Shown: positions 1 to 64,000, counted from the first letter of the stretch. The stretch: DNA of 64,000 bases from Thermofilaceae archaeon (GCA_038727095.1 JAVYWK010000006.1:1-64000); one strand, 5' to 3'. Program-made: numbers and translations. Notes: a model not told the origin generated them from the letters alone.

Positions 1-413
1 AATTCCTCGAAGCGGTTAAGAAGCCCGCCGTGGTGAGCGGAGTCTGGGATCCGGGCAACGACGTGTGGGATCCGGAGGGCGAGCGCCCCTACCCGGACGG
101 CTACGGCTACGTGCGCGGGATGTTCGTTCACGTCCACGTGAAAGACGGTAGAAGGAAGCCTGAAGGCCATGAGTTTGTCCCCATCGGAGAGGGGGAGGTG
201 AACTGGCTCGAGCAAATAAAGGCTCTCGTTAGAGACCGTTACAACGGCTTCCTATCGCTAGAGACTCACTGGAGGCCTCACCAGCTGCCCCGAGAGCTGA
301 TCGAGCGCCCCGGTGGAGCAGCGTACTCGGAGGCGGGTGAGTACGCTTCATCGATCTGCGCTGAGAACCTGAAGTTGTTGATCGAGAGGGCGTTGAAAGA
401 GGTGGAGAGATGA
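1..413 (+). CDS. Sugar phosphate isomerase/epimerase (xylose isomerase-like TIM barrel), C-terminal part; gene starts before the window
   Basis: WDPGN, HVHVKD, PIGEGEVNW and LSLETH motifs of the AP-endonuclease-2/xylose isomerase-like fold; ATGA overlap with next gene. Confidence 0.8.
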   Translation, partial: FLEAVKKPAVVSGVWDPGNDVWDPEGERPYPDGYGYVRGMFVHVHVKDGRRKPEGHEFVPIGEGEVNWLEQIKALVRDRYNGFLSLETHWRPHQLPRELIERPGGAAYSEAGEYASSICAENLKLLIERALKEVER

Positions 414-1201
414 AGTTCTCAGTCACAATCTACAGCCTGCGTGACTACCTGCTCAGCGGGAGGCTCACAGTTCCCCGCTTCATAGAAGTCGCCTACAGGC
501 TCGGGGCGGACGCCGTCGACCTGGGTTACTACTGGAGGAGCCGGGAGGAGAGGGTGGAGGCTAAGCGTAAACTTCGGGAGCTCGGCGTAGAGCTCGCGAT
601 TTACATCACGTCGAACGACTTCGTCAAACCCTCACTTGAGGAAAGGAGGGGGGAGATTGATAGGGTGAAAGCCGCGGTGGCGGACGCTAAGAGCTTTGAC
701 GCAACCCGTCTGAGGGTCTTCGCTGGGGATCTGAAGCATGGGATCGATGCTGCAGAGGCGGAAAAATGGGTGATAGAGGCTCTGAGGGAGGTCTCGGATT
801 ACGCGGCTAGCGAGGGGGTTGTACTGGCCGTGGAGAACCACGGTAGGTACTTCAGCAGGATCGATGTTGTGGAGCGCATCCTGAAGGAGGTGGGTTCGGG
901 GAATCTTCGCGTAACATTCGACACGGGCAACTTCGTCTTCGCTGGGGACAGCCCAGTGGAGGCTGTTAAACGGTTAGGGGCTTGGGTAGAGCACGTGCAC
1001 GCAAAGGACGTGGACGTGTGGGGCAGGCCTTGCGCACCGGGTGAGGGTTGCATCGATTTCGAGGCGATCGTCAGGAGGCTGAAGAGCGCCGGCTATCGCA
1101 ACTACCTTTCCGTCGAGTACGAAGGGCGCCGCGATCCAATTCTCGCCGTGGGTTTGGGGTTGGGATACCTTCGAGGCCTATTAGCGGTAGTGAACCTCTA
1201 G
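410..1201 (+). CDS. Sugar phosphate isomerase/epimerase (xylose isomerase-like TIM barrel)
   Basis: LAVENH, FDTGN, HVHAKD, LSVEYE metal-binding motifs. Confidence 0.88.
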   Translation: MKFSVTIYSLRDYLLSGRLTVPRFIEVAYRLGADAVDLGYYWRSREERVEAKRKLRELGVELAIYITSNDFVKPSLEERRGEIDRVKAAVADAKSFDATRLRVFAGDLKHGIDAAEAEKWVIEALREVSDYAASEGVVLAVENHGRYFSRIDVVERILKEVGSGNLRVTFDTGNFVFAGDSPVEAVKRLGAWVEHVHAKDVDVWGRPCAPGEGCIDFEAIVRRLKSAGYRNYLSVEYEGRRDPILAVGLGLGYLRGLLAVVNL

Positions 1202-1256
1202 GTCTACTACACACTTGTAAACCGCTACAAACGTAAGAAACTTTATCTGAGATGCG

Positions 1257-2213
1257 TTGAGGGGGTGCCGCGTGGGGGTAGCCGTTAAAATCGCAGGCTT
1301 CACCAAGAAGTTCGGGAATGTAGTCGCTGTCAACAACCTCAACCTGGAGATCTACGAGGGGGAGATGTTTGGTCTACTCGGGCCCAACGGATCGGGTAAG
1401 AGCACAACCCTCCTCACCATCGCGACCGTGTACAAGCCAACGAGCGGGGACATTTACATATTCGGGCATTCCGTAATGAAGGAGGACGACGTAGTCAGAA
1501 GGTACGTAGGTATCGCGTTCCAGGAACCCAAAGCCATGTGGGTTGACACGCCCTACGAGCTTCTCCTCTGGCACGCGAAAATCGTTGGTTACTCTTCTAG
1601 CGGAGCAAAGCAGGTTGTTAGGGAAGTGATGGAGAAGCTGGAGCTCTGGGAGCACAGGAACAAGCAGTTTTACCAATTGAGTGGGGGTACTAGGAAGAAG
1701 CTGGAGATCGCAAAGGTCCTCATTCAGAGACCCAAGTTGGCGATCTTCGATGAGCCCACAGCACAGGTTGATGTACTGACGAAGCATGCTCTCTGGGACG
1801 TTGTGAGAGCGATGAGGGATGAGGGTTCAACGATAATAGTCGCTACGAACGACATGTTTGAGGCGGAGAGGATTTGCGAGAGGATCGCCATAATCTACAA
1901 AGGCGAGCTGCGCGCTCTGGGCACGGTGAAGGAGCTTAAAGATCGGGTTCCCGGTGGTGATGTTGTAGAGGTTAGCTTTGAGGGCTCCAAAGAGAGGGTC
2001 GAGAAGGTGCTATCCAAGCTGGACGGTATGGGGAAGCTGATCCTTCAGAACGATAGGATCGTGGCGTACCTCAACAGAGGTGAGGAGCGCGCCGCCGAGA
2101 TTGTCAGCACGCTGCTGGAGGCTGGAGTGAGGGTTAAGAGAATCATGGTGCAGGAGCCGACGCTCGACGACGTGTTCTTCTACTTCACCGGTGCCCGCTT
2201 GGGTGAGAGCTGA
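1257..2213 (+). CDS. ABC-2/DrrA-type exporter ATP-binding subunit (true start probably GTG at 1272)
   Basis: Walker A GPNGSGKST, LSGG signature, IFDEPT Walker B, C-terminal EPTLDDVF motif. Confidence 0.92.
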   Translation: MRGCRVGVAVKIAGFTKKFGNVVAVNNLNLEIYEGEMFGLLGPNGSGKSTTLLTIATVYKPTSGDIYIFGHSVMKEDDVVRRYVGIAFQEPKAMWVDTPYELLLWHAKIVGYSSSGAKQVVREVMEKLELWEHRNKQFYQLSGGTRKKLEIAKVLIQRPKLAIFDEPTAQVDVLTKHALWDVVRAMRDEGSTIIVATNDMFEAERICERIAIIYKGELRALGTVKELKDRVPGGDVVEVSFEGSKERVEKVLSKLDGMGKLILQNDRIVAYLNRGEERAAEIVSTLLEAGVRVKRIMVQEPTLDDVFFYFTGARLGES

Positions 2214-3019
2214 TGCAAACCAGCGATCTTAGGGCGATGCTCCTTCTCGTGCAGTGGGACTTGATGAGGATGTGGAGGCGCCGGATTTTCGTTTTGATGA
2301 GGATAACATGGTTCGCAGTCCAGGTATCGATCTTCGGCCTAGCTTTAACCGCGATGGTCAGGTTCCGCGGTATCGTCTCGGCTCAGCTCGATTACTACCA
2401 CTTCTACCTCCTCGGGGTCTACACCTCCATGCTGTTCTCGATCAGCGTCTCGAACGCCTACGAAGTGGCGGAAGAGTTTGAGGAGGGGATAATAGAGTAC
2501 CATCTGACGCTACCCATCAAGCGTCGCGTACTCTCCCTAGGTCGCGCTGTGGGGGGAGGATTGGCAGCTTTCATATTCACTCTCCCGATGTACGCCATAG
2601 TCCTGATGCTGCTCGGTGGAGGGCCCCCAGAGGCGCTGGCCGTGTCTCTAGCCGCTTCAGCGGTTTTCTCCGTCGGAATCGTAGGGCTCGTGCTCTCTCT
2701 GGTGCTAAGCGTGAAATCGGGCGATGCGACGGACATCCTGTTCGGGATCATCGACGCGGTGATAGTGAGGCTCAGCACGATCTTCTACCCCGCTGTCGTT
2801 CTCAGCAGAGTAGCGCCGTACTACTACGCCGCTCTGGTGAACCCACTCTCTCACCTGGTGGATCTTGCAAGGACATTCTTCTTCTTCGAGGAATACAGGG
2901 TTCTGGCGATTGCTAGCCCGGTGACGATGGCCGCATACCTACTTGGACTCGCAGCCGGTCTCGTCTCACTAGCGATCTACATTGTGGAAAGGAAGCTTGA
3001 AGGAGGTGGTTGGAGGTGA
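2213..3019 (+). CDS. ABC-2 type exporter permease
   Basis: About six hydrophobic helices, STIFYP and NPLSH motifs, coupled to the ATPase gene. Confidence 0.88.
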   Translation: MQTSDLRAMLLLVQWDLMRMWRRRIFVLMRITWFAVQVSIFGLALTAMVRFRGIVSAQLDYYHFYLLGVYTSMLFSISVSNAYEVAEEFEEGIIEYHLTLPIKRRVLSLGRAVGGGLAAFIFTLPMYAIVLMLLGGGPPEALAVSLAASAVFSVGIVGLVLSLVLSVKSGDATDILFGIIDAVIVRLSTIFYPAVVLSRVAPYYYAALVNPLSHLVDLARTFFFFEEYRVLAIASPVTMAAYLLGLAAGLVSLAIYIVERKLEGGGWR

Positions 3020-3783
3020 ATGGTGAACTACGAAGCAGCCTACTGATCGCTTACAGGGACCTGGTGAGATTCTGGAAGTTTAAGCATTGGCTTGCCAGCC
3101 AGATTGTGATGAACCTGGCCGACGTCGTCATCTTCGCCCTGATTTTCAATAACATAGTGAACAGGGAATACATTCCGGACTACATCAAGTTCATGTCAAC
3201 AGGCGTCCTATCCGTGTCGGTGTTCGCGTCGTCATTCTCGATTGGTAGGGAGGTGGGCGCTGAGATGAGGAGGGAGGTGGTGTACTACCTGCTCACGCTG
3301 CCCGCGTCGAGGTGGGCGCTGATCGCGGGCCGCATAATGGGAGGCACATTTAGGGGGCTCATCTACCAGCTCGCGTTTATAGCGCTGAACATCGCTCTCG
3401 TCGGTGTGCCGAACCTCTACCAGGCCGCCATCATCGTTTACACTTCGATCGTGCTTTCAGCCTCAATGTCCGCCCTCGCTATAGCCATCTCCACGTCGAC
3501 CAGGGACTTCAATCTACAAGCTACGTTTAGAGCGCTTACCTATTACACGCTCTTCTTCCTCTCCAACGTCTTCTACCCGCGTGAGGTGCTCAGACTCAGG
3601 TTCCCCGGTCCACTGGCGGACGCGATAGTTCACACACCCGTCTCTTTGGCGTCCGACGTATACCGTTGGGCCTTCGGTTACTACGGCAGCATAAACCCTC
3701 TCGCGCCTCTCGAGCTCACCTTGTGGGCGTTCCTCCTCTTGGTCCTGGCGGCTCTGCTCTACAGGAGGAACATCAGCCGCTGA
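3016..3783 (+). CDS. ABC-2 type exporter permease
   Basis: Hydrophobic helices, LSNVFYP motif; GTGA overlap with previous gene. Confidence 0.88.
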   Translation: MNGELRSSLLIAYRDLVRFWKFKHWLASQIVMNLADVVIFALIFNNIVNREYIPDYIKFMSTGVLSVSVFASSFSIGREVGAEMRREVVYYLLTLPASRWALIAGRIMGGTFRGLIYQLAFIALNIALVGVPNLYQAAIIVYTSIVLSASMSALAIAISTSTRDFNLQATFRALTYYTLFFLSNVFYPREVLRLRFPGPLADAIVHTPVSLASDVYRWAFGYYGSINPLAPLELTLWAFLLLVLAALLYRRNISR

Positions 3784-3807
3784 GTTTTTGGGCAGCTGCC
3801 GCGCGCT

Positions 3808-4407
3808 TTGTCTGTGCCGGTGTACGTAGCAGTCGGCGAGCACTTCATCGAGAGACTGTCCACCGTCTTCTTCCCCCGAGACTTCATCGAGCTTCTCGAA
3901 CACTTAGAGAAGAAGCTCGGGTACGCTTACCCGATGCTCCACGCCTTCTTCATGGGCGAGGAGGTCGCAGCAGCCCCCCTTCTAGACGAAGCTATGGAGC
4001 TACTTCTCCTGCTCAAGCATCGAGCAGAGATCCTACCCCCGGTTTTCTTCTTCGCTGTTCTGCCCAGGGACTTCGACGATGTCGCCAGCATTATCGGCGG
4101 TGGTGCCTCCTCGATGCTCATCCCCACGCCCGACGGGGTTTGCGAGCTGCATGGGGGCTTCAAGAAGGCCATAATGGTACGCGGCCGGGAGGTTAAGAAC
4201 CTGAAGGCTGGGGATGAGCTGCTTGTGGGTGGGGTTAGGGTGAAGGTGTTCACCAGATCCCCCTACGAGGCGGTTATCGGCCCCCTGAAGACGCTCATAG
4301 TTGCAGCCCTCATCGCCTCGAGAGCCGGGCTGAAGTTGAGAGCTTTGGGTCTACCAGAGACTGCGGGCACGGCTGTCGTCGCCGGGGGCGGGGCAGCTAC
4401 TTCGTAA
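3808..4407 (+). CDS. Hypothetical protein
   Basis: 199-aa ORF with host-like codon usage following the ABC operon; no recognised motif. Confidence 0.6.
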   Translation: MSVPVYVAVGEHFIERLSTVFFPRDFIELLEHLEKKLGYAYPMLHAFFMGEEVAAAPLLDEAMELLLLLKHRAEILPPVFFFAVLPRDFDDVASIIGGGASSMLIPTPDGVCELHGGFKKAIMVRGREVKNLKAGDELLVGGVRVKVFTRSPYEAVIGPLKTLIVAALIASRAGLKLRALGLPETAGTAVVAGGGAATS

Positions 4408-5038
4408 CCTTGTACGGGCACAGTACGGCGAAGTTGCAGTACCTGCACTCCCACGCGTACCTCGGGGCCTTGTGTTCGGTGACGCGTAAGGCGAGCTCCT
4501 CCATGCTCATCCTTTCCTCGACTTCGAACTGGGTGATCCGCTCGGGTGTGACGTAGAGCAGGTAGCTCGCGCTCAGGTCGAAGATGGTGTTGTAGGCTCG
4601 AACCTGGTCAACGTGATGCTCCAGGGGTAGCTGAATGTCCGATCTCGCGGTTTTCACCTCGATGCCTACCCCCTTACCGCTGGGCGGGTATACGATGATG
4701 TCAGCCCTCCCCTTCACGAGAACCCTTCCACCCGCCAGCCCTGCGGCAGTGAGGTCTACCTCCACACAGGCCTCCTTCTCAACCTCCACCTTCACACCCT
4801 TCGCCTCAAGCAGTTGGGCCAGCAGGAGGCCGAGGCCCTTGTGGATGAGAACCCCCTGGATGAGGACGGGATTGAAGACGTCGGGCATGCTCAGCTCTGG
4901 GTAGAGCTGCTCGTACCTCACCTTCAAGCTGCAGGAGACGAGGTCTGTGACCCAGTGGACGCCTGGCTCCCTCGAATGCTTCGAACGTTCATCCCTAAAG
5001 TACCTGTAAAGCTCCTCAACGATGTTCAACTTCTCCAC
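4397..5038 (-). CDS. cas4: Stand-alone Cas4-family PD-(D/E)XK nuclease with Fe-S cluster
   Basis: N-terminal Cys (DLVSC), GRAD...IEVKT nuclease motif, QVRAY motif, C-terminal WECRYCNFAVLC. Confidence 0.88.
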   Translation of the reverse strand: MEKLNIVEELYRYFRDERSKHSREPGVHWVTDLVSCSLKVRYEQLYPELSMPDVFNPVLIQGVLIHKGLGLLLAQLLEAKGVKVEVEKEACVEVDLTAAGLAGGRVLVKGRADIIVYPPSGKGVGIEVKTARSDIQLPLEHHVDQVRAYNTIFDLSASYLLYVTPERITQFEVEERMSMEELALRVTEHKAPRYAWECRYCNFAVLCPYKVTK

Positions 5039-5161
5039 GGCGCGCGGTTGGACCCGCGGAATTTATCGCTTGCTGCAATCCCTTGGGCTGCGACGCCAAC
5101 GCTAACTGAGAGAGGCCGGCTGTCCGGTTAACCACTTATACCTTCAGACCTCCCTAGGCTC

Positions 5162-6652
5162 GTGGAAAAACCCCGCCAGATTCTCAGAGACATACCTTAC
5201 CCGAGCAAGGGTCCATTTGAGCCCGATTGGAGCTCCTTGAAGAGCTACAGAACCCCGAAGTGGTACATTGACGCCAAGCTCGGCATCTTCATCCACTGGG
5301 GCGTCTACTCCGTGCCAGCCTTTGGTAACGAGTGGTACCCTAGGAACATGTACATTAAGGGGAGCCCGGAGTACGAGTTTCACCTGAAGACGTTCGGCCC
5401 CCACAACGAGTTCGGGTACAAGGACTTCATCCCCGACTTCACGGCGGAAAACTGGGACCCCGACAGCTGGGCCCGACTATTCGAGCAATCTGGTGCGAAG
5501 TACGTGGTGTTAGTTGCAGAGCACCACGACGGCTTTGCTCTCTGGGATTGCAGCTACACGAGGTGGTGCGCGGCCAGGATGGGCCCCCGGAGGGACCTCG
5601 TAAGGGAGCTAGCGGACGTGGTTAGGGACAGGGGGTTAGTGTTCGGCGTCTCCTACCACAGGGCGGAACACTGGTGGTTCTTTGAGCCAGGTACGCGCAT
5701 CGATTCGGACGTGAACGATCCCCGCTACAGGGACTTGTACGGCCCCGCTCGGCCGGCGTCGCTCAACCCTCGGGATCCTCCAGGCCCCAGCAATGAGTAC
5801 CCTGACGATCGATTCCTGATGGACTGGCTCCTGAGAGCTGCAGAGCTGGTGGAGAAGTACAGGCCCCAGGTGTTCTACTTCGACTGGTGGATCGCAAACC
5901 CGGCCTTTGAACCCTACCTGCTCGCCTTTGCTGCCTTCTACTACAACAGGATGGATAGCTGGGGGTTGGAGGGAGTGATCAACTACAAGCACGAGGTCTT
6001 CAGGGAGGGCACAGCCGTGCCTGACGTTGAGAGGGGGACGCTCGACGATGTGAAGCGAGAGCCGTGGCAAGCCGATACCTCCGTGTGCTACAAGTCGTGG
6101 GGTTATATCCGCGATCACGAGTATAAGCCTCTGGAGGCTTTAATCGGCCACTTCGTCGATGTCGTCAGCAAGGGCGGCAACCTCCTACTCAATATAGGGC
6201 CGAGACCGGACGGCACGATACCGCACGAGCAGGCAAGGCTACTGAAGGGATTAGGCGAATGGTTATCCATTAACGGCGAGGCTATCTACTCTTCGAGACT
6301 CTGGAAGACATACGGAGAGGGACCCACAAGGCTTAAGGGGGGCTTCTTCGGCGAGCGAGAGTTCAAGTTCTCGCCTGGGGATGTACGCTACACTAGCAGA
6401 TGCTTCTATCCTGACGGTGATGTAGTTTACGCCATACTGCTGGGTACAACTGAGAAGCTAAGGCTAAGAGAACCCGTGGTTTATGCTCGAAAGGTAGGGC
6501 GCAAATTAGTCTCGGTGGAACTCCTAGACGGTAGCGTGAGAGGGCTGCAAGTAGCATGGAACATTGAGGGTGAAGAACTAATCTTAGAGTTACCATTTAC
6601 TGGAAAAATTAGACAACAATCTATAATAACTCTTAGACTATTATTTGAATAA
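5162..6652 (+). CDS. Alpha-L-fucosidase (GH29)
   Basis: KLGIFIHWGVYSVPA, AEHHDGF, YFDWW, VSKGGNLLLNIGP motifs. Confidence 0.93.
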   Translation: MEKPRQILRDIPYPSKGPFEPDWSSLKSYRTPKWYIDAKLGIFIHWGVYSVPAFGNEWYPRNMYIKGSPEYEFHLKTFGPHNEFGYKDFIPDFTAENWDPDSWARLFEQSGAKYVVLVAEHHDGFALWDCSYTRWCAARMGPRRDLVRELADVVRDRGLVFGVSYHRAEHWWFFEPGTRIDSDVNDPRYRDLYGPARPASLNPRDPPGPSNEYPDDRFLMDWLLRAAELVEKYRPQVFYFDWWIANPAFEPYLLAFAAFYYNRMDSWGLEGVINYKHEVFREGTAVPDVERGTLDDVKREPWQADTSVCYKSWGYIRDHEYKPLEALIGHFVDVVSKGGNLLLNIGPRPDGTIPHEQARLLKGLGEWLSINGEAIYSSRLWKTYGEGPTRLKGGFFGEREFKFSPGDVRYTSRCFYPDGDVVYAILLGTTEKLRLREPVVYARKVGRKLVSVELLDGSVRGLQVAWNIEGEELILELPFTGKIRQQSIITLRLLFE

Positions 6653-6737
6653 TATTTAATTCTAAATTCTTTTTATTTATAAATTTTCAATATGACAGTG
6701 GAAAGATTTATATATGGCTGGTTAACCAGCCATATTC

Positions 6738-7712
6738 ATGGAATACACGACCCTAGGAAAAACGGGGTTGAAAATATCGAGGATCGGTCTTGGAGCGTGG
6801 CAGTTTAGTGAAGCATGGGGTGTTACGGAGTACGATAGGGCTAAAGCCATTGTGAAGAGAGCTCTCGAGCTCGGGATTAACTTTTTTGACACTGCGATGG
6901 TTTACGGTAACGGCTTGAGCGAGGCTGCGTTAGGCAAAGCCCTGAGGGAATTGGGGGTTAAACGTGACGAAGTGGTCGTAACCACGAAGATCCCGGGGGA
7001 CTTCCTCAACCCGATCGATATACCGAGGGCTGTGGAGAAATCCGTCAAACTGCTGGGTCTCGGCTACATCGACGCTTTGCTGGTCCACTGGCCGCCAGCG
7101 TGGCACAACTACCCAACCTACGTCTACGCGAGGAGCTTAGAGAGGATTGTGAACGTAGGCCTAGTGAGGCACCTTGGCTTAAGCAACTTCCCCGTGGAGC
7201 TCGTAGAGAGCTTTAGGAACAGCCTATCGAGAACTGACGTTGAGGTGTTCCAATACAGGTACAACCTAGTCGAGAGGTGGGCAGAGGAGGAGATAGTCCC
7301 TTACGCGGAGCGCTGCCAAATAACACTTCAGGCATGGAGCCCGATAGCGAAGGGAGCTTTAAGCGGCAAGTACACGCTCGATAACCTGCCAAGGTTTGCC
7401 GACGTGAGAGCAGCGGACCCCGTGTTTCACCCCGAAAACTTCCGCAAAGTCTGGGAAGTCGTCAAGCTCCTCAGGGACATTGGCGAGAAGTACGGTAAAA
7501 CTCCAACGCAGGTGGCTCTAAATTGGCTCATCGTGTCGAGCCCCGTCGTCGTTCCAATACCCGGAGCAAAAGCGCCGGAGCAGGTGGATGACTTAGCCGG
7601 TGCGGTCGGCTGGAGATTGAAAGCAGAGGATTGGCGGCTGCTCGACGAAGCTAGCAGAGCGGTGAGCATCTCCTACTCCGTGGGCTACATCGAGCGTGAA
7701 TTGAAGCTCTAA
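6738..7712 (+). CDS. Aldo/keto reductase
   Basis: IGLGAWQ, FFDTAMVYG, VVTTK, LVHWP, GLSNF, PIPGA motifs. Confidence 0.93.
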   Translation: MEYTTLGKTGLKISRIGLGAWQFSEAWGVTEYDRAKAIVKRALELGINFFDTAMVYGNGLSEAALGKALRELGVKRDEVVVTTKIPGDFLNPIDIPRAVEKSVKLLGLGYIDALLVHWPPAWHNYPTYVYARSLERIVNVGLVRHLGLSNFPVELVESFRNSLSRTDVEVFQYRYNLVERWAEEEIVPYAERCQITLQAWSPIAKGALSGKYTLDNLPRFADVRAADPVFHPENFRKVWEVVKLLRDIGEKYGKTPTQVALNWLIVSSPVVVPIPGAKAPEQVDDLAGAVGWRLKAEDWRLLDEASRAVSISYSVGYIERELKL

Positions 7713-7724
7713 AGGAAAAGCATC

Positions 7725-7749
7725 CTTTTTCTCTTTCCTTTTCTTTTTC
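7725..7749 (+). terminator. Oligo-T/pyrimidine tract, archaeal intrinsic terminator
   Basis: CTTTTTCTCTTTCCTTTTCTTTTT just after the AKR stop codon. Confidence 0.55.
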
Positions 7750-7866
7750 AACTCATTCCTAACTTCTACCCCTACTGTACACCCTCCAGCTGCCCAGCTG
7801 GAAAGGTTATGGCGCTTAGCGTGAATGAGGGTGGAAACAGTAGCTAGATTGGGCATGAGAATGCTT

Positions 7867-10575
7867 TTAACTGATTTTAATTGAGAGCTCTCTTTTCACC
7901 TCTAGTATCTCTGGTAGCTCTACTGTTATTGTATCATCTGCAATGTATGCTTTTGCTGCAACTTCCGCGCCGTCTATGTTGACTTTGATATTGGTTAAAT
8001 TCGGTATCAGCTTCGCTATCTTGATGGTTTTCAGCTTTAGACATCCATTCTCGATACGTATGAGAAGGTTTTGCATACCGTTCTCCACCTTCTGCTCCAC
8101 AAGGCCCCAAGTCCCCGCGACAGTTAGTAACCCTTTGAAAGCCTTTTCGTTAATCTTTGGAGCGAACTTTAGGCTTGCATCGAAACCGTTGTAAGATAGC
8201 CCTTCGAGTGCCATTAGGACGAGCCACGAGTCCATCGCCCTGTAGTAGTGCCCGCCGCACTCGATGTGGTTCCAGTATAGCCCGTATCTAGCGTACCTCT
8301 CGTGGACGGCTTTCAGAATGTTTAAAGCTTCCTCCAGAAGCCCCTCGTGGATCATGTGGGCTGCAACTTCAAACTCTATGCCCGTCCAGGGGGTATCGAT
8401 CTGCGAGCCAATCTCGTACAATAGGCCGGTCCCGTTGGGCAGCGGCATATCGCCGGAGACGGCTGGTCTCGGCCTGCCCGGGTACGAGCCGTTGATTAAA
8501 CCTTCTTCACCTTTAAAGTTGTACTTGTAGATGCTTCTAAGAGCGCTTAGCACCTTCTCTCTTTCGACTACGTAACCAAGATCGAGCAGGAGGCTCAAGT
8601 ACATCTGGCCGTCGAGATGGGAGGATGAACAACCGCTATCCCTCAGTCCGCTTACGGGCTCAACCCAGAGGTCGAAGTACTCCCCGTTCCACAGCATCCG
8701 CTCCAGGTTAGCTTTAGCCTCTTCCAGGGTTTTCGCTGCGAACTCTGTGTAACCGCTGTCCCCTAGAACATGCGCAGCCCATTCAGCCGCCTTCAAGGAT
8801 GCCAGCCAGAGGATCCCAGTGAAAGAGGTGATACCGATCATGCTCCACGCGTCAAAGGTTTGGACGGATATAGGGACGACTGTGTAGCCCGCAGCCGCTG
8901 CCGCTATGAGCTGCGCAGCAAAGCCGCCGGCGAATCTACCCACGCTTTGACGGAGAGCCTCGTAGCCGGCTGGCGTGTAGTGGTACAGAAGCTTCAACCC
9001 GAGTGGGTCGTGAGTCCTCAGTATTACGCTGATCGCGCTCTTAATGGAGTCCCAGAGCTTTCTGAGGAGCTCGCGGTCTCCCGTCCAGATCGCATCTCTG
9101 ACGACCATCAGGACATGCTCTAGGCACATGTCAGGCCTGTCGTAAGTGTCAGGCCTCTTGAAGGAGCCGACAAAGAAGTGCATCACCCTACCTGTGGGAT
9201 CGAGCCCCGTCTCCTTCACGACTTCCCTGACCGCTTCCCTGAACTTTCCGAGGTCTGTAGCGATGCTGGGATTCTTCTGAACCCTCTCCTTGAGCTTCAT
9301 GAAGTTCTCGGGGTGGGCGAGGGCGAACATCTCGTAGTACGGCCAGAGGTCGGGCTTGAGCTGCCATTTCGCGTGATACTCAATCCACCTCTTCTCGAGC
9401 TCAGGGAAGAGCTGGAGCACCATGACCGAGCCGTAGAAGGCCACGTCGGTGGTGTTGTGGCCGCAGCACCCGTAGCCCTCCCATACGCCGAAGAGACCCT
9501 CTTTCGTTAGGTATGTGCACTTCTGCAACGTTGTTAGCTGCGAAGCGATTAGGTCAACCAGCCAATAGTCGACCGTTGTGGAGTAGAGTGCATCGTGGAA
9601 GCACCTTGTTGATTCGCGGAGTCGCTTCAAGTTCTTTGAAACGAAGTTAACGACATCCCACGCCGAGCTGAAGCTCCTCTCGTAGTAGTGCCCCAAGCGG
9701 AACCCGAGCTCATCGATGAAGTTCGGGAAGAACCAAGCCAACGCCAGTGGTACTTCCCGTTCTTCTCCAGCAGCTAGAGCGATCTCAGCGGTCAGCATTA
9801 CGTAGAACTTCCCCTCGAGAATGTCCTCTTTCGCGGGCTCTTCAAGCAGCCCCTTTGACCTGAATTCGACCCAGCACCTCCTCAGCCCCGGCACATCGAT
9901 CGGCGCCCCCCATCGAACTCCGATCCGGCAGTCCCTGCCAAGAACCGCCAGCGCGATAGATCCCCTGTACATGCAGTGCTTCTCGTCCACTCCCTCTCCC
10001 TGCATTTCGAAGCCCACGCAGCTCTCCTCTCGCACGACCCTTACTCTCGTCCGCACCGGTACTTCTCCAAAGGGCGTTTTCATGCCCGCTAAGACGCTGA
10101 CCCCAAGCGGACTGCGGCTCTCGTTCTTCAGCTTCAGCACGAAAAGGCCTATGGGTAGCGCTGAGTCCTCCACGTCGCCCGGTATGAGGGGGGTGAAGGC
10201 TTCAATCGTGACTTTCACCGGTAAGTCTGCGTCCCGGTACTCGAGGAAGGCGAAGGGCGGCTCACCGTTGAACTCGACCTCGTCGACCGACCTAAGCCAT
10301 GGCATGGTGTAAGGGTCGCCTCCAAGCTCGTAACCTCTGGACGCGCGAAGCAGCCTTACAACGATCCTCTCCCCCTCCCTTACTCTCAGCGCGAAGAAGA
10401 AGTCGTCCGGCGTCATGAACTCCTTATCCCTATCTGCTTTCCTCCAAGCCCATGAGCCGTTATTGAAGATGTGCCACTCATACAACCTCCCGTCGCCTCT
10501 GATCTCGACTGTTCCACAGCCGATGCCGCCCAATGGGATGCCGGAAGCCCCAGCGTAGCGGATAGGAACCTTCAC
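7867..10575 (-). CDS. GH116 family glycoside hydrolase (non-lysosomal glucosylceramidase-like)
   Basis: N-terminal SGIPLGGIGCG, NTTDVAFY, QTFDAW, LWNGEY, WTGIEF, IECGGHYYRAM motifs. Confidence 0.9.
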   Translation of the reverse strand: MKVPIRYAGASGIPLGGIGCGTVEIRGDGRLYEWHIFNNGSWAWRKADRDKEFMTPDDFFFALRVREGERIVVRLLRASRGYELGGDPYTMPWLRSVDEVEFNGEPPFAFLEYRDADLPVKVTIEAFTPLIPGDVEDSALPIGLFVLKLKNESRSPLGVSVLAGMKTPFGEVPVRTRVRVVREESCVGFEMQGEGVDEKHCMYRGSIALAVLGRDCRIGVRWGAPIDVPGLRRCWVEFRSKGLLEEPAKEDILEGKFYVMLTAEIALAAGEEREVPLALAWFFPNFIDELGFRLGHYYERSFSSAWDVVNFVSKNLKRLRESTRCFHDALYSTTVDYWLVDLIASQLTTLQKCTYLTKEGLFGVWEGYGCCGHNTTDVAFYGSVMVLQLFPELEKRWIEYHAKWQLKPDLWPYYEMFALAHPENFMKLKERVQKNPSIATDLGKFREAVREVVKETGLDPTGRVMHFFVGSFKRPDTYDRPDMCLEHVLMVVRDAIWTGDRELLRKLWDSIKSAISVILRTHDPLGLKLLYHYTPAGYEALRQSVGRFAGGFAAQLIAAAAAGYTVVPISVQTFDAWSMIGITSFTGILWLASLKAAEWAAHVLGDSGYTEFAAKTLEEAKANLERMLWNGEYFDLWVEPVSGLRDSGCSSSHLDGQMYLSLLLDLGYVVEREKVLSALRSIYKYNFKGEEGLINGSYPGRPRPAVSGDMPLPNGTGLLYEIGSQIDTPWTGIEFEVAAHMIHEGLLEEALNILKAVHERYARYGLYWNHIECGGHYYRAMDSWLVLMALEGLSYNGFDASLKFAPKINEKAFKGLLTVAGTWGLVEQKVENGMQNLLIRIENGCLKLKTIKIAKLIPNLTNIKVNIDGAEVAAKAYIADDTITVELPEILEVKRELSIKIS

Positions 10576-10771
10576 GTTGGACTAAGCGGTTCGTGGCATA
10601 TATATTGGTGCTCCCCCGCGGGTTCGGGACTTCGCGCACAGGGTCGGTAACTCCCTAAAACAATCGTAAATCTGCGTGACAGTGTGCCTTGGCATGCATC
10701 GGTTTATGCTTTCCGAGTTCTCCGCGCCTGTCCCTCCGCTCAGCTGATCCGCGCAGCTGGTTGGTATCAAT

Positions 10772-10780
10772 GCTTATATC
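10772..10780 (+). promoter_or_regulatory. TATA box for the sRNA locus
   Basis: GCTTATATC about 25 nt upstream of the C box at 10804. Confidence 0.5.
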
Positions 10781-10800
10781 CCGTGGAGGTTCTTTTGATC

Positions 10801-10856
10801 GGGATGAGGAGCGTTCCCCTTACCCCGAGGGGTGATGAGAGATAGGTAGGCCGACC
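10801..10856 (+). ncRNA. Box C/D guide sRNA
   Basis: C box ATGAGGA (10804-10810), 14-nt guide, D' CCGA (10825-10828), C' GTGATGA (10832-10838), 12-nt guide, D CCGA (10851-10854). Confidence 0.72.
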
Positions 10857-10857
10857 G

Positions 10858-10931
10858 GCCCCGCTCGCGCACACACCCGGACACGGCCGAGGCCGTGGAT
10901 GAAGCGGTGTGCCGGTGGCGGGGCTACACCT
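10858..10931 (+). ncRNA. Box H/ACA pseudouridylation guide sRNA (single hairpin with K-turn)
   Basis: Lower stem 10858-10865/10917-10924, pocket, upper stem CACACC/GGTGTG, K-turn (GA at 10880-10881; GAT bulge plus GA at 10898-10902), ACA at 10926-10928, 14 nt from the upper stem. Confidence 0.75.
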
Positions 10932-12003
10932 TCACAATGTTGAAGCCGGAGGCCTTCCTGAGCCTGTTCATGATTGTCAGACCCAGGCCCCTCTCCTCCA
11001 TCCCTTCGGCTATTACGAGTTGGAGGCCTTCGTCGTCGACCTCTCTCAGCACTCTGAAGAGGTTCCTCGCTATCGTAAAGGGGTCTCTCCGCGATCCAAG
11101 GCACTTGAGGCTGACTCGACCCCTTAAAGGGGAGTAGAGATCGATGGTTTCTTCGGTGCACAGGATGCCTACTCGTACCCCCTTTGCGATGTGTTTCGCG
11201 GCGACTTCAATCACCTTCTCAGCGATTTTCTCGAGGTTGCTGTAATCGTCGGACTCGACCACGATGAGGGCAGCTTGGGGAGCGTAGTGCCTGTAGCGCG
11301 TCCCAGGCGCGAGAGCTCTCTCAGCCTCCCCCAACCCTCTGGCGAACGGGGGGATCACCACCCTTTTCCCCAATACCTTCTCCACATTCTCGACGGGTAG
11401 AGCACCGGGCCTCAGAAGCGTCGGGGGATCGGTTGTCAGGTCGATGATCGTGGACTCTACTCCGTATAGCGTCTCGCCGGCGTCGAGGATGCCTTCGATC
11501 TTCCCATACAAGTCCCTGATGACATGCGTAGGTGATGTGGGCGATGGTCTGCCGGAGACGTTGGCACTGGGAGCAGCGATGGGTGAGCCAAGGTCGTTGA
11601 TGAGCGCGAGTGCCACTTTGTGCGCCGGCATCCTCACAGCAACCTTCGGTAAACCCGCTGTCACTTCCTCCGGTACGGCATCTGCCTTCGGGATCACGAT
11701 GGTTAACGGACCTGGCCAGAAAGCCTCTGCAAGCCTCTCCACAATCTCTGGTGCCCTGTTTGAAACGGAAGCGATTTGCTCAATGCTCGAAATATGAATG
11801 ATAAGAGGATTATCCGACGGTCTCCCTTTGACTTGGTAGATCCTCCTAACAGCGCTCTTATTGAACGAGTCGGCTCCAAGCCCGTAAACAGTCTCCGTTG
11901 GGAAGGCTACCAGCCCGCCTTCCGTCAGTAGGGCTGCAGCCTCAGCGATCACCTGGGGTTCCGGGTTTGATGGATCGACACGCCAGATCTTGGTGATTGC
12001 CAC
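10924..12003 (-). CDS. sua5: Threonylcarbamoyl-AMP synthase Sua5
   Basis: VAFPTETVYGLG, KGRPSDNPLI, APSANVSG motifs, PG..YRHYAP linker and C-terminal SUA5 domain. Confidence 0.96.
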   Translation of the reverse strand: MAITKIWRVDPSNPEPQVIAEAAALLTEGGLVAFPTETVYGLGADSFNKSAVRRIYQVKGRPSDNPLIIHISSIEQIASVSNRAPEIVERLAEAFWPGPLTIVIPKADAVPEEVTAGLPKVAVRMPAHKVALALINDLGSPIAAPSANVSGRPSPTSPTHVIRDLYGKIEGILDAGETLYGVESTIIDLTTDPPTLLRPGALPVENVEKVLGKRVVIPPFARGLGEAERALAPGTRYRHYAPQAALIVVESDDYSNLEKIAEKVIEVAAKHIAKGVRVGILCTEETIDLYSPLRGRVSLKCLGSRRDPFTIARNLFRVLREVDDEGLQLVIAEGMEERGLGLTIMNRLRKASGFNIVKV

Positions 12004-12005
12004 GG

Positions 12006-14255
12006 TTAAACTGTGGGTGTGCGCACTTGGGTTTTTCGGGAGGCCCAGTCTGTTCTCGCCTCCTCGACTGGTTCGATCTCGACGAGTATGTTGTAGGGCT
12101 CATGCCCTCTCCTGAGAACCGCTCGACCTACGATCCCTGCTTGGAACCACGATAGTTCGATGGGGGTTAGGGCCATGTAGACCTGCGTCATAGATACGTA
12201 GTCAGGGTCGCTGTGAGAGAGAGCGAGCTTCCAGCCCGCAACCCTCCTAAACGCCTCAGGTACGTCGCCCCACTCGTGGGTGAGCATGACGACTGCCAGC
12301 CCAAACTTCCTCAGCATCCTCGCCATCGTGACGATCAGAGGCTCCGTGTAACCTGGAGGGGGAAGCATGAAAAGGTGACCTTCATCAACGATGAGCAGCC
12401 ACCTCGGCTCACTCAAGCCACGAGCTATGGCGCAGTCGCGGAGCTGAGATAGTAGGAGGTCGAACACGACCCTCTGCACCTCTACCGGCATTGCCGTGTA
12501 GCTCCCCTTCGCTGTGCTACCCATACAGAGTACAAACGGCTTGCCCGCTGAGATGAGATCTTCTAAGCTGATTTCCTCTCCCATGAAGTAGTCCTGAAGC
12601 CTCTCCAGCTTCCACTCAAGGCTCGTACCCCTCGCAAGCTCCACTAGCTGTTGGAAGCTCGAAACCCCCCTTGCGAGGCACCTCCTCAGCAGGTGGGCCT
12701 CGTACTCGCTAAGCGGGCTTAAGTACGTAAGCGCTCTCTCAAAGTCGCTGGCGCTGCAGAGGAGCGGGTTAAAGGGTCGGTCCCAAAGATCCAGTATCTC
12801 AAATTCGAACTTCTCGGCGAAGGCCCTGTACTCCCCCGAGGGGTCGACTATGATCGGGGTGATCCCCTTCTCCATCGCCCTCAGCGCGAGGGTTCGGGCC
12901 GTGGTGCTCTTGCCGGAGCCCATCGGACCCACGATCAGCCCGTGCACGTTCTCCAGCAAGTCCAGCTCCAGCCAAACCTCCTCGTCCCTCCTCACGCCCC
13001 GACCCAGGTAGATGGCCCTCGGCGTCCTCCTTGTGCGCGGTCTAAAGAATGTGTAGGGGGCCAACCAAGCGAGCTGGCAGCTGATCTTCACTTGAGAATC
13101 TTTTAGCGGGTAGCCTACTAAAGTGGTAAGCCGCTTGAGCGTTCGTGGTCTTCCCACTAGGGACACCAGCGAGAAGTCTCTTTCAAGCCCTAGCGGCTCG
13201 TAGCGCCACACATCACCGCTAACGAAAATCGCAACCGAGAAAGGTTTGGACCCCCCCTCAAGAGCGCGGTTCATGTTGATCACGTTTAGGGCCTTAAACT
13301 CGTCAGCTAGCTTGCTGACTCCTGCTCTACCTGCTTCAAGCACTTCAAGCGCCCTCTTGACGCTGGCTCCGAAAGTCGCCAGGTCTTCCGGGACTAGGAG
13401 AGCTAGCAGGGAATCATCGCTCCACGTGAAGGCGCTAGCAAAGCTCCTCACAATGGATGCGGCTCCAGCCTGGTCAGGTACTTCCGCGATGCTGTACCTC
13501 AAAGGCATCAGGGTCTTCGGTGCTAAGAGGCAACGTCCACCTCTCACTATCCTCAGCTCCAGCGGAATTAGTGGCAGAGGTATCAGCGCCAAAGGCGCGA
13601 GAGCCGGGTATAGCACGAGGGAAAGCGTTAAGGTTCCCAGCATTAGTACGCTAAACATGGGTAGAGTGGGATGGAAATTCCTCTCATTTAATTCGGCGAC
13701 CGCGGAGAGAACTTCGAGAGGTTCAACGGGCCTTGTGCGAACGCCTAAACCTAACAAGCGGCGCTGTAGTTCCGCCAGCACATGCGGCACGCTCTTCAGA
13801 GCTTCAACCGCGGATTCCGGTAGTACAAAGTTTATCTTCAGGTAGTAATTACGCAAACCGTTATCGGAAGAAGATACGATATTCACAGTCGCTGAGGGAA
13901 GGTACAGTGAGGATACGAAGTGGGTGGCCATCTCGCCCAATCTCACATCGCTCTCCGGTAGATCTACACTATCTACCTTCAAAAAGGCAGATAATACGTA
14001 ACCTCTTCTTGTTTTTAACATTATGTAATCTTTTTTAACTTTAACCTCGGTGATGGGGTCTAGAAGCAAGCTTTTTTCTCCGTAAACCAGTTCGATGAGC
14101 TCAACTCTCTTAGTATAGATGTAGTAGCCCCCCAGTATCAGAGCTAGGATAGCGGGAGGTAGGACTGTTCTACCGGCTATAGCCGCAATCAGGGCCAGCA
14201 TCATCGCGAAGAAGAGAATGATCGCTGAAGCTCCCGGTAGGTACACGCCGCTCAC
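12006..14255 (-). CDS. Membrane-anchored VirB4/HerA-like ATPase (CedB/TedB-like); start probably GTG at 14255
   Basis: N-terminal TM pairs; Walker A GPMGSGKST, IVDPSGEY, Walker B LIVDEGH, arginine finger LRKFG; GTGA overlap and GGAGG upstream. Confidence 0.82.
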   Translation of the reverse strand: MSGVYLPGASAIILFFAMMLALIAAIAGRTVLPPAILALILGGYYIYTKRVELIELVYGEKSLLLDPITEVKVKKDYIMLKTRRGYVLSAFLKVDSVDLPESDVRLGEMATHFVSSLYLPSATVNIVSSSDNGLRNYYLKINFVLPESAVEALKSVPHVLAELQRRLLGLGVRTRPVEPLEVLSAVAELNERNFHPTLPMFSVLMLGTLTLSLVLYPALAPLALIPLPLIPLELRIVRGGRCLLAPKTLMPLRYSIAEVPDQAGAASIVRSFASAFTWSDDSLLALLVPEDLATFGASVKRALEVLEAGRAGVSKLADEFKALNVINMNRALEGGSKPFSVAIFVSGDVWRYEPLGLERDFSLVSLVGRPRTLKRLTTLVGYPLKDSQVKISCQLAWLAPYTFFRPRTRRTPRAIYLGRGVRRDEEVWLELDLLENVHGLIVGPMGSGKSTTARTLALRAMEKGITPIIVDPSGEYRAFAEKFEFEILDLWDRPFNPLLCSASDFERALTYLSPLSEYEAHLLRRCLARGVSSFQQLVELARGTSLEWKLERLQDYFMGEEISLEDLISAGKPFVLCMGSTAKGSYTAMPVEVQRVVFDLLLSQLRDCAIARGLSEPRWLLIVDEGHLFMLPPPGYTEPLIVTMARMLRKFGLAVVMLTHEWGDVPEAFRRVAGWKLALSHSDPDYVSMTQVYMALTPIELSWFQAGIVGRAVLRRGHEPYNILVEIEPVEEARTDWASRKTQVRTPTV

Positions 14256-17200
14256 CTCCTCAAAAGGCGGAGGTTGTCCTCCACCCAAATGCTTAGTTTA
14301 ACATAGTAACCAATAATTTTAACTGCAACTCTTTGCCACCGCTCAAGCGCATCTAGGAGATCTGCGCTTTCAGGGCGAACGCTCCTGCGTAAAGCCAACT
14401 TTAAGTCGGAGCATTCGGCTAAAAGAGCTTCTATCGTTTTAATTGCAATGATCAAGCTCTGATGTAGACCCTCCAACCGACCTATGAGCTCCCTTCGCTC
14501 AGCTTGAGCCTCAGCAGCTAAAGCAACACTCCTACCGGGTGGGGGCAGGAGCCCGTAGTGCTCAACCGATTTTAACCGCTCATCGACCTCAACGAGCGTG
14601 TTCGCGAGCTCTCGGTACACTCTTTCAAGGAAACCACCCGCAGAACGCACCAATGCTTGATCCTCGAAGAGCGGCCTAAGTCTCCTAACCGCAATTTCGA
14701 ATATCTCTCTCACGAGCGCCTCCGCTCCTCCCTGTTTTTCGGAAAGAGCCGCAGCCCAACCAGCCCAGTACATGTCACCGCTAAGGATCAACGCATCTAC
14801 CGCGCCGCTCAGATCCATGTCCCTATCCCCCCGCAGAGCATCCGCGTAGCCTTGCAGGAAGCGTGTTGCTTGCTCATCAACTCCTTCATCCCTCAGAGCA
14901 TTACTGAGGTCAAAGCTCGTGACCCCTCTCGCCCACATGCTTGCAACTTCGAGCAGTAAGCTCTTGACCTCAGGGTGAAGACGCGGAAGGAACCATGGCT
15001 CCCTACCCTCGGCTAGCTCGCTCGCCGCTCTTATGAGCAGGTAGCGCCAAGGTTGGTTACGCTCAAGCGACGTAAGCCATACCGCGCCCAGATCCGTTTC
15101 AAACCCCCTTTCTCGACTTACTCTAGATAGGGTGGTGGCTATGGCTTCCCACCACGCTGTTCTAACCACGGAATCACCGATTGCCGCCTTATCTGCGATT
15201 GAAAGCGCAGCTGCCGGATAACGCTCGAGTAGTTTGAAAAACTCTTTTCGAGTGAAACCCTCTGCGGCAGCTAGTCCAATGATCCTGGCGGCGAGCTCCT
15301 CCACCGATCCAAAGGACGCTCCTCCGAGGTAGCGATCGTATCTGGCTATAAGGTGCGGGCGTTGCGACGCAAGACGCTCGAGCTTGGATAAGCTCCTTGA
15401 AGGATCACGCCCCGCGAGGACATCGCGCGCAACTGCCGCGAGGTACTTCTCGAACTCCAACTTGGGCTTCTTCATCCTCCTCAAATCTCCTTCCGACATT
15501 TCCTTCGGGTAGAGTAGGTGATAGCCCCTAACGAAATGCTTTGTGTAACGAACTGTTTGAGTTAACGTTCCGAGCCGAGCTTCGAGGAGTAGCGAAGCTG
15601 CGTAAAGGGTATCGCTAGCAATGATGAGCTTCCGCGCTACAGGGTCAGTTAGAGCTAGACGGAGCTTCTCAACGTACGGAACGTACAGCCGCACTCTGCT
15701 TAAGGCGGTTCTTTCCGCTACTTCGCTTGCAACTCGAAGCAGTGCAGGCAAGGGGTGGAGACTGTGGTACCTCGACCATGCCTGAAAGAGCTTTGCAGTC
15801 GCTCTTCTGAGCCGGCTACGTCGGTGGTCTAGACCCCTTCTGAGCTGCTCTATGCTCATCCGAATTTCTACGGCTGGATCGAGAGCCGTGAGGATCAGAG
15901 GCTCCCTCAAGCTTCGAGGATCGTGCCCGAATTTAACCGTGATAGCGATCTCCATAAACAGCGATGTAAAACTCCTACCAATCTGCTCAAGATTATAGAG
16001 CGTTGAGCGCAGCGGCTTCAATATTGGAGGGAGATGGAGTGCGCCGAAGCCTCCAATGACACTGGACAGGAATGCTGTTGCGACTACCACGGCGAATAAA
16101 AGAACGGCTAACTGGGCTAATAGACCAACATGCTCTAAAAGGGAGGCTGCGCTGATTCTTAAGCGTTCAGCCACGGTACCGTTGAGGATCGGTTCGAGGT
16201 CCCCATCGTATAGCAGGCCCGCAATTACGCTTTCGTTCATTAGGGTAAATGCTGACAGAGCGCGCTCAGCTGGGCACCTTTCATCCCCACTTAGGAGCGA
16301 GAGTATAACCTCAAACCTTTCCGGTGGAAAACCGGATTTCGCAGGCCCAATGACAGCCGGTTCTACGAGATCCCCGTAGTACCTAGCATGCACAATAACT
16401 TTGGGAACGTTAGACCTGGGCCAGAGCGATCTAGAGTAGAAGACGCTTCCGTCGACCTCAGCAGCTTCAATCATCCCTCTACCGTAAAGGCAGACTTTCA
16501 CTCCACTGTAGTTAGTTAAAGGTGGCATGGAGGCATTAATCAACCGGGCCCATTGATCGAACCATAGGGCTTCGATCGACCTAGCGTCGGGGAGTGATGG
16601 TTCAACGTAGCTGATCTCGCAGCTTAAAATAGGTTCGAGTTCAACGATTTCATTGCCTACTTTCAACCTGCTCATACCCTTCTTTAGAACAGTCGGTATC
16701 CCATTTTCGCATATAGCATTAAAATCGAAGTGCCCCTCAATCCGAGCAGTTACTTCTATGAACTTTACATTAATATCAACTATTTCTCCAGATGATAATC
16801 TGATCTTTATAGTTTCATTCCCTTCCCTCCATTCACAATAGCTTGGATGAAGAATAGCAACTATCTGATGATCACTAAGAAAGTTACTTACGTTGTACCA
16901 TGGTAGCGGGCCGGTAAACCTCTCTGAACCGTCAAGAACGAAGAAACCTCTAGCCCTCCAGTATCCCCATCCTTTTCCTACATCCGTTGCATCATAGAAT
17001 AAAACCAAAGCATCCTCTGAAGCGCTCACATTTACGGTGACCCATGTAATATTTTCTACGTGAACTTTACACTCAGGCACCGTTCCTGGCAACCCATCAC
17101 ATGCTACCTTTAGTTGAGCCCCCTTCTCCGGCCTGAACGTAGTTTTTAATACCGGCAGCCAGTAACCAGCGTAACTAACGCCCAGCGCAACATAATCTGA

Positions 17201-18016
17201 ATCTCTTTCCAGGTACCATTGACCGAGCGGGCGAGCTAACACCCTTCCTCCTTGGTCAGAGTACACTAACACTCCCCCAGGAGGGATTGGGTACAGCTCC
17301 TCATGAACGGAGATCACTTCTTCCCTAATGCTAGCTTTAGGTGTTCGGAATAATCCCTGTAAATGGATTGCACCTACGTCGTCAACCCTCTCAGGAGCTC
17401 TTTCGGGTTGGCCGAAGCGGGGGGTTAGTAAGTTTACTATAGCAGGTAAAGCTAAAGACACTGATACAGCGATTGCGAAGAGGGTCGCTCCTAGCCTCCT
17501 AGTTCTTCTGGGTATCATCAGAAGCCCAGCAAATGGGAAAAGCGAACGAAAAAGTTGAGATATCTCAGCGATCTTTATAAAGAGCTGACCTACGAACCGG
17601 TAAACACTCGATATAGCAACGTAAGCGTTTGATAAGCTCAGTAGAGCGTTGATACCACTCTGAGCTAAGAATGCCGTTGCGACGAACCCTTTAACTGCGA
17701 GGAGTACGGAAATAGCAGCCAAAGCTATGGAGCTGACAATCGATAAATAGTAGCTCCATTTCACGGCGTTGGTTAATGCCTCCTCCGCTGATTTAATTAA
17801 TTCTACCCCATTTCTTCGCGCGAGATCTGTTGAAAAGAGTTCAATCGGTGCACCGCTCAGTCGTGAAGCAGCCTCCACCAAATCTATCGTTACCAAGAGA
17901 ACTGAAATTATAAAAAATGCTACTGGCGCTACTAAACGCTCGCCTTTACGCTTCGCGAAAACTACGGCGAATGCCGCCTCAGTTACTAAAACCATCGTAA
18001 AGGCATCCGCTATCAT
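14252..18016 (-). CDS. Large CedA/VirB6-like polytopic membrane protein with inserted soluble domain; start probably ATG at 18016
   Basis: N-terminal TM cluster with IPRTRRLGATL, a large beta-rich soluble segment, another TM, then a helical tail; ATGA overlap. Confidence 0.62.
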   Translation of the reverse strand: MIADAFTMVLVTEAAFAVVFAKRKGERLVAPVAFFIISVLLVTIDLVEAASRLSGAPIELFSTDLARRNGVELIKSAEEALTNAVKWSYYLSIVSSIALAAISVLLAVKGFVATAFLAQSGINALLSLSNAYVAISSVYRFVGQLFIKIAEISQLFRSLFPFAGLLMIPRRTRRLGATLFAIAVSVSLALPAIVNLLTPRFGQPERAPERVDDVGAIHLQGLFRTPKASIREEVISVHEELYPIPPGGVLVYSDQGGRVLARPLGQWYLERDSDYVALGVSYAGYWLPVLKTTFRPEKGAQLKVACDGLPGTVPECKVHVENITWVTVNVSASEDALVLFYDATDVGKGWGYWRARGFFVLDGSERFTGPLPWYNVSNFLSDHQIVAILHPSYCEWREGNETIKIRLSSGEIVDINVKFIEVTARIEGHFDFNAICENGIPTVLKKGMSRLKVGNEIVELEPILSCEISYVEPSLPDARSIEALWFDQWARLINASMPPLTNYSGVKVCLYGRGMIEAAEVDGSVFYSRSLWPRSNVPKVIVHARYYGDLVEPAVIGPAKSGFPPERFEVILSLLSGDERCPAERALSAFTLMNESVIAGLLYDGDLEPILNGTVAERLRISAASLLEHVGLLAQLAVLLFAVVVATAFLSSVIGGFGALHLPPILKPLRSTLYNLEQIGRSFTSLFMEIAITVKFGHDPRSLREPLILTALDPAVEIRMSIEQLRRGLDHRRSRLRRATAKLFQAWSRYHSLHPLPALLRVASEVAERTALSRVRLYVPYVEKLRLALTDPVARKLIIASDTLYAASLLLEARLGTLTQTVRYTKHFVRGYHLLYPKEMSEGDLRRMKKPKLEFEKYLAAVARDVLAGRDPSRSLSKLERLASQRPHLIARYDRYLGGASFGSVEELAARIIGLAAAEGFTRKEFFKLLERYPAAALSIADKAAIGDSVVRTAWWEAIATTLSRVSRERGFETDLGAVWLTSLERNQPWRYLLIRAASELAEGREPWFLPRLHPEVKSLLLEVASMWARGVTSFDLSNALRDEGVDEQATRFLQGYADALRGDRDMDLSGAVDALILSGDMYWAGWAAALSEKQGGAEALVREIFEIAVRRLRPLFEDQALVRSAGGFLERVYRELANTLVEVDERLKSVEHYGLLPPPGRSVALAAEAQAERRELIGRLEGLHQSLIIAIKTIEALLAECSDLKLALRRSVRPESADLLDALERWQRVAVKIIGYYVKLSIWVEDNLRLLRR

Positions 18017-18807
18017 ATTCTCAAGCGCGAAATGACCGTATCCGCTAACCCTCCTGCTGCAACGGCTATCCCGACACTTAATACTCCCGCTATGCCTATA
18101 GAGATCGAGATCCAAGCTGCGAACTCTCCCATCACTTTCGCATCACTGACGACCTCGTTTACCGCTCCGGCAAAGTATTGAGCTATTCCAGAGAGAGGAA
18201 TTCCGATGTATTTGAACTTTAACGCCTGAGAATTCTCCAAGAAGTAGGGTGCTGCAGCTCCTACAACCACTTCAAGGCTTGCTATGCTCACGGCCAGAGA
18301 AGCCCCTAGCCTCCTCACCCTGCTAACGCCTGCCAACACTACCCCTAGGCTTGAAAGCGAAGATCCAAAAAACTCGCAAAAGCGAGCCGCGATTAAGAGT
18401 GTGCTTGAGAGGGCCACGAGATAACTTGTAAAAATATTTGCTAGGCTACTAGCCGCGTACCATGTTGAGGCAAGAGGTGAGAGGATGCCCGTCAGCGTAA
18501 GATCCCGTGCAACGTTTGCTAGATCCATTACGTAACTCGTGTAACGGTCCCTAGCGGCTGCGTAGAAGGCTGCAGCAGTACTGGGCTCAAGGTAACTTAT
18601 TCCAAAGGCTCCCACTAGAAGAGGTGCCGATACTAAGATGGAGGCTAGGATCACACCCGTTACGCAGGATTCTATAGCACTGTATATGACCTCGTAGCCT
18701 CTTGCTTTATGCTGAGGCGAAGGTAGATTAAGGAGCCAAGCTCCGTAGGCCAGCTCAGCCGCAACTACGGTTGTTGCGATAGCGTAGGGGAGAAAACTAA
18801 TCGTCAT
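18013..18807 (-). CDS. CedA/TedA-like membrane protein
   Basis: About six TMs; VSRVRRLGASL motif shared with the downstream gene; sits in operon with VirB4-like ATPase. Confidence 0.62.
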   Translation of the reverse strand: MTISFLPYAIATTVVAAELAYGAWLLNLPSPQHKARGYEVIYSAIESCVTGVILASILVSAPLLVGAFGISYLEPSTAAAFYAAARDRYTSYVMDLANVARDLTLTGILSPLASTWYAASSLANIFTSYLVALSSTLLIAARFCEFFGSSLSSLGVVLAGVSRVRRLGASLAVSIASLEVVVGAAAPYFLENSQALKFKYIGIPLSGIAQYFAGAVNEVVSDAKVMGEFAAWISISIGIAGVLSVGIAVAAGGLADTVISRLRI

Positions 18808-18814
18808 ATCTACC

Positions 18815-19207
18815 TCAGGGCCTACTGAAAATCTCGTTCCAGTTTACGGCAAAGGGTGTTCCCTGTGGTAGCAACCCAATTGCCACCAGTATATCCGGCA
18901 ACCAGGCTGCGAAAGCTAGCGCAATTAACCAATAGAGGGGACCTTCAAGCGCTTCTATGAGCTCTCTTTGCGCTGTGGCAGTTGATAACGCGCCTCCCAG
19001 TTGTTTTCTTAGTACTGCAAGCGCGCTTTTTATGAAAGCTGTTACAAAAATTAGTATGCCCGTCGCCGTCACCGTTATTTTGACTGCTAAAACCGAGTAG
19101 TTTCTTACTGTATCCCAATTCACGGTAGGCCCTTGCGCCTGAACAAGTTCGGTATAGAGAACGACTGTAGTAAGGAGAATGGATATGATTTTGCTATATT
19201 TTGTCAT
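18815..19207 (-). CDS. VirB2-like conjugative-type pilin (TedC/CedA1-like); start probably ATG at 19207
   Basis: Class I signal peptide (MTKYSKIISILLTTVVLYTELVQA|Q) followed by two hydrophobic helices; first gene of the VirB6/VirB4-like operon. Confidence 0.65.
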   Translation of the reverse strand: MTKYSKIISILLTTVVLYTELVQAQGPTVNWDTVRNYSVLAVKITVTATGILIFVTAFIKSALAVLRKQLGGALSTATAQRELIEALEGPLYWLIALAFAAWLPDILVAIGLLPQGTPFAVNWNEIFSRP

Positions 19208-19348
19208 CGCATGACACCCTTCCTCACTCCTCCTACTCCTACCACTCATATGAATCCGCGCACAGAGTTGATCTAAAATTAATTTTAATCTTGCGCCAAC
19301 AGATGAATGAAAGTAATCACCTAGCATTCCACAATGCGGACACGAAAG

Positions 19349-19678
19349 TCATACTCTTCGAATAATGACGGTAAAGTTAATGTGTGAAATCGTCAGCCGA
19401 AACTTGCCGCTAAATAGAGTAGTTTTGTTAGCTACTGGTATTTTTACAGCTATGTTACACCCATCATGGAAAAGTCCTGTTTCGTTCACCACTACCCGGT
19501 CGAGAGTGAATGTGTCCACCACCCACCCCCTCGACTGGTTCACCGCGAGTGCTGCCGCTGCGAGCCTTCTCGCCTCGCTGCAGTAGTCCGGCTGCTGCCT
19601 CAGCCTCGCCGCCGATAGCGCCGCGAGGACCGCGGCCGCAACCGCCAAGTATAGGAGGAGCCTCTCCACCTCAGCCAC
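19349..19678 (-). CDS. Minor pilin-like protein
   Basis: N-terminal hydrophobic helix preceded by Glu, Cys pair, beta-rich C-terminus, N-glycosylation sequons. Confidence 0.55.
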   Translation of the reverse strand: MAEVERLLLYLAVAAAVLAALSAARLRQQPDYCSEARRLAAAALAVNQSRGWVVDTFTLDRVVVNETGLFHDGCNIAVKIPVANKTTLFSGKFRLTISHINFTVIIRRV

Positions 19679-20123
19679 CCTTTCGCGCTCCTCTCTCGCT
19701 TCGCTGGGGGTAGTAGGTGCCCATGTAGTAGAAGTCGTCCCTCCCCATCCTCCTGAGGAGCGTGATGAACACCTCTACATCGTCGGTGAGGCGGAATTTG
19801 AAGCCCGCAGGAGCGTAGTCTCTCGCGTGAACCTCGGCGTAGTAGAAGCCCTTCGGCAGCACCACCTCGAGCCGGCAGTACCTTGCCCCCCGATCCCGCC
19901 TCGCCCTCCCGGTGTAGGCGAGCCAGGCGGGCATCTCCCAGTCGTCGTACTCCGGGAACTCCTCCTCGAGCTTCTTCACCACCTCCTCCCACTTCCTCCT
20001 CACCTCCTCCGGAGTCCCCTCAACGGGCTCGAGGAACCAGATCTTCACCCAGGTTCTCTTCGGCCTGGATTCGAAACCCACTTCGAGGCGTAAGCGGGCG
20101 TACCCCTCCCGCACCCTAACCAC
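19671..20123 (-). CDS. Hypothetical cytoplasmic protein
   Basis: Overlaps both neighbouring genes in operon fashion; host-like codon usage. Confidence 0.6.
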   Translation of the reverse strand: MVRVREGYARLRLEVGFESRPKRTWVKIWFLEPVEGTPEEVRRKWEEVVKKLEEEFPEYDDWEMPAWLAYTGRARRDRGARYCRLEVVLPKGFYYAEVHARDYAPAGFKFRLTDDVEVFITLLRRMGRDDFYYMGTYYPQRSERGARKGG

Positions 20124-20838
20124 CCCTGTGGTGCACTGGGACTATCACGCCCCACTCGTCCCTCAGCTTGTAGACGTAAAAAGCTGCCGGAGCTGGAGGG
20201 GGCCCCGGCGGCGGGGGGATCGCGGCGGAGAAATCCCTCGGAACAGCGATTAGCCACTCGCAGCTTGAAGGATCGAACGATAGGAAGTCCGCATACCCTT
20301 GGGGGTCCGCGAGCTTGGGGCAGAGGCTCGCGTTGAAGAAGGGCGTGGTGTAGCTGTTGCTGTACCTCAACCGAACCTTCACCATCGTTACGGTCTTCAG
20401 GGAGCCGCTGACCACTACAGTCTTCGTGTAGGTGCCCTCCTCCCCCAAGCCCTCCACCCTCGCGTAGTAGGCCACGTACTCAGCCCCCACTGGTGTAGCG
20501 AGCGCAAACTTCAGCCCGTACTCAGTCACCCAGCCCTGCCCGCTCCTCACCGTCCTGTTCAAGAGGTTGTCCGCGGCGCAGGGCGAGAACGTAGGATACA
20601 TGCGGAGCGGCTCACTCCGATTGAAGCCGGCGAGGATGGTGAGCAGGCTCTGCATCCTGCTACAGTCGCAAGCTCCGGAGAAGCACGTTCTCGCCAGGTG
20701 GATGAGTTGAGCGGCCTGCAGGTGGCCGCGCTCGTACGCCACGTAGGGGTTCGGGGTCCTTATCGCGGCCAGCGCGATCAGCGTTGCTGCGAGTATAATG
20801 ACGCCGATCAACGCGAGCTGACCCCTCCTCTTCCTCAC
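20116..20838 (-). CDS. Minor type IV pilin with class III signal peptide; start probably GTG at 20838
   Basis: MRKRRG|QLALIGVIILAATLIALAA class III signal peptide; Cys-rich globular domain. Confidence 0.7.
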   Translation of the reverse strand: MRKRRGQLALIGVIILAATLIALAAIRTPNPYVAYERGHLQAAQLIHLARTCFSGACDCSRMQSLLTILAGFNRSEPLRMYPTFSPCAADNLLNRTVRSGQGWVTEYGLKFALATPVGAEYVAYYARVEGLGEEGTYTKTVVVSGSLKTVTMVKVRLRYSNSYTTPFFNASLCPKLADPQGYADFLSFDPSSCEWLIAVPRDFSAAIPPPPGPPPAPAAFYVYKLRDEWGVIVPVHHRGG

Positions 20839-20849
20839 TCCCACACCAC

Positions 20850-21173
20850 CTACGGCGTAGCGCATACTCTCACGACCCTGTAGCCCGCGGGCTCGAAGAA
20901 GACCACAGCGTAGCAGATCGCTGTCCCCCCAGCCCCCTCTTTGCCAGCCTTCAACTCTCCGTCAACGTAGACCGCGGCCGCGTGCTCCCCCAGAGCCTGC
21001 TGGATTAGGTTCGTGAGCTCGTCTGTATCCCTCGCGTTGAGAAGTGCCCAGGCTAGAGCCCTCTGAGCTGAGGCGTGGTGCACCGGAGCAGCCTGCTGAG
21101 CCGTCAGCGAGACCATGTAGACCGCCGCCACTGCGAACACCAGCCCGATCGCGGCAGCCTCCAAGTGCCTCAT
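20850..21173 (-). CDS. Minor pilin-like protein
   Basis: MRHLEAAAIGLVFAVAAV N-terminal helix; C-terminal CYA motif also seen in 29618..29935. Confidence 0.55.
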   Translation of the reverse strand: MRHLEAAAIGLVFAVAAVYMVSLTAQQAAPVHHASAQRALAWALLNARDTDELTNLIQQALGEHAAAVYVDGELKAGKEGAGGTAICYAVVFFEPAGYRVVRVCATP

Positions 21174-21187
21174 CGAGTTGAAAACCG
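21171..21187. repeat. Left copy of 17-bp imperfect inverted repeat
   Basis: CATCGAGTTGAAAACCG; reverse complement of 29400-29416 is CATCAAGCTGAAAACCG (15/17). Confidence 0.5.
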
Positions 21188-21204
21188 GCTGAAGTATTTA
21201 TTGC

Positions 21205-21453
21205 TTACCGCTGAACGAGCTCTGCTAGAAGCACCCCCTCCCCCTGAGAGCCCGCCAGCCGCTCGATCTCGGGGCCGTGGAGCACCCTGTCGCCAGCCAC
21301 GAGGACCGGGGGCTTGGCGCCGTACTCCAGCAGCAGCCAGCCGAGGAGCTCGTAGCCTACAACGACCCTCCTGTACCTCAGCTTCGCGCGCTGGAGCAGC
21401 CCCTCGATCCTTTTCGACTCCTCGCCCTCATCGACGTAGAGGGTTGGCTCCAC
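21205..21453 (-). CDS. Glutaredoxin-fold protein lacking CxxC
   Basis: TLYV-DEGEES-KRIEGLL and KPPVLVAGDRVLHG match the Grx topology (cis-Pro strand, G-D turn) with no Cys. Confidence 0.55.
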   Translation of the reverse strand: MEPTLYVDEGEESKRIEGLLQRAKLRYRRVVVGYELLGWLLLEYGAKPPVLVAGDRVLHGPEIERLAGSQGEGVLLAELVQR

Positions 21454-21502
21454 GAGTGAAAAGCGGGCTCAGGAATTTATACTCATCCCGCGCTGTACTT
21501 CC

Positions 21503-22012
21503 GTGGAGGTCTTCAAGGTTCACAAGGGCGGGGGCGAGCTGGTCCTCGTCGCGGGCGAAGCGTGCGGCGAGCTGAGCCAGTTCTACATCCTCTGCCTCTC
21601 CCCGCGCTGCTCCCTTGTCGCGAAGAGGGATGGGCTGGTCTACGCCTACAGGCTGCTCGACCCCGCCGAGTCTCGGGAGGTGCGGGCCCTGCTGGAGCGC
21701 TTGAGGAATAACGGGTTGAGCGCGGGCGATGTTCGAGCGCTAGTGGCCTCTCTGCTCTCCGCGGGCTGCGCAGAGTGGGGTAGGCGGGACATGCCCGTCT
21801 ACCGCTTCGCCTCAACGGTGGTTGAGGTTTCACCGCCCCGCAGGCCGAGGCGCTTGCTGGTTAAGACCGCCAGCCCGAGGGTTGTTGAAGCGCTGCGGGA
21901 GATGGGGGCGTGCTGGATGCCCCTCCACAGGGCGTGGCTGGTTGAGGCCGTGGACTGGCGCGGCACGGTCGAGAGGATCAGGGGGCTGGCCGAACGGGGG
22001 CAACAATCTTAG
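21503..22012 (+). CDS. Hypothetical protein with C-terminal HARP/DUF5710-like motif
   Basis: ALREMGACWMPLHRAWLV resembles the lk.lGarWdp..k.W.v pattern. Confidence 0.5.
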   Translation: MEVFKVHKGGGELVLVAGEACGELSQFYILCLSPRCSLVAKRDGLVYAYRLLDPAESREVRALLERLRNNGLSAGDVRALVASLLSAGCAEWGRRDMPVYRFASTVVEVSPPRRPRRLLVKTASPRVVEALREMGACWMPLHRAWLVEAVDWRGTVERIRGLAERGQQS

Positions 22013-22068
22013 CGGGCTGCACATAGCTTTGGGGTCGCGCTAGGATTAAATAGCATTTTGCGTACGTT

Positions 22069-23541
22069 GTGGTGATGAGGAGGGTCATACTAGCTGTAAG
22101 CGTAGCGGTGCTGGCGGCTGCTGTAGCGCTCCTCTTTCACTTCAGAGGGCTGCAGGGCGTGGGAGCCGCGGGCCAAGGCACCGGTCAAGGGAGCGCGAAG
22201 ATCACCTACCTGCTGAGGCTTGAGGTGGAGGGTGCTGGCAGGCTGCTGGTGAACGGTTCTTCGCAGAGCATCGTGGAGTCCACGAGGCCCTTCACCGCTC
22301 TAGTCGAGGCCGTTCCTGACGCGTGCTATGTTTTGAGGCGGCTGCTCGTGAACGGAACACCGGTTGAGGGCTCCAGGGTTTTGCTCGAGGTTGGGGGTAA
22401 CACGACTGTGAGGGCGGTCTTCGAGAGGCCGGTTTACACCGTCATGATCGAGGGGAACGCGACGGGTGCCGGCGTGGAGGTGAATGGCACCGAGCACAGT
22501 CTTCCGGCCCTGCTCACCGTTAAAGCCTGCGAGGTGCTCACTGTGACGCCGGTGGCTCCTCCGCGCTACTACCCGCTCAACGGGTCCCTGACGATCAACG
22601 TCACCGGCGACGCGAGGCTGAGGCTCCTCTTCAGGAGGTGGCTGGTGAAGCTCAGCCTCCAGAACCTCGCGTACCCGGCGAGGGTGAACAACGCCCTCTA
22701 CAACGGGAGCGCGGAGCTCGAGCTCGCCGCTGGTAGTGTCAGGGTGGAGACGCTGAGGGCAAGGTGCCTGCTCCACAACGACACCCACCTAGTCTGCCCG
22801 GCCGGCTGGCTAGCGAGGCTGGTGGACTGGAGCCTCAACGGCACTACGGAGCTGGAGCTCCCCGGCAACTTCACCCTCAACCTGCTCGGAGACACGGTGC
22901 TCGAGCAGAGGGTCTCCTACCTGAAGCTGAGGGACCCCGTCGTCAGAGTGCAGGTGCAGACGCCCAGCGGCCCCTTCACCGCCAGAGCGATCCCCGGCAG
23001 CCGGTGGGTCGGCGAGTACATCGCCTGGATCTACTCCGGGAAAGTCGAGGCGGTTGAGGGGGGTTGGTTGAAGCTGGAGGGGCACGCCGTCATCGCCTTC
23101 CTCGAGCTGCCGAAGGGCTGGGGTAGGGTCAGAGTCTACGCGAAGAGGGTCTCCCCCCTCGGGAGCAAGGACACGTACATTGAGGTTGTCCTGAGGAACG
23201 ACGTGGTCTACCACAGCTTCGGTGTGGCTCTGCCGCCCACCTGCTTCTCCCGGGGTGCGGGCTACGACCGGCTCGAGAGCTACACGGTGCTCACCATCGA
23301 CAGCGGCGTGATGGACCTGGGCGGGAGGTGCATCATATGCAGCTGGCTGCTGGACGAGGCGAAGAAGTTCTTCAGGGTGGAGCAGGCCTGGTGCAACACC
23401 GAGCCCGAGTGCTGCAAGGTGGAGTGGTCGGAGAGCGGGCCGGGCACGAAAACCTTCAGCGACGTTGAAGCGGGCTGGCTCCACATAGCCACGGAGGGGA
23501 CGCTCCTCATCAAGGTGGAGGTCGTCGAGTGGAGGAGGTAG
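22069..23541 (+). CDS. Membrane-anchored surface protein with Ig-like/B-repeat-type domains
   Basis: N-terminal TM, repeated VNG...V.AVP..Y....L.V.GNTTVRAVF modules, many NxS/T sequons. Confidence 0.7.
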   Translation: MVMRRVILAVSVAVLAAAVALLFHFRGLQGVGAAGQGTGQGSAKITYLLRLEVEGAGRLLVNGSSQSIVESTRPFTALVEAVPDACYVLRRLLVNGTPVEGSRVLLEVGGNTTVRAVFERPVYTVMIEGNATGAGVEVNGTEHSLPALLTVKACEVLTVTPVAPPRYYPLNGSLTINVTGDARLRLLFRRWLVKLSLQNLAYPARVNNALYNGSAELELAAGSVRVETLRARCLLHNDTHLVCPAGWLARLVDWSLNGTTELELPGNFTLNLLGDTVLEQRVSYLKLRDPVVRVQVQTPSGPFTARAIPGSRWVGEYIAWIYSGKVEAVEGGWLKLEGHAVIAFLELPKGWGRVRVYAKRVSPLGSKDTYIEVVLRNDVVYHSFGVALPPTCFSRGAGYDRLESYTVLTIDSGVMDLGGRCIICSWLLDEAKKFFRVEQAWCNTEPECCKVEWSESGPGTKTFSDVEAGWLHIATEGTLLIKVEVVEWRR

Positions 23542-23574
23542 GGAATAAATACTAGCTCTTCTCTTTCTCTCCGC

Positions 23575-26091
23575 GTGAGCGGGCTGAAGCTGCTAGCCCT
23601 GCTAGCGCTGCTGGCACTGGCACTGCTGACCGCGACCGCTCTCGCCGAGAGCAAAACCTGCCAGGACAGCAAGGAGAGCGAGCACGTCTGGGAAACAACG
23701 GATAATGTCAAGCAGCGTACCGTCTCTAAGACGGCGTCGTACAGTTGCTCGGTGAATGTTGTGGGTGGTGGGAGGGTGGCTGTTGGGGGCTCTTTCCAGG
23801 TCAGCGCTACCGTCTACGATGCTACTGGCTACGCGCAGTGGGACTACTATGTGGGGACGAGCCACTCGGTGGGGGGTCTCGGCTGGAGCTTCAGCGACAG
23901 CAGCGGCGACCAGACAGTGCTCACGCGGACGTCGACCAGCAAGGTAGTCTGGCACTCGGGGAGTGAGAGGAGCTTCAACTTGAACAGCTGCACAACCCTC
24001 TCCCCCAGCGGCAGCACTCCGGGCACCTCCACCATCACCGTGAGGCGCGCGGAAGCGTGGTTCCTCGTCCTCGCCAGCGCGACAGTAGAGGGGACCAGCT
24101 GCGGCTCACCGCCTCCACCGTCACCCCCGCCACCATCCCCGCCGCCCCCGTCGAGCTACACCCTCACCATCCAAGTGTACAGGGCGACCGCCAGCGGAGC
24201 TACAACCGTGCCGGCGAACGGGACCAGGGTCAGGATCGGCGGCACCACGTACACCGCCGACTCGAGCGGCAGGGTCCAAGTTACGCTGCAGCAGGGGAGC
24301 TACAGCGTCGAGATCCTCGAGACCTACTACGGCCCCACTCTGACGGTGGGAGGGCTGACAACGAACTGGCGGCGCTACCGGTTCTGGAAGTGGAGCGATG
24401 AGAGCACCAGCAACCCGAGAGACGTCAGCTTGAGCAGCGACACCACTCTCACGGCCTACGTCTGGGACGAGAGGGCTCTGCTGGTCCGGTGGGAGCCCCA
24501 CTTCAACGGCGACGCTTGGGGCGTCGCGTTCGCGACGAGCGGGGCGCGCATAACCTACGACACCGTAGTATGGCTGAAGAGGGGTCAGACCGTCCAGCTC
24601 CTACCGGTAGAGGCTGGAGGCGCGATCTTCACCTACTGGCGCGTCGGCACCGAGTGCTACAGGGGTCAGCCCTACAGCAGCGACCCCCTGCTCACGCTGA
24701 CGGTGGGCGATAGGGGCCTGTCCGCGATCGCGGTCTTCAGGCTCGCGGCGACGAACCAGACGATGCTCCCGCCGGGCGCCGGTATGGTCAACCCGGTCAC
24801 CTACATCCCCGGAGCAACGATGGGGGGTGAGGAGCGGATGGGAAAGAGGGGCTGGTGGCTGATGACCGTCACCCACGTCCCGACGGGCAAGACCTCGCCT
24901 GACGAAGCGGGCGTCGACGGGAGGGCCTGGATCTACGCCCTGATAGTGAACGAGAACGGGAGCAGCAGGTGGGTTCCTGTAACAGGCGTCTGGAGGCTGC
25001 ACCTGGCGCAGGACTGGTCTCAAACCCTCTCCAGGCACGTTAAAGATCTGCCTGGGGGTGTGAAGATCATCGAGTGGAACCGGAGCACGGTCGCAGGGTT
25101 CCCCAAGATCCAGGATCCGCAGGAGTGGAGGGAGTGGTACTTCGTCACTCTCTCGGCCTGGGATCCGCTGGTCTACGAGGAGCTCGGAGGGAGCTACGAC
25201 ACCAGCGGCTTGTGGCTCGCCAACGGCAGTACCCTGGCTCTGTACAACATCACCTTCGCGTACATGGGCGTCTCCGGGAACCGGGTGGAGTACGTCTACT
25301 GGCAGCCCATCGCGGTCTCCACCCTGACCTTCAGGGCTGAGGCACGCTACACCCTGACGGAGCATGAAGCCGCGCCGCCCGGTAGGCGCAGCATCCTCAT
25401 GAGCATCTACGTGAACGCAACCTGGAAGTACGTGCCGCCCCAGTACTGGCAGCTCCTCGGCTTTAGGGTTCATGCTCCGCAGCTCGGCTTCCTCGCCTCC
25501 CTCGAGGAGCCCGGTTGCACCGGCACCTTCTGCATCGGCTACTGGGCCCCGCCCTCGCAGGCCGGCTCGACCTGGAGGCTGTACGTCATCGGCCTCGGCG
25601 ACACGGAGGACTTCTACGCGAAGCCGTACCCGAGGGGCCTGCTCGGCGGCGACGGCTACAGCAGCGTGAGGGAGTTCAGGATCTCGATGAGGTGGATGGG
25701 CGCCGGCGGCAGGCCGTCGACCCTCGTCTGGGGCAGCGATAGGGTTACATTCAAGCTGGCGCCAGCCTCGGTGTACAAGCTGGAGTGGACCGACCCCCGA
25801 GGCCCCTTCACGGTGACGTGGGGCTGCTTCGCCCAGGGGCCCTGGGGCCTCACGCCCATCTCCTCGTACACGGCGGACTTGACGTTCGACTGGGGCGCTA
25901 CGGGTAGCACGCACCCGCTTAAAGGCACGCAGCGCTTCAACGGTGTTACCTCACCATACACCGTGAACGTGCAGGTCCCGGCTGACGACTGGATCGCCTT
26001 CTACGTGGTACCCGCTGGGGGGAGGTACGCTATCGCGGAGGGCGAAGTAGTGCCAGTACCCGTCTTCGCCAAGTACCCGCCGAGAGGCTAG
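23575..26091 (+). CDS. Secreted adhesin-like protein with (SPPPP)3 linker
   Basis: Signal peptide, Ser/Thr-rich N-domain, SPPPPSPPPPSPPPPS linker, one copy of the repeat found three times in 26719..29007. Confidence 0.75.
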   Translation: MSGLKLLALLALLALALLTATALAESKTCQDSKESEHVWETTDNVKQRTVSKTASYSCSVNVVGGGRVAVGGSFQVSATVYDATGYAQWDYYVGTSHSVGGLGWSFSDSSGDQTVLTRTSTSKVVWHSGSERSFNLNSCTTLSPSGSTPGTSTITVRRAEAWFLVLASATVEGTSCGSPPPPSPPPPSPPPPSSYTLTIQVYRATASGATTVPANGTRVRIGGTTYTADSSGRVQVTLQQGSYSVEILETYYGPTLTVGGLTTNWRRYRFWKWSDESTSNPRDVSLSSDTTLTAYVWDERALLVRWEPHFNGDAWGVAFATSGARITYDTVVWLKRGQTVQLLPVEAGGAIFTYWRVGTECYRGQPYSSDPLLTLTVGDRGLSAIAVFRLAATNQTMLPPGAGMVNPVTYIPGATMGGEERMGKRGWWLMTVTHVPTGKTSPDEAGVDGRAWIYALIVNENGSSRWVPVTGVWRLHLAQDWSQTLSRHVKDLPGGVKIIEWNRSTVAGFPKIQDPQEWREWYFVTLSAWDPLVYEELGGSYDTSGLWLANGSTLALYNITFAYMGVSGNRVEYVYWQPIAVSTLTFRAEARYTLTEHEAAPPGRRSILMSIYVNATWKYVPPQYWQLLGFRVHAPQLGFLASLEEPGCTGTFCIGYWAPPSQAGSTWRLYVIGLGDTEDFYAKPYPRGLLGGDGYSSVREFRISMRWMGAGGRPSTLVWGSDRVTFKLAPASVYKLEWTDPRGPFTVTWGCFAQGPWGLTPISSYTADLTFDWGATGSTHPLKGTQRFNGVTSPYTVNVQVPADDWIAFYVVPAGGRYAIAEGEVVPVPVFAKYPPRG

Positions 26092-26135
26092 CGCTAAACA
26101 GCGCTAAACAAATAAATACGATCATTTTTCTCTTC

Positions 26136-26729
26136 TTGAGGAGCCTAATGGTGCCTCTGAAGTACCTGCTAATCGCTCTAGCCTTGGTGGCCGCCACAGG
26201 CCTAGTTACAGCCTTCCTGCAGAGGGTCTTCACGAGGAGCGAGCCGCTAATGGGCTGGGAGGACGCGCTGGAGCTCCGCAGAGCGTTGAGCGCTGGTAGG
26301 GCTTCGCTCACCTTCACCGCCTACGCCGCCGAGCTCCCCTTCACGGTGAACGTGACGCTCGACGGCAGGCTGTACTGGCTCCCCCTGAGGAGGGTGCTGG
26401 TCTACTTCAGGGCCCGGGACGCCCCCGTGTTTGAGGAGCCCCTGCTGCAGCTTTGGCGCGCTTGGGGCAACGGGACGCACGCTGGCGCAGCCTCAGCCCT
26501 GGATATCAGCGACGACGGCTCAACCATCTACATCAAGTACCTGGCCTTGAGCAGCGGTTTCCCGAGTAGGGGTAGCAGCTTCTGCCTGGGGCAGGGTGCC
26601 GAGGATCCCAGCTACGGTTTCTCCTCCCAATCGGGCGGCAGGGTGGACGTGCTGGGCGCGAGCTACGAGTGGAGCGGCCGGAGGCTGGTGAAGGTTGTCA
26701 AGATAGAGGTGGTCCAGTGTGGCGGTTGA
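26136..26729 (+). CDS. Pilin-like membrane-anchored protein (start may be ATG at 26148)
   Basis: Single N-terminal hydrophobic helix, beta-rich body; overlaps next gene. Confidence 0.55.
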   Translation: MRSLMVPLKYLLIALALVAATGLVTAFLQRVFTRSEPLMGWEDALELRRALSAGRASLTFTAYAAELPFTVNVTLDGRLYWLPLRRVLVYFRARDAPVFEEPLLQLWRAWGNGTHAGAASALDISDDGSTIYIKYLALSSGFPSRGSSFCLGQGAEDPSYGFSSQSGGRVDVLGASYEWSGRRLVKVVKIEVVQCGG

Positions 26730-29007
26730 TGAGGCTCTCGTTGTTCTAGCGGAGGCCATACTGCTCGCAGGCCTCCTTATGTTTTCGGCGAGGTTGTGGA
26801 GCGCCAGGTTCGACCCCTACCCGCAGCTGGTCGCCCAGCTGCTGAACAGCAGCCCGGTTGACGCAGAGCTGTTCATCGCCCTGCCGAAGCCTGTGAGGGT
26901 GGAGCTGGACAGGCTGTGCCAGGCGGGCTCCTGCTACAGCATAGCCCCTCTCGGGGCCGTCTACGGCACAGCGTGGGACTGGCTGATCGTCTACAAGCGG
27001 AAGGCCGCGTTAGCTGGAGGGGGTGTACCCCCTTCACCCTACGCTTTGCTGGCGGTGCAGGTCCGGAGGGTGAACCACGCTGGAAGCGATCTGGGGCCCG
27101 TTCAGGGCGTGCAGGTGAGAATCATGGGTCAAACGTATGTCACGGGTGCTGGGGGCTGGGTGAACGTGACGCTCGTGAAGGGCTACACCTACACCGTTGA
27201 GGTGTTGCAGACCGGTTTCAATAATGGTTGGGGCCGATACTCGTTCTACAGGTGGGGTGACGGTTCAACGGAGAACCCGAGGAACATCCTCCTCAGCGAT
27301 AGCGTGCAGCTGCTCTCCTACGTCTGGGATGAGCGGTTGCTCAAGGTCACCTACACCAGCGGCGGTGTCGTGAGGGTGGACGGCTCCCAAGTCTCCAGCG
27401 GCTGGACCTCGTGGCGCAAGTACGGCTCCACAGTGGTTCTGCAGGCTGTGCCGAACGCGGGCTACTACTTCCAGAAGTGGCAGAGGGGAGTTAACAGCGA
27501 CTCCATTACCGACTACTCGACCTCTAACCCCATCACCGTTACCGTGGACAACGGCTACCGGTTCCACGCCGTCTTTGACGCCTTGAAGTGGCTGACTGTG
27601 CAGGTCTACCGGGTGGATAAGGCAGGAAAAAGCCTGGGTGGGGCAGCCGGTATTCAAGTCAGGGTTGATGGCAACAGCTACACCGCCGACTCCAACGGCG
27701 TCGTCAAGGTGCAGGTGGTTCCCGGTACGCACACGGTCGAGATCGTTCAGACGAGCTTCAACGGCGGCTGGGGGAGGTACACGTTCTGGAGGTGGTGGGA
27801 CGGCAGCACAGCGAACCCGAGGACCTTCACCGTCGCTGCGGACGCGACGGTCACAGCGTACGCTTGGGATGAAAGGCTCCTTAAGATTACTTACACCAGC
27901 GGTGGAGCTGTGAAAGTGAACGGTACGCAGGTCTCGAGCGGTTACACAACGTGGTGCAGGTACGGCACCGTTGCGACCCTAGAGGCTGTACCGAGCTCCG
28001 GCTACCAGTTCGTCAAGTGGCAGAGGGGAGTGAACAGCGACTCCTTAAGCGATTATTCTACGTCTAACCCCATCACCGTTACCTTGGATAACGGCTACAG
28101 GTTCCACGCGGTCTTCGGCACCACCTACACGTTCACTGTCGAGGTGAGGAGGGTCGATTACGCGGGCACCGACATCGGCCCAGCCGTTGCAGCCGTCGTT
28201 GTCGTGAACGGGCAGAGCTACACGACGGACAGCAGCGGTAGAGTAACCTTCACCAACGTTGCACCGGGAGCGAGCTTCACTGTGCAGTTCAACCAGCAGA
28301 CCTTCAACAGCGGCTGGGGGAGGTACACCTTCTGGAAGTGGTGGGACGGCAGCACAGCGAACCCGAGGACCTTCACGGTTACCTCGGACGCTACCGTGAC
28401 GATGTACGTCTACGATGAGAGGCTGCTGAAGGTGAGCTACGACAGTAGCGGGGTCGTGAGGGTGAACGGTACGCAGGTCTCGAGCGGCTGGAGCAACTGG
28501 TACAGGTTCGGGGTTAGAGTGGTACTGGAGGCTGTGCCCAACTCGGGCTACGTGCTCCAGAAGTGGCAGCGCGGAGTAAACACGGATACGCTGAGCGACT
28601 ACGACGTGAGGTTGAGGGAAACGAGGAGCGCGAGCGGGAGCAGCGAAGTAGTGGCGGTTGTCACTAGCAACGCTTACACCGGGTACATTGAGGCAACAAT
28701 GAGCTACACATCACCGGGCGGAAGAATGGGCATCTGGATGGCCCTAATCGAGGCGTGCCCCACCTCCGCGTGCTACCAGTCTCAGGTGCTCAATTCGACT
28801 AGTTGGAGGACTGGCAGCGGGAGCGGCACGCTCACCTACAGAGGCACGCTGCAGGCGAGCAGGTACATACGTTTCACGCTAACCGCTCCAATGGGCTTCA
28901 CCGGCATCGCCTCCTTAACCGGAACCGTTTTGAGACCGGCAACCAACCCGCTGTTAGTAACCATGGACAACGGCTACCACTATCGAGCGGAGTTCGGAGC
29001 TCCGTGA
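26719..29007 (+). CDS. Pilin-anchored adhesin with three ~180-aa tandem repeats
   Basis: MAVDEALVVLAEAILL N-helix; three copies of V.V.RV..AG...GWGRY.F..W.DGST.NPR...DERLLK..Y...KWQRGVN.D...DY...NP..VT.DNGY. Confidence 0.8.
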   Translation: MAVDEALVVLAEAILLAGLLMFSARLWSARFDPYPQLVAQLLNSSPVDAELFIALPKPVRVELDRLCQAGSCYSIAPLGAVYGTAWDWLIVYKRKAALAGGGVPPSPYALLAVQVRRVNHAGSDLGPVQGVQVRIMGQTYVTGAGGWVNVTLVKGYTYTVEVLQTGFNNGWGRYSFYRWGDGSTENPRNILLSDSVQLLSYVWDERLLKVTYTSGGVVRVDGSQVSSGWTSWRKYGSTVVLQAVPNAGYYFQKWQRGVNSDSITDYSTSNPITVTVDNGYRFHAVFDALKWLTVQVYRVDKAGKSLGGAAGIQVRVDGNSYTADSNGVVKVQVVPGTHTVEIVQTSFNGGWGRYTFWRWWDGSTANPRTFTVAADATVTAYAWDERLLKITYTSGGAVKVNGTQVSSGYTTWCRYGTVATLEAVPSSGYQFVKWQRGVNSDSLSDYSTSNPITVTLDNGYRFHAVFGTTYTFTVEVRRVDYAGTDIGPAVAAVVVVNGQSYTTDSSGRVTFTNVAPGASFTVQFNQQTFNSGWGRYTFWKWWDGSTANPRTFTVTSDATVTMYVYDERLLKVSYDSSGVVRVNGTQVSSGWSNWYRFGVRVVLEAVPNSGYVLQKWQRGVNTDTLSDYDVRLRETRSASGSSEVVAVVTSNAYTGYIEATMSYTSPGGRMGIWMALIEACPTSACYQSQVLNSTSWRTGSGSGTLTYRGTLQASRYIRFTLTAPMGFTGIASLTGTVLRPATNPLLVTMDNGYHYRAEFGAP
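27046..29000 (+). repeat. Intragenic tandem repeats, period 540-546 bp
   Basis: CAGAGGGGAG...AACAGCGACTCC at 27481 and 28021; identical 39-mer at 27792-27830 and 28338-28376. Confidence 0.9.
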
Positions 29008-29399
29008 AAACCCACTATCTTCTTCCCATCGTATTACAGAGTACTACGTCTCAAAACAGAGTTTCTATTATATTTGGAGATTTAGATCGCTGTATTACGT
29101 AGTCATACGCGGCATCTACATAGTACCCGGTCGCGATACGCGATGTTTGCAGCCTATTCCAATTGTAGACGCGACATAGTTACATTCGCTGAACAGAGAC
29201 TTTTACCGTTAAGCGCAGCTATATAACTGCAAAACTCAGGAAGAGCCAACGAAAGAAAGGTAGAGTAATGCCGCACAACTATCCTTCCCACCACCTCCGG
29301 TGCCGCAGAGACCTCTTCTACTATTTCTTGATGACCTAAAGGACCCCGCCGCACAAGCGTGTTTCACCTTGTAGTTTTTTAGATGGCGTTATGCGGGTT

Positions 29400-29416
29400 C
29401 GGTTTTCAGCTTGATG
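29400..29416. repeat. Right copy of 17-bp imperfect inverted repeat
   Basis: CGGTTTTCAGCTTGATG, inverted relative to 21171-21187. Confidence 0.5.
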
Positions 29417-29617
29417 GTCGAGAGTTAAGAGGGGAGAGGTGTAGGGGAAGGTCAAGACCTCCCCCACTTTAAAGACATGCGGCTTACCTTTCACTATCGT
29501 GAAGGGGTAATGCTTTAATCTCCTGTATCGGTCCCTCTGCTCGGTGTACGCATTGTTGCTGAGAATGCAGACATCGAGCACAAGTATTCTAATTTCGCTT
29601 ATTAATTACTAATGCAG

Positions 29618-29935
29618 CTAGCCTTTCGCCTCGACCAGCAGTAGCGTGCCGTTCACGCTCACCAAGGTGTAGGCGTAGCAGCGCCCCCCGCTGCCTCCCC
29701 TGGAGAGCACTCTGCCGTCCGGGTAGCGGAGGACAATGGTGAAGCCTGAGGGGGGTTTCACGCCGCTCCAGCCCGCCAGAGTGATGTTCTGCGCGGCCTG
29801 CCCTGCTACCTCCAGCGCTCTAGCGTAGCAGTCGAACGCGAGCGTGTAGGCTCTGGACCCCCTAGCGTAGAAGGAGAGGAGGAGCATAGCTGCTAGCACG
29901 GTTGCAGCGACAGTGAGCAGGGCGTCAACCCTCAC
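29618..29935 (-). CDS. Minor pilin-like protein
   Basis: MRVDALLTVAATVLAAMLLL helix, Cys pair, C-terminal CYAY. Confidence 0.55.
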   Translation of the reverse strand: MRVDALLTVAATVLAAMLLLSFYARGSRAYTLAFDCYARALEVAGQAAQNITLAGWSGVKPPSGFTIVLRYPDGRVLSRGGSGGRCYAYTLVSVNGTLLLVEAKG

Positions 29936-30161
29936 GCCTCCACCACCTCGAGAACCTTAAGGCGAGCCCCACAAGCGCGGAGTAGGTTACGCCCAGCGCC
30001 GCCAGGGTGGAGGTGAGAAGGGCCAGCGCGGATAGAGGCCAAACGGCGCTGAAGGGCACATCAAAGGATAGGAGTAAGCAGGTGGCTGCGAGGCAGGCTA
30101 GGAACACCATCGCGAGGAACGTGAGGTCCCCTGAACCCGCTCCCACACTCTCACCCTGCAA
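29925..30161 (-). CDS. Small two-TM membrane protein
   Basis: Two hydrophobic helices; overlaps both neighbours. Confidence 0.5.
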   Translation of the reverse strand: MQGESVGAGSGDLTFLAMVFLACLAATCLLLSFDVPFSAVWPLSALALLTSTLAALGVTYSALVGLALRFSRWWRREG

Positions 30162-31407
30162 AGAGGTGGGGCGCGTACATGATCGCTAGCAGCCACGCGA
30201 GCCAGACCGCGCCAGCACATAAGGGTAAGTAAAGTGGCAGGAGGTGTGGTCTGCCTTCCCTCGCTCCTGCGGTGGCGGCTGCCAGCGTCAGTGAGACAGT
30301 GGCGAGGATGGGGTCGATCCACTCCCTCAGCTCGTACACTCCGACGCCGCTGATACCCGTCCTAGCGAGCCACTCCCCACCCCCCTCTCCCGCAGCCAGG
30401 ATGGCTCCCGAAGAGATGACGACTGCGTAGATCGCACCGACGATCGCCGCTTCAACCACCGCGTAAACCAGGAAGACCCTCGTCTTGCTCCTCAGCCGAC
30501 TCACGAACTCCAGAACCTGGGACATGTACTCCTCCAGCTTCCTCAAGTTCTCGTAACCACCATGTAAGAGAACCTGCCACAAGCCCAGGGTAGCGGCCCT
30601 GGCGAAACCCTTCCACTCCGGGCTCAGCAGGTCCTCGGGATCCTTGATCAACCCCTCCCTAACGAGGGCGTAGTAGGGGTTGCCCACAGCCCTAGCCGCT
30701 ACCCTCACTATCTCCCTCGCTTTCTCTAACTTTCTTAACTCGGCCCGGGAGTGGTAGAGGTGGAGCACCATCGTTGGAAGAGAGCCCACTGCTAGAGCCA
30801 GTGTTAAGGGCGCCTCAAGCCCCAAATAAGCGAACATGAAATAAAGGGGGAGCGCAGCGAGCATGGGCAGGTAGGTGCGCCAGGGCGGCGAAGGTACACC
30901 GTACTCCCAGGGGAAGATCACCACGCCCGCGAGGAGCGCCAGCATCAGGCCCACCACAGTCAAGGCGAGAGCGGTCGAAGCTGCCCCACCTCCGATCAGG
31001 GCCACCGTCGCCACTATCGTGGCGGGCACCGTGCTCGTGAAGGTGGAGACGAGGCTGTACAAGTTAGAAATGTTGTAGTCGGCCGTTTCTAACGTGGTCC
31101 TCAGCTCCGCCAGCACATCCCTCAACTTCTCCTCCAACGCTGAGCGGCTGCCGGAGCGTTGAGTCTCGACGGCGGCGTTCAGCACCTTCTTCATCTTGTC
31201 GGACAGGCCGTCCAGCTTCGCGTCCCCCGAGTACAGCATCTCCGGCTCCGGTAGGTAGTCGAAGCCGTAGCGGCGCACCTCCTTCAGCGTGGTGAGGGGT
31301 AGCTGCGGTGAGGAAAGCATGACTAAAGCGAGGGGCACGGCGTCGCTCTCGCTCCTAAACCATGTGGGGAGCGAGAAGCTACCTCCGGTAATCTTCCGCT
31401 TGGCCAC
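30151..31407 (-). CDS. Type IV pilus platform membrane protein (TadC/ArlJ-like)
   Basis: Two soluble helical domains each followed by TM bundles; in cluster with pilins and assembly ATPase. Confidence 0.68.
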   Translation of the reverse strand: MAKRKITGGSFSLPTWFRSESDAVPLALVMLSSPQLPLTTLKEVRRYGFDYLPEPEMLYSGDAKLDGLSDKMKKVLNAAVETQRSGSRSALEEKLRDVLAELRTTLETADYNISNLYSLVSTFTSTVPATIVATVALIGGGAASTALALTVVGLMLALLAGVVIFPWEYGVPSPPWRTYLPMLAALPLYFMFAYLGLEAPLTLALAVGSLPTMVLHLYHSRAELRKLEKAREIVRVAARAVGNPYYALVREGLIKDPEDLLSPEWKGFARAATLGLWQVLLHGGYENLRKLEEYMSQVLEFVSRLRSKTRVFLVYAVVEAAIVGAIYAVVISSGAILAAGEGGGEWLARTGISGVGVYELREWIDPILATVSLTLAAATAGAREGRPHLLPLYLPLCAGAVWLAWLLAIMYAPHLFAG

Positions 31408-31446
31408 AAGAACAGAAAAATATAATTTGATTTAAACCTTACCCTC

Positions 31447-31881
31447 TTAGGGGCTTACGACCTTGAAGCCCAGCGCGACTCTGCTGCCGCCCGGATCGAC
31501 TCTTAGGCGAGCCGTGCAGGAGGCTCCATCGTTGATCGTGGCGCTGAAAGTAGCCCTGCAAGATGCTGTCTGACCAGAGAGAGAACAGCTCAGACCAAAT
31601 GTTGAAGGAGTAGGCGTTGAACCTACTTCGCAGGTGATCTCCTCGAGGGTGATGGAGGTGATCTGTAGCGCGCCCACGTTCCTAACGGTGAAGCTGACGG
31701 CGCAGGTGGATCCCGTGCAGGAAGCGTAGGCGCTCGTTACCTCTAGTACCGGCTGCTGAGTGGCAGCTCTAGTGCTGGTCCAGAGGAACCATGCTACCAG
31801 GCTGGCCGCGACGATGGACGCCACCACGACTAGGACGGTGACGATCGGAGGGACACCGCCAAACCTCCTCACTCCCACCAC
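31447..31881 (-). CDS. Type IV pilin (major pilin paralog)
   Basis: RRFGG-VPPIVTVLVVVASIVAASLVAWF N-helix; FTVRNVG motif; multiple Cys. Confidence 0.85.
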   Translation of the reverse strand: MVGVRRFGGVPPIVTVLVVVASIVAASLVAWFLWTSTRAATQQPVLEVTSAYASCTGSTCAVSFTVRNVGALQITSITLEEITCEVGSTPTPSTFGLSCSLSGQTASCRATFSATINDGASCTARLRVDPGGSRVALGFKVVSP

Positions 31882-31883
31882 CC

Positions 31884-32360
31884 CTAGGGCCTGTAAGCTC
31901 TAAAAGCCACAGTAACTCCAGGCTGCTGGAATTGCACCTGGCAGCTAAGCGCATCCCCCTGAGGGCTTATCGAAGGGGGGCTAGACCCGGGGGAGATCGT
32001 GCAAGAAGTTGACGTACCCGCACTCAAAGTAAACGAGGTACTTGAACCGCACGTGATTGCAATATTAGGCCCGGAGGCCGCCCAACCTGTGAAACCGTCG
32101 CAGAAAACAGAAACACTAGCGGTACTTAGCGTAACGGAGGTTGAGCCTACGTTCCTTAGCGTGAATGTGATCCTCCAGTTGCTGCCCGAGCCCACGTAGT
32201 AGGCGTTGGTTACTTCGAGGATGGGGGTTGAGGTCGCCGTTCTAGTGCTGGTCCAGAGGAACCATGCTACCAGGCTGGCTGCGACGATGCTAGCTATAGT
32301 GACTAGGACGGTGACTATAGGCGGTACTCCACCCTTCCTCCTCATCGACTTAAAAAACAT
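31884..32360 (-). CDS. Type IV pilin (major pilin paralog; start probably ATG at 32345)
   Basis: MRRKGG-VPPIVTVLVTIASIVAASLVAWF; FTLRNVG; 39 bp identical to neighbour (32241-32279 = 31768-31806). Confidence 0.85.
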   Translation of the reverse strand: MFFKSMRRKGGVPPIVTVLVTIASIVAASLVAWFLWTSTRTATSTPILEVTNAYYVGSGSNWRITFTLRNVGSTSVTLSTASVSVFCDGFTGWAASGPNIAITCGSSTSFTLSAGTSTSCTISPGSSPPSISPQGDALSCQVQFQQPGVTVAFRAYRP

Positions 32361-32395
32361 TCTGTTATTTTTATTCCTTTCGCCGCGTGAGGCTT

Positions 32396-32740
32396 TCAGG
32401 AGCGGGTTAAAGCGTCGAGAAGCTTCTCCTCCAGCTCCCCGATATCTTCCGCCGCTACGAGCCGGGCCCTCCCGCGCGGAGGAGGGACGCTTGGCGCTCC
32501 GCCTAGAACCGCTATCACCACGTCCTCTCCCACGTCGAGGGCTTTAGCGAGCTCCGCGAGCAAAGCTGAAGGTTCGGCGTGCGTCAGGGAGACGTAGACC
32601 CTGCGCCCCCTCCCCTCGACGGCAAGGTCGAACTCGTGCAAGTAGCCGCTAAAACCCCTCACCTTACCCTCAATAACAGCGAAGCCTGCGGCCTCCATCA
32701 CCCCCCTGATCCCCCTCTCAACTTCCTCCACCGCTCCCAC
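32396..32740 (-). CDS. Small restriction-endonuclease-like (Mrr-like PD-(D/E)XK fold) protein, likely catalytically degenerate
   Basis: GFAV..GKVRGFSGYLHEFDLAV motif; the expected E-x-K is replaced by VSLT; start inferred at GTG 32740. Confidence 0.5.
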   Translation of the reverse strand: MGAVEEVERGIRGVMEAAGFAVIEGKVRGFSGYLHEFDLAVEGRGRRVYVSLTHAEPSALLAELAKALDVGEDVVIAVLGGAPSVPPPRGRARLVAAEDIGELEEKLLDALTRS

Positions 32741-33102
32741 CCCTGCTTGCCTTGACGATGGGGGCTTTTGATGTTGCACTTACCGCTGCAGCCTTTCTGC
32801 GCCCCCTTTTCCCGGTCTTGGCGAAGACCAGTAGGCTGCGGCTGTGGGGGAGCACCTCGACGCCCTCCACCCAGTACCCCCTGCTCTTCCTCCTCGCGTA
32901 AACCCTCACCAGCCTATACCCGTTGCTCCTGCAGACCTTGGAGACGAGGTCCAGGATACGGGGTAGGTTGCTGGGTCCTAGGCCGGTCGCCCGCATCAGC
33001 TCCGATGGGGGGGACGGTGAAGAAGCGGCCCCGGGCCCTCTCAGCCCTCCCCCGCAGGACGGCTTCAACCGCCCTCTCCGGGTCTACGGGCTTCCTTGCC
33101 AC
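32718..33102 (-). pseudogene. Putative DNA-binding (wHTH-like) gene split by a frameshift at a C7 run
   Basis: ORF 32914..33102 (MARKPVDPERAVEAVL...FFTVPP) and ORF 32718..33068 (PSELMRATGL...) fuse if the G7 run at 33007-33013 is G6. Confidence 0.65.
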
Positions 33103-33191
33103 AAAGGTTAGGCTGCAAACTATTATTTATTTCTATCGTCGAGTTGGGCATAATAAACATCAGGTGCAAGCCTCCCGTGGAAAGCATTCAG

Positions 33192-33600
33192 GTGAAAGCC
33201 TCCCGGCTGCTGAAGGTCTTAGAGGAGAGGATCCTGGAGCTGGAGCACGGTACATCTGCAGCCAGGATCGCGGCCATCTGCCTGAGGCACGGCGTTCCAC
33301 CCCTCTCTCTGAGAAGGGCCCGGATAGAGGGGGTGGTGCTCAGGATAGGCTCCCGCTCCATCCCCTTGAGCGAGATGGATGCAGTAGTGCTGAAGCCGTG
33401 GGTTGGCAGCCCTCAGGGGTTGAGGACCATGGCTTACCACACGCACAAGGTGCTGAAGGATTACGGGTTGAAGGTGTACGACGTCCACCTGCTGAGGAGG
33501 ATCGCTGAGGGCAAGCCACCCCGCAGGATCCCCCTCAGGCTGCTAAAAGCCCTCGAGCAGCTGGAGCACTTCAGCAAGGAAGAGAAAAAGAAAGATCGAT
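33192..33600 (+). CDS. Degenerate tyrosine-recombinase-like fragment; 3' end unclear because the frame stays open to 34103, antisense to a pilin
   Basis: AICLRHGVPPLSL (box I-like, no Arg), RSIPLS, VLKDYGLKVYDVHLLRR (HxLR box II-like). Confidence 0.4.
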
Positions 33601-33620
33601 TTTATTCGAACTCTTTGTTT

Positions 33621-34070
33621 TTACGGCTTTGCTACGGCGAAGCTGGTCTGGTAGCCGTCCCTGGTCTGCAGAGTCGCGAGAGCGCCATCAGGGAACTGGT
33701 CGAGGTCCACGTTGTCAGCGGTGTAGACGAGGGAGATGCTGTCACCGGGGGCCAGCTTCAGGCTTGCCCCCGTCACGATCGAGGTTGGGCTCCCGAACGT
33801 GATACCCGCCTTAGTCTTGTTCTGCACGATTACGATAGAATTAGTGAGGTTCACGTCAGCCGTCCCGTCGTTCTTGAAGGTGACCCTGAGCTGCACCCCA
33901 TTCTGGGTGGCGTAGAGGGTGGGCTGCCCGATGACCGTCAGGGAGACCTGCCTGACGCCCCTAGCGGTCGTAGAGTAGATGAAGTAGGCTGCCAGGGCTG
34001 CGGCAACGACGGCTGCGATAACGATTATGACGGTCACGATTGGCGGCATCGCACCCCTTCTCTTCATCAA
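33621..34070 (-). CDS. Type IV pilin (major pilin paralog)
   Basis: MKRRGA-MPPIVTVIIVIAAVVAAALAAYF; VTFKNDG and L.PG.S motifs. Confidence 0.85.
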   Translation of the reverse strand: MMKRRGAMPPIVTVIIVIAAVVAAALAAYFIYSTTARGVRQVSLTVIGQPTLYATQNGVQLRVTFKNDGTADVNLTNSIVIVQNKTKAGITFGSPTSIVTGASLKLAPGDSISLVYTADNVDLDQFPDGALATLQTRDGYQTSFAVAKP

Positions 34071-34089
34071 CTCTCACTGCGTACGACCA

Positions 34090-34266
34090 CTATTTATTCT
34101 TAATCCCTGTTCCTTCCCTCAACCTGAGGAGCTCGATCGCTCCCTCATCGTCGAAGCCGTACACGCTGAGAGCAGCGTACACCCCCCTGCGGAGCTCCTC
34201 CAGATCCCCGTCGTCGAGAGCGGAGCTGCGAGGCTTCTCCCGCGCGAAGAGAGACTCGCTTAGCAC
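34090..34266 (-). CDS. Small 58-aa hypothetical protein, absent from the ORF track
   Basis: GTG start, MLSESLFAREKPRSSALDDGDLEELRRGVYAALSVYGFDDEGAIELLRLREGTGIKNK*; AT-rich TATA-like tract about 25 nt upstream. Confidence 0.5.
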   Translation of the reverse strand: MLSESLFAREKPRSSALDDGDLEELRRGVYAALSVYGFDDEGAIELLRLREGTGIKNK

Positions 34267-34317
34267 AAGGTTAGTGAGAAAACTTTGAATTTATTCTTTT
34301 CTCGTTAGTCGTGGGGG

Positions 34318-34560
34318 CTAGCCGATGTCGATGAAGATGGACTCCATCTCTTCAACCGCCCTGCTCAACCCCCCAGCTTCACCGCTCCCCCTCCTCCCCG
34401 GCAGGAGGCTCCTAGCCCCTCTTCCGGCTTTCCTCGCCTGCTTCTCCCTCCTCTCAGCCTCCTTCACTGCTGCCTTAGCCGCCTTCCTCATCTCCTCGAT
34501 TTCCCTTTTGAGCGGATCCTCCTCTGAGGCGAAACCGAACAGCCTCCTCAGGCTCTCCAT
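34318..34560 (-). CDS. Small charged coiled-coil protein
   Basis: TGATG-coupled to the ATPase gene. Confidence 0.55.
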   Translation of the reverse strand: MESLRRLFGFASEEDPLKREIEEMRKAAKAAVKEAERREKQARKAGRGARSLLPGRRGSGEAGGLSRAVEEMESIFIDIG

Positions 34561-36104
34561 CAGGACACCACCTCCTCCGGGACGATAGGTTCCATCCTCT
34601 CGAAGGGTACGCCGTCAACTCTCGCTCCGAGCCCTTGCTTGATAACCCCGTACACCTTCTCGGCTTCGCTCGCGCCCTCGAGCGAGAGCTGCAGCTCCGG
34701 CGGGAGCATCTGCAGGAAGTCCTCCTCCGGCAAGTACCGCCCAGCCTTGTAGACTGGCACGAAGCCCCTCGCATCTACCACATACACCGCCTGCACCCCG
34801 CGCTGGATCCCGCCCTCCGACGACACCGTTTTCCCGCAGACCACCCAGACTCTCACGGCGTCCAGCACTGAAGCTTGGAGCCCTGTAGCTTGTATGAGCG
34901 TGTTCAACCGCTTCAGCGCATCGCCCAGCTCCCTGCTGTGCGCAGTCGTCAGAACGGGGATGCCGCTGCCGGCCGCCTCGAACCAGCTCGGCACCTCCTC
35001 GCCCCTCAGCTCCCCCACTACCAGGAGGTCCGGCCTGTCGTAGCGCCGAGTTGCCCTAATGTTGGCCGTCACGCTCCTGTCACCGAAAGAAAAGTACGAG
35101 ATGACGTTCGGTCCCCGGACTTGCGTAGCCACCTCAGGCTCCTCCTCAACGATGCTGACCCTCAGTCTGGGCCACAGGCCCAAGATGGTGCTGAGAACAC
35201 CTATGAGAGCGGTGGTCTTGCCAGAGCCCGGGGGGCCGACGAACGTAATGCTGTTAGGCGAAGCGGCTAGTGCAACGAGCCTCGCTAGGAGCAATGGCTC
35301 GGCCTTGAACGGCTCCACTTTAACAACCCTGGCAGCGGAGATCTGCCAGCCCCCGGCCAGCTGCGGCAGTGCGAGGTTCACTCGCCACCCCCTGAACTCG
35401 CCGCTGTCCTGAGGGTTCCTCTCGGACAACGGGATCCCAGCCTCGATCGCGATGCGCTGGACCAGCCTCTCCACCAAGAGCTCCCGGGGCAGCTCGATGG
35501 TGTAGCGCCTCCCCTCGATGCCGGCCGTGATGTGGACCTCCCCGTCCAGCTCCCTAATGAAGATCTCCTGCGTCCCGGGGTAATCCACTAAGGGTTCCAG
35601 CGGCCCCCACGCCCCCTCCCTCTCCGCGTAAACCCTCACCACGCCGTCACCTATGATCAGGTAGCCCGACGGCACCCTGACGGGACTGCCGGCGATGGGG
35701 GGCAGCGGAACTTCAGCCCCCTCCAGCCTCCCAGCCTCGCGGAGCCTTACTCGCGGAACGCGCCACACCCTCCTGAGCGCGGGGGCAAGCCTGGGATGCC
35801 TCACCGCTTGAGCTGGCGTCCCCACCGGTTCTGCCTCAGGTTGAACCGCTTCAGCTTGCGCCTCCATTGCTTCGGGCTGCAGTCCCGTTGTTGCCACACT
35901 TTTAGCGGCGCCCGCGCTCGAAGGGGCAGGCCGCGCTGCGGATATTAGCTCCACCTCCTCTGCACCACGCTCCCCCTCAACACTGGGAGGAGGAGGTTGA
36001 ATTGGAGGCTTCATAGAGATGATCTCCCCTTCAGAGGCTACGCCTAGCTTGTGATGGGGAACCTCCTCGGGCTTGATCTTCAGCTTCACTTTGGTTAGCG
36101 GCAT
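34560..36104 (-). CDS. Type IV pilus assembly ATPase (TadA/CpaF/VirB11 family)
   Basis: Walker A GPPGSGKTT, acidic box VEEEPE, Walker B LLVVGELRG, His box TTAH; low-complexity N-terminal extension. Confidence 0.9.
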   Translation of the reverse strand: MPLTKVKLKIKPEEVPHHKLGVASEGEIISMKPPIQPPPPSVEGERGAEEVELISAARPAPSSAGAAKSVATTGLQPEAMEAQAEAVQPEAEPVGTPAQAVRHPRLAPALRRVWRVPRVRLREAGRLEGAEVPLPPIAGSPVRVPSGYLIIGDGVVRVYAEREGAWGPLEPLVDYPGTQEIFIRELDGEVHITAGIEGRRYTIELPRELLVERLVQRIAIEAGIPLSERNPQDSGEFRGWRVNLALPQLAGGWQISAARVVKVEPFKAEPLLLARLVALAASPNSITFVGPPGSGKTTALIGVLSTILGLWPRLRVSIVEEEPEVATQVRGPNVISYFSFGDRSVTANIRATRRYDRPDLLVVGELRGEEVPSWFEAAGSGIPVLTTAHSRELGDALKRLNTLIQATGLQASVLDAVRVWVVCGKTVSSEGGIQRGVQAVYVVDARGFVPVYKAGRYLPEEDFLQMLPPELQLSLEGASEAEKVYGVIKQGLGARVDGVPFERMEPIVPEEVVS

Positions 36105-36139
36105 GGCTCCACCCTTCCATCCGCTCTCATTACGTCCAG

Positions 36140-36541
36140 CTAGACGCCTAGGGTCCTGAGGACCTTCCTTGCAGCTCGCACCACTTCAAGGCGCCTCTGC
36201 CTCTCCTCTATCTCCTTCACCAGCCTCTGCTCCTCACCGTCCAGCGTCTGTGCATAGACTTTGAGCGATTCAAGCGGCCTCACGTCGTAGCCCAGCTCCT
36301 TCAGCGATTCAACCAGCTGAGCAAACGTAATGGGGTGCGGGACAGTGATGAACTCCTGCGGCCTCGCAGCCGTGGGTTGAGGGGGCTGCGGTGAAGCTGG
36401 GAGCGCGGTAGGCGCCTGAGGAGCAGCTGGCTGAGAGGCAGCTGGGGACGCCGGGGGGTTCGCTCCCTTCAGCCTCTTGTGCTCCTCGAGGAAGTCCCTA
36501 ACCGGTATGTCCCTCTTCTCCCCACCCTTCTTCTCCTGCAC
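36140..36541 (-). CDS. Hypothetical protein with Pro/Ala/Gln linker and C-terminal coiled coil
   Basis: Lies between the MinD/ParA-like gene and the pilus ATPase. Confidence 0.6.
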   Translation of the reverse strand: MQEKKGGEKRDIPVRDFLEEHKRLKGANPPASPAASQPAAPQAPTALPASPQPPQPTAARPQEFITVPHPITFAQLVESLKELGYDVRPLESLKVYAQTLDGEEQRLVKEIEERQRRLEVVRAARKVLRTLGV

Positions 36542-36565
36542 GGAGTTATTGCGATACTTGAGTAC

Positions 36566-37249
36566 TTATTTCTTTCGGAGGAGAAGGTGGGCCAGCTTAG
36601 CTATGGCGGCGTCGAACTCGCCGCTCGTGTAGTTCAGGACCCTCAGCGTGCCGGGACCAAGCCTTGATACGGCCGGCTCGTAGGGTACAACGACGTAGTC
36701 TGCGCCAGCCTTTTTGCACCAGTAGGCCACGGTCTTCGAGTAGTAGTCGACCACGCTCTTCGGGTAGGGGCGGGGGCAGTTCAAGGCGACGACGACACGC
36801 TTATCAGCAAAAGTGAACAGCGAACCCTCAACGGAAGCTGGGTTTGGCTCTGTAACAACTAGGATCGAATCTGCCTCCAGAATTAGGGGAAGATAGCGGT
36901 CCACAGCGTCAACATCCGTTAAAGCGGGGATGTCTACCACGACTAGCGCGTAGCGCTGTAACCATGTGCGTAGAGCGTTTATTACCCGCTCTGGTGAGCG
37001 CAACGGGCCCCTGTTAACCGCAACTGTCAGCCTGAAATTGTCGTGCTCCACCTCCCTTAGGGATGCATCGGGATCATCCCTCAGGTAGGGAGGAGGGGTG
37101 TCACCCAACAAGTATACTGTAGCACCGCCCTCACTGCTAGCATCAACGAGCAGAGTGGGGACGCTAGCAGCCGCCGTTACGGAAAGAGAAACAGCTAGGG
37201 TTGTTTTACCCGTGCCACCCTTGGAGCCGCTAAACGTTACTATGAGCAC
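36566..37249 (-). CDS. MinD/ParA-family ATPase; start probably GTG at 37249
   Basis: Deviant Walker A GSKGGTGKTT, LLVDA, VVVDIPA, LVVTEP motifs. Confidence 0.85.
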   Translation of the reverse strand: MLIVTFSGSKGGTGKTTLAVSLSVTAAASVPTLLVDASSEGGATVYLLGDTPPPYLRDDPDASLREVEHDNFRLTVAVNRGPLRSPERVINALRTWLQRYALVVVDIPALTDVDAVDRYLPLILEADSILVVTEPNPASVEGSLFTFADKRVVVALNCPRPYPKSVVDYYSKTVAYWCKKAGADYVVVPYEPAVSRLGPGTLRVLNYTSGEFDAAIAKLAHLLLRKK

Positions 37250-37282
37250 GATTTCAAAGGATATTATAACTAATTTAAGCTT

Positions 37283-37338
37283 TACTCGGCGAGTATCGGG
37301 ATAGTACAGCACCGTAGTAAGGATGCTACACCGTAGTA
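37283..37338. promoter_or_regulatory. Palindrome plus direct repeats between divergent promoters (candidate operator/centromere-like site)
   Basis: TACTCG-G-CGAGTA at 37283-37295; CACCGTAGTA at 37310-37319 and 37329-37338; TATA-like tracts at 37271-37280 (-) and 37367-37377 (+). Confidence 0.5.
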
Positions 37339-37396
37339 CTAATATCGCTATGTTGTATATGGTAAACTTTATATATAGCTGCTGGCCATTTCGCTT

Positions 37397-37735
37397 GTGA
37401 GCGAAAAGAAAGGCTCAAACCCAAATGAGAATACTGTTGATGATGAAATAGTAAAAGAATTAATTCTAAGTGGGCGCCATTCTCAGATGGTTGTGCTTGT
37501 ATTTTTATATAAAGTTGGTAAAGCCACTTTGTCAGACATACAACGAGCTTTAACGGGAGGAAAGTATCGAGCTCAGTATAATTGGACCTTGAGTGTTATA
37601 AGCGAGTTAAAAAACTTAGATCTTATATATGAAGATCAAATCTTTATTAAAGAAAAAATAAGAGTTAGATTATTTGATTTAACAGAAAAGGGTAGAAGGA
37701 TAGCAAGAAAGCTCAGCGAGATCTTACAATTGTAA
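37397..37735 (+). CDS. Winged-helix DNA-binding protein (PadR/MarR/AspA-like)
   Basis: ATLSDIQRAL...ISELKNLDLI...RLFDLTEKGRRIA wHTH pattern; AT-rich coding. Confidence 0.75.
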   Translation: MSEKKGSNPNENTVDDEIVKELILSGRHSQMVVLVFLYKVGKATLSDIQRALTGGKYRAQYNWTLSVISELKNLDLIYEDQIFIKEKIRVRLFDLTEKGRRIARKLSEILQL

Positions 37736-37777
37736 CGCCATAGAAATTTTAAAATACTCCCGCGCCTTTGCCCACCG

Positions 37778-38668
37778 ATGTCGTCAGTGAGCTTAATTCC
37801 AATTGAAAAGCTGTTCCCCTCTTCAGCCAACGTGAGGCTGTACGTCTCACCGGAGGCTGTGAGCAAGCTGGCGGAGGACATAGCCATGAGGGGCCTTCTG
37901 CACCCCCTGATCGTAAGGCCTGAAGGAAGCGGCTACGGCGTCGTCTGCGGCCGCATGCGGCTCGAAGCGATAAGGCTCCTGAAGAAGGAAAAACCAGAAG
38001 TCTTCGAGAAGCTATTTCCGCAGGGTATACCCTGTGTAGTGAAGGAGCTGAGCGACACGGAGGCCCTCGAGTTGTCTCTCAGCGAGAACTTGAGGCAGAA
38101 CACTTTGACACCGGAGGAGCGCGGCAGGGGTTTAGCTAGGCTCTACGAGATGGGCGCGAGCGAGGACGAGATCGCCGCAAGGCTACAGGTTGAGCTGGAG
38201 GAGATCAAGCGGTTCGTCCGCTTGTACGCGCGGTTGAGGGAGATCGCCCCCGTCGTAGCCGAGTCAAAGCCCGGTAGACCACGTGAAACCAAACCTAAAA
38301 AGAGGGTAAGTAGGACCGGTATGGTAAAAGTTGTGCGAGCGATTGAGGACCTCGCAGCACGTGGCGTGTTGAGGGAACCAGAGGAAACAGTGAGGAAGAT
38401 AGCGGATTTAGCGGCGGAGAGAGGGCTAAGCACGAGTGAACTGGACATACTGGCTAGAAGGCTTAGAGAAAAACCTGAACTTGTACAAACACCCGAAAAG
38501 CTAGTGGAGGAGATATCAAGAGAGGAGATGGTGGAACGCGTAGTGCTCCTAAAGCGTCATGTTGTGGAGTACGTAGAGGCCTGGGCGAGCGAACGAGGTT
38601 TAACTTTTAGCGAGGCGCTCAACGAGATCATCGGTGAGTTCATCAGCCTGAAAAGGGCGGCAGCTTAA
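37778..38668 (+). CDS. parB: ParB/Srx-family protein with HTH and C-terminal RHH-like segment
   Basis: IPIEKL.P...NVR, GLLHPLIVR, VVCGRMRLEA, SENL...LTPEE; C-terminal VVLLKRHVVEYVEAWASERGLTFSEALNEII. Confidence 0.85.
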   Translation: MSSVSLIPIEKLFPSSANVRLYVSPEAVSKLAEDIAMRGLLHPLIVRPEGSGYGVVCGRMRLEAIRLLKKEKPEVFEKLFPQGIPCVVKELSDTEALELSLSENLRQNTLTPEERGRGLARLYEMGASEDEIAARLQVELEEIKRFVRLYARLREIAPVVAESKPGRPRETKPKKRVSRTGMVKVVRAIEDLAARGVLREPEETVRKIADLAAERGLSTSELDILARRLREKPELVQTPEKLVEEISREEMVERVVLLKRHVVEYVEAWASERGLTFSEALNEIIGEFISLKRAAA

Positions 38669-38684
38669 CTCGGGTGACCCATTT

Positions 38685-39503
38685 GTGTCTATACTCGCTG
38701 ACTCGATACTCGAAATCCTCGAGGAGAAGGGACAAGTAGCTGTTATCGGAAGTCATCCCGGGTTTAGAGAGAAAGTTATCGCTAATACGATCCAAGCCGC
38801 CGCTAAAGCTTATGGAGTGATCGCGGTCATTGATTGGTACGGAGCGTACAACGTAGATGCGATACAAACTGTTGAGCCGACTTTACCTTACAGTAGCACA
38901 GCAAAATACCTCCCGCTCGCCGTCTCCTCAATGCACGGCCTCTATAGGATTGGAGCATTAGTAGAGGGGCTTGTGTACGAAGCTGTGCAAAGTTCCGATA
39001 GTTTCCACCAAGTAGTATCGCGACTCGAAGCTCTTTCTACACGAAGAGTTTGGGCGCGCACGATCCTTTCAAAAATAGCGCTATTGAAAGATTATTTTGT
39101 AGAAAACATCATCCTACCGACTAAGTTTCGAGTAAACCTATTCAAGGCGCCGGTTTTGATCAGACGCCCCCTTTCTCAGCTTTGGGTAGCTCTCGTAAGT
39201 GAAACAGTAGCAGCGCAGAAAGGTTTGCTTGTTGTGAGTGAAGCTGGACGTGCGATTAAGCGTGGCTGGTGGGTCTGGAGTCTCATCGACGATGCTAGAG
39301 TAAGAGGGGCTAGGGTTTTACTAGCCGATAGTCGTCTCCTTAGAGCCTACCTGCAAAACGCTCTTGTTTTCACGGATTACAGGCCTGAAGAAGCACTGGC
39401 GGCACAAAGGTATAGGTTGCAAATACTGACTAAGAAGTGGGTGAAGGGGAAAGCCCTGCTGGTTAAAGATCCTGAAGAACCACGCTTACTCAATATAGAG
39501 TAG
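38685..39503 (+). CDS. Inactivated HerA/VirB4/VirD4-like P-loop protein
   Basis: VAVIGSHPGFREK (broken Walker A), VIDWYGAY, LLVVSEA (broken Walker B), DARVRGARVLLADS. Confidence 0.6.
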   Translation: MSILADSILEILEEKGQVAVIGSHPGFREKVIANTIQAAAKAYGVIAVIDWYGAYNVDAIQTVEPTLPYSSTAKYLPLAVSSMHGLYRIGALVEGLVYEAVQSSDSFHQVVSRLEALSTRRVWARTILSKIALLKDYFVENIILPTKFRVNLFKAPVLIRRPLSQLWVALVSETVAAQKGLLVVSEAGRAIKRGWWVWSLIDDARVRGARVLLADSRLLRAYLQNALVFTDYRPEEALAAQRYRLQILTKKWVKGKALLVKDPEEPRLLNIE

Positions 39504-39509
39504 AGAATT

Positions 39510-39628
39510 TGGCGGGCCCGCCGGGATTCGAACCCGGGATTTCCGTGCGGTTCGATAGGCCGCTCTCCGGCTTAGGAGGCCTACGCAGCCTTGCGGCTTC
39601 GGCGCCTTTCCAGCTAGGCCACGGGCCC
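39510..39628 (-). tRNA. tRNA-Arg(CCT) with two non-canonical introns and encoded CCA
   Basis: Acceptor GGGCCCG/CGGGCCC, D arm GCCT/AGGC, anticodon arm CCGGC-CTCCTAA-GCCGG after removing 19 nt, T arm CCGGG-TTCGAAT-CCCGG; a second 24-nt insert in the variable region; 119-43 = 76 nt. Confidence 0.93.
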
Positions 39629-39635
39629 TTTTAGA

Positions 39636-39684
39636 GGGTCCTCAGCTGAGGGCGCGCATTAGCGCGCCGATCTTCATCGGACCC
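39636..39684 (-). ncRNA. C/D-like K-turn small RNA immediately upstream of tRNA-Arg
   Basis: Terminal stem GGGTCC/GGACCC enclosing C-like box ATGAAGA and D box CTGA, internal hairpin GGCGCGC-TAAT-GCGCGCC; TTAAAT at 39707-39712 on the minus strand. Confidence 0.6.
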
Positions 39685-39737
39685 GTGAGGGACACTAAGC
39701 ATTTAGATTTAAGCCTTGCTCTAACCATCTGACACGC

Positions 39738-41972
39738 ATGAAATCGAGGTTTCTGGTGGTGATCCTCGCAGCGGTGTTGACCGTAGGAGTAACCGTGTTA
39801 TATGTCAGGCTCAGTACTCATGATGTAATGGCGCGGCACCCGGTGCGGGTTGAGATGACCGAGCCTCTGCCTCAGGTAGTAGAGCTTTACTCACCAGTAG
39901 AGATTATTTTGAATGTTACGGCCTACTACGCTAACCCCTTCGATCCGAGCGATATCGATGTGGTAATGGTACTAAGAACGCCTGAAGGTGAGGTTATCAC
40001 TGTACCTGCATTCTACTACCAGGAATTTAGGAGGAGCTTAGTATCGGGGGTTGAGCAGTTGGTAGCGGTTGGCACGCCGGCTTGGAAGATTCGATACACA
40101 CCCAGTAAAGTTGGTCGTCACGAGTTTTCCATCGAGGTGAAGACGCGCTCGGGAGATGGTGCCAAAGCAGGGCCGTACTACTTCGATGTGATCCCCTCCG
40201 GTAAAAGAGGGTTCGTGAGAGTTGCAGAGGACCAACAGTATTTCATCTTTGATGACGGAAGCTCGCAGTTTTTCATAGGGCTGAATGTATGCTGGTCGGG
40301 TAACAGGGGGACCTACGACTATGATGAGTGGTTCAAAGCCCTATCGATGGCGGGGGTGAACCTGGTGAGAATATGGATGGCGCCTTGGAGATTCGGGATA
40401 GAGTGGAGGGAGCTGGGCCGCTACGATCTCAGAGAGGCTTGGAGGCTCGACTACGTGGTCAAGCTGGCTGAGACGTACGACATCTACATCATCCTATGTC
40501 TCATGAACCACGGTCAACTCTCGACTTCAGTCAACCCTCAGTGGAGCGAGAATCCGTATAATAAAGCTAGGGGAGGCCCTCTTGCTAAGCCGGAGGAGTT
40601 CTGGACTAACGAGGAGGCGAGGGAGCTCTTTAAGAGGAGGTTGAGGTACATAGTCGCTAGATGGGGCTACTCAACCCACATCCTAGCCTGGGAATTGTGG
40701 AACGAGGTGGACCTAACCGACAATTACGAGGCCGTGAGAGAGGAGGTGGCACAGTGGCACAAAGAGATGGCGGAGTACATCAAAGGCATCGATCCGTACA
40801 AGCGACCAGTTACTACGAGCTTCGCGAACCCCAACCTCGACCCCCTAATCTGGTCGTTAGACTCGATAGATTTCACCACCGTCCACAAGTACGGCCCAGA
40901 GGGGTTCCAGGATCTCCCTGGGACGCTCTACAGCCTAGTTGTTAAAAAGAGGGAGATACACAGAAAACCCGTACTGGTTGCAGAGTTCGGCATTGATTGG
41001 AGATGGTGGGACACCCCCCTCTACCTCCACGATAGAGAGGGCGTGGGGCTTCATGATGGCCTCTGGGCAGCCATAATGGCTGGCTCACCGGCTACAGGGA
41101 TGTCGTGGTGGTGGGACAATTACATACACCCATACAACCTCTATTACCACTTCAAAGCGATCTCCGAGTTCCTGAAAGGGGTGCAACCTGCCGGCTTAGG
41201 TCTCAGGACACTTGAGGCGACCGTAACTTCGCTGGCGGCGGAGCCTGGCGTAACGGATGTAACAGTATTCCCATCGCTAGGCTGGGCTAGGCCAGCCTCC
41301 AACTACTTCGTCATCAAGCTTGACGGGACGATCGAGGGTGATACAACTCAAATCCCCGCGTTCATTCAGGGGAGAGCGCACCCCACACTAAGGAACAACC
41401 CAACCTTTAGGGCTACTTTCCCGCAGGGTGGTAGAGTAGTCGTTAGAGTCAACTCCGTTTCCAGAGCCGGAGCCCGGCTGGCTATCTACTTAAACAACGA
41501 GCTCGTCAAACAGGTGGATCTACCCGACCGTGACGGCAAGTACGATGCTTTCGTGAGGGAATACGACTTGGACGTCGCAGTCGACGTACCACCTGGCACT
41601 CACGAAGTTAGGATAGACAACTTGGGGGCTGATTGGTACACGATCGATTACTTGCGCTTTGAAGGAGCGGCACTTGCTACGGCAAAGGTTAGAGTATCCG
41701 GCCTGACCAACGGAACTTTAGTCCTAGCCTGGGTTAAGAACGTCGAGTGGAGCTGGTGGAACATCTTGAATAATAAGAGTGTTGAGCCAGCTAGAAGCCT
41801 AGTAGTAACTATGCATGGGCTGCAAGATGGCCTATACAGAGTGGATCTCTTCGATACAAGATCGGGTTCGGTTGTGCGATCGTGGACGGCCGAAGCCAAG
41901 GATGGAGTGATGGAGGTTTACGTAGGCGACGTAACTGACGACATCGCAGTTCGCGCCGTAAAGGTGGGATGA
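39738..41972 (+). CDS. Membrane-anchored extracellular GH5-like glycoside hydrolase with N-terminal Ig-like (DUF5060-like) domain
   Basis: N-terminal TM, NPFDP motif, WELWNE acid/base, VLVAEFG nucleophile, C-terminal beta-sandwich domains. Confidence 0.8.
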   Translation: MKSRFLVVILAAVLTVGVTVLYVRLSTHDVMARHPVRVEMTEPLPQVVELYSPVEIILNVTAYYANPFDPSDIDVVMVLRTPEGEVITVPAFYYQEFRRSLVSGVEQLVAVGTPAWKIRYTPSKVGRHEFSIEVKTRSGDGAKAGPYYFDVIPSGKRGFVRVAEDQQYFIFDDGSSQFFIGLNVCWSGNRGTYDYDEWFKALSMAGVNLVRIWMAPWRFGIEWRELGRYDLREAWRLDYVVKLAETYDIYIILCLMNHGQLSTSVNPQWSENPYNKARGGPLAKPEEFWTNEEARELFKRRLRYIVARWGYSTHILAWELWNEVDLTDNYEAVREEVAQWHKEMAEYIKGIDPYKRPVTTSFANPNLDPLIWSLDSIDFTTVHKYGPEGFQDLPGTLYSLVVKKREIHRKPVLVAEFGIDWRWWDTPLYLHDREGVGLHDGLWAAIMAGSPATGMSWWWDNYIHPYNLYYHFKAISEFLKGVQPAGLGLRTLEATVTSLAAEPGVTDVTVFPSLGWARPASNYFVIKLDGTIEGDTTQIPAFIQGRAHPTLRNNPTFRATFPQGGRVVVRVNSVSRAGARLAIYLNNELVKQVDLPDRDGKYDAFVREYDLDVAVDVPPGTHEVRIDNLGADWYTIDYLRFEGAALATAKVRVSGLTNGTLVLAWVKNVEWSWWNILNNKSVEPARSLVVTMHGLQDGLYRVDLFDTRSGSVVRSWTAEAKDGVMEVYVGDVTDDIAVRAVKVG

Positions 41973-42668
41973 TTGTTTTCTAGGTATGCAGCCTTGGTTA
42001 AGAACCTAAGAGGCGTTGTACTGCTGAACCCTAATGAGGAAGGTGCTTTAGATACGGTAAAATGGTTATCTAAAAGATTCAAATATAGAAACCTTGGGTT
42101 GACCCCCTCGTCTGTGAAAGCTCTTGGCGGCAGAGTCTTTAGACCCTTCAGGGAGCTGACGTACCCGGTAAAGCCGTTAGAGGCTCTTGTAGCCTCGCTC
42201 TGCCGGAGAGGGATGCCCCCAGAGATCTCTGAGCTGCTAGTTTTTGCCTCATCATATGCCTCTCCCGCGCTACTCGTCGGATCAACGTACGTAAGTGCAC
42301 TTGAAGAAATCAAGGTTGACGAGGTCAGGGTTTGTGGGAATCTGAGCGTGTCGGATTGGAAGCTGCACTTACGAATTGCAGATTACACTGTTCTCGACAT
42401 GTATGATGTATGTGTCGAAGAGGCGCTCACGGTTCTCAGGGATCCGAGCGTTCTCCCCAGGATAACCGCGGGAAGGAGGGAGAGGGTAGCTAAAGATAAG
42501 AGGCGTTATTGGAGGATCGCTTGCGAGAGCGGATCCCCTCTCATCATCTACATCGACAACCTCTCGGTTGCAGCGAAACTGGGGGTGTTTGAGGGAGAAA
42601 TTTATGAGGATTGGGCGGCGGCGCTCAGCGTGGTAGCCGTGGTCTGCATTCCAGCCGGGCTGGGGTAG
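41973..42668 (+). CDS. Hypothetical protein
   Basis: 231-aa ORF abutting upstream gene, host-like codon usage. Confidence 0.65.
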   Translation: MFSRYAALVKNLRGVVLLNPNEEGALDTVKWLSKRFKYRNLGLTPSSVKALGGRVFRPFRELTYPVKPLEALVASLCRRGMPPEISELLVFASSYASPALLVGSTYVSALEEIKVDEVRVCGNLSVSDWKLHLRIADYTVLDMYDVCVEEALTVLRDPSVLPRITAGRRERVAKDKRRYWRIACESGSPLIIYIDNLSVAAKLGVFEGEIYEDWAAALSVVAVVCIPAGLG

Positions 42669-42703
42669 CGAAAAGTACTTCCCCTCCTCCTCGAACTCAG
42701 CGC

Positions 42704-45700
42704 ATGGTCTTAGACAGCCGCCAGCTGTTTGAGGCTCTCAAGCTTGCGTACCTTTACAGAGAGGAAGAAGGGTGCGAACCTACCAGAACCAACGTCACGT
42801 TCGACGAGCTGCTCCACGAGTTGAAAGAATCTCACCTGGGTGCTGAACGCCTTTACCTTCACCAGCTGGAGGCACTAAGGGAGCTTGAAGCTGGCAAGAA
42901 CGTGATACTGATCGCCGGGACGGGAAGCGGTAAAACGGAGGCTTGGTTCCTCTACGCTGCTAGGCGAAGGATCCCAACCCTAGCCCTCTACCCTACTCTA
43001 GCCCTCGCTAACGACCAGGTTCAAAGGCTGAGCATCTACTGCTCGCTACTTGGCGTAGAACTCCTTCAGCTAGACTCGCCGACGCTGCAGGCAGCCGGAG
43101 CTCCCGGTAGAAGGACTTTGCGAGAAAAGCTGCGCAACGCCCTAGTCGTGGCCAGTAACCCTGCCTTTCTACTGCAAGACTTGAAAAGGTATGGAGCAAC
43201 ACCCCAAAGGGGGTTCATAGCGCCGAATCTGAACCGATTCGGCCTGCTTGTCCTTGATGAGCTCGACTTCTACAGCCCGCGGGAACTGTCGATAATCCTA
43301 GGCATGCTGAGGGTTTTCTCAGAAATGGGGTGGCAGCCGCAAGTGGCCGTGCTGACTGCAACGCTCAGTAACCCCGGAGAGATGGCCGAATTGCTGAAAG
43401 AGGTCAATGGGCGCGATTCCGCTATCGTTAAGGGGGCCCCCTTCCGCGTCCCAAACCGGTTATACGTGGTTCTCGGCAAAGATTTGGAGAAGCTGAGGAT
43501 GATGATCTTAGAGAGGATCGGTGACGTGAGCAGACTGAACCTGGGTGAAGACGTTAAAAGGGCCCTCTTAGACGCAGAAGAGTTCAAGCGGAACGCTTAC
43601 AAGGTGGTACTAGCGCTGAGATCAGCTGGCGTTGAAGTAGAATTCCCACACTTCGATCCTGTAGAGCTGTTGGCTAATTACGCGGAGGATGAGGGTGTCA
43701 CGTTAGTCTTCGCCCGCAGTATAAACACGGCAGAGGAGGTGGTACGTAGAATAAAGCAGAGCCTAGGCGAGAGATCCAGCGCAGTTGCCGTTCACCACCA
43801 CTTGGTGTCAAAGGAGGAGCGCAGGGTCGTCGAAGAGGGGGCTCGCCTCGGAAAAGTTAAGGTGTTAGTAACACCGCGCACTCTGGTTCAAGGAATAGAT
43901 ATAGGGAGCATCGTCAGGGTAGTCCACCTCGGGCTGCCCGATGACGTGAGAGAGTTCTGGCAGCGAGAGGGTAGAAAGGGGAGGAGGGCGAACATCCCGT
44001 TCACGGAGAGCATCATAATCCCCTTCACGAGATGGGATCGGGAACTCCTCAGTAGGGGGCTGAACGCCCTCGACAAGTGGCTCAGACTCCCCCTCGAGAG
44101 GACTATCGTTAACAGAGACAACAAGTATGCTGTGCTATTCACCGGCCTTTTCAAGCTTGCTGCCTCGCGAAGCTTGAATCTGAAGCCTTCAGAGCTCGAA
44201 ATACGCCTACTCCAGGAGCTCGGCTTGTCGAAGGGCCTCGAGTTGACCGCTAGGGGTAAGCGCACCTGGCACAGGCTTAACTTCTATGAGTACGGCCCTC
44301 CGTACGGCGTTAAACGAATTAAGATTTCTGAGGAGGGAGTGGAATACATGCAGGAGGCCTCACACGTGGATGTTGTGGAGAAACTGCAGCCGGGCTGCTT
44401 CGATTACACCTCGGATCTGCTAGTTACAAACCTGAGGGTTACGAAGAGTAGGTGGGTAACGGTTGTCGAAGAGGAGAAAATGACTTTTCAGAACATCTAC
44501 AAGCACGAGTTCCTGGCTCAAGCCTATGAAGAGTACAGAAGGGTAAAGGCACGCTGGGGTGAGAGAACTGACTTCTGGAGGGATTACAATAGGGGGCTGT
44601 TGCGCTCAGAGGTCATTTGCACGATGCATCCCCCCCTTAACGGTTTCGGCCTCTACTTGGAGGTACCCTACAGGGTGATCTGGATCGTCGACGGAGAAGG
44701 AGTACGAGCTAGCACCGTGGGCGGTAAGACCTACATTTACAGGCCGAGAAGGGTGGTGGATGTCCCCTCAACAACGATGGGGAGGTACGAGGACTATAGT
44801 TACGGCAGGCTCTACGAGCTCGAACCCACGATAAACCTAGACTTGGCGAGGCTGGGGCTCGTGCTTATGAAGATCGTTCTCAGGAGGGTTTTCTCCATCG
44901 GATTGAAGAGGATCAGCTACAGCCTTTCAGCTGTAGGCAGCAGGAAGGTTATGGTGCTCTTCGAGGATGACGCGGCCGGCCTCATCGAGAAGCTCGACTG
45001 GTCGGAAGTTAGGAAAGCGATTGAAGATTATCAACCCGACGAGCTTGACGAGATACTGATAGAAACCGTGGACGATTTGGCGTACGCCAAGTTCGTTGAA
45101 ATCGGGTTCCGCTGGGATCTTGTTAAGCAGCACGCTCTCGCTGTGCTTGACACTATCATATCATATGAGCGCGTAAAGCTCCACTTCAGTGGGGTAGAAG
45201 TTAGTGTTCCGAAGCCCTCAAAATCACTGAAGCTCCTCTCATTGGATGCTCTAAGGCTACCGCTCGTCGAGGATGGGGAGGTCGCTTTAGTGTTCGTCGC
45301 CGCGTTCGACGGGGAGGAGGTAAAAACCTTCAAGCTCCTTAAGGAGTTCCACCTGACGGATCCCGCCTCAGCCTTACTGGTTCAGACGATAGCTGATTAC
45401 GTAAACAGGGGCTTCAGGGTGTTAGCTCACGAAGCTGAGCGTCTACTCGAAGATCTAGCCGCTAGCAATCTAGCCGGCCTGAAGGCTCTCCTCTCCGGGT
45501 TGAAAGAGGAGGGTGAGCTGGTGGATACCGCGGTTCTAGTGCAGACAGTGACAGGCCATAAGGTGAGCGCGGACGAGCTTGCCATACTCCTCGGTTTGAG
45601 TTTAAAGGTTGGGTTGAACGATGTTAGAAGAGAATACGAAGAATCGCTAAGGAGAATTAGAACCCTACCCTACTCTAGATGGCTGTCATTCACCCAATAC

Positions 45701-45853
45701 CTCTCCATAAAGGCTGAGCAATACCTCAGCGAGAGAGTACGCAACATGTACATGTGCTTCCTAGCGCTTTCCCAGCTTGCAGCTTGGGGAAAAAGAAATA
45801 AGCTCGTAGTGGAGCGAGATTACGATGGAAGCTACAGCGAAAAGGATCGCTGA
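42704..45853 (+). CDS. SF2 helicase, Hrq1/MrfA(YprA)-like, with degenerate C-terminal RNase H-like domain; start probably ATG at 42704
   Basis: LYLHQ Q-motif, AGTGSGKT, YPTLALANDQ, DELD, TAT, QGIDIG, WQREGRKGR. Confidence 0.85.
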   Translation: MVLDSRQLFEALKLAYLYREEEGCEPTRTNVTFDELLHELKESHLGAERLYLHQLEALRELEAGKNVILIAGTGSGKTEAWFLYAARRRIPTLALYPTLALANDQVQRLSIYCSLLGVELLQLDSPTLQAAGAPGRRTLREKLRNALVVASNPAFLLQDLKRYGATPQRGFIAPNLNRFGLLVLDELDFYSPRELSIILGMLRVFSEMGWQPQVAVLTATLSNPGEMAELLKEVNGRDSAIVKGAPFRVPNRLYVVLGKDLEKLRMMILERIGDVSRLNLGEDVKRALLDAEEFKRNAYKVVLALRSAGVEVEFPHFDPVELLANYAEDEGVTLVFARSINTAEEVVRRIKQSLGERSSAVAVHHHLVSKEERRVVEEGARLGKVKVLVTPRTLVQGIDIGSIVRVVHLGLPDDVREFWQREGRKGRRANIPFTESIIIPFTRWDRELLSRGLNALDKWLRLPLERTIVNRDNKYAVLFTGLFKLAASRSLNLKPSELEIRLLQELGLSKGLELTARGKRTWHRLNFYEYGPPYGVKRIKISEEGVEYMQEASHVDVVEKLQPGCFDYTSDLLVTNLRVTKSRWVTVVEEEKMTFQNIYKHEFLAQAYEEYRRVKARWGERTDFWRDYNRGLLRSEVICTMHPPLNGFGLYLEVPYRVIWIVDGEGVRASTVGGKTYIYRPRRVVDVPSTTMGRYEDYSYGRLYELEPTINLDLARLGLVLMKIVLRRVFSIGLKRISYSLSAVGSRKVMVLFEDDAAGLIEKLDWSEVRKAIEDYQPDELDEILIETVDDLAYAKFVEIGFRWDLVKQHALAVLDTIISYERVKLHFSGVEVSVPKPSKSLKLLSLDALRLPLVEDGEVALVFVAAFDGEEVKTFKLLKEFHLTDPASALLVQTIADYVNRGFRVLAHEAERLLEDLAASNLAGLKALLSGLKEEGELVDTAVLVQTVTGHKVSADELAILLGLSLKVGLNDVRREYEESLRRIRTLPYSRWLSFTQYLSIKAEQYLSERVRNMYMCFLALSQLAAWGKRNKLVVERDYDGSYSEKDR

Positions 45854-46100
45854 GCTTCTATCCGAAAGAGGATACGAAGTCACGCTAAATCTGGGTGAGC
45901 AACCCGAACTCATTGTGAAGAAAAATTCGCTGACGGTTTACGTGTTACTGGCTGGCCGCTACGCTAAGCTGGAGAAGCTCTACGTCAGGCCAGCGCGCGG
46001 AAGCGGAGTAACCGTTGTAAACTGCGAAGATATCACCCGCGTGTGCGAGTGCGTGGAAAGGCTGATTAAAGCACTAGAGTTCGAGGAAAGTCAAGCGTGA
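45825..46100 (+). CDS. Small hypothetical protein
   Basis: 91-aa ORF overlapping helicase end. Confidence 0.55.
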   Translation: MEATAKRIAELLSERGYEVTLNLGEQPELIVKKNSLTVYVLLAGRYAKLEKLYVRPARGSGVTVVNCEDITRVCECVERLIKALEFEESQA

Positions 46101-46132
46101 GCACTTATTAATCCATCCAATTTGGTTGGGCG

Positions 46133-46957
46133 TTGATGCAACTAGGCGTCTCGACTTATTCCTATTGGCATTTCCGTGGGCCAAAGCTGCCGCTTACAGA
46201 GTACCTGAAGGCCGCTCAGGTGGACGGCTTCCACGGGGTGGAGGTGCTCGTAAACCACGTGGAATCGAGGGCGCGCAGCTACTTAAAAGAGGTTCGGCGG
46301 TGCGCCTTCGAATTAGGCCTCGAAATCTACGCGGTAGCCTTGCACAACAACTTCGTCAAGCCTGACCCCAGCGAGCGGCAGAGGCAGGTTTCCTACGTGC
46401 TGGAGTGGCTTGAAGTCGCGCACGAGCTTGGAGCCACTGTTGTCAGGATCAACTCGGGGCGTTGGGGGACGATAAGGAGCTTCGACGAGCTAATGAAGGC
46501 AAGGGGGATTGAACCTCCGATCGAAGGTTACACGGAAGATGATGCTATCGACTGGGTGGTAGATTGTATCTACCAGTGCCTTGACAAGGCGCAGGACCTC
46601 GGCATCATCCTCGGGCTCGAGAACCACTGGGGTTTAACCACAAGAGCTGAAACAATGCTGAAGATCGTCAAGAGAATCTCTTCGAGGTGGTTTGGAGTCA
46701 TAATGGATACAGGCAACTTCATTTACGACACTTACAGGGAGCTCGAGATGATAGCTCCTTACACGGTCATGGTTCACGCGAAAACCTACTTCGGGGGCGG
46801 AGAGTGGTACACACCTGACCTTGATTACTCGAGGATCTTCGGAATCCTAAAGGGGGTCGGCTTCACTGGCTGGGTATCCCTGGAGTACGAGGGTCGCGAA
46901 GAAGCGCGAACGGGAGTGCGGAAGAGCAGGGAACTTCTACTCACGTTTATGAAATAG
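46133..46957 (+). CDS. Sugar phosphate isomerase/epimerase (xylose isomerase-like TIM barrel)
   Basis: LGLENHWG, MDTGNF, VHAK, VSLEYEG. Confidence 0.88.
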   Translation: MMQLGVSTYSYWHFRGPKLPLTEYLKAAQVDGFHGVEVLVNHVESRARSYLKEVRRCAFELGLEIYAVALHNNFVKPDPSERQRQVSYVLEWLEVAHELGATVVRINSGRWGTIRSFDELMKARGIEPPIEGYTEDDAIDWVVDCIYQCLDKAQDLGIILGLENHWGLTTRAETMLKIVKRISSRWFGVIMDTGNFIYDTYRELEMIAPYTVMVHAKTYFGGGEWYTPDLDYSRIFGILKGVGFTGWVSLEYEGREEARTGVRKSRELLLTFMK

Positions 46958-47992
46958 CAAAGTTTCATCTCCCCTCTCGCTGATATTCACTATTTCTTTC
47001 ACTGTTAGAAGAGGACGCTCGGGTACGAGCCCGCCAGGCCTCTTTATCAGAAGAACGATCAGCAGAGCTCCCAGAATCACATAGGACGCGTAGTTAACGT
47101 CAAAGGGGATCGGCAACAGGTGCTTAACGAAGATCATCGCTCGGTCTATCAGAAGGTAAATCCCGGCACCCACGAGGGGGCTGTAAGGGTTGCCTCGCCC
47201 ACCCAAAACCACCATTAGCACGACGATGAAAGTCCTCGAAACTGTGAAATCGTCTGGGTTCACGGCACCCATGTAGAACGCGTATAGAACACCGGCTACA
47301 GCAGCCATCGCAGATCCTACGGCGAGCACCCAGGCTCTCACCTTGGCGACATCTAACCCGTAGGCTTTAGCCGCTATCTCGTCGTCGCGTATGGCCCGCA
47401 GTATCCTGCCCAGGGGGGAGGTTGAGATTTTGAACGTGAGGAGCCAGATGCCGAACCCCATCGCCAGGGAAACGAGGAAGAGGACAAGTTCCCTCCAGGG
47501 GCTCCCTAGCCATGCGAAGGGGTTAACGACGCCGGCGCCGAAGGTCCCTCCAACTAGAGGTTCGTAGTTGCGAGCTAGGACTCTAACGATCTCGCTGAAC
47601 GCTATGAGTGTTATCGCCAAGTAGTCCTCCCTCAGCCTCAAAGCCGGGTAAGTGACAGCTGCACCTAGCAGCGCGGCTAGCGGAACCGCTACAGCGAATG
47701 GCAGCGCGAATATCACAAGACCGAGCAACGGGTGCGAAGCGATCTGCCTAGTGATCAGCGTAGCATAGAAGTAGCTCGTTAGTTTAAACTCGCCCTCTAG
47801 CGCTAGCCCCAGTATCAGCGCGCCAACCCTAACAGACAGTGCCCCAACGGTGAAGGCTCCAAGTGCTAGGAAAGCTGCCTTGGCAAAGGAGGGTAAGCCC
47901 AGCTCGCCGTACTCCAGCTCCATCGAGGATGCCAGGATGAGGTAGATCGAGTAGAGAGTCCCGAAGCTGACGAGAAAGCTTAGGATCTCCAA
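46937..47992 (-). CDS. livM: Branched-chain amino acid ABC transporter permease
   Basis: LRLREDYLAITL, GRILRAIRDDE, VVLGGRG. Confidence 0.9.
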   Translation of the reverse strand: MEILSFLVSFGTLYSIYLILASSMELEYGELGLPSFAKAAFLALGAFTVGALSVRVGALILGLALEGEFKLTSYFYATLITRQIASHPLLGLVIFALPFAVAVPLAALLGAAVTYPALRLREDYLAITLIAFSEIVRVLARNYEPLVGGTFGAGVVNPFAWLGSPWRELVLFLVSLAMGFGIWLLTFKISTSPLGRILRAIRDDEIAAKAYGLDVAKVRAWVLAVGSAMAAVAGVLYAFYMGAVNPDDFTVSRTFIVVLMVVLGGRGNPYSPLVGAGIYLLIDRAMIFVKHLLPIPFDVNYASYVILGALLIVLLIKRPGGLVPERPLLTVKEIVNISERGDETLLFHKRE

Positions 47993-48897
47993 CTGCCTTT
48001 CACCCCGTTACTCCAGAGTATCGACAACCCCCTCGGTGACAGCATTAGAGTGGCAACGATGGCGGCGAAAACCACGAGGGGTCTGTAAGCGGTGCTTATA
48101 CCCAATGACGCTAGGAGGTACGAAAAGAGAAGCTCAGAGGAGCCTATTAGGTACGCTCCTAAAACGCTGCCCAAGAGGCTGCCCACCCCTCCGACTATGA
48201 CGGATGCGAACATCGAGAGCAGCATCGACCACCCTGTATCGGGGTTTACGAGAAGGCGAAACGGTAAGAAGACGCCTGCGGTGGCTGCTAAAGCACCGGA
48301 AATAAACCAACTGATCGCGAATACCCTCCTCACGTTAATGCCCAGCACCATGGCCAACTGCTGGTTTTCAATAGTCGCTCTCATTGCGACGCCCAACTTC
48401 GTCCTGTAGAGGAGGAGGTACAGCATCACAAGAAGTACGGATGCAGTCAGGGATGACCCAATAAGCGCTCCTGGGATACTCACTCCACCTACTAGGAGCC
48501 TCGCGTCGTTAAACATGAAGTCCCTGCCGTACACGTTGAAAGTCCGCTGCAACAGATCTGCGTAGATGTGGAGGGAGTAACGGATGACCATGTCGAGGGC
48601 TAGAGAAGCAACCATCAGCGTCACGGGACCTGCACCAGCTCTTCTAAGGGGTTCAAAGACCAGTGTGAAGCTTAGCAGAGCAACAAAGCCCCCCACCGCA
48701 AACGCCGCGGGTAGGCAGAGGTAGGGGGATAACCCTAGCGCAGCACTCAGCGTGTACGCGGTGTACACGCCCACCATCGCTAAGTCCCCATGGGCGAAGT
48801 TGGAAACCCGGCTAGTCAGAATCGTTAGGCATAGTCCGATTGATAGCAGCGCTAGGAAGTTACTGTACACTACCGCGCCGATGATCACATCTAGCAT
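47980..48897 (-). CDS. livH: Branched-chain amino acid ABC transporter permease
   Basis: NFAHGD, TKLGVAMRA, VIVGGVGS. Confidence 0.9.
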   Translation of the reverse strand: MLDVIIGAVVYSNFLALLSIGLCLTILTSRVSNFAHGDLAMVGVYTAYTLSAALGLSPYLCLPAAFAVGGFVALLSFTLVFEPLRRAGAGPVTLMVASLALDMVIRYSLHIYADLLQRTFNVYGRDFMFNDARLLVGGVSIPGALIGSSLTASVLLVMLYLLLYRTKLGVAMRATIENQQLAMVLGINVRRVFAISWFISGALAATAGVFLPFRLLVNPDTGWSMLLSMFASVIVGGVGSLLGSVLGAYLIGSSELLFSYLLASLGISTAYRPLVVFAAIVATLMLSPRGLSILWSNGVKGSWRS

Positions 48898-49616
48898 CTA
48901 GACACCCTCTCCAAACCTAGGTACGTCTTCACGAGCTCCCTATCCTCAAGCAGCTCGCTAGGGCTTCCCAGGAACTTTATCGTGCCCGAGACCATCAGGA
49001 GAGCCCTGTCGCAGACCTCGAGCGCCGCGAGCGCGTTCTGCTCCACGAGCAGTACGGATACCCCAAGCTCATCCCTCAGGTTCGAGATCCGCGTGATTAC
49101 CTGCCTAGCCAGTCTAGGCGCTAGCGCAGCAGTCGGCTCATCAAACATGATCAACATGGGATCACGTAACAGGCACATTGCAAGGGCAACCATCTGCCTC
49201 TCCCCACCGCTCAAGGTTTTTACCTTTCTGTTTAAAAATGTTTTTAATTCCGGTACTAAATCAAAAATTTTATTTAATTTTCCATCTAAATTTGAACTTT
49301 TATCATATAGAGCTAGCATTATATTTTCTTTAACTGTTAAATTTTCGAATACATTCCCAACCTGCGGTAAGTATGCTAAACCCATCAGCGATCTCAGGTG
49401 GGGAGGGGCGCGGGTGATGTCAACGCCTCTGAAGGTTATTATCCCTGAAAAAATGGTGCACAAACCGAAGATTGCTTTTAGTAGCGTGCTCTTGCCGCTG
49501 CCATTCGGGCCTACCACAGCCAGCAATTCACGCTCTTTCACGTTCATTGAGATATCAGATAAAACCCTAATCTTGCCGTATCCTGCATGCAGCTCGCGGA
49601 CCTCCAGCGGATACAA
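48891..49616 (-). CDS. livF: Branched-chain amino acid ABC transporter ATPase
   Basis: GPNGSGKST, LSGGERQMVA, DEPTAALAP, LVEQN. Confidence 0.92.
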   Translation of the reverse strand: MYPLEVRELHAGYGKIRVLSDISMNVKERELLAVVGPNGSGKSTLLKAIFGLCTIFSGIITFRGVDITRAPPHLRSLMGLAYLPQVGNVFENLTVKENIMLALYDKSSNLDGKLNKIFDLVPELKTFLNRKVKTLSGGERQMVALAMCLLRDPMLIMFDEPTAALAPRLARQVITRISNLRDELGVSVLLVEQNALAALEVCDRALLMVSGTIKFLGSPSELLEDRELVKTYLGLERVSRC

Positions 49617-49618
49617 TG

Positions 49619-50368
49619 TTACTCACCCAGGTAAGCCTTCCTTACCTCAGCGTGCTCGAGCACTTCCTCGGGCCCCCCCTCTGCGATCACACGTCCGTTG
49701 TGCATAACGTAGACGAAATCCGCCTGCTTTAGGGCCAAGTCGAGTCTGTGCTCGACCATTAACACCGTAAGACCCAATCTTCTTCGGAGCTCTGCAATGC
49801 GATCCATAATCTCCATGGCTAGCGTCGGGTTCACACCGGCGAGAGGCTCATCCAGCAGTAGCAGCTTTGGTTCACCCATGAGAGCTCTGGCCAGCTCGAG
49901 AAGCTTCATCTGCCCACCGCTCAGGGAGGAAGCTGGCTTATCCCAGGCCCGCTCGAGCGATAAGAGCTTGAGGACCTCAAACGCCTTATCTACGAGTCCC
50001 CTCTCGCTGCGCCTGAATGCAAGCTTGAAAAAATCATCTACGCCGCGGTATGAAGCGATTAGGACGTTCTCCAGAACGCTCAAGGATGGGAAAAGGTGGG
50101 GGATCTGGAATGTTGTTACGATCCCCAGCTCGAATCGCTTGTGAGGAGGTAAGCGTGTTACATTTCTACCTTCGAAGAAGATTGTTCCGCTCTCAGGCTC
50201 AAGAAGCCCTCCGGCAACCTGGATGAACGTGGTCTTGCCACTACCGTTAGGGCCTATGAGCAGGGTTAACGTCCCTCTATCGACTGTTAGCGTCACGTTA
50301 TCTAGCGCTCTAACTTGACCAAACCTCTTTGAGATACCATTTGCAAGAAAAAGACCGTTCAAGTTCAT
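49619..50368 (-). CDS. livG: Branched-chain amino acid ABC transporter ATPase
   Basis: GPNGSGKTT, TFQ, LSGGQMKLLELARAL, DEPLAGVNP, VRKAYLG. Confidence 0.92.
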   Translation of the reverse strand: MNLNGLFLANGISKRFGQVRALDNVTLTVDRGTLTLLIGPNGSGKTTFIQVAGGLLEPESGTIFFEGRNVTRLPPHKRFELGIVTTFQIPHLFPSLSVLENVLIASYRGVDDFFKLAFRRSERGLVDKAFEVLKLLSLERAWDKPASSLSGGQMKLLELARALMGEPKLLLLDEPLAGVNPTLAMEIMDRIAELRRRLGLTVLMVEHRLDLALKQADFVYVMHNGRVIAEGGPEEVLEHAEVRKAYLGE

Positions 50369-50394
50369 GGTGCTTACCCTACGTACCTGAGCGT

Positions 50395-51651
50395 TTAACC
50401 TCCAGCGGGTGTCACAGCATCAGTGTCGATACTGTATACAGCAACAAGGCGCCAAGCGTACTCATTACCCTCCCTTAGTAGCTGGAAGATGCCGTAGTCA
50501 CCAGCCTTCCTGTCACCGTTTTCGTCTAAGCTGATTGTCCCGGTAACACCGTAGTACCGATTCGCCACTAAAGGTAGAAGTTCTGCCAACTTCTCTCCAT
50601 CATAGTCGCCCGAGAGCATGATGGACAGGGCAATCAACCATACAGCATCGCAAGAGTTTAGGGAGTAGCTGTCAGGATCCTCACCGTAGAGCTGACGATA
50701 CCTCGCCTTGAAAGTCTCTTGAATCGGATTGGCTGAAGGAACGTATACTGTGGATGGTAAGCCGCCTAGCAAGACCGCTTCGGCGCCCGCCTCCGAGGCT
50801 AGCTTACTGTTAAGAGCAAGACCATCGGTTCCAAACCACTTGAGCTTCGAAAGGATAGGGTTCCCTGCTGCTAGCTTGATTATCTGAATACCCTCTTCGA
50901 AGGATATCAAGAGTACCGCGGTGCTCGGGCCGAGTCGTTGTGCGAGCTCGGCTGTACGAGCTACTTCTGCTGAGAACTCCTTAGCGCTCACATCATAGGC
51001 TAAACCCTCGATTTTACCTCCTAATGCCTCAAAGTTGGATTTGAAGTTCTCAAACAACCCTTTCCCCCAAGCATCATTCCGGTAGATAACAATCGCATTC
51101 TTGAAACCGCTAGTGTAAATGAACTTTGCTAAAGCTTTACCCTGGTAGCTGTCGGGCGGAACCACTCTGTAGACGTAATCTCCCGGTATGGCGAGAGCTA
51201 CAGCCGTCGAAGATTGACTAACAACCAGAAGCTTATTGGCATCCGCAAACGGTTTAACCTGGCTCACTTCCCTGCTCGACATTGGGCCAATGAAGGCTTT
51301 TACACCTTGAGCTGCAAGGGCTTCTATCCTAGATCTTGCAGCTTCGGGATCAGTACCAGTATCCTCGAATAGCACTTGAAAACGGAACCTGCTACCCATC
51401 TTCTCGGCAAAACGATTAACGTCCTCAATGGCTAGCTGGATAGCGTTACGGTTACGCGCACCAAAGGTGGCTAGATCCCCGCTGAGGGGTAGTAAGGCCC
51501 CTATCTTAATCGTCGTTACTTCCTGTGCACCGCCTGCGACGAGAAAACGGGAGAAGTACCCAGCCGCAAAGCTAGCTGCTATAGCAGCAATTAACACAGC
51601 AATGTAGATAATTCTACCTTTTTTTCGCGTTACTTGAGTACCTTCCGTCAC
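50395..51651 (-). CDS. livK: Branched-chain amino acid ABC transporter substrate-binding protein; start probably GTG at 51651
   Basis: N-terminal TM anchor, KIGALLPLSG, GVTGTISLDENGDR. Confidence 0.85.
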   Translation of the reverse strand: MTEGTQVTRKKGRIIYIAVLIAAIAASFAAGYFSRFLVAGGAQEVTTIKIGALLPLSGDLATFGARNRNAIQLAIEDVNRFAEKMGSRFRFQVLFEDTGTDPEAARSRIEALAAQGVKAFIGPMSSREVSQVKPFADANKLLVVSQSSTAVALAIPGDYVYRVVPPDSYQGKALAKFIYTSGFKNAIVIYRNDAWGKGLFENFKSNFEALGGKIEGLAYDVSAKEFSAEVARTAELAQRLGPSTAVLLISFEEGIQIIKLAAGNPILSKLKWFGTDGLALNSKLASEAGAEAVLLGGLPSTVYVPSANPIQETFKARYRQLYGEDPDSYSLNSCDAVWLIALSIMLSGDYDGEKLAELLPLVANRYYGVTGTISLDENGDRKAGDYGIFQLLREGNEYAWRLVAVYSIDTDAVTPAGG

Positions 51652-51941
51652 AGAGGTGTATCTTTCGATAGTCCTTAAAAGTCTTTTTCTTCTTTCGTCC
51701 AATCCTGCAGCTACTTAAAGATTTTTCATATAAAAACATTGTCTTAGCATATTATATGTTCTAAAACATGAGAAAACATGAATATACACAGCAGTACATT
51801 TAGGTGATAACAGTTATATCTAGACTGTACTCTCATGGTCATGTGCATCGTTGCAGTTACTAAGCTTCCCAATGCTCAGGTGCAGGTAACTCCTTAGCGG
51901 CAGTAGATCACTTAAAACTGTGGCGAAAGATTGATTAAGAA

Positions 51942-53207
51942 ATGGCTTTGATGAGCTCCATGATGGAGAAAATCGGTGTAGCTCTGGTTGGTGCCGGGTT
52001 CGCAGCTAAATTTCACGTGAGAGGGTGGGTGGGCGTAAGGGGGGCTGATGTTACGGCTGTTTACAGCAGAACTGAGGCGCGGGCAAGGGAGCTGGCCTCA
52101 TTGGTTGAACAGCTTGGTGTGGGTAGACCGAAAGTCTATACAGATATTTACGAGATGCTCGGCGACAAGAACGTCAATGCGGTCTGGATTCTTACGCCTA
52201 ACTACGCAAGGCTCGACGTTGTAAAAGCCGTGGCTGAGGAAGCGAAGCAGGGCAAGGGCAATCTCGTAGGTGTAGCCTGTGAGAAACCTCTCGCGCGCAA
52301 TGTTCAAGAGGCGCGGGAAATGATCAAACTGGTTGAGAAGGCCGGGCTCCTACACGGCTACCTGGAGAACCAGGTTTTCATGCCCTCAGTCACGAGGGGG
52401 AAGGAGGTTGTCTGGAGGTTCGGTGCCAAGTACAGCGGTAGACCTTACCTGGCTAGAGCAGCGGAGGAGCACGGAGGACCTCACGCTCCATGGTTCTGGA
52501 AGCCCACTCAGTCGGGTGGAGGCGTGCTCCTCGACATGATGTGCCACAGCCTTGAAGCTTCAAGGTACGTGCTCTGGGATCCTGAGCGGGGGAAAGGCAG
52601 CATCAAGCCGCGGAAGGTTTGGGGCGATATTGCCTCGCTCAAGTGGACCAGGAAGGGCTACGTTGAGAGGTTGAAGCAGAGCTACGGCGTCGACTACTCC
52701 GTCGAACCCGCTGAAGACTACGCGACAGCCGTCGTCGTGTACGAGGATGAGGAGGGGAATGTGGCTTTAACCGAGACGCATACCTCCTGGTCATTCATAG
52801 GGGCGGGTTTAAGGCTTACCTTCGAAGTGCTCGGACCTGAATACTCACTCTGGATCAACACACTTCAACCGGAGCTCTTCACCTTCTTCAGCAGGCACGT
52901 GAAGATCCCGCCCAGCGAAGAGTTTGTTGAGAAGCAGAACGCGGATCAAGGCTTGATGCCTGTGATACCCGATGAGGCAGTCACGTACGGCTACCAAGCT
53001 GAGGATCGCTACATGGTGGAGTGCTTCCTAAGGGGCGTGCAGCCAATCGAGAACTGGTACGACGGCCTCCTCGTTATGCAGCTAATGATGCTCGCCTATC
53101 TCAGCGCCGAAAAAGGGCAGAAGTTTAGCTTTGATCCGTCCCTCGTCGAGAACTACGTACCTCCGGTGCAGAAGGGAACCTGGAATCCAAGGTCCCTGCT
53201 CCTTTGA
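51942..53207 (+). CDS. Gfo/Idh/MocA family oxidoreductase
   Basis: VGAGFAA Rossmann motif, CEKPLA, GGGVLLDMMCH. Confidence 0.9.
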   Translation: MALMSSMMEKIGVALVGAGFAAKFHVRGWVGVRGADVTAVYSRTEARARELASLVEQLGVGRPKVYTDIYEMLGDKNVNAVWILTPNYARLDVVKAVAEEAKQGKGNLVGVACEKPLARNVQEAREMIKLVEKAGLLHGYLENQVFMPSVTRGKEVVWRFGAKYSGRPYLARAAEEHGGPHAPWFWKPTQSGGGVLLDMMCHSLEASRYVLWDPERGKGSIKPRKVWGDIASLKWTRKGYVERLKQSYGVDYSVEPAEDYATAVVVYEDEEGNVALTETHTSWSFIGAGLRLTFEVLGPEYSLWINTLQPELFTFFSRHVKIPPSEEFVEKQNADQGLMPVIPDEAVTYGYQAEDRYMVECFLRGVQPIENWYDGLLVMQLMMLAYLSAEKGQKFSFDPSLVENYVPPVQKGTWNPRSLLL

Positions 53208-54088
53208 ACTCAGGATACTCGGATACGCAACAGTCTTTTTCTAAGCTTGGCTTTAACCGTGTGCGCGCGTGCTTAGCGTATAGTGTCAATGATCCCGCTG
53301 GCTCAGGCATCGCAAAGGCCATACTTACGCTAGTTGAGTATGTGTCAATGAAGCTTCCGTTGGCTTCAGAATCTTACGAAATCCCACGCTTAAACGCCGT
53401 CCTTGCCGGCTTCAACGAGGATGTTCTCTACTTTGAGTTCCTCGACGAAGTATGCCTCGCGGACTTCTACTTGGTGCTCTCGCGTCACTCAAGCGAAGCT
53501 GGTGTCAAGTCCTTCACTGTCCACCATCCCGGAAACCCGATGAGAACCGCCGTAGCGGGTGGTAGACCCCTGGAATTACCACCTTCCAACCCACTGCTGT
53601 CTAGGCGTCTCTTAGTCTCCCTAGCCAGGAGGGTGGAGAGGATGCCAGGTTTCGTTGTTTCATACGAGGTAACCCACCACGGCCCCTCCTCCCTGCGGAA
53701 GCCAGTAACGTTCGTGGAGATAGGCAGTAGCATGAGTGAGTGGGTTCTCCGCGAGGCACACTCGCTTGTGGCGGAGGCAGTATTAGATGCCCTGACCAGC
53801 CCGGAAGAGCTTTGCACTATAGCCGTTGGGGTCGGGGGCAACCATTATGCCCCGATTTTCACTAGGCGTGCGCTAGAGGGGCGTGAAGCTTATGGCCACA
53901 TGATAGCTAGCTACGCTCTCAAGGATCTGGACGACCCCGAGCTTGTGCAGAAGGTCGTACGAGAAGCTTGCATTAAGAGTTCTGTGCCGACGAACAAGCT
54001 AGTGGTGGAAAAGAAGCTCAAACGATCTTGGCGCGACGCTCTAGAAAAGATAGCCACAGAGCTCAACCTTCAGGTCGAGTACGTCTAG
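53204..54088 (+). CDS. dtdA: D-aminoacyl-tRNA deacylase (archaeal DTD2/GEK1 type)
   Basis: DPAG, LSRHSS, TVHHPGN, EVTHHGPS, FVEIGS, GGNHYAP. Confidence 0.92.
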   Translation: MNSGYSDTQQSFSKLGFNRVRACLAYSVNDPAGSGIAKAILTLVEYVSMKLPLASESYEIPRLNAVLAGFNEDVLYFEFLDEVCLADFYLVLSRHSSEAGVKSFTVHHPGNPMRTAVAGGRPLELPPSNPLLSRRLLVSLARRVERMPGFVVSYEVTHHGPSSLRKPVTFVEIGSSMSEWVLREAHSLVAEAVLDALTSPEELCTIAVGVGGNHYAPIFTRRALEGREAYGHMIASYALKDLDDPELVQKVVREACIKSSVPTNKLVVEKKLKRSWRDALEKIATELNLQVEYV

Positions 54089-54122
54089 TCATCTTTTTTA
54101 AATAAGGTAGGGTGGGAGGATC

Positions 54123-54851
54123 GTGTACCTTAAAGTGGATTTTGGGGAAAGGGGGGACGTGGCCGTCTGGGTAGACAGCGATCTGAAGGGTTTACCATTA
54201 GACAGCGTCGCAAGGCGGTGGAGGCACGAGATCTACTTCGAAGCTCCGCTTGACGTACAAGGGGAGGGGGTGGTTATTGCGGAAAGAGGCATGTTCGCCT
54301 ATTGGAGGCAAGGTCGAGCTCTCTGCATATTTCACGGGTTTAGTCAGCCCTACGCTCCAGTCGTGAAGATGGGATTCGTAGTTGGAAGCCCCGATGTTTT
54401 GTACGCGGTTGAGGACGGAACCCCAGTTCGCATCAGCGAGCATGTGGATTACGGGAGGGAGGGCGAGATCGCTAACGCCTTGAGAAGCAGGGGCCTAAAG
54501 GCAGCGTCCCACTCCTGGGAGGGCGAGGAACGAGTGGGCGTATTGGTCGAAGGCGCGGAAGCTCGTTTAGGGGTGGAAGTGTTCGTGGAGGATGAAGGAT
54601 TCTACGCCGAAACGCAGACGCTGGCCTTCTTCGATCAAAGCCCCTCCACGCTTGCCTTCTACCGGATGCTGAAGCGCGAGCTAGCACCCACTGGCATAAG
54701 ACCCGATGTGAACGATGAGGGGTTCATTGTTCTGACCTGCTGCCCGAGCAGTATCGAAGAGCTAGCTAGGGACCTCAAGCGCCTGCTGTCAGCTTACATC
54801 TACGCTGAGAAAACGATGGAGACGTTCTACGCTGTGCGTAGACCGGCGTGA
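54123..54851 (+). CDS. Cyclophilin-like fold protein with C-terminal extension
   Basis: RWRHEIYF...AYWRQGRALCIFHG pattern of TM1367/DUF369-like proteins. Confidence 0.6.
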   Translation: MYLKVDFGERGDVAVWVDSDLKGLPLDSVARRWRHEIYFEAPLDVQGEGVVIAERGMFAYWRQGRALCIFHGFSQPYAPVVKMGFVVGSPDVLYAVEDGTPVRISEHVDYGREGEIANALRSRGLKAASHSWEGEERVGVLVEGAEARLGVEVFVEDEGFYAETQTLAFFDQSPSTLAFYRMLKRELAPTGIRPDVNDEGFIVLTCCPSSIEELARDLKRLLSAYIYAEKTMETFYAVRRPA

Positions 54852-55726
54852 GTGACAGTTAACGGGAGCCTGGGCTTAAAACTCTCGTCAAGGTCGACGT
54901 ACCCGATCATTTGCACTTCAAGTTCCACTCTGCCTTCTTCCCTTGCTATCGCTATCCTTTTCAAGAGGTCATACGGGTCGCTAGCGTCGAATAGCGCGTA
55001 TCCTGCCAAACAGTTAAGCCTCGGCATGAGAATGTACACATGGCGGGCCCTCAACAGTGTGGATAACCACTCCTCAGAGGGGGCCTTAACTTCGGCGAAG
55101 AGAAGCGGTTTGGCATGCATTTTCTCCGGGTGAAAGTCTACTAGGACCTGAAGGATTTTTCTAACGTGAAACCTGTAGTGGTAGGATAACCGGCTCTTAC
55201 TAACAGTAGGTGTGCTTTCTGTCACGTGGGCGAAAAGATCCTCGTAAAGATTGAGCATAATCACCCAATCCTCGTAATCTGGTTCTAGCTTGGGTGCTCT
55301 CGGCAGCAAGGTACCTCGATTGGGCCTTAGATCAACTATATCGTACCACGGTGCTGTAGTGTAAATGTCGAAGAGCTCCTCTACCACCGCCCCTCGAAGC
55401 TTCATGTAGCCTAGAAAAACGCTAAGGTTTCGAGGGATAAGGTAGATGCCCGCTTCGAGGATGCCCCCGCTGAAACGGTAGATCTTCAAACGACAGACCA
55501 AAAAACCATTATCGGGGGGTTGGTAGCCACAGAACGCGATAAAGACCCTTCCTAGCGAAGAAAGGAAGGGATAGCCCCTCAGCTTAACCCCAGCGCGCTT
55601 CAACTTCCCTAAAACTTCATAGACGTACTGCTTCGATACGCCAGCAAGCTTAGCGGCTTCTGACACATCACCTCTTGCTTCCACGAGCGCGGCTAAGATT
55701 CTAGTCTTGCTCTCCGTCAGCACCAC
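54827..55726 (-). CDS. HTH-containing transcriptional regulator-like protein
   Basis: N-terminal HTH VSEAAKLAGVSKQYVYEVLGKL; second degenerate HTH VSKSRLSYHY. Confidence 0.65.
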   Translation of the reverse strand: MVLTESKTRILAALVEARGDVSEAAKLAGVSKQYVYEVLGKLKRAGVKLRGYPFLSSLGRVFIAFCGYQPPDNGFLVCRLKIYRFSGGILEAGIYLIPRNLSVFLGYMKLRGAVVEELFDIYTTAPWYDIVDLRPNRGTLLPRAPKLEPDYEDWVIMLNLYEDLFAHVTESTPTVSKSRLSYHYRFHVRKILQVLVDFHPEKMHAKPLLFAEVKAPSEEWLSTLLRARHVYILMPRLNCLAGYALFDASDPYDLLKRIAIAREEGRVELEVQMIGYVDLDESFKPRLPLTVTHAGLRTA

Positions 55727-55808
55727 TCCGAAAACCCCAACCCTGTGATTAACGTATCGCTTTTCCGCACACGAAACAGTTTAATACCGTAGATAAGCTC
55801 GCACCTTC

Positions 55809-56159
55809 ATGAGCCAGGAGGAGATGTTCGACAAGTACGATAAGTTCGTGCTTGCCGGTATACAGCGAGAGTACTTCGGCAGCCTACTGTTCTCACGGGG
55901 AGCATTAACTCAGCACGAGTTCGTCGCTCGCATGATCGCTGAACTAACAGGCGCGCCCCAGGGGACGAGAGCTTACGAGGAGCTTGTCGCAAGACTAACG
56001 CAATCTGTGAAGAAGCTTGCCGAGTGGGGGCTTCTCGACCTTAAGGAGTACGAAGTTAAACTCACGGACTGGGGCCTTAGCGTTGCAGGCTCAGTCGGCA
56101 GCGAAGAATACCAGAAGATAAAGGACGATTTGGCGAAGGCAGCTGGCCGCAGGAAGTAA
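55809..56159 (+). CDS. Small winged-helix-like hypothetical protein
   Basis: SVKKLAEWGLL...VKLTDWG wing motif. Confidence 0.6.
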   Translation: MSQEEMFDKYDKFVLAGIQREYFGSLLFSRGALTQHEFVARMIAELTGAPQGTRAYEELVARLTQSVKKLAEWGLLDLKEYEVKLTDWGLSVAGSVGSEEYQKIKDDLAKAAGRRK

Positions 56160-57140
56160 CTAGACCTCCACCCCTGTTCCACGCGCGTTTAGGAACTCTT
56201 TCAGCTCAAAGCGCCTAGGCATTGCAGTTGTTGCCCCCCTCCTCGTGCACTTCATAGCGGCGACGGCGTTGGCCAGCAGTACAGCTTCCCTCAAGTCGCG
56301 CCCCTCAATCAGCCGGAAAGTGATGAAGCCGGCAGTCCAAGCGTCACCCGCGCCCGTCGTATCAACAACGTGGACTTTAAAGGCCTCTACTAACGCCTCC
56401 TCTCCCTCGCGCGAAACGACGTAAGCACCCCTCGATCCAAGCCTGACTGCTACGTGCTCCAAGTCGGGTTTCTGCTCGAGGATAAAGGAGGTGGCTCGCC
56501 TGTAGTCCTCCGTGCCTAGCAGAGGTAGTAGCTCATCAAAGCCGAGCGTGATCAGAGTTGCGTACTCAGCAGCTCTGAGAAATTCGCGCTTGGCTCGATC
56601 AATTTCGCCCAGCCATATATCGCTCCTGAAGTTGGGATCGAGAGATACGTGTGCCCCTTGCCTCTTTAAAACCTCCATTAGCCTAAGTACTGTTTCCGAG
56701 ATTGGGGGTTGGGAGAGAGCTACCCCCGACACATGTAGTACCTTGGCGGCTTTTACAGCCTCCCAGTCGATGTCCCTATCCTCGAGCAGGCAATCAGCCG
56801 TCCTGACCCAAGGCGCTCTGTAGAAGAAGAACTCCCGCTCTCCTTCTGGCCTGGCTATCACGAAAGCCAGGCTCGTACGAGCTTTTTTGACGGAGAGCCA
56901 GCCCGTGAAAACCCCCTCTTCACTCAAGTATCTGATGAGCATCTCGCCGAAAGCATCGTCACCAACAGCTCCGATGAAAGCTGTTGGAACACCGAGCTTA
57001 GAAAGCCCGACAGCTACGTTGGCTGGCGCTCCGCCAAAGTGTACCTCGAGAGTTAACCCCTCCCTATAGGTCCCAACCTCGGTTGGTATGAGGTCGACAA
57101 GAATCTCCCCCGCGCAAACGGCTATCGGTTCCACAGGCAT
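56160..57140 (-). CDS. PfkB family carbohydrate kinase; start probably ATG at 57140
   Basis: GGAPANVA, VGDDAFG, DPNFR, DTTGAGDAW. Confidence 0.92.
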   Translation of the reverse strand: MPVEPIAVCAGEILVDLIPTEVGTYREGLTLEVHFGGAPANVAVGLSKLGVPTAFIGAVGDDAFGEMLIRYLSEEGVFTGWLSVKKARTSLAFVIARPEGEREFFFYRAPWVRTADCLLEDRDIDWEAVKAAKVLHVSGVALSQPPISETVLRLMEVLKRQGAHVSLDPNFRSDIWLGEIDRAKREFLRAAEYATLITLGFDELLPLLGTEDYRRATSFILEQKPDLEHVAVRLGSRGAYVVSREGEEALVEAFKVHVVDTTGAGDAWTAGFITFRLIEGRDLREAVLLANAVAAMKCTRRGATTAMPRRFELKEFLNARGTGVEV

Positions 57141-57242
57141 GGAAAACTCTTGTAGTGTAATAAGCCTATTCAAAATCGGCGGTCGCGGCTTTGCGTAAGG
57201 TTGATATGTAGTACTTTCCAAAGATCTTTGGAAGGTGGTTCG

Positions 57243-57671
57243 ATGGTCTCCGCGCCTTGGTACCGACCGGGTTTTTCCGATGCTGCAGCGCTGCTTTCAA
57301 TGATGCTCGCGACGCTCGGTATACCGCGAAGTTGTGCCAGAGTACTGGCCGTTCTCTATCTTTCGGAGAAGCCCCTCACCAGCAGGGAGCTTGCGGAACT
57401 CACTGGCTACAGCAGATCGACGATATCGGCGGCCACTCGAATGCTCGCAAGCCGCAGGATGATACGTAAGCTGAGGCGGGGGAGGCACGACACGTACGTC
57501 GCGCATATCGGTTTATCCCAGTTACTCCTTGAGGCTCAGATTAGCCTGCTAGAGCATGTAGTGAAGAAGATCGGAGAGATCAGGTTGAAGATCAATTCAA
57601 CCCTGGGCAATAAGCTCGCCGCGGTCGAACGCGAGTTGACGGACCTGATCTCTATATTCAAGGGTGAGTGA
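57243..57671 (+). CDS. MarR/GbsR-like HTH transcriptional regulator
   Basis: LGIPRSCARVLAVLYLSEKPLTSRELAELTGYSRSTIS. Confidence 0.8.
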   Translation: MVSAPWYRPGFSDAAALLSMMLATLGIPRSCARVLAVLYLSEKPLTSRELAELTGYSRSTISAATRMLASRRMIRKLRRGRHDTYVAHIGLSQLLLEAQISLLEHVVKKIGEIRLKINSTLGNKLAAVERELTDLISIFKGE

Positions 57672-57882
57672 AGATATGAAAGGGAGCGAGACATTTGAAT
57701 TTGAAATTTCGGCAGAGGATACGCCTATAGAGACTGCTCTAGAAAAACGGCTGAAAGCAAGTACCAATAGGAGAGTAGTTGTCAAAATCAGGGGTGGAGG
57801 AGATAGGATCTCTGTAATCGAGCGTTTGAGAGACCTCCTGTCCGCGAACATCAGTAGGACGGTGGTCATCTATGTCGAGTAA
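57664..57882 (+). CDS. Small hypothetical protein
   Basis: Overlap-coupled between regulator and radical SAM gene. Confidence 0.5.
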   Translation: MSEDMKGSETFEFEISAEDTPIETALEKRLKASTNRRVVVKIRGGGDRISVIERLRDLLSANISRTVVIYVE

Positions 57883-59395
57883 GACAACCCCCACTTTCGA
57901 TATCCTCATCACATCGGACAGGACAATGATGACGAACCACCACGGTAGGGAGTTCCTCGGTTTCGTGACAACAGGTCCTCCACTCGGGCTTCCAGAGAAG
58001 ATATGGATGTGGATGTGCGCGCCCAAGCCGAAGGTCGACGAAGTTGGTAGGCCCGTCGAAGCCCCCTACGGCCTGAGAAAGGTGGAGGCTGCTCTGCTGG
58101 ACGCTGGGTTCAGCGCGGCGATCATTGATCCGGATCACTTGGCCAGACATTTACGGCATGCGAAGGTGCTGATGATAGGCCATCACGACTACTTCGCTCT
58201 CAACTCACCCAGCATCGAGTGGTGGCTCCTGACGGGCAAGGAGCCGGTCAATAGGAGGAGCTTCCTCAGGTTGATGAGGAGGCCGGAAATACGCGAGGCC
58301 AAGCGGAGAGGCCTCAAGATAATCGTGGGTGGGCCCGCGGCGTGGCAGTGGCTGTGGAATACGAGCTTCTGGCGTGAATTCGGGATTGATACTGTCGTGG
58401 ATGGCGAAGCTGAGAGAGTAATAATCGAGCTGGCAGAGAAAGCTCTCGCTGGAGAGGAGCTGCCACTGTACGTTTACGTCGGCCCCCCCGATACCCCTCA
58501 CATCGACGAGATCCCCGAGATCAAGGGAGCGAGCGTCAACGGGCTTGTCGAAATAATGAGGGGATGCCCAAGAAATTGCAGCTTCTGCCCAGTTACTTTA
58601 AGGCCTCTGCGCTTCTACCCCCTCGACAAGATCGAGAAGGAAATGCAAGTAAACGCACGAGCGGGCCTGAGAGGCTGCATCCTCCACTCCGAAGACGTGC
58701 TTTTGTATGGCGCTAAGGGTTTAGAACCGAACCCCGATGCTCTAATCAAACTGCACGTCCTCGCAAAGAAATACTTCAAGACGCTGGCGTGGAGCCACGT
58801 CACTCTCGCTGAGGTGAGGTACGCGCAGGAGAGAAGCAATCTAATAACGAAGCTTACAGAAGTGGTCCTGGATGAAAATCAAGATTACCTAGGCGTACAG
58901 ATCGGCCTTGAAACTGGCTCCGTAAGGCTAGCGAAGGAAATCATGCCAGCTAAGGCGGCACCGTACTCTGTCGAAGAGTGGCCAGAGACGGTAGAAAGAG
59001 CGATGGCGATCCTTCACGAGCACAGAATCATCCCTGCTTTAACTTTAATCCTCGGCTTACCCAATGAAACCGAGGAGGATTTGATAGCCACAGCCGAATT
59101 GCTAGATAAGCTGAGGGATTACCGCAGCCTTATCGTACCAATGTTTTTCGTCCCACTAGGCCAGCTCAAGAGCCGCAGCTGGTTCCTCAGGGAGCACATC
59201 AAGGATGAGCACATAGAAGTAATGAGGAGGTGTTTATGGCATTCCATCAGATGGGCCGAGGACATGCTTTCCAAGTTTTACTTAAAGGGACCGCAGCATG
59301 CTCCTTTGCGACTGGTCTTAAAGCTCTTCGTATCCTATGTCAAATGGAGAGGAAGGCAGGTTGAGAAGTGGTTGAACAGCATTAGAACAGGTTAA
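57872..59395 (+). CDS. Radical SAM protein with B12-binding-like N-terminal domain
   Basis: APYGLRKVEA, IIVGGP, VDGEAE, RGCPRNCSFC (CxxxCxxC), IGLETGS. Confidence 0.9.
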   Translation: MSSKTTPTFDILITSDRTMMTNHHGREFLGFVTTGPPLGLPEKIWMWMCAPKPKVDEVGRPVEAPYGLRKVEAALLDAGFSAAIIDPDHLARHLRHAKVLMIGHHDYFALNSPSIEWWLLTGKEPVNRRSFLRLMRRPEIREAKRRGLKIIVGGPAAWQWLWNTSFWREFGIDTVVDGEAERVIIELAEKALAGEELPLYVYVGPPDTPHIDEIPEIKGASVNGLVEIMRGCPRNCSFCPVTLRPLRFYPLDKIEKEMQVNARAGLRGCILHSEDVLLYGAKGLEPNPDALIKLHVLAKKYFKTLAWSHVTLAEVRYAQERSNLITKLTEVVLDENQDYLGVQIGLETGSVRLAKEIMPAKAAPYSVEEWPETVERAMAILHEHRIIPALTLILGLPNETEEDLIATAELLDKLRDYRSLIVPMFFVPLGQLKSRSWFLREHIKDEHIEVMRRCLWHSIRWAEDMLSKFYLKGPQHAPLRLVLKLFVSYVKWRGRQVEKWLNSIRTG

Positions 59396-59412
59396 ACAGG
59401 CGTGAAAGTGTT

Positions 59413-60813
59413 TCAAAGCAGCTTAAGGATTCCAGCAGGGTACGTACCCAGCGCGATTAAAAGGGTAGAAAACAAAAGCAAGGCTAAGGTGGTGCTACAC
59501 CATTCCTCCTTTAACACGATTCTGGGGCTTCCAAAAAAGACCCTCTTAAACAACCAGAGGCTATAGGCCGAGCACAGAACAAGCGCTAGAGCTACAGCTA
59601 GCATCAATGCGATTCCCTCTATACCAGTGCCCATTGATGAAGCTACGCCGGCCAAAATCGCAACCTCGGCCCAGAATCCCAGTGTAGGAGGCAATCCTGC
59701 AAGCGAGAGAACCGCGATCAGAACTCCAATGGCGGATTTAGAAGCTGAGGAGGCTAAACCACCCAGCTGTGTTATCGATCTTACTTCAAGCTCCTCCTCA
59801 AAGTACCCGAAAGCAAGGAGGAGCGAGTTCTTTGCTAGTGCGTGCTCGATTGAGAGAAGGACCACTCCCGCCAAACCGGCTTTGCCGCAGGCCGTTGAAA
59901 CGAGAAAGAGCCCACCTCCCCCGATGGAGGCGTAAGCTAACAGCTTCCTATAGTCGATCTGGGCTAGCGCAATCAAACTACCGTAAACCGCCGTGAGGAT
60001 GCCTAGCATGACAAGGGGAAAAACTGCGTCCAGTGTACTGAAGACGTGAGGCCATATGACCAGCAGCCTTGCTACAGCCCATCCCGCTACACCCTCAGCG
60101 GCCATCATAACTCCGGTCAGCGGCTGTGGGGCTACTGAGTAGACGTCTGGCAGCCAAATGTGCAGAGGAAAGACCGCTAACTTAACGAGGGGGGCGGCGA
60201 GCAGCAACGCTAGCAGGTTCGCGGCCTCTTGGGGGGTGACAGTTGCTGAACTTAATCGATCAAACCTGAAGGTGCCGAATTCATCGTACACTAACGCTAA
60301 TCCGAGCAGGGTTACGAGAGCCCCAGTTTCCGTGAACAGCAGGTACTTGCTAGCAGCTTCTCCCGCTCGATGACCCCCAGTCAACAATAGGAGGAGCCAC
60401 GACGACAGAAGGTACGCTTCGAATAGCAAGAAAAAGGTTGTTAGAGAACCGGACAAGGGTGTCGCGAGCAAAGCTGCAGAAGAGATCAGGTAGAGGGCGT
60501 AGTAGAACCTAGGGTCTACGCTCCTAGCTCTACGCCGCATAAAGTACGGTGAGACTGCCGCTTGCGCAGCACATATCACAGATGTAAATGTAGCGAAGAG
60601 CAAGTTGAAGCCGCTACCCTCGAGGACTATTAAATCCAGAGCTCGTTCAATGGGGTACTCCTCAACGGGCCTCTGAATAATGGCCAGGAGCAGGAGAAAG
60701 GAGCTTAGAATTAAGGCTGCAGCTGCAACAATAGATGAAAACCTCCAAGTCTTAGCAACCAGTACAGGTGCGATAGCGATTAGGGGTGCTAACAAGGTTA
60801 GGGAGAGCAGCAC
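59413..60813 (-). CDS. NuoM/MrpD-like proton-translocating membrane subunit
   Basis: FFLLFE, VKLAVFPLHIWLPDVY, KLLAYASI, SLAGLPP.LGFWAE. Confidence 0.85.
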   Translation of the reverse strand: MLLSLTLLAPLIAIAPVLVAKTWRFSSIVAAAALILSSFLLLLAIIQRPVEEYPIERALDLIVLEGSGFNLLFATFTSVICAAQAAVSPYFMRRRARSVDPRFYYALYLISSAALLATPLSGSLTTFFLLFEAYLLSSWLLLLLTGGHRAGEAASKYLLFTETGALVTLLGLALVYDEFGTFRFDRLSSATVTPQEAANLLALLLAAPLVKLAVFPLHIWLPDVYSVAPQPLTGVMMAAEGVAGWAVARLLVIWPHVFSTLDAVFPLVMLGILTAVYGSLIALAQIDYRKLLAYASIGGGGLFLVSTACGKAGLAGVVLLSIEHALAKNSLLLAFGYFEEELEVRSITQLGGLASSASKSAIGVLIAVLSLAGLPPTLGFWAEVAILAGVASSMGTGIEGIALMLAVALALVLCSAYSLWLFKRVFFGSPRIVLKEEWCSTTLALLLFSTLLIALGTYPAGILKLL

Positions 60814-62670
60814 CTACCTACCACCCGCTAGAAAAAGGGAAAGCAACGCTAAAAGTGCTAGAATCCACAAAAGCTCCCTAAGGTTGATAACGCCCACTTG
60901 CACTCTAGCTACTTTACTGAAGCCCTCCACAAAGAAGCGGACGCTAAGCTTTATCACCCGGTTGTACGAATCCTCAAAAACCCGCGCGGCTTCCGCTAGA
61001 GACAAAGTACAATTCGAAATGTAGTAGTAGAGGGCGTTAATATAGAACCTCCTCTTTAAGACTTTCAGCACGATAGTAGGTAGAGGTGCAACTACGTGCC
61101 CTCTGTACACTAGGAAAGCAGTTGCGGTCCCAATTGCCGCGGAAGCAAGGCTCAAGGCGCTGGTAAAGATCTGCTGGCTTGGGACGCTCTCGTTAAATGT
61201 TAAACCGAAGAAAACTCCAAGCGTTAGGCCGGTTAATGCTAGCATTAAGCAGGGGATGATTTCCAGAGGAGCGTCCGATCGATCCTCACATTGCTTACCT
61301 CTAGCTAACAGCATTAGCATTCGAACTGTGTAGAAGGCTGTAATAGCGGTCGTGAGGAGGGTGAGTGTGAACAAGATAGAGTACCGGGATAGAAGAAGAA
61401 GCACCTGCTCTTTGCTCCAGTACCCGGCAAAGGGTGGAATTCCTATGAGAGAAAGGGCGGACAAAAGCATCGCTGCGTACGCGAGTTTATGCTTCCCATT
61501 CGAGCAAAAAAGATCCTTGTAGAACCTCGACCCCTCTGCGTGTATTACTACGCCAGCTGCGAGAAATAATGACGATTTGAAGAAAGCATGGCTAACTGCA
61601 TGCATCACAGCGGCAGGAACGGCTCTCCCTCCGTAGTACCAGCTCGTTCCTAGAGCTGCCATCATGTATCCAATCTGGCTAGCCGTTGAGTAAGCCAGTG
61701 TTTTCTTCAACTCGCTCGTTGTACTCGCCTGGAGCGCAGCCAGCAGAGAGGTGATAGCACCGCTCCATGTTACGAGGTAAAAGAACAACCGAGCATCGAC
61801 AGCTGAACTCCAAGCTAGAGCGAGCTGCGAAAGTCGGGCTACGAGGTATACGCCCGCTTTCACCATTGTTGCTGCGTGCATCAGCGCGCTTACGCCGCTA
61901 GGTCCCGCCATAGCGTCTGGTAACCACTCGAGGAACGGTACCTGTGCGCTCTTACCCATCGCCCCGATGGCCATTAGCACGAGGGACAAAAGTAGAGCAT
62001 CCCTAACCGCTGAAGGTGCTCCGGAGCAGAGCTTCATGATAGACGACGACCCCGTAGCCGTTACCATTATGATTACTCCAACGATCATAAACGCGTCAGC
62101 GAATCTCGTTGTAAGGAAAGCCTTGAGCCCACAGTGAGAGGGTGTATACTCCTCCGGAGGTTCTCCAACCCACTGTGTTAGACGCGAGGACTCGCTATCT
62201 TGGTACCAATAGCTTATGAGAAGAAAACTGCATATGCTCACGATCTCCCAGCAAAAGAAAAGGAGCAAAATGTCTCCCGAAAGTACCAGCAGCTCCATGC
62301 TACCAAGGAAGAGCATGAGCAGTAGGTAGTACCTCGTCACCCCGGGATCTCCGCTCATGTAGCTAACTGAGTACACAAGCACGGCTAGCGATACCCACGA
62401 TACAATATTCATGAAAGTCAGGCTCAAACCATCTACTAGTAAGCTGAAGCTTAAGTTACCTATCCCAGGCACTTTTACCCACTCAACGGACAACGAGCCA
62501 ATCGGGCCGGAAGCCGCGAGAAAGCTAGTTAAAGCGGCAACAATGAGACCCACGGCTACCATTGACGCATCCCTGAGCCTACCATCTACCTTCGCAAGAA
62601 GTGGAATTAGGATGGCTGCTATTACTGGTAGGGCCCAGACAGCGTTAACAAGAACAAACATGTGATTCAC
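60814..62670 (-). CDS. NuoL/MrpA-like proton-translocating membrane subunit
   Basis: GKSAQVPFLEWLPDAMAGPSGVSALMHAATMVKAGVYL, LAYST.SQIGYM, HAFFKSSLF. Confidence 0.9.
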   Translation of the reverse strand: MNHMFVLVNAVWALPVIAAILIPLLAKVDGRLRDASMVAVGLIVAALTSFLAASGPIGSLSVEWVKVPGIGNLSFSLLVDGLSLTFMNIVSWVSLAVLVYSVSYMSGDPGVTRYYLLLMLFLGSMELLVLSGDILLLFFCWEIVSICSFLLISYWYQDSESSRLTQWVGEPPEEYTPSHCGLKAFLTTRFADAFMIVGVIIMVTATGSSSIMKLCSGAPSAVRDALLLSLVLMAIGAMGKSAQVPFLEWLPDAMAGPSGVSALMHAATMVKAGVYLVARLSQLALAWSSAVDARLFFYLVTWSGAITSLLAALQASTTSELKKTLAYSTASQIGYMMAALGTSWYYGGRAVPAAVMHAVSHAFFKSSLFLAAGVVIHAEGSRFYKDLFCSNGKHKLAYAAMLLSALSLIGIPPFAGYWSKEQVLLLLSRYSILFTLTLLTTAITAFYTVRMLMLLARGKQCEDRSDAPLEIIPCLMLALTGLTLGVFFGLTFNESVPSQQIFTSALSLASAAIGTATAFLVYRGHVVAPLPTIVLKVLKRRFYINALYYYISNCTLSLAEAARVFEDSYNRVIKLSVRFFVEGFSKVARVQVGVINLRELLWILALLALLSLFLAGGR

Positions 62671-64000
62671 CCTATAATCCTACTTACTGCGGTACGTATC
62701 CCCTCGACTAGGGGGCTTGGGTAAACGCTGAGCGCCACGATAATCGCCGCTATCGAGAGCTCAGCTGTTAGCATCGGGAGGGGGGCTTCGTGAAGCGAGG
62801 GGGCGTGCTTCCGGAAGATCCTGAAAGCGAGGTGAGCATAGACGCCTATTGCTAGGGCGTAACTGACCATGTATACGGCTAGAGCCGCTATTACTGCTGG
62901 ATCGGAGAGCCTGTAAGCCAAACCCGCTATTGTGAAGGTTTTACCGTAGTAGCTGACCATGGGAGGTATTCCAAGCAGATTTGCTAACGCCACGAGCGAG
63001 GCGGCTCCAGTAAAGGGCATGCTGCGACCAAAACCCTCCAGACTCGCTAGACGCCTACTCCCCGTCGCTTCAATAGCGCAACCAACGCTCATGAAGAGGA
63101 GGCTCTTGCTTAGAGAGTGCGCCACCATTTGAACAAAAGCCCCAGTCGCCGCTACGAGAGCTAATTCCTGAGCGCCGAGAAAGCGGGCTCTATAACATGT
63201 ACCTAAGCCCAGCATTATGTAGCCTAAATTGGCTATGGTGGAGTAAGCCAAGAGCCTTTTTACGTCCAACTGGGCCAGCGCAGCCGCGCTACCGACTAAA
63301 CCTGAAATTGCTCCTAGAGTTATCAAGACGTACCCCAATTCGGGCAAGAGCGGCATAACGTTAAACAGGATTCTGGCCAACATAACCAATGGGATGTTAA
63401 CGATAACCCCCGATAGCATCGAGCTGACGGGGCTTGGTGCTGCTGCGTGAGCATCAGGAAGCCACATGTGGAAGGGAACGACGGCTGCTGTCGTACCCAA
63501 CCCGACAATGAACAGAAGGGATGCTGCAGCTACTACCAATCTTGGAGGCTGGTTCGTTCCGATGATTGCGCGTATCTCGTCTAGGTTCGTCGTGCCGCAG
63601 AAACCATAGATTATAGCCGTGGCGTAGAGAGTCGTAAGTGCCCCAAGCGTGCAGGCGACAAGGTACTTGAAAGCTGCTTCAACCGGCTCCCAGTACCACC
63701 ATCTATAAGCTACGAGTGAGTACGCAGATGCAGCAGCCAACTCCCAGAAGCAGAAAAAGGTGAAGAGATCGTTTGAGAATAGGGCTCCCGTGAGGCCGGC
63801 CATCAGGAGCAGAAATAGGGTGTAGTAAGCTGCCCTACGTTCCTCCCTTATGTAGGGTAGCGAGTAAAAAGCGGCCGATAAACCGATTGCGGTGAAAATT
63901 AGAGCTAATGAGCGTGAGAGAGCATCGGCTTTGAACTCGGAGGGAGGGAGGCTGCTGCTCGTTAGCGGCTTATAGACACCTTCCTGCAGGAAGGGTAGAG
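62667..64000 (-). CDS. MrpD/NuoN-like proton-translocating membrane subunit; 5' end lies outside the window
   Basis: DLFTFFCFWE, EAAFKY, PFHMWLPDAHAAAPSP, KRLLAYST; frame stays open from 63803 to the window edge. Confidence 0.88.
   Translation of the reverse strand, partial: LPFLQEGVYKPLTSSSLPPSEFKADALSRSLALIFTAIGLSAAFYSLPYIREERRAAYYTLFLLLMAGLTGALFSNDLFTFFCFWELAAASAYSLVAYRWWYWEPVEAAFKYLVACTLGALTTLYATAIIYGFCGTTNLDEIRAIIGTNQPPRLVVAAASLLFIVGLGTTAAVVPFHMWLPDAHAAAPSPVSSMLSGVIVNIPLVMLARILFNVMPLLPELGYVLITLGAISGLVGSAAALAQLDVKRLLAYSTIANLGYIMLGLGTCYRARFLGAQELALVAATGAFVQMVAHSLSKSLLFMSVGCAIEATGSRRLASLEGFGRSMPFTGAASLVALANLLGIPPMVSYYGKTFTIAGLAYRLSDPAVIAALAVYMVSYALAIGVYAHLAFRIFRKHAPSLHEAPLPMLTAELSIAAIIVALSVYPSPLVEGIRTAVSRIIG

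Follow-up and report, generated by a model that had tools for sequence, protein, structure and literature searches.

Bacterial Tad/Flp loci encode a ParA/MinD-family protein, TadZ (CpaE), just upstream of the secretion ATPase TadA (CpaF). The IncI plasmid R64 is conjugative and pairs a type IV secretion system (T4SS) with a type IV thin pilus, IncP plasmids carry a ParB-family protein, a small DNA-binding partner and ParA beside their transfer genes (KorA-KorB-IncC), and AspA-ParB-ParA of pNOB8 constitutes a partition cassette. In Sulfolobales, ups and ced are located in separate loci.

Among the systems closest to the locus analysed here is the Ted system of Thermoproteales (TedA, TedB and TedC; Pyrobaculum calidifontis), whose loci bear ParA/MinD and HerA-like genes and for which DNA transfer is presented, in sections of PMC9905601, as an inference from pilus structure and homology. 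The same sections describe, for both CedA1/CedA and VirB2/VirB6, a pilin that resembles the N-terminus of the channel protein. In excerpts of PMC11823120 and PMC11868833, Ced is characterised as an importer, and a model for Sa. islandicus proposes that a ParB-domain protein participates in DNA processing. Thaumarchaeota integrative conjugative elements (ICEs) residing in tRNA genes carry VirB4, VirB6, VirB2 and ParB-like genes, have att repeats of 21-24 bp at their flanks and encode VirD4-like ATPases, according to portions of PMC5797428. Here, we describe a locus within a 64,000-nucleotide stretch of DNA from a hot-spring archaeon of the Thermofilaceae, the whole of which is referred to as the window.

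Setting and gene content of the locus

The locus (12006-39503) spans 27 kb between sua5 and a tRNA-Arg gene and is flanked by GH116 and GH5 genes. Pfam and Rfam analysis bore out the original prediction that this interval is devoid of housekeeping genes, as none is present among ~25 genes. Five of 29 locus ORFs, those of 760, 762, 514, 248 and 296 aa, contain a Pfam family above the curated cut-off. The features are as follows.

10924-12003 (-): sua5 (Sua5_yciO_yrdC 1.2e-63, Sua5_C 1.5e-31), one boundary of the locus
12006-14288 (-): TedB-like VirB4/HerA-family membrane ATPase, 760-aa ORF, likely start GTG 14255
14252-18115 (-): 1287-aa membrane protein with TM segments, likely start ATG 18016
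18013-18807 (-): TedA/CedA/VirB6-like polytopic membrane protein, 264 aa, assigned by hhalign and fold match
18815-19207 (-): TedC/VirB2-like candidate pilin, 130 aa, signal peptide and two hydrophobic helices; ORF extends to 19327
19349-21173 (-): four small ORFs that overlap (109, 150, 249 and 107 aa), three with a pilin-like helix at the N-terminus; variability in the 150-aa ORF
22069-29007 (+): surface/adhesin block (490, 838, 197 and 762 aa), each protein with an N-terminal signal or anchor helix
29618-31407 (-): 105-aa pilin-like ORF, 78-aa ORF with two TM segments and 418-aa polytopic protein, conserved beside pilins and ATPase in nine loci
31447-34070 (-): three pilin paralogues (144, 158 and 149 aa), assigned by their N-termini, and small ORFs (127 and 116 aa)
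34318-37312 (-): operon of ParA/MinD/TadZ-like ATPase (248 aa), 133-aa protein, T2SSE-family pilus ATPase (514 aa) and 80-aa protein, gaps -1 to 35 nt
37397-38668 (+): 112-aa conserved small protein and 296-aa ParB (ParB_N)
38685-39503 (+): 272-aa HerA/VirD4-like pseudo-ATPase, Walker A lysine absent, Walker B SE for DE
39513-39628 (-): tRNA-Arg(CCT) with intron-like extra sequence, 3' end facing the locus

Rfam called a single tRNA in the window, at 39513-39628 (-) with 45 bits against a gathering score of 29, and ARAGORN called none. At 116 nt the gene, which contains CTCCTAA, must include the extra intron-like sequence. A tRNA-Arg(CCT) occupies the equivalent syntenic position in two relatives (G014 and G009), and an Rfam tRNA is found there in G003.

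The Ted-like genes

Profiles used in the hhalign comparisons were built from 9-27 sequences, and the Ted reference is a genuine Ted locus in which one ORF matches the solved TedC pilin 8dft_A at 7.5e-64. The 760-aa ATPase matches Pfam DUF87/HerA (36.4 bits, 7.5e-9), and its best NCBIfam matches, VirB4_plasma (7.9e-11), CedB (6.6e-8) and CedD (6.9e-7), are all far below cut-off, as is likewise the case for genuine TedB with these models. The window ATPase family aligns with TedB over the ATPase domain (98.1%, E 8.4e-14), the two are reciprocal best matches, and a hydrophobic-segment layout is shared, with segments at 11-54 and 207-248 in the window ATPase and at 48-89 and 205-234 in TedB. By profile alignment, this ATPase and TedB of the Pyrobaculum-type Ted system are homologous.

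Similarly, the family of the 264-aa protein (22 sequences) aligns with the TedA family (15 sequences) over 245 columns (98.0%, E 2.4e-13), while reversed and unrelated polytopic or platform controls reach 0.1-1.4%. The AF2 model of this protein has a pLDDT of 82.5 and VirB6 is its best PDB fold match by two programs, the top eight Foldseek matches all being TrwI/VirB6 and VIA ranking 7o3v_F first among 48,161 chains (Z 10.4). The 264-aa protein is, as judged from its profile match, homologous to TedA. The original prediction that the proteins encoded at 12-19 kb are T4SS-like is upheld by the TedB and TedA alignments, the latter with controls, and by the VirB6 fold.

In the 1287-aa protein, an N-terminal multi-TM part precedes a large outer domain, and the C-terminal part is helical; the protein has no match in Pfam or NCBIfam. 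Columns 11-219 of its N-terminal part align with the TedA family (66.4%, E 5.4e-5) and this part is probably a second TedA/VirB6-like domain. The top three ESM Atlas clusters bear the Pfam CedA1 family (score 0.83), a link that we treat as a lead only.

The 130-aa protein has a signal peptide ending VQA|QG followed by two hydrophobic helices, and a signal peptide ending A-x-A|Q/E-G with two helices is retained in nine sequences of its family. Its AF2 model is a helical hairpin with generic fold matches and no sequence match was found in the PDB. The alignment of its family with the TedC family is weak (62.8%, E 7.1e-5), with part of the score contributed by the signal peptide, and alignment with the N-terminus of the 264-aa family is observed at 89.5% (E 2e-6; reversed controls 0.2%). 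Like tedC, the gene is found immediately upstream of its TedA-like neighbour, and its product appears to bear a weak resemblance to TedC.

The revised likely starts (19207 for the 130-aa form, 18016 and 14255) result in start and stop codons that overlap as ATGA and GTGA, and 4-nt overlaps are thereby present among the TedA-like gene, the 1254-aa reading frame that the 1287-aa ORF yields from 18016 and the ATPase gene. In the window, the pilin-like 107-, 249- and 109-aa genes belong to the same operon as the Ted-like genes.

The type IV pilus and surface genes

The 514-aa ATPase matches Pfam T2SSE (PF00437) at 1.7e-16 and 60.3 bits, above the cut-off of 24.9, as an assembly ATPase does, and NCBIfam matches to TadA-family (3e-17), TrbB (1.5e-14) and VirB11 (3.6e-10) models are all below cut-off. 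The pilin-like ORFs at 31447-31881, 31884-32360 and 33621-34070 begin with K/R-G and continue into a hydrophobic helix. By eye, their N-termini read RRFGG/RRKGG/KRRGA, then PPIVTV and the helix, fitting a class III signal peptide, and a Peptidase_A24 gene is present elsewhere in the genome (contig C15, 34703-35026). The paralogues match Arch_flagellin at 6.8e-4, below cut-off, and share a 112-nt duplication, 81% identical, at their 5' ends. A single N-terminal hydrophobic helix is found in seven further ORFs.

Orthologues of the 109-, 150-, 249- and 107-aa ORFs occur in the same order in five genomes (G003, G009, G014, G010 and G020), and alleles missing most of the 150-aa ORF were found in three DNA runs. 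The adhesin block, with a GC content of 0.632, is inverted in the window relative to the arrangement in G003, G010 and G020, and its 762-aa gene contains three ~540-nt repeats whose product matches Pfam Flg_new_2 in three stretches.

Assignment of the 418-aa protein as the pilus platform, made in the original prediction, stands on its conserved place beside pilins and ATPase but finds no counterpart in T2SSF, as none of nine members of its family matches T2SSF models at E<=1. No match was found in the PDB, and a genome-wide T2SSF search matched three other contigs and none in the window. We retain the protein as a candidate diverged pilus platform.

Contigs of an RNA library, 90-95% alike to the window, align to eight pieces of the locus operons, and one spans the TedC-like and TedA-like genes. 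These contigs derive from a relative and could reflect DNA carry-over, and are taken as a hint of expression.

ParA, ParB and the inactive ATPase

The 248-aa protein bears KGGTGKT and matches Pfam AAA_25 and, more weakly, AAA_31 and CbiA, with NCBIfam ParA (6.2e-7) and CpaE-homologue (2.5e-6) matches below cut-off. Its gene shares an operon with the pilus ATPase and is transcribed divergently from parB, and the protein may be a TadZ-like pilus factor. The 296-aa protein matches Pfam ParB_N (42.5 bits, 6.7e-11) and, over residues 4-163, Spo0J 1vz0 (2.2e-19) as well as CTP-ParB and Noc structures among PDB sequences, and the arginine-patch and ENLRQ motifs are conserved. Both protein components of a ParABS system, a CTP-type ParB with HTH and a deviant-Walker-A ParA, are encoded, and no parS site was found in the window. 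ParB may be a remnant of a partition or regulatory system.

The 112-aa protein has no match in Pfam, NCBIfam, PHROGs or PDB sequences (none at E<=1), so that its earlier designation as a wHTH protein derives from context. The likeness to pNOB8 aspA-parB-parA suggested in the original prediction is not supported: the PDB sequences matched by ParB are those of Spo0J, Noc and CTP-ParB and include no chain from pNOB8, none of the solved chains matches the 112-aa protein, and parA lies with the pilus ATPase and not with parB.

In contrast, the proposed dead coupling-type ATPase was confirmed. The 272-aa protein scores 0.95 to TrwB_AAD_bind/DUF87 clusters in the ESM Atlas, has lost the Walker A lysine in alignment with intact relatives and aligns with small P-loop ATPases encoded in the Ted locus and in G010 (96.1%, E 3.1e-9). 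It is, on this alignment, a Walker-A-dead relative of the Ted-locus small P-loop ATPase, and in three lineages the sequence of the coupling-type ATPase is that of a catalytically dead protein.

Linkage in related genomes

The T2SSE ATPase, pilins, ParA, ParB and Ted-like genes remain linked in four families of the order, despite rearrangements, and the condition that would have refuted the original prediction, unlinked modules in related genomes, is not borne out. In G003, which belongs to the same genus, the whole series of genes from parA to the TedB-like gene, pilus genes included, shares one strand, and in G011 the pilus ATPase, TedC-like and TedA-like genes are contiguous; same-strand arrays with overlapping reading frames are present in both and in G010. 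The G010 version additionally encodes RadA (8e-62), an XPD-like helicase and two further HerA-like ATPases.

At E<=1e-20, the TedB-like ATPase is detected in 16 of 120 genomes of the class and is confined to the window's own order, being absent from all 79 genomes in families f9-f15. The pilus ATPase resides on the same contig, within 24 kb, in eight of these 16 genomes. Such linkage is not seen in the other eight, four having the two genes on separate contigs and four having no pilus-ATPase match at 1e-30; contig extents, known for six of the eight, are short or broken in the adhesin zone. Among 20 ParB-bearing genomes, 12 have ParB and the pilus ATPase no more than 10 kb apart. G020 contains a complete pilus-ParAB-minor-pilin array which stops exactly where the four Ted-like genes would come next, and G024 contains pilus genes and ParAB and belongs to a family (f3) with no TedB-like match in three genomes.

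Mobility of the locus

The locus occupies three different chromosomal sites, tRNA-Arg/GH5 in two genera (g1 and g6), a second in G010 and a third in G020, and is a ~35-kb island in one complete genome. The G010 flanking genes are 39.4 kb apart, compared with 2.6-5.9 kb in all four other complete genomes of that genus, and the flanks of the G020 array adjoin each other in the window's own genome (C15, 19806/20323). From the platform gene onward, G020 and window proteins are 68-92% identical, except for the 490-aa protein (39%), while flanking housekeeping ORFs (n=19) have a median identity of ~52%. Judging from these identities, the locus was recently transferred between genera; the island and transfer evidence together support mobility. 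Between g1 and g6, identities of locus proteins (51-79%) approximate those of flanking Sua5, GH5 and helicase (58-72%), a divergence which fits vertical descent.

Integrase, relaxase and replication families were not detected in Pfam scans of 37 window ORFs and 10 G010-island ORFs, the longest other match to the tRNA in the window is 12 nt, and the G020 junctions contain no att repeat and no shared 11-mer. Neither the integrase and att repeats characteristic of an ICE nor the relaxase and active VirD4 of a conjugative T4SS were found in these searches, the sole coupling-like protein having no Walker A lysine. Absence of a relaxase, intact integrase and att copy had been noted originally, and is reproduced here. 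The proposal that the locus integrated at the tRNA 3' end is not supported: there is no att copy or integrase family, the tRNA junction is conserved in two genera, and the sites in two other genomes have no tRNA at the junction.

Discussion

With somewhat better than even confidence, we interpret the chromosomal island as encoding a single composite machine at the cell surface by which cells would exchange DNA, and in which the pilus, the Ted-like, conjugation-derived channel and motor and ParB probably act together to pass DNA from cell to cell. Starting from the observed homologies, conserved linkage, operon structure and horizontal mobility, we infer DNA transfer and its direction, as well as the roles of ParB and ParA. 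Contact between cells would be made by the type IV pilus, comprising the T2SSE ATPase, three pilins, minor-pilin-like and adhesin proteins and the diverged candidate platform. DNA would then be moved by a Ted-type, T4SS-derived translocon consisting of the TedC-like pilin, TedA/VirB6-like channel, large second TedA-like protein and TedB/VirB4-like motor, while ParB, its small partner, the ParA/TadZ-like ATPase and the dead HerA/VirD4-like subunit might select, position or regulate the DNA substrate or the machine. The weakness of the TedC likeness, a platform unrecognisable as T2SSF and modules that are separable, as in G020 and G024, count against this interpretation, as does the possibility that ParA is a TadZ-like pilus factor and ParB a relic.

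The same genes could instead make up an element, integrative conjugative or mobilisable, that is or recently was active and whose mating pilus, Ted-like T4SS and ParAB partition functions would serve mainly self-transfer and not the host. We consider this fairly unlikely. The three chromosomal sites, the 39.4-kb interval in G010 compared with its four congeners, and G020 flanks that are adjacent in the window genome and surround proteins mostly more similar than housekeeping proteins speak for such an element, and archaeal ICEs with VirB4, VirB6, VirB2 and ParB-like genes in tRNA genes are on record (PMC5797428, in part). However, the Pfam scans revealed no integrase, relaxase or replication family, att repeats were found neither at the tRNA nor at the G020 junctions, divergence between g1 and g6 fits vertical descent, and the coupling-type ATPase is dead in three lineages. 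A more elaborate form of the exchange machine, a self-contained chromosomal-DNA exchange organelle with pilus and translocon in one operon, CTP-type ParB with ParA and the dead VirD4-like adaptor as substrate selector, and integrase-free spread between genera, is speculative and, in our estimation, unlikely to hold in full. ParB would load on specific DNA and pass it to the TedB-like motor, and the system would ride on DNA exchange and on homologous recombination, both of which it promotes. The three insertion sites, mosaic identities and missing att sites would be accounted for in this way.

That the modules are functionally independent neighbours in a variable surface-gene region, with pilus and adhesins for surface or substrate attachment, ParAB as a remnant of regulation or partition and the Ted-like genes as a separate apparatus, is suggested by the Ted-less pilus-ParAB arrays of G020 and G024, by three Pyrobaculum-type Ted loci without a match to the window's pilus ATPase or ParB, by the flanking GH116 and GH5 genes and by three other T2SSF-bearing loci in the genome. 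Linkage across four families despite rearrangements, the same-strand, overlapping arrays in G003, G010 and G011 and the co-operonic 107-, 249- and 109-aa genes make it improbable. Natural competence, in which the pilus would capture free DNA for import through the TedA-like channel by the TedB-like motor without contact between cells, appears improbable to us: pilus, channel, membrane ATPase and DNA-binding proteins fit uptake as well as mating, and Ced is described as an importer in parts of PMC11823120 and PMC11868833, but large repeat adhesins and an abundance of tip-type pilin-like proteins point to cell or surface recognition, and the VirB2-like pilin candidate suggests a conduit between cells.

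Our composite-machine interpretation can be set against the systems introduced above. The ParA/MinD-family gene just upstream of the secretion ATPase is shared with Tad/Flp loci, and the best NCBIfam matches are TadA-family and CpaE homologue, below cut-off; however, the pilins are archaeal-type and no TadB/TadC-type platform is recognisable. As in IncI R64 and IncP, a type IV pilus is co-encoded with a T4SS-derived apparatus, putatively for mating, and ParB, a small candidate partner and ParA lie beside putative transfer genes; in contrast, neither a relaxase or oriT nor a replication gene or integrase was found, and the locus is archaeal and chromosomal in every genome seen. A small protein, ParB and ParA are encoded close together in a crenarchaeon, as in pNOB8, although no pNOB8 chain is among the ParB PDB sequence matches at E<=0.001 and parA is divergent from parB. 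VirB4/VirB6/VirB2-like and ParB-like genes in a tRNA-adjacent island are common to Thaumarchaeota ICEs, from which the locus differs by having no att repeats and a degenerate coupling-type ATPase.

With Ced and Ups of Sulfolobales the locus has in common a proposed division of work between a type IV pilus for contact and a T4SS-derived importer (PMC11823120 and PMC11868833, in part), a candidate pilin related to the channel-protein N-terminus and, according to partial sources, the occurrence of paralogues among both the channel proteins (CedA and CedE) and the ATPases (CedB and CedD). It differs in that both modules are in one locus and partly in one operon, the candidate pilin has a signal peptide whereas Ced pilins are described, in the portions available, as having none, and NCBIfam CedB and CedD models match the window ATPase just around Walker A, far below cut-offs.

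Likeness to Ted extends to the TedB-like ATPase layout, the TedA-like channel protein, a small two-helix Sec-signal protein encoded immediately before that channel protein, the presence in the locus of both a ParA/MinD-like and a small HerA-like ATPase and, in the G010 version, RadA beside the TedB-like gene. A TedA protein search matched none of 40 other genomes of the order, and TedA and TedC searches of the window's own genome gave no match. Here, conversely, an additional, probably TedA-like protein of 1287 aa is encoded, the small ATPase is dead, and a type IV pilus, adhesins and ParB are in the same locus, whereas the three Pyrobaculum-type Ted loci (L059, L060 and L061; 20 kb each) contain no match to the window's pilus ATPase or ParB. 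The combination of a pilus, a Ted-like translocon and ParB in one horizontally mobile chromosomal locus constitutes a variant set apart from the Ted loci examined.

Gene content and borders of the locus

The locus at 12006-39503, situated between sua5 and a tRNA-Arg gene, represents a variant of the Ted/Ced kind, to which a type IV pilus and a ParB module are fused; it acts as a horizontally mobile island. From homology and context we infer a function in DNA transfer. The original prediction, which joined a DNA-transfer operon, a pilus, adhesins, Par genes and a dead coupling-type ATPase between these borders, is confirmed as an observation. The interpretation attached to it is supported in part: the Ted-like operon and the linkage of modules stand, whereas the likeness to pNOB8 and the origin as a tRNA-integrated ICE find no support. 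The window corresponds to C6:1-64000 of a genome that comprises 1.86 Mb in 52 contigs and is 92% complete; near-identical public proteins carry the source label Thermofilaceae archaeon, and the locus proteins are publicly named merely 'hypothetical', 'DUF87' or 'THEP1'.

Borders of the locus and proteins matching Pfam above the curated cut-off
10924-12003: sua5 (Sua5_yciO_yrdC 1.2e-63), one border of 12006-39503
39513-39628, minus strand: tRNA-Arg(CCT), 116 nt, Rfam 45 bits, the other border
760-aa protein: DUF87/HerA
762-aa protein: Flg_new_2 repeats
514-aa protein: T2SSE
248-aa protein: AAA_25, ParA-type matches being weaker
296-aa protein: ParB_N

Pfam recognises only 5 of the 29 ORFs of the region above the curated cut-off. 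N-termini that by eye fit the archaeal pilin type are present in three ORFs (144, 158 and 149 aa) and a single N-terminal hydrophobic helix in seven others. By Pfam and inspection of N-termini the gene inventory originally proposed is correct apart from two labels, 'platform' for the 418-aa and 'wHTH' for the 112-aa protein, for which no family, fold or sequence match was found; PDB sequence searches with the 418-aa family profile and the 112-aa protein gave nothing usable. PHROGs detected ParB families and three weak P-loop matches only. TRF reported only a 15-nt repeat, missing the three ∼540-nt repeats of the 762-aa gene because this period lies above its limit. A sigma-70 promoter and terminator scan, a model not applicable to archaea, gave one match of each kind. 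ARAGORN found 0 tRNA genes in the whole window, missing the copy at 39513-39628; the syntenic tRNA in two related genomes, G014 and G009, is also tRNA-Arg(CCT). These two copies, of 73-76 nt, are found by both Rfam and ARAGORN, the copy in G003, a genome of the same genus, is found by Rfam only, and the 116-nt window copy contains ∼40 nt of intron-like extra sequence.

The left flank carries a GH116 beta-glucosidase-type gene (7867-10575) and the right flank a GH5/DUF5060 gene (39738-41972) followed by a gene for a 1080-aa DEAD/Helicase_C protein (42611-45853); the GH5 and helicase neighbours are also kept in genus g6. Within 33069-34103 of the locus, a 552-nt stretch without an assigned gene lies between a 116-aa ORF and the pilin gene at 33621-34070, and a 335-aa plus-strand ORF (33096-34103), whose first 175 residues match no Pfam family, runs antisense through this pilin gene. 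Canonical T2SSF platform genes occur at three further loci of the genome, and a single prepilin-peptidase gene (Peptidase_A24) lies at C15:34703-35026 (contigs C27, C10, C2 and C15 being concerned); the genome therefore encodes several type IV filament systems, of which this locus is one.

Relation of the operon to Ted

As Ted proteins were not available by name, a reference locus was sought by ATPase profile search of five Thermoproteaceae-type genomes, and 20 kb around the best match, in G093, were taken. One ORF of this locus matches the solved TedC pilin 8dft_A (7.5e-64), with a 310-aa polytopic protein (TedA) directly downstream and a 685-aa membrane ATPase (TedB) upstream; a ParA-like gene, a small P-loop ATPase and RadA are also present. 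These features agree with the Ted locus as described in the available text of PMC9905601. A RadA-type recombinase gene within a Pyrobaculum-type Ted locus lies at L059:15226-16164 (NCBIfam RadA 1.3e-55).

The 760-aa ATPase of the window matches TedB (hhalign 98.1%, E 8.4e-14), each being the best match of the other in both directions, and the two share a hydrophobic hairpin close to the N-terminus and another hydrophobic segment around residue 210-240. NCBIfam matches of the window ATPase to VirB4_plasma, CedB and CedD are weak, but TedB itself gives no better ones. The CedD model matches 116 of the 120 genomes, 0 of them above cut-off, and hence cannot single out TedD.

Similarity to TedA is seen in the 264-aa protein, the family of which matches the TedA family over 245 columns (hhalign 98.0%, E 2.4e-13), with reversed alignments at 0.6–0.8% and the polytopic 418-aa family at 0.1–1.4%. 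The profiles contained 22 sequences (9 alignment rows plus 13 of 23 database proteins, 10 near-duplicates being left out) and 15 sequences (all TedA matches in the loci examined, with ORF over-extensions trimmed), respectively, and supersede earlier shallow profiles which gave 0.3%; a PDB sequence search with the shallow 264-aa profile gave nothing usable. The family is small, with only 23 proteins among 5.8 billion clusters. In the AF2 model (pLDDT 82.5, pTM 0.72), the eight best Foldseek matches are all TrwI/VirB6 of R388 (best E 8.1e-3, TM 0.34), and among 48,161 chains VIA places 7o3v_F on top (Z 10.4 over 230 aligned residues, rmsd 7.0; next Z 8.5). Since VIA Z values under about 13 may lack specificity in helical proteins, the predicted fold backs the TedA-like assignment without carrying it. 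The N-terminal membrane part of the 1287-aa protein reaches 66.4% (E 5.4e-5) against the TedA family, and its three nearest ESM Atlas clusters carry Pfam CedA1, with a score of 0.83 that serves as a lead only.

Homologues of the small signal-peptide protein are 127–148 aa long, from which its start is placed at 19207. All 9 of 9 aligned members possess a signal peptide ending in A-x-A before Q/E-G, followed by two hydrophobic helices; the available text of PMC9905601 gives the TedC cleavage site as AVA|QA. A profile of 27 sequences (9 alignment rows and 18 of 20 representatives, an 854-aa repetitive protein and a 62-aa fragment being dropped) reaches 62.8%, E 7.1e-5, against 12 TedC homologues (from 14 matches, without one tedA ORF row and one 86-aa fragment) and 89.5%, E 2e-6, against the N-terminus of the 264-aa family, with reversed controls at 0.2%. 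This deeper profile supersedes a shallow one which gave 0.2% against TedC. PDB sequence searches with the 170-aa ORF, the long form of this protein, and with the shallow profile gave nothing usable, and Foldseek and VIA returned generic helical hairpins for its model, with no conjugative pilin among the matches listed. The likeness to the TedA-like N-terminus mirrors the CedA1-CedA and VirB2-VirB6 relation given in the available text of PMC9905601 and agrees with the match of residues 1–71 of the 264-aa model to the CedA1 pilus 8dfu_B (VIA Z 6.0).

Linkage of the Ted-like, pilus and Par genes

At E<=1e-20, the TedB-like ATPase family is present in 16 of the 120 class genomes; every one belongs to the window's own order, the distribution by family being f1 9/22 (window's genome not counted), f8 3/4, f2 1/4, f4 2/2 and f9-f15 0/79. 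Eight of these 16 genomes carry the pilus ATPase no more than 24 kb away on the same contig. The remaining eight consist of four with the genes on different contigs and four with no pilus-ATPase match at 1e-30; the contigs of the six for which lengths are known are short or break ∼6 kb upstream of the ATPase gene, in the adhesin zone. ParB is encoded no more than 10 kb from the pilus ATPase in 12 of the 20 genomes that have it.

In G003, GH5, the tRNA, a 272-like gene, ParB and a 112-like gene occupy one strand; on the other follow ParA, a 133-like gene, the pilus ATPase, pilins, a 418-like gene, minor pilins and adhesins and then the Ted-like genes, the array ending in TedC-like, TedA-like, a 1282-aa protein, the ATPase and sua5. 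One overlapping array extends from the platform to a 1403-aa gene in G010, a complete single-contig genome of the family, the pilus ATPase, TedC-like and TedA-like genes are contiguous in G011, and G030 and G025, from other families, keep the set on one contig. Apart from gaps of 141, 247 and 552 nt, genes within the window operons overlap or are separated by no more than 56 nt, and ATGA and GTGA overlaps join the TedA-like, 1254-aa (the 1287-aa ORF from its likely start at 18016) and ATPase genes. Since these genomes keep the modules linked, the objection that the modules are unlinked in relatives fails.

Strict unity of the modules is a different matter. In G020, from another genus, an array extends from a 112-like gene through ParB, ParA, pilus genes and minor pilins to a 109-aa gene, followed directly by housekeeping genes, and the four Ted-like genes are absent from it. 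G024 possesses pilus genes and ParAB in a family with no TedB-like match, and in three Pyrobaculum-type Ted loci no match to the pilus ATPase or ParB was found. All three cases count against strict unity.

The 21.5-29.0 kb block of the window is inverted relative to the single-strand order of G003, G010 and G020. The inverted region (21200-29300) holds the 490-, 838-, 197- and 762-aa genes and is the most GC-rich part (0.632); the G001, G002 and G004 contigs end ∼6 kb upstream of the ATPase gene and metagenome contigs are fragmented within it. The region could be truly inverted, form a variable zone or reflect the assembly. In G004 (C12:1819-3161) the pilus ATPase orthologue occurs as two overlapping pieces in different frames (query 55-293 and 279-510), which suggests a frameshift or assembly error.

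ParB, ParA and the degenerate ATPase

The 272-aa protein groups with TrwB_AAD_bind/DUF87 small ATPases in the ESM Atlas (0.95) and matches the small P-loop ATPases of the Ted locus and of G010 over nearly its full length (hhalign 96.1%, E 3.1e-9), a comparison superseding a BLASTP search in which no match to the 300-aa P-loop protein was found. The Walker A lysine is absent from the window, G003 and G009 copies and intact in the reference proteins; the protein is therefore a conserved pseudo-ATPase, as its description as dead had anticipated. ParB resembles Spo0J/Noc/CTP-ParB, a likeness to pNOB8-type ParB not being demonstrable, and a pNOB8-type partition cassette was considered and not adopted. 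ParA weakly matches both ParA and CpaE/TadZ-type models; since it shares an operon with the pilus ATPase, it may serve the pilus. Beside the 112-aa-protein gene, a ∼200-aa P-loop (AAA_16/nSTAND3-like) gene is present in G010 (L019:14138-14740) and G020 (L066 about 10250-10750); the window has no counterpart at this position.

Mobility of the locus

Three genomic sites are occupied. Genera g1 and g6 have both kept the tRNA/GH5 junction, and divergence of the locus proteins between them is similar to that of the flanking genes. Three findings speak for movement instead. In G010 the locus is at another site, with flanking genes 39.4 kb apart versus 2.6–5.9 kb in all 4 of 4 other complete congeners. 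G020 uses a third site, the flanks of which lie side by side on C15 of the window's genome (19806/20323).

Array in G020
L066:10753-20000 and L084:1-6682 (G020:C2): array in another genus, without the four Ted-like genes

From the platform gene onward, G020 proteins are 68–92% identical to those of the window, except for the 490-aa protein at 39%; for most proteins this exceeds the identity to same-genus G003 and is far above the ∼52% median of 19 flanking ORFs. These sites and identities indicate that all or much of the locus moves from lineage to lineage with no integration machinery that could be recognised. Pfam scans of the window and the G010 island ORFs revealed no integrase, relaxase or replication families, and no att copy was found at the tRNA or G020 junctions; a tRNA-integrated ICE was considered and, with these findings, not adopted. 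GC content in four parts of the locus is 0.54, 0.63, 0.61 and 0.50 (genome 0.566). A pattern-based search among genome contigs matched 599 stretches, none confirmed as a related locus.

RadA, an XPD-like helicase and two further ATPases of the HerA type are likewise encoded on the G010 island. This RadA-type recombinase gene (Rad51 8e-62) is directly downstream of the TedB-like gene in G010 (L019:12175-13140); the radA-like genes of the window's genome are on other contigs (C1 and C3).

Eleven hot-spring metagenome runs from five studies contain ∼70% of sampled words of 12006-21900. Three DNA runs yield contigs that are no less than 99% alike across 11500-19680; from 19.6 to 31 kb these are fragmented and polymorphic. 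A 150-aa ORF (19671-20123) has orthologues only in G002 and G020; most of it is skipped by contig joints 19680>19979 (3 of 3 DNA runs) and 19680>20105 (one run), a presence/absence polymorphism within populations. A joint at 19928>31260 was disregarded, one side being only 20 letters. Eight pieces of the operons are covered by contigs of one RNA library, 90–95% alike; these derive from a relative and are no proof of transcription.

Relation to known systems

TedC homologues are given from five genera of Thermoproteales in the available text of PMC9905601, which has no mention of 'Thermofil'. That of PMC13705601 does not mention Thermofil, ParB, VirB4, Ted, HerA or 'DNA transfer', and that of PMC4858521 ties no T4P locus to ParB or VirB4. 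Neither a Thermofilaceae Ted-like system nor a pilus-ParB-Ted fusion is described in the available text of PMC9905601, PMC11823120, PMC11868833, PMC4858521, PMC5797428 or PMC13705601, whose supplementary tables may list homologues. A Thermofil term together with VirB4 gave only a Nitrosocaldus preprint, on thaumarchaeal ICEs, among the matches listed. The means by which donor DNA is selected and delivered in systems lacking a relaxase is an open question in the available text of PMC9905601, PMC11823120 and PMC11868833.

A canonical ParB, a ParA and a degenerate coupling-type ATPase beside the pilus and the Ted-like genes offer a concrete candidate answer to this question. The locus would extend the Ted type to Thermofilaceae, and the full system, being present in G010, may be experimentally accessible. 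The island-like behaviour, seen with no integrase, is relevant to the spread of such systems. To our knowledge, Ced and Ted are the only domesticated conjugation machines. In Sulfolobales, contact pilus and DNA translocon are linked only by co-regulation, whereas here pilus and translocon are joined physically.
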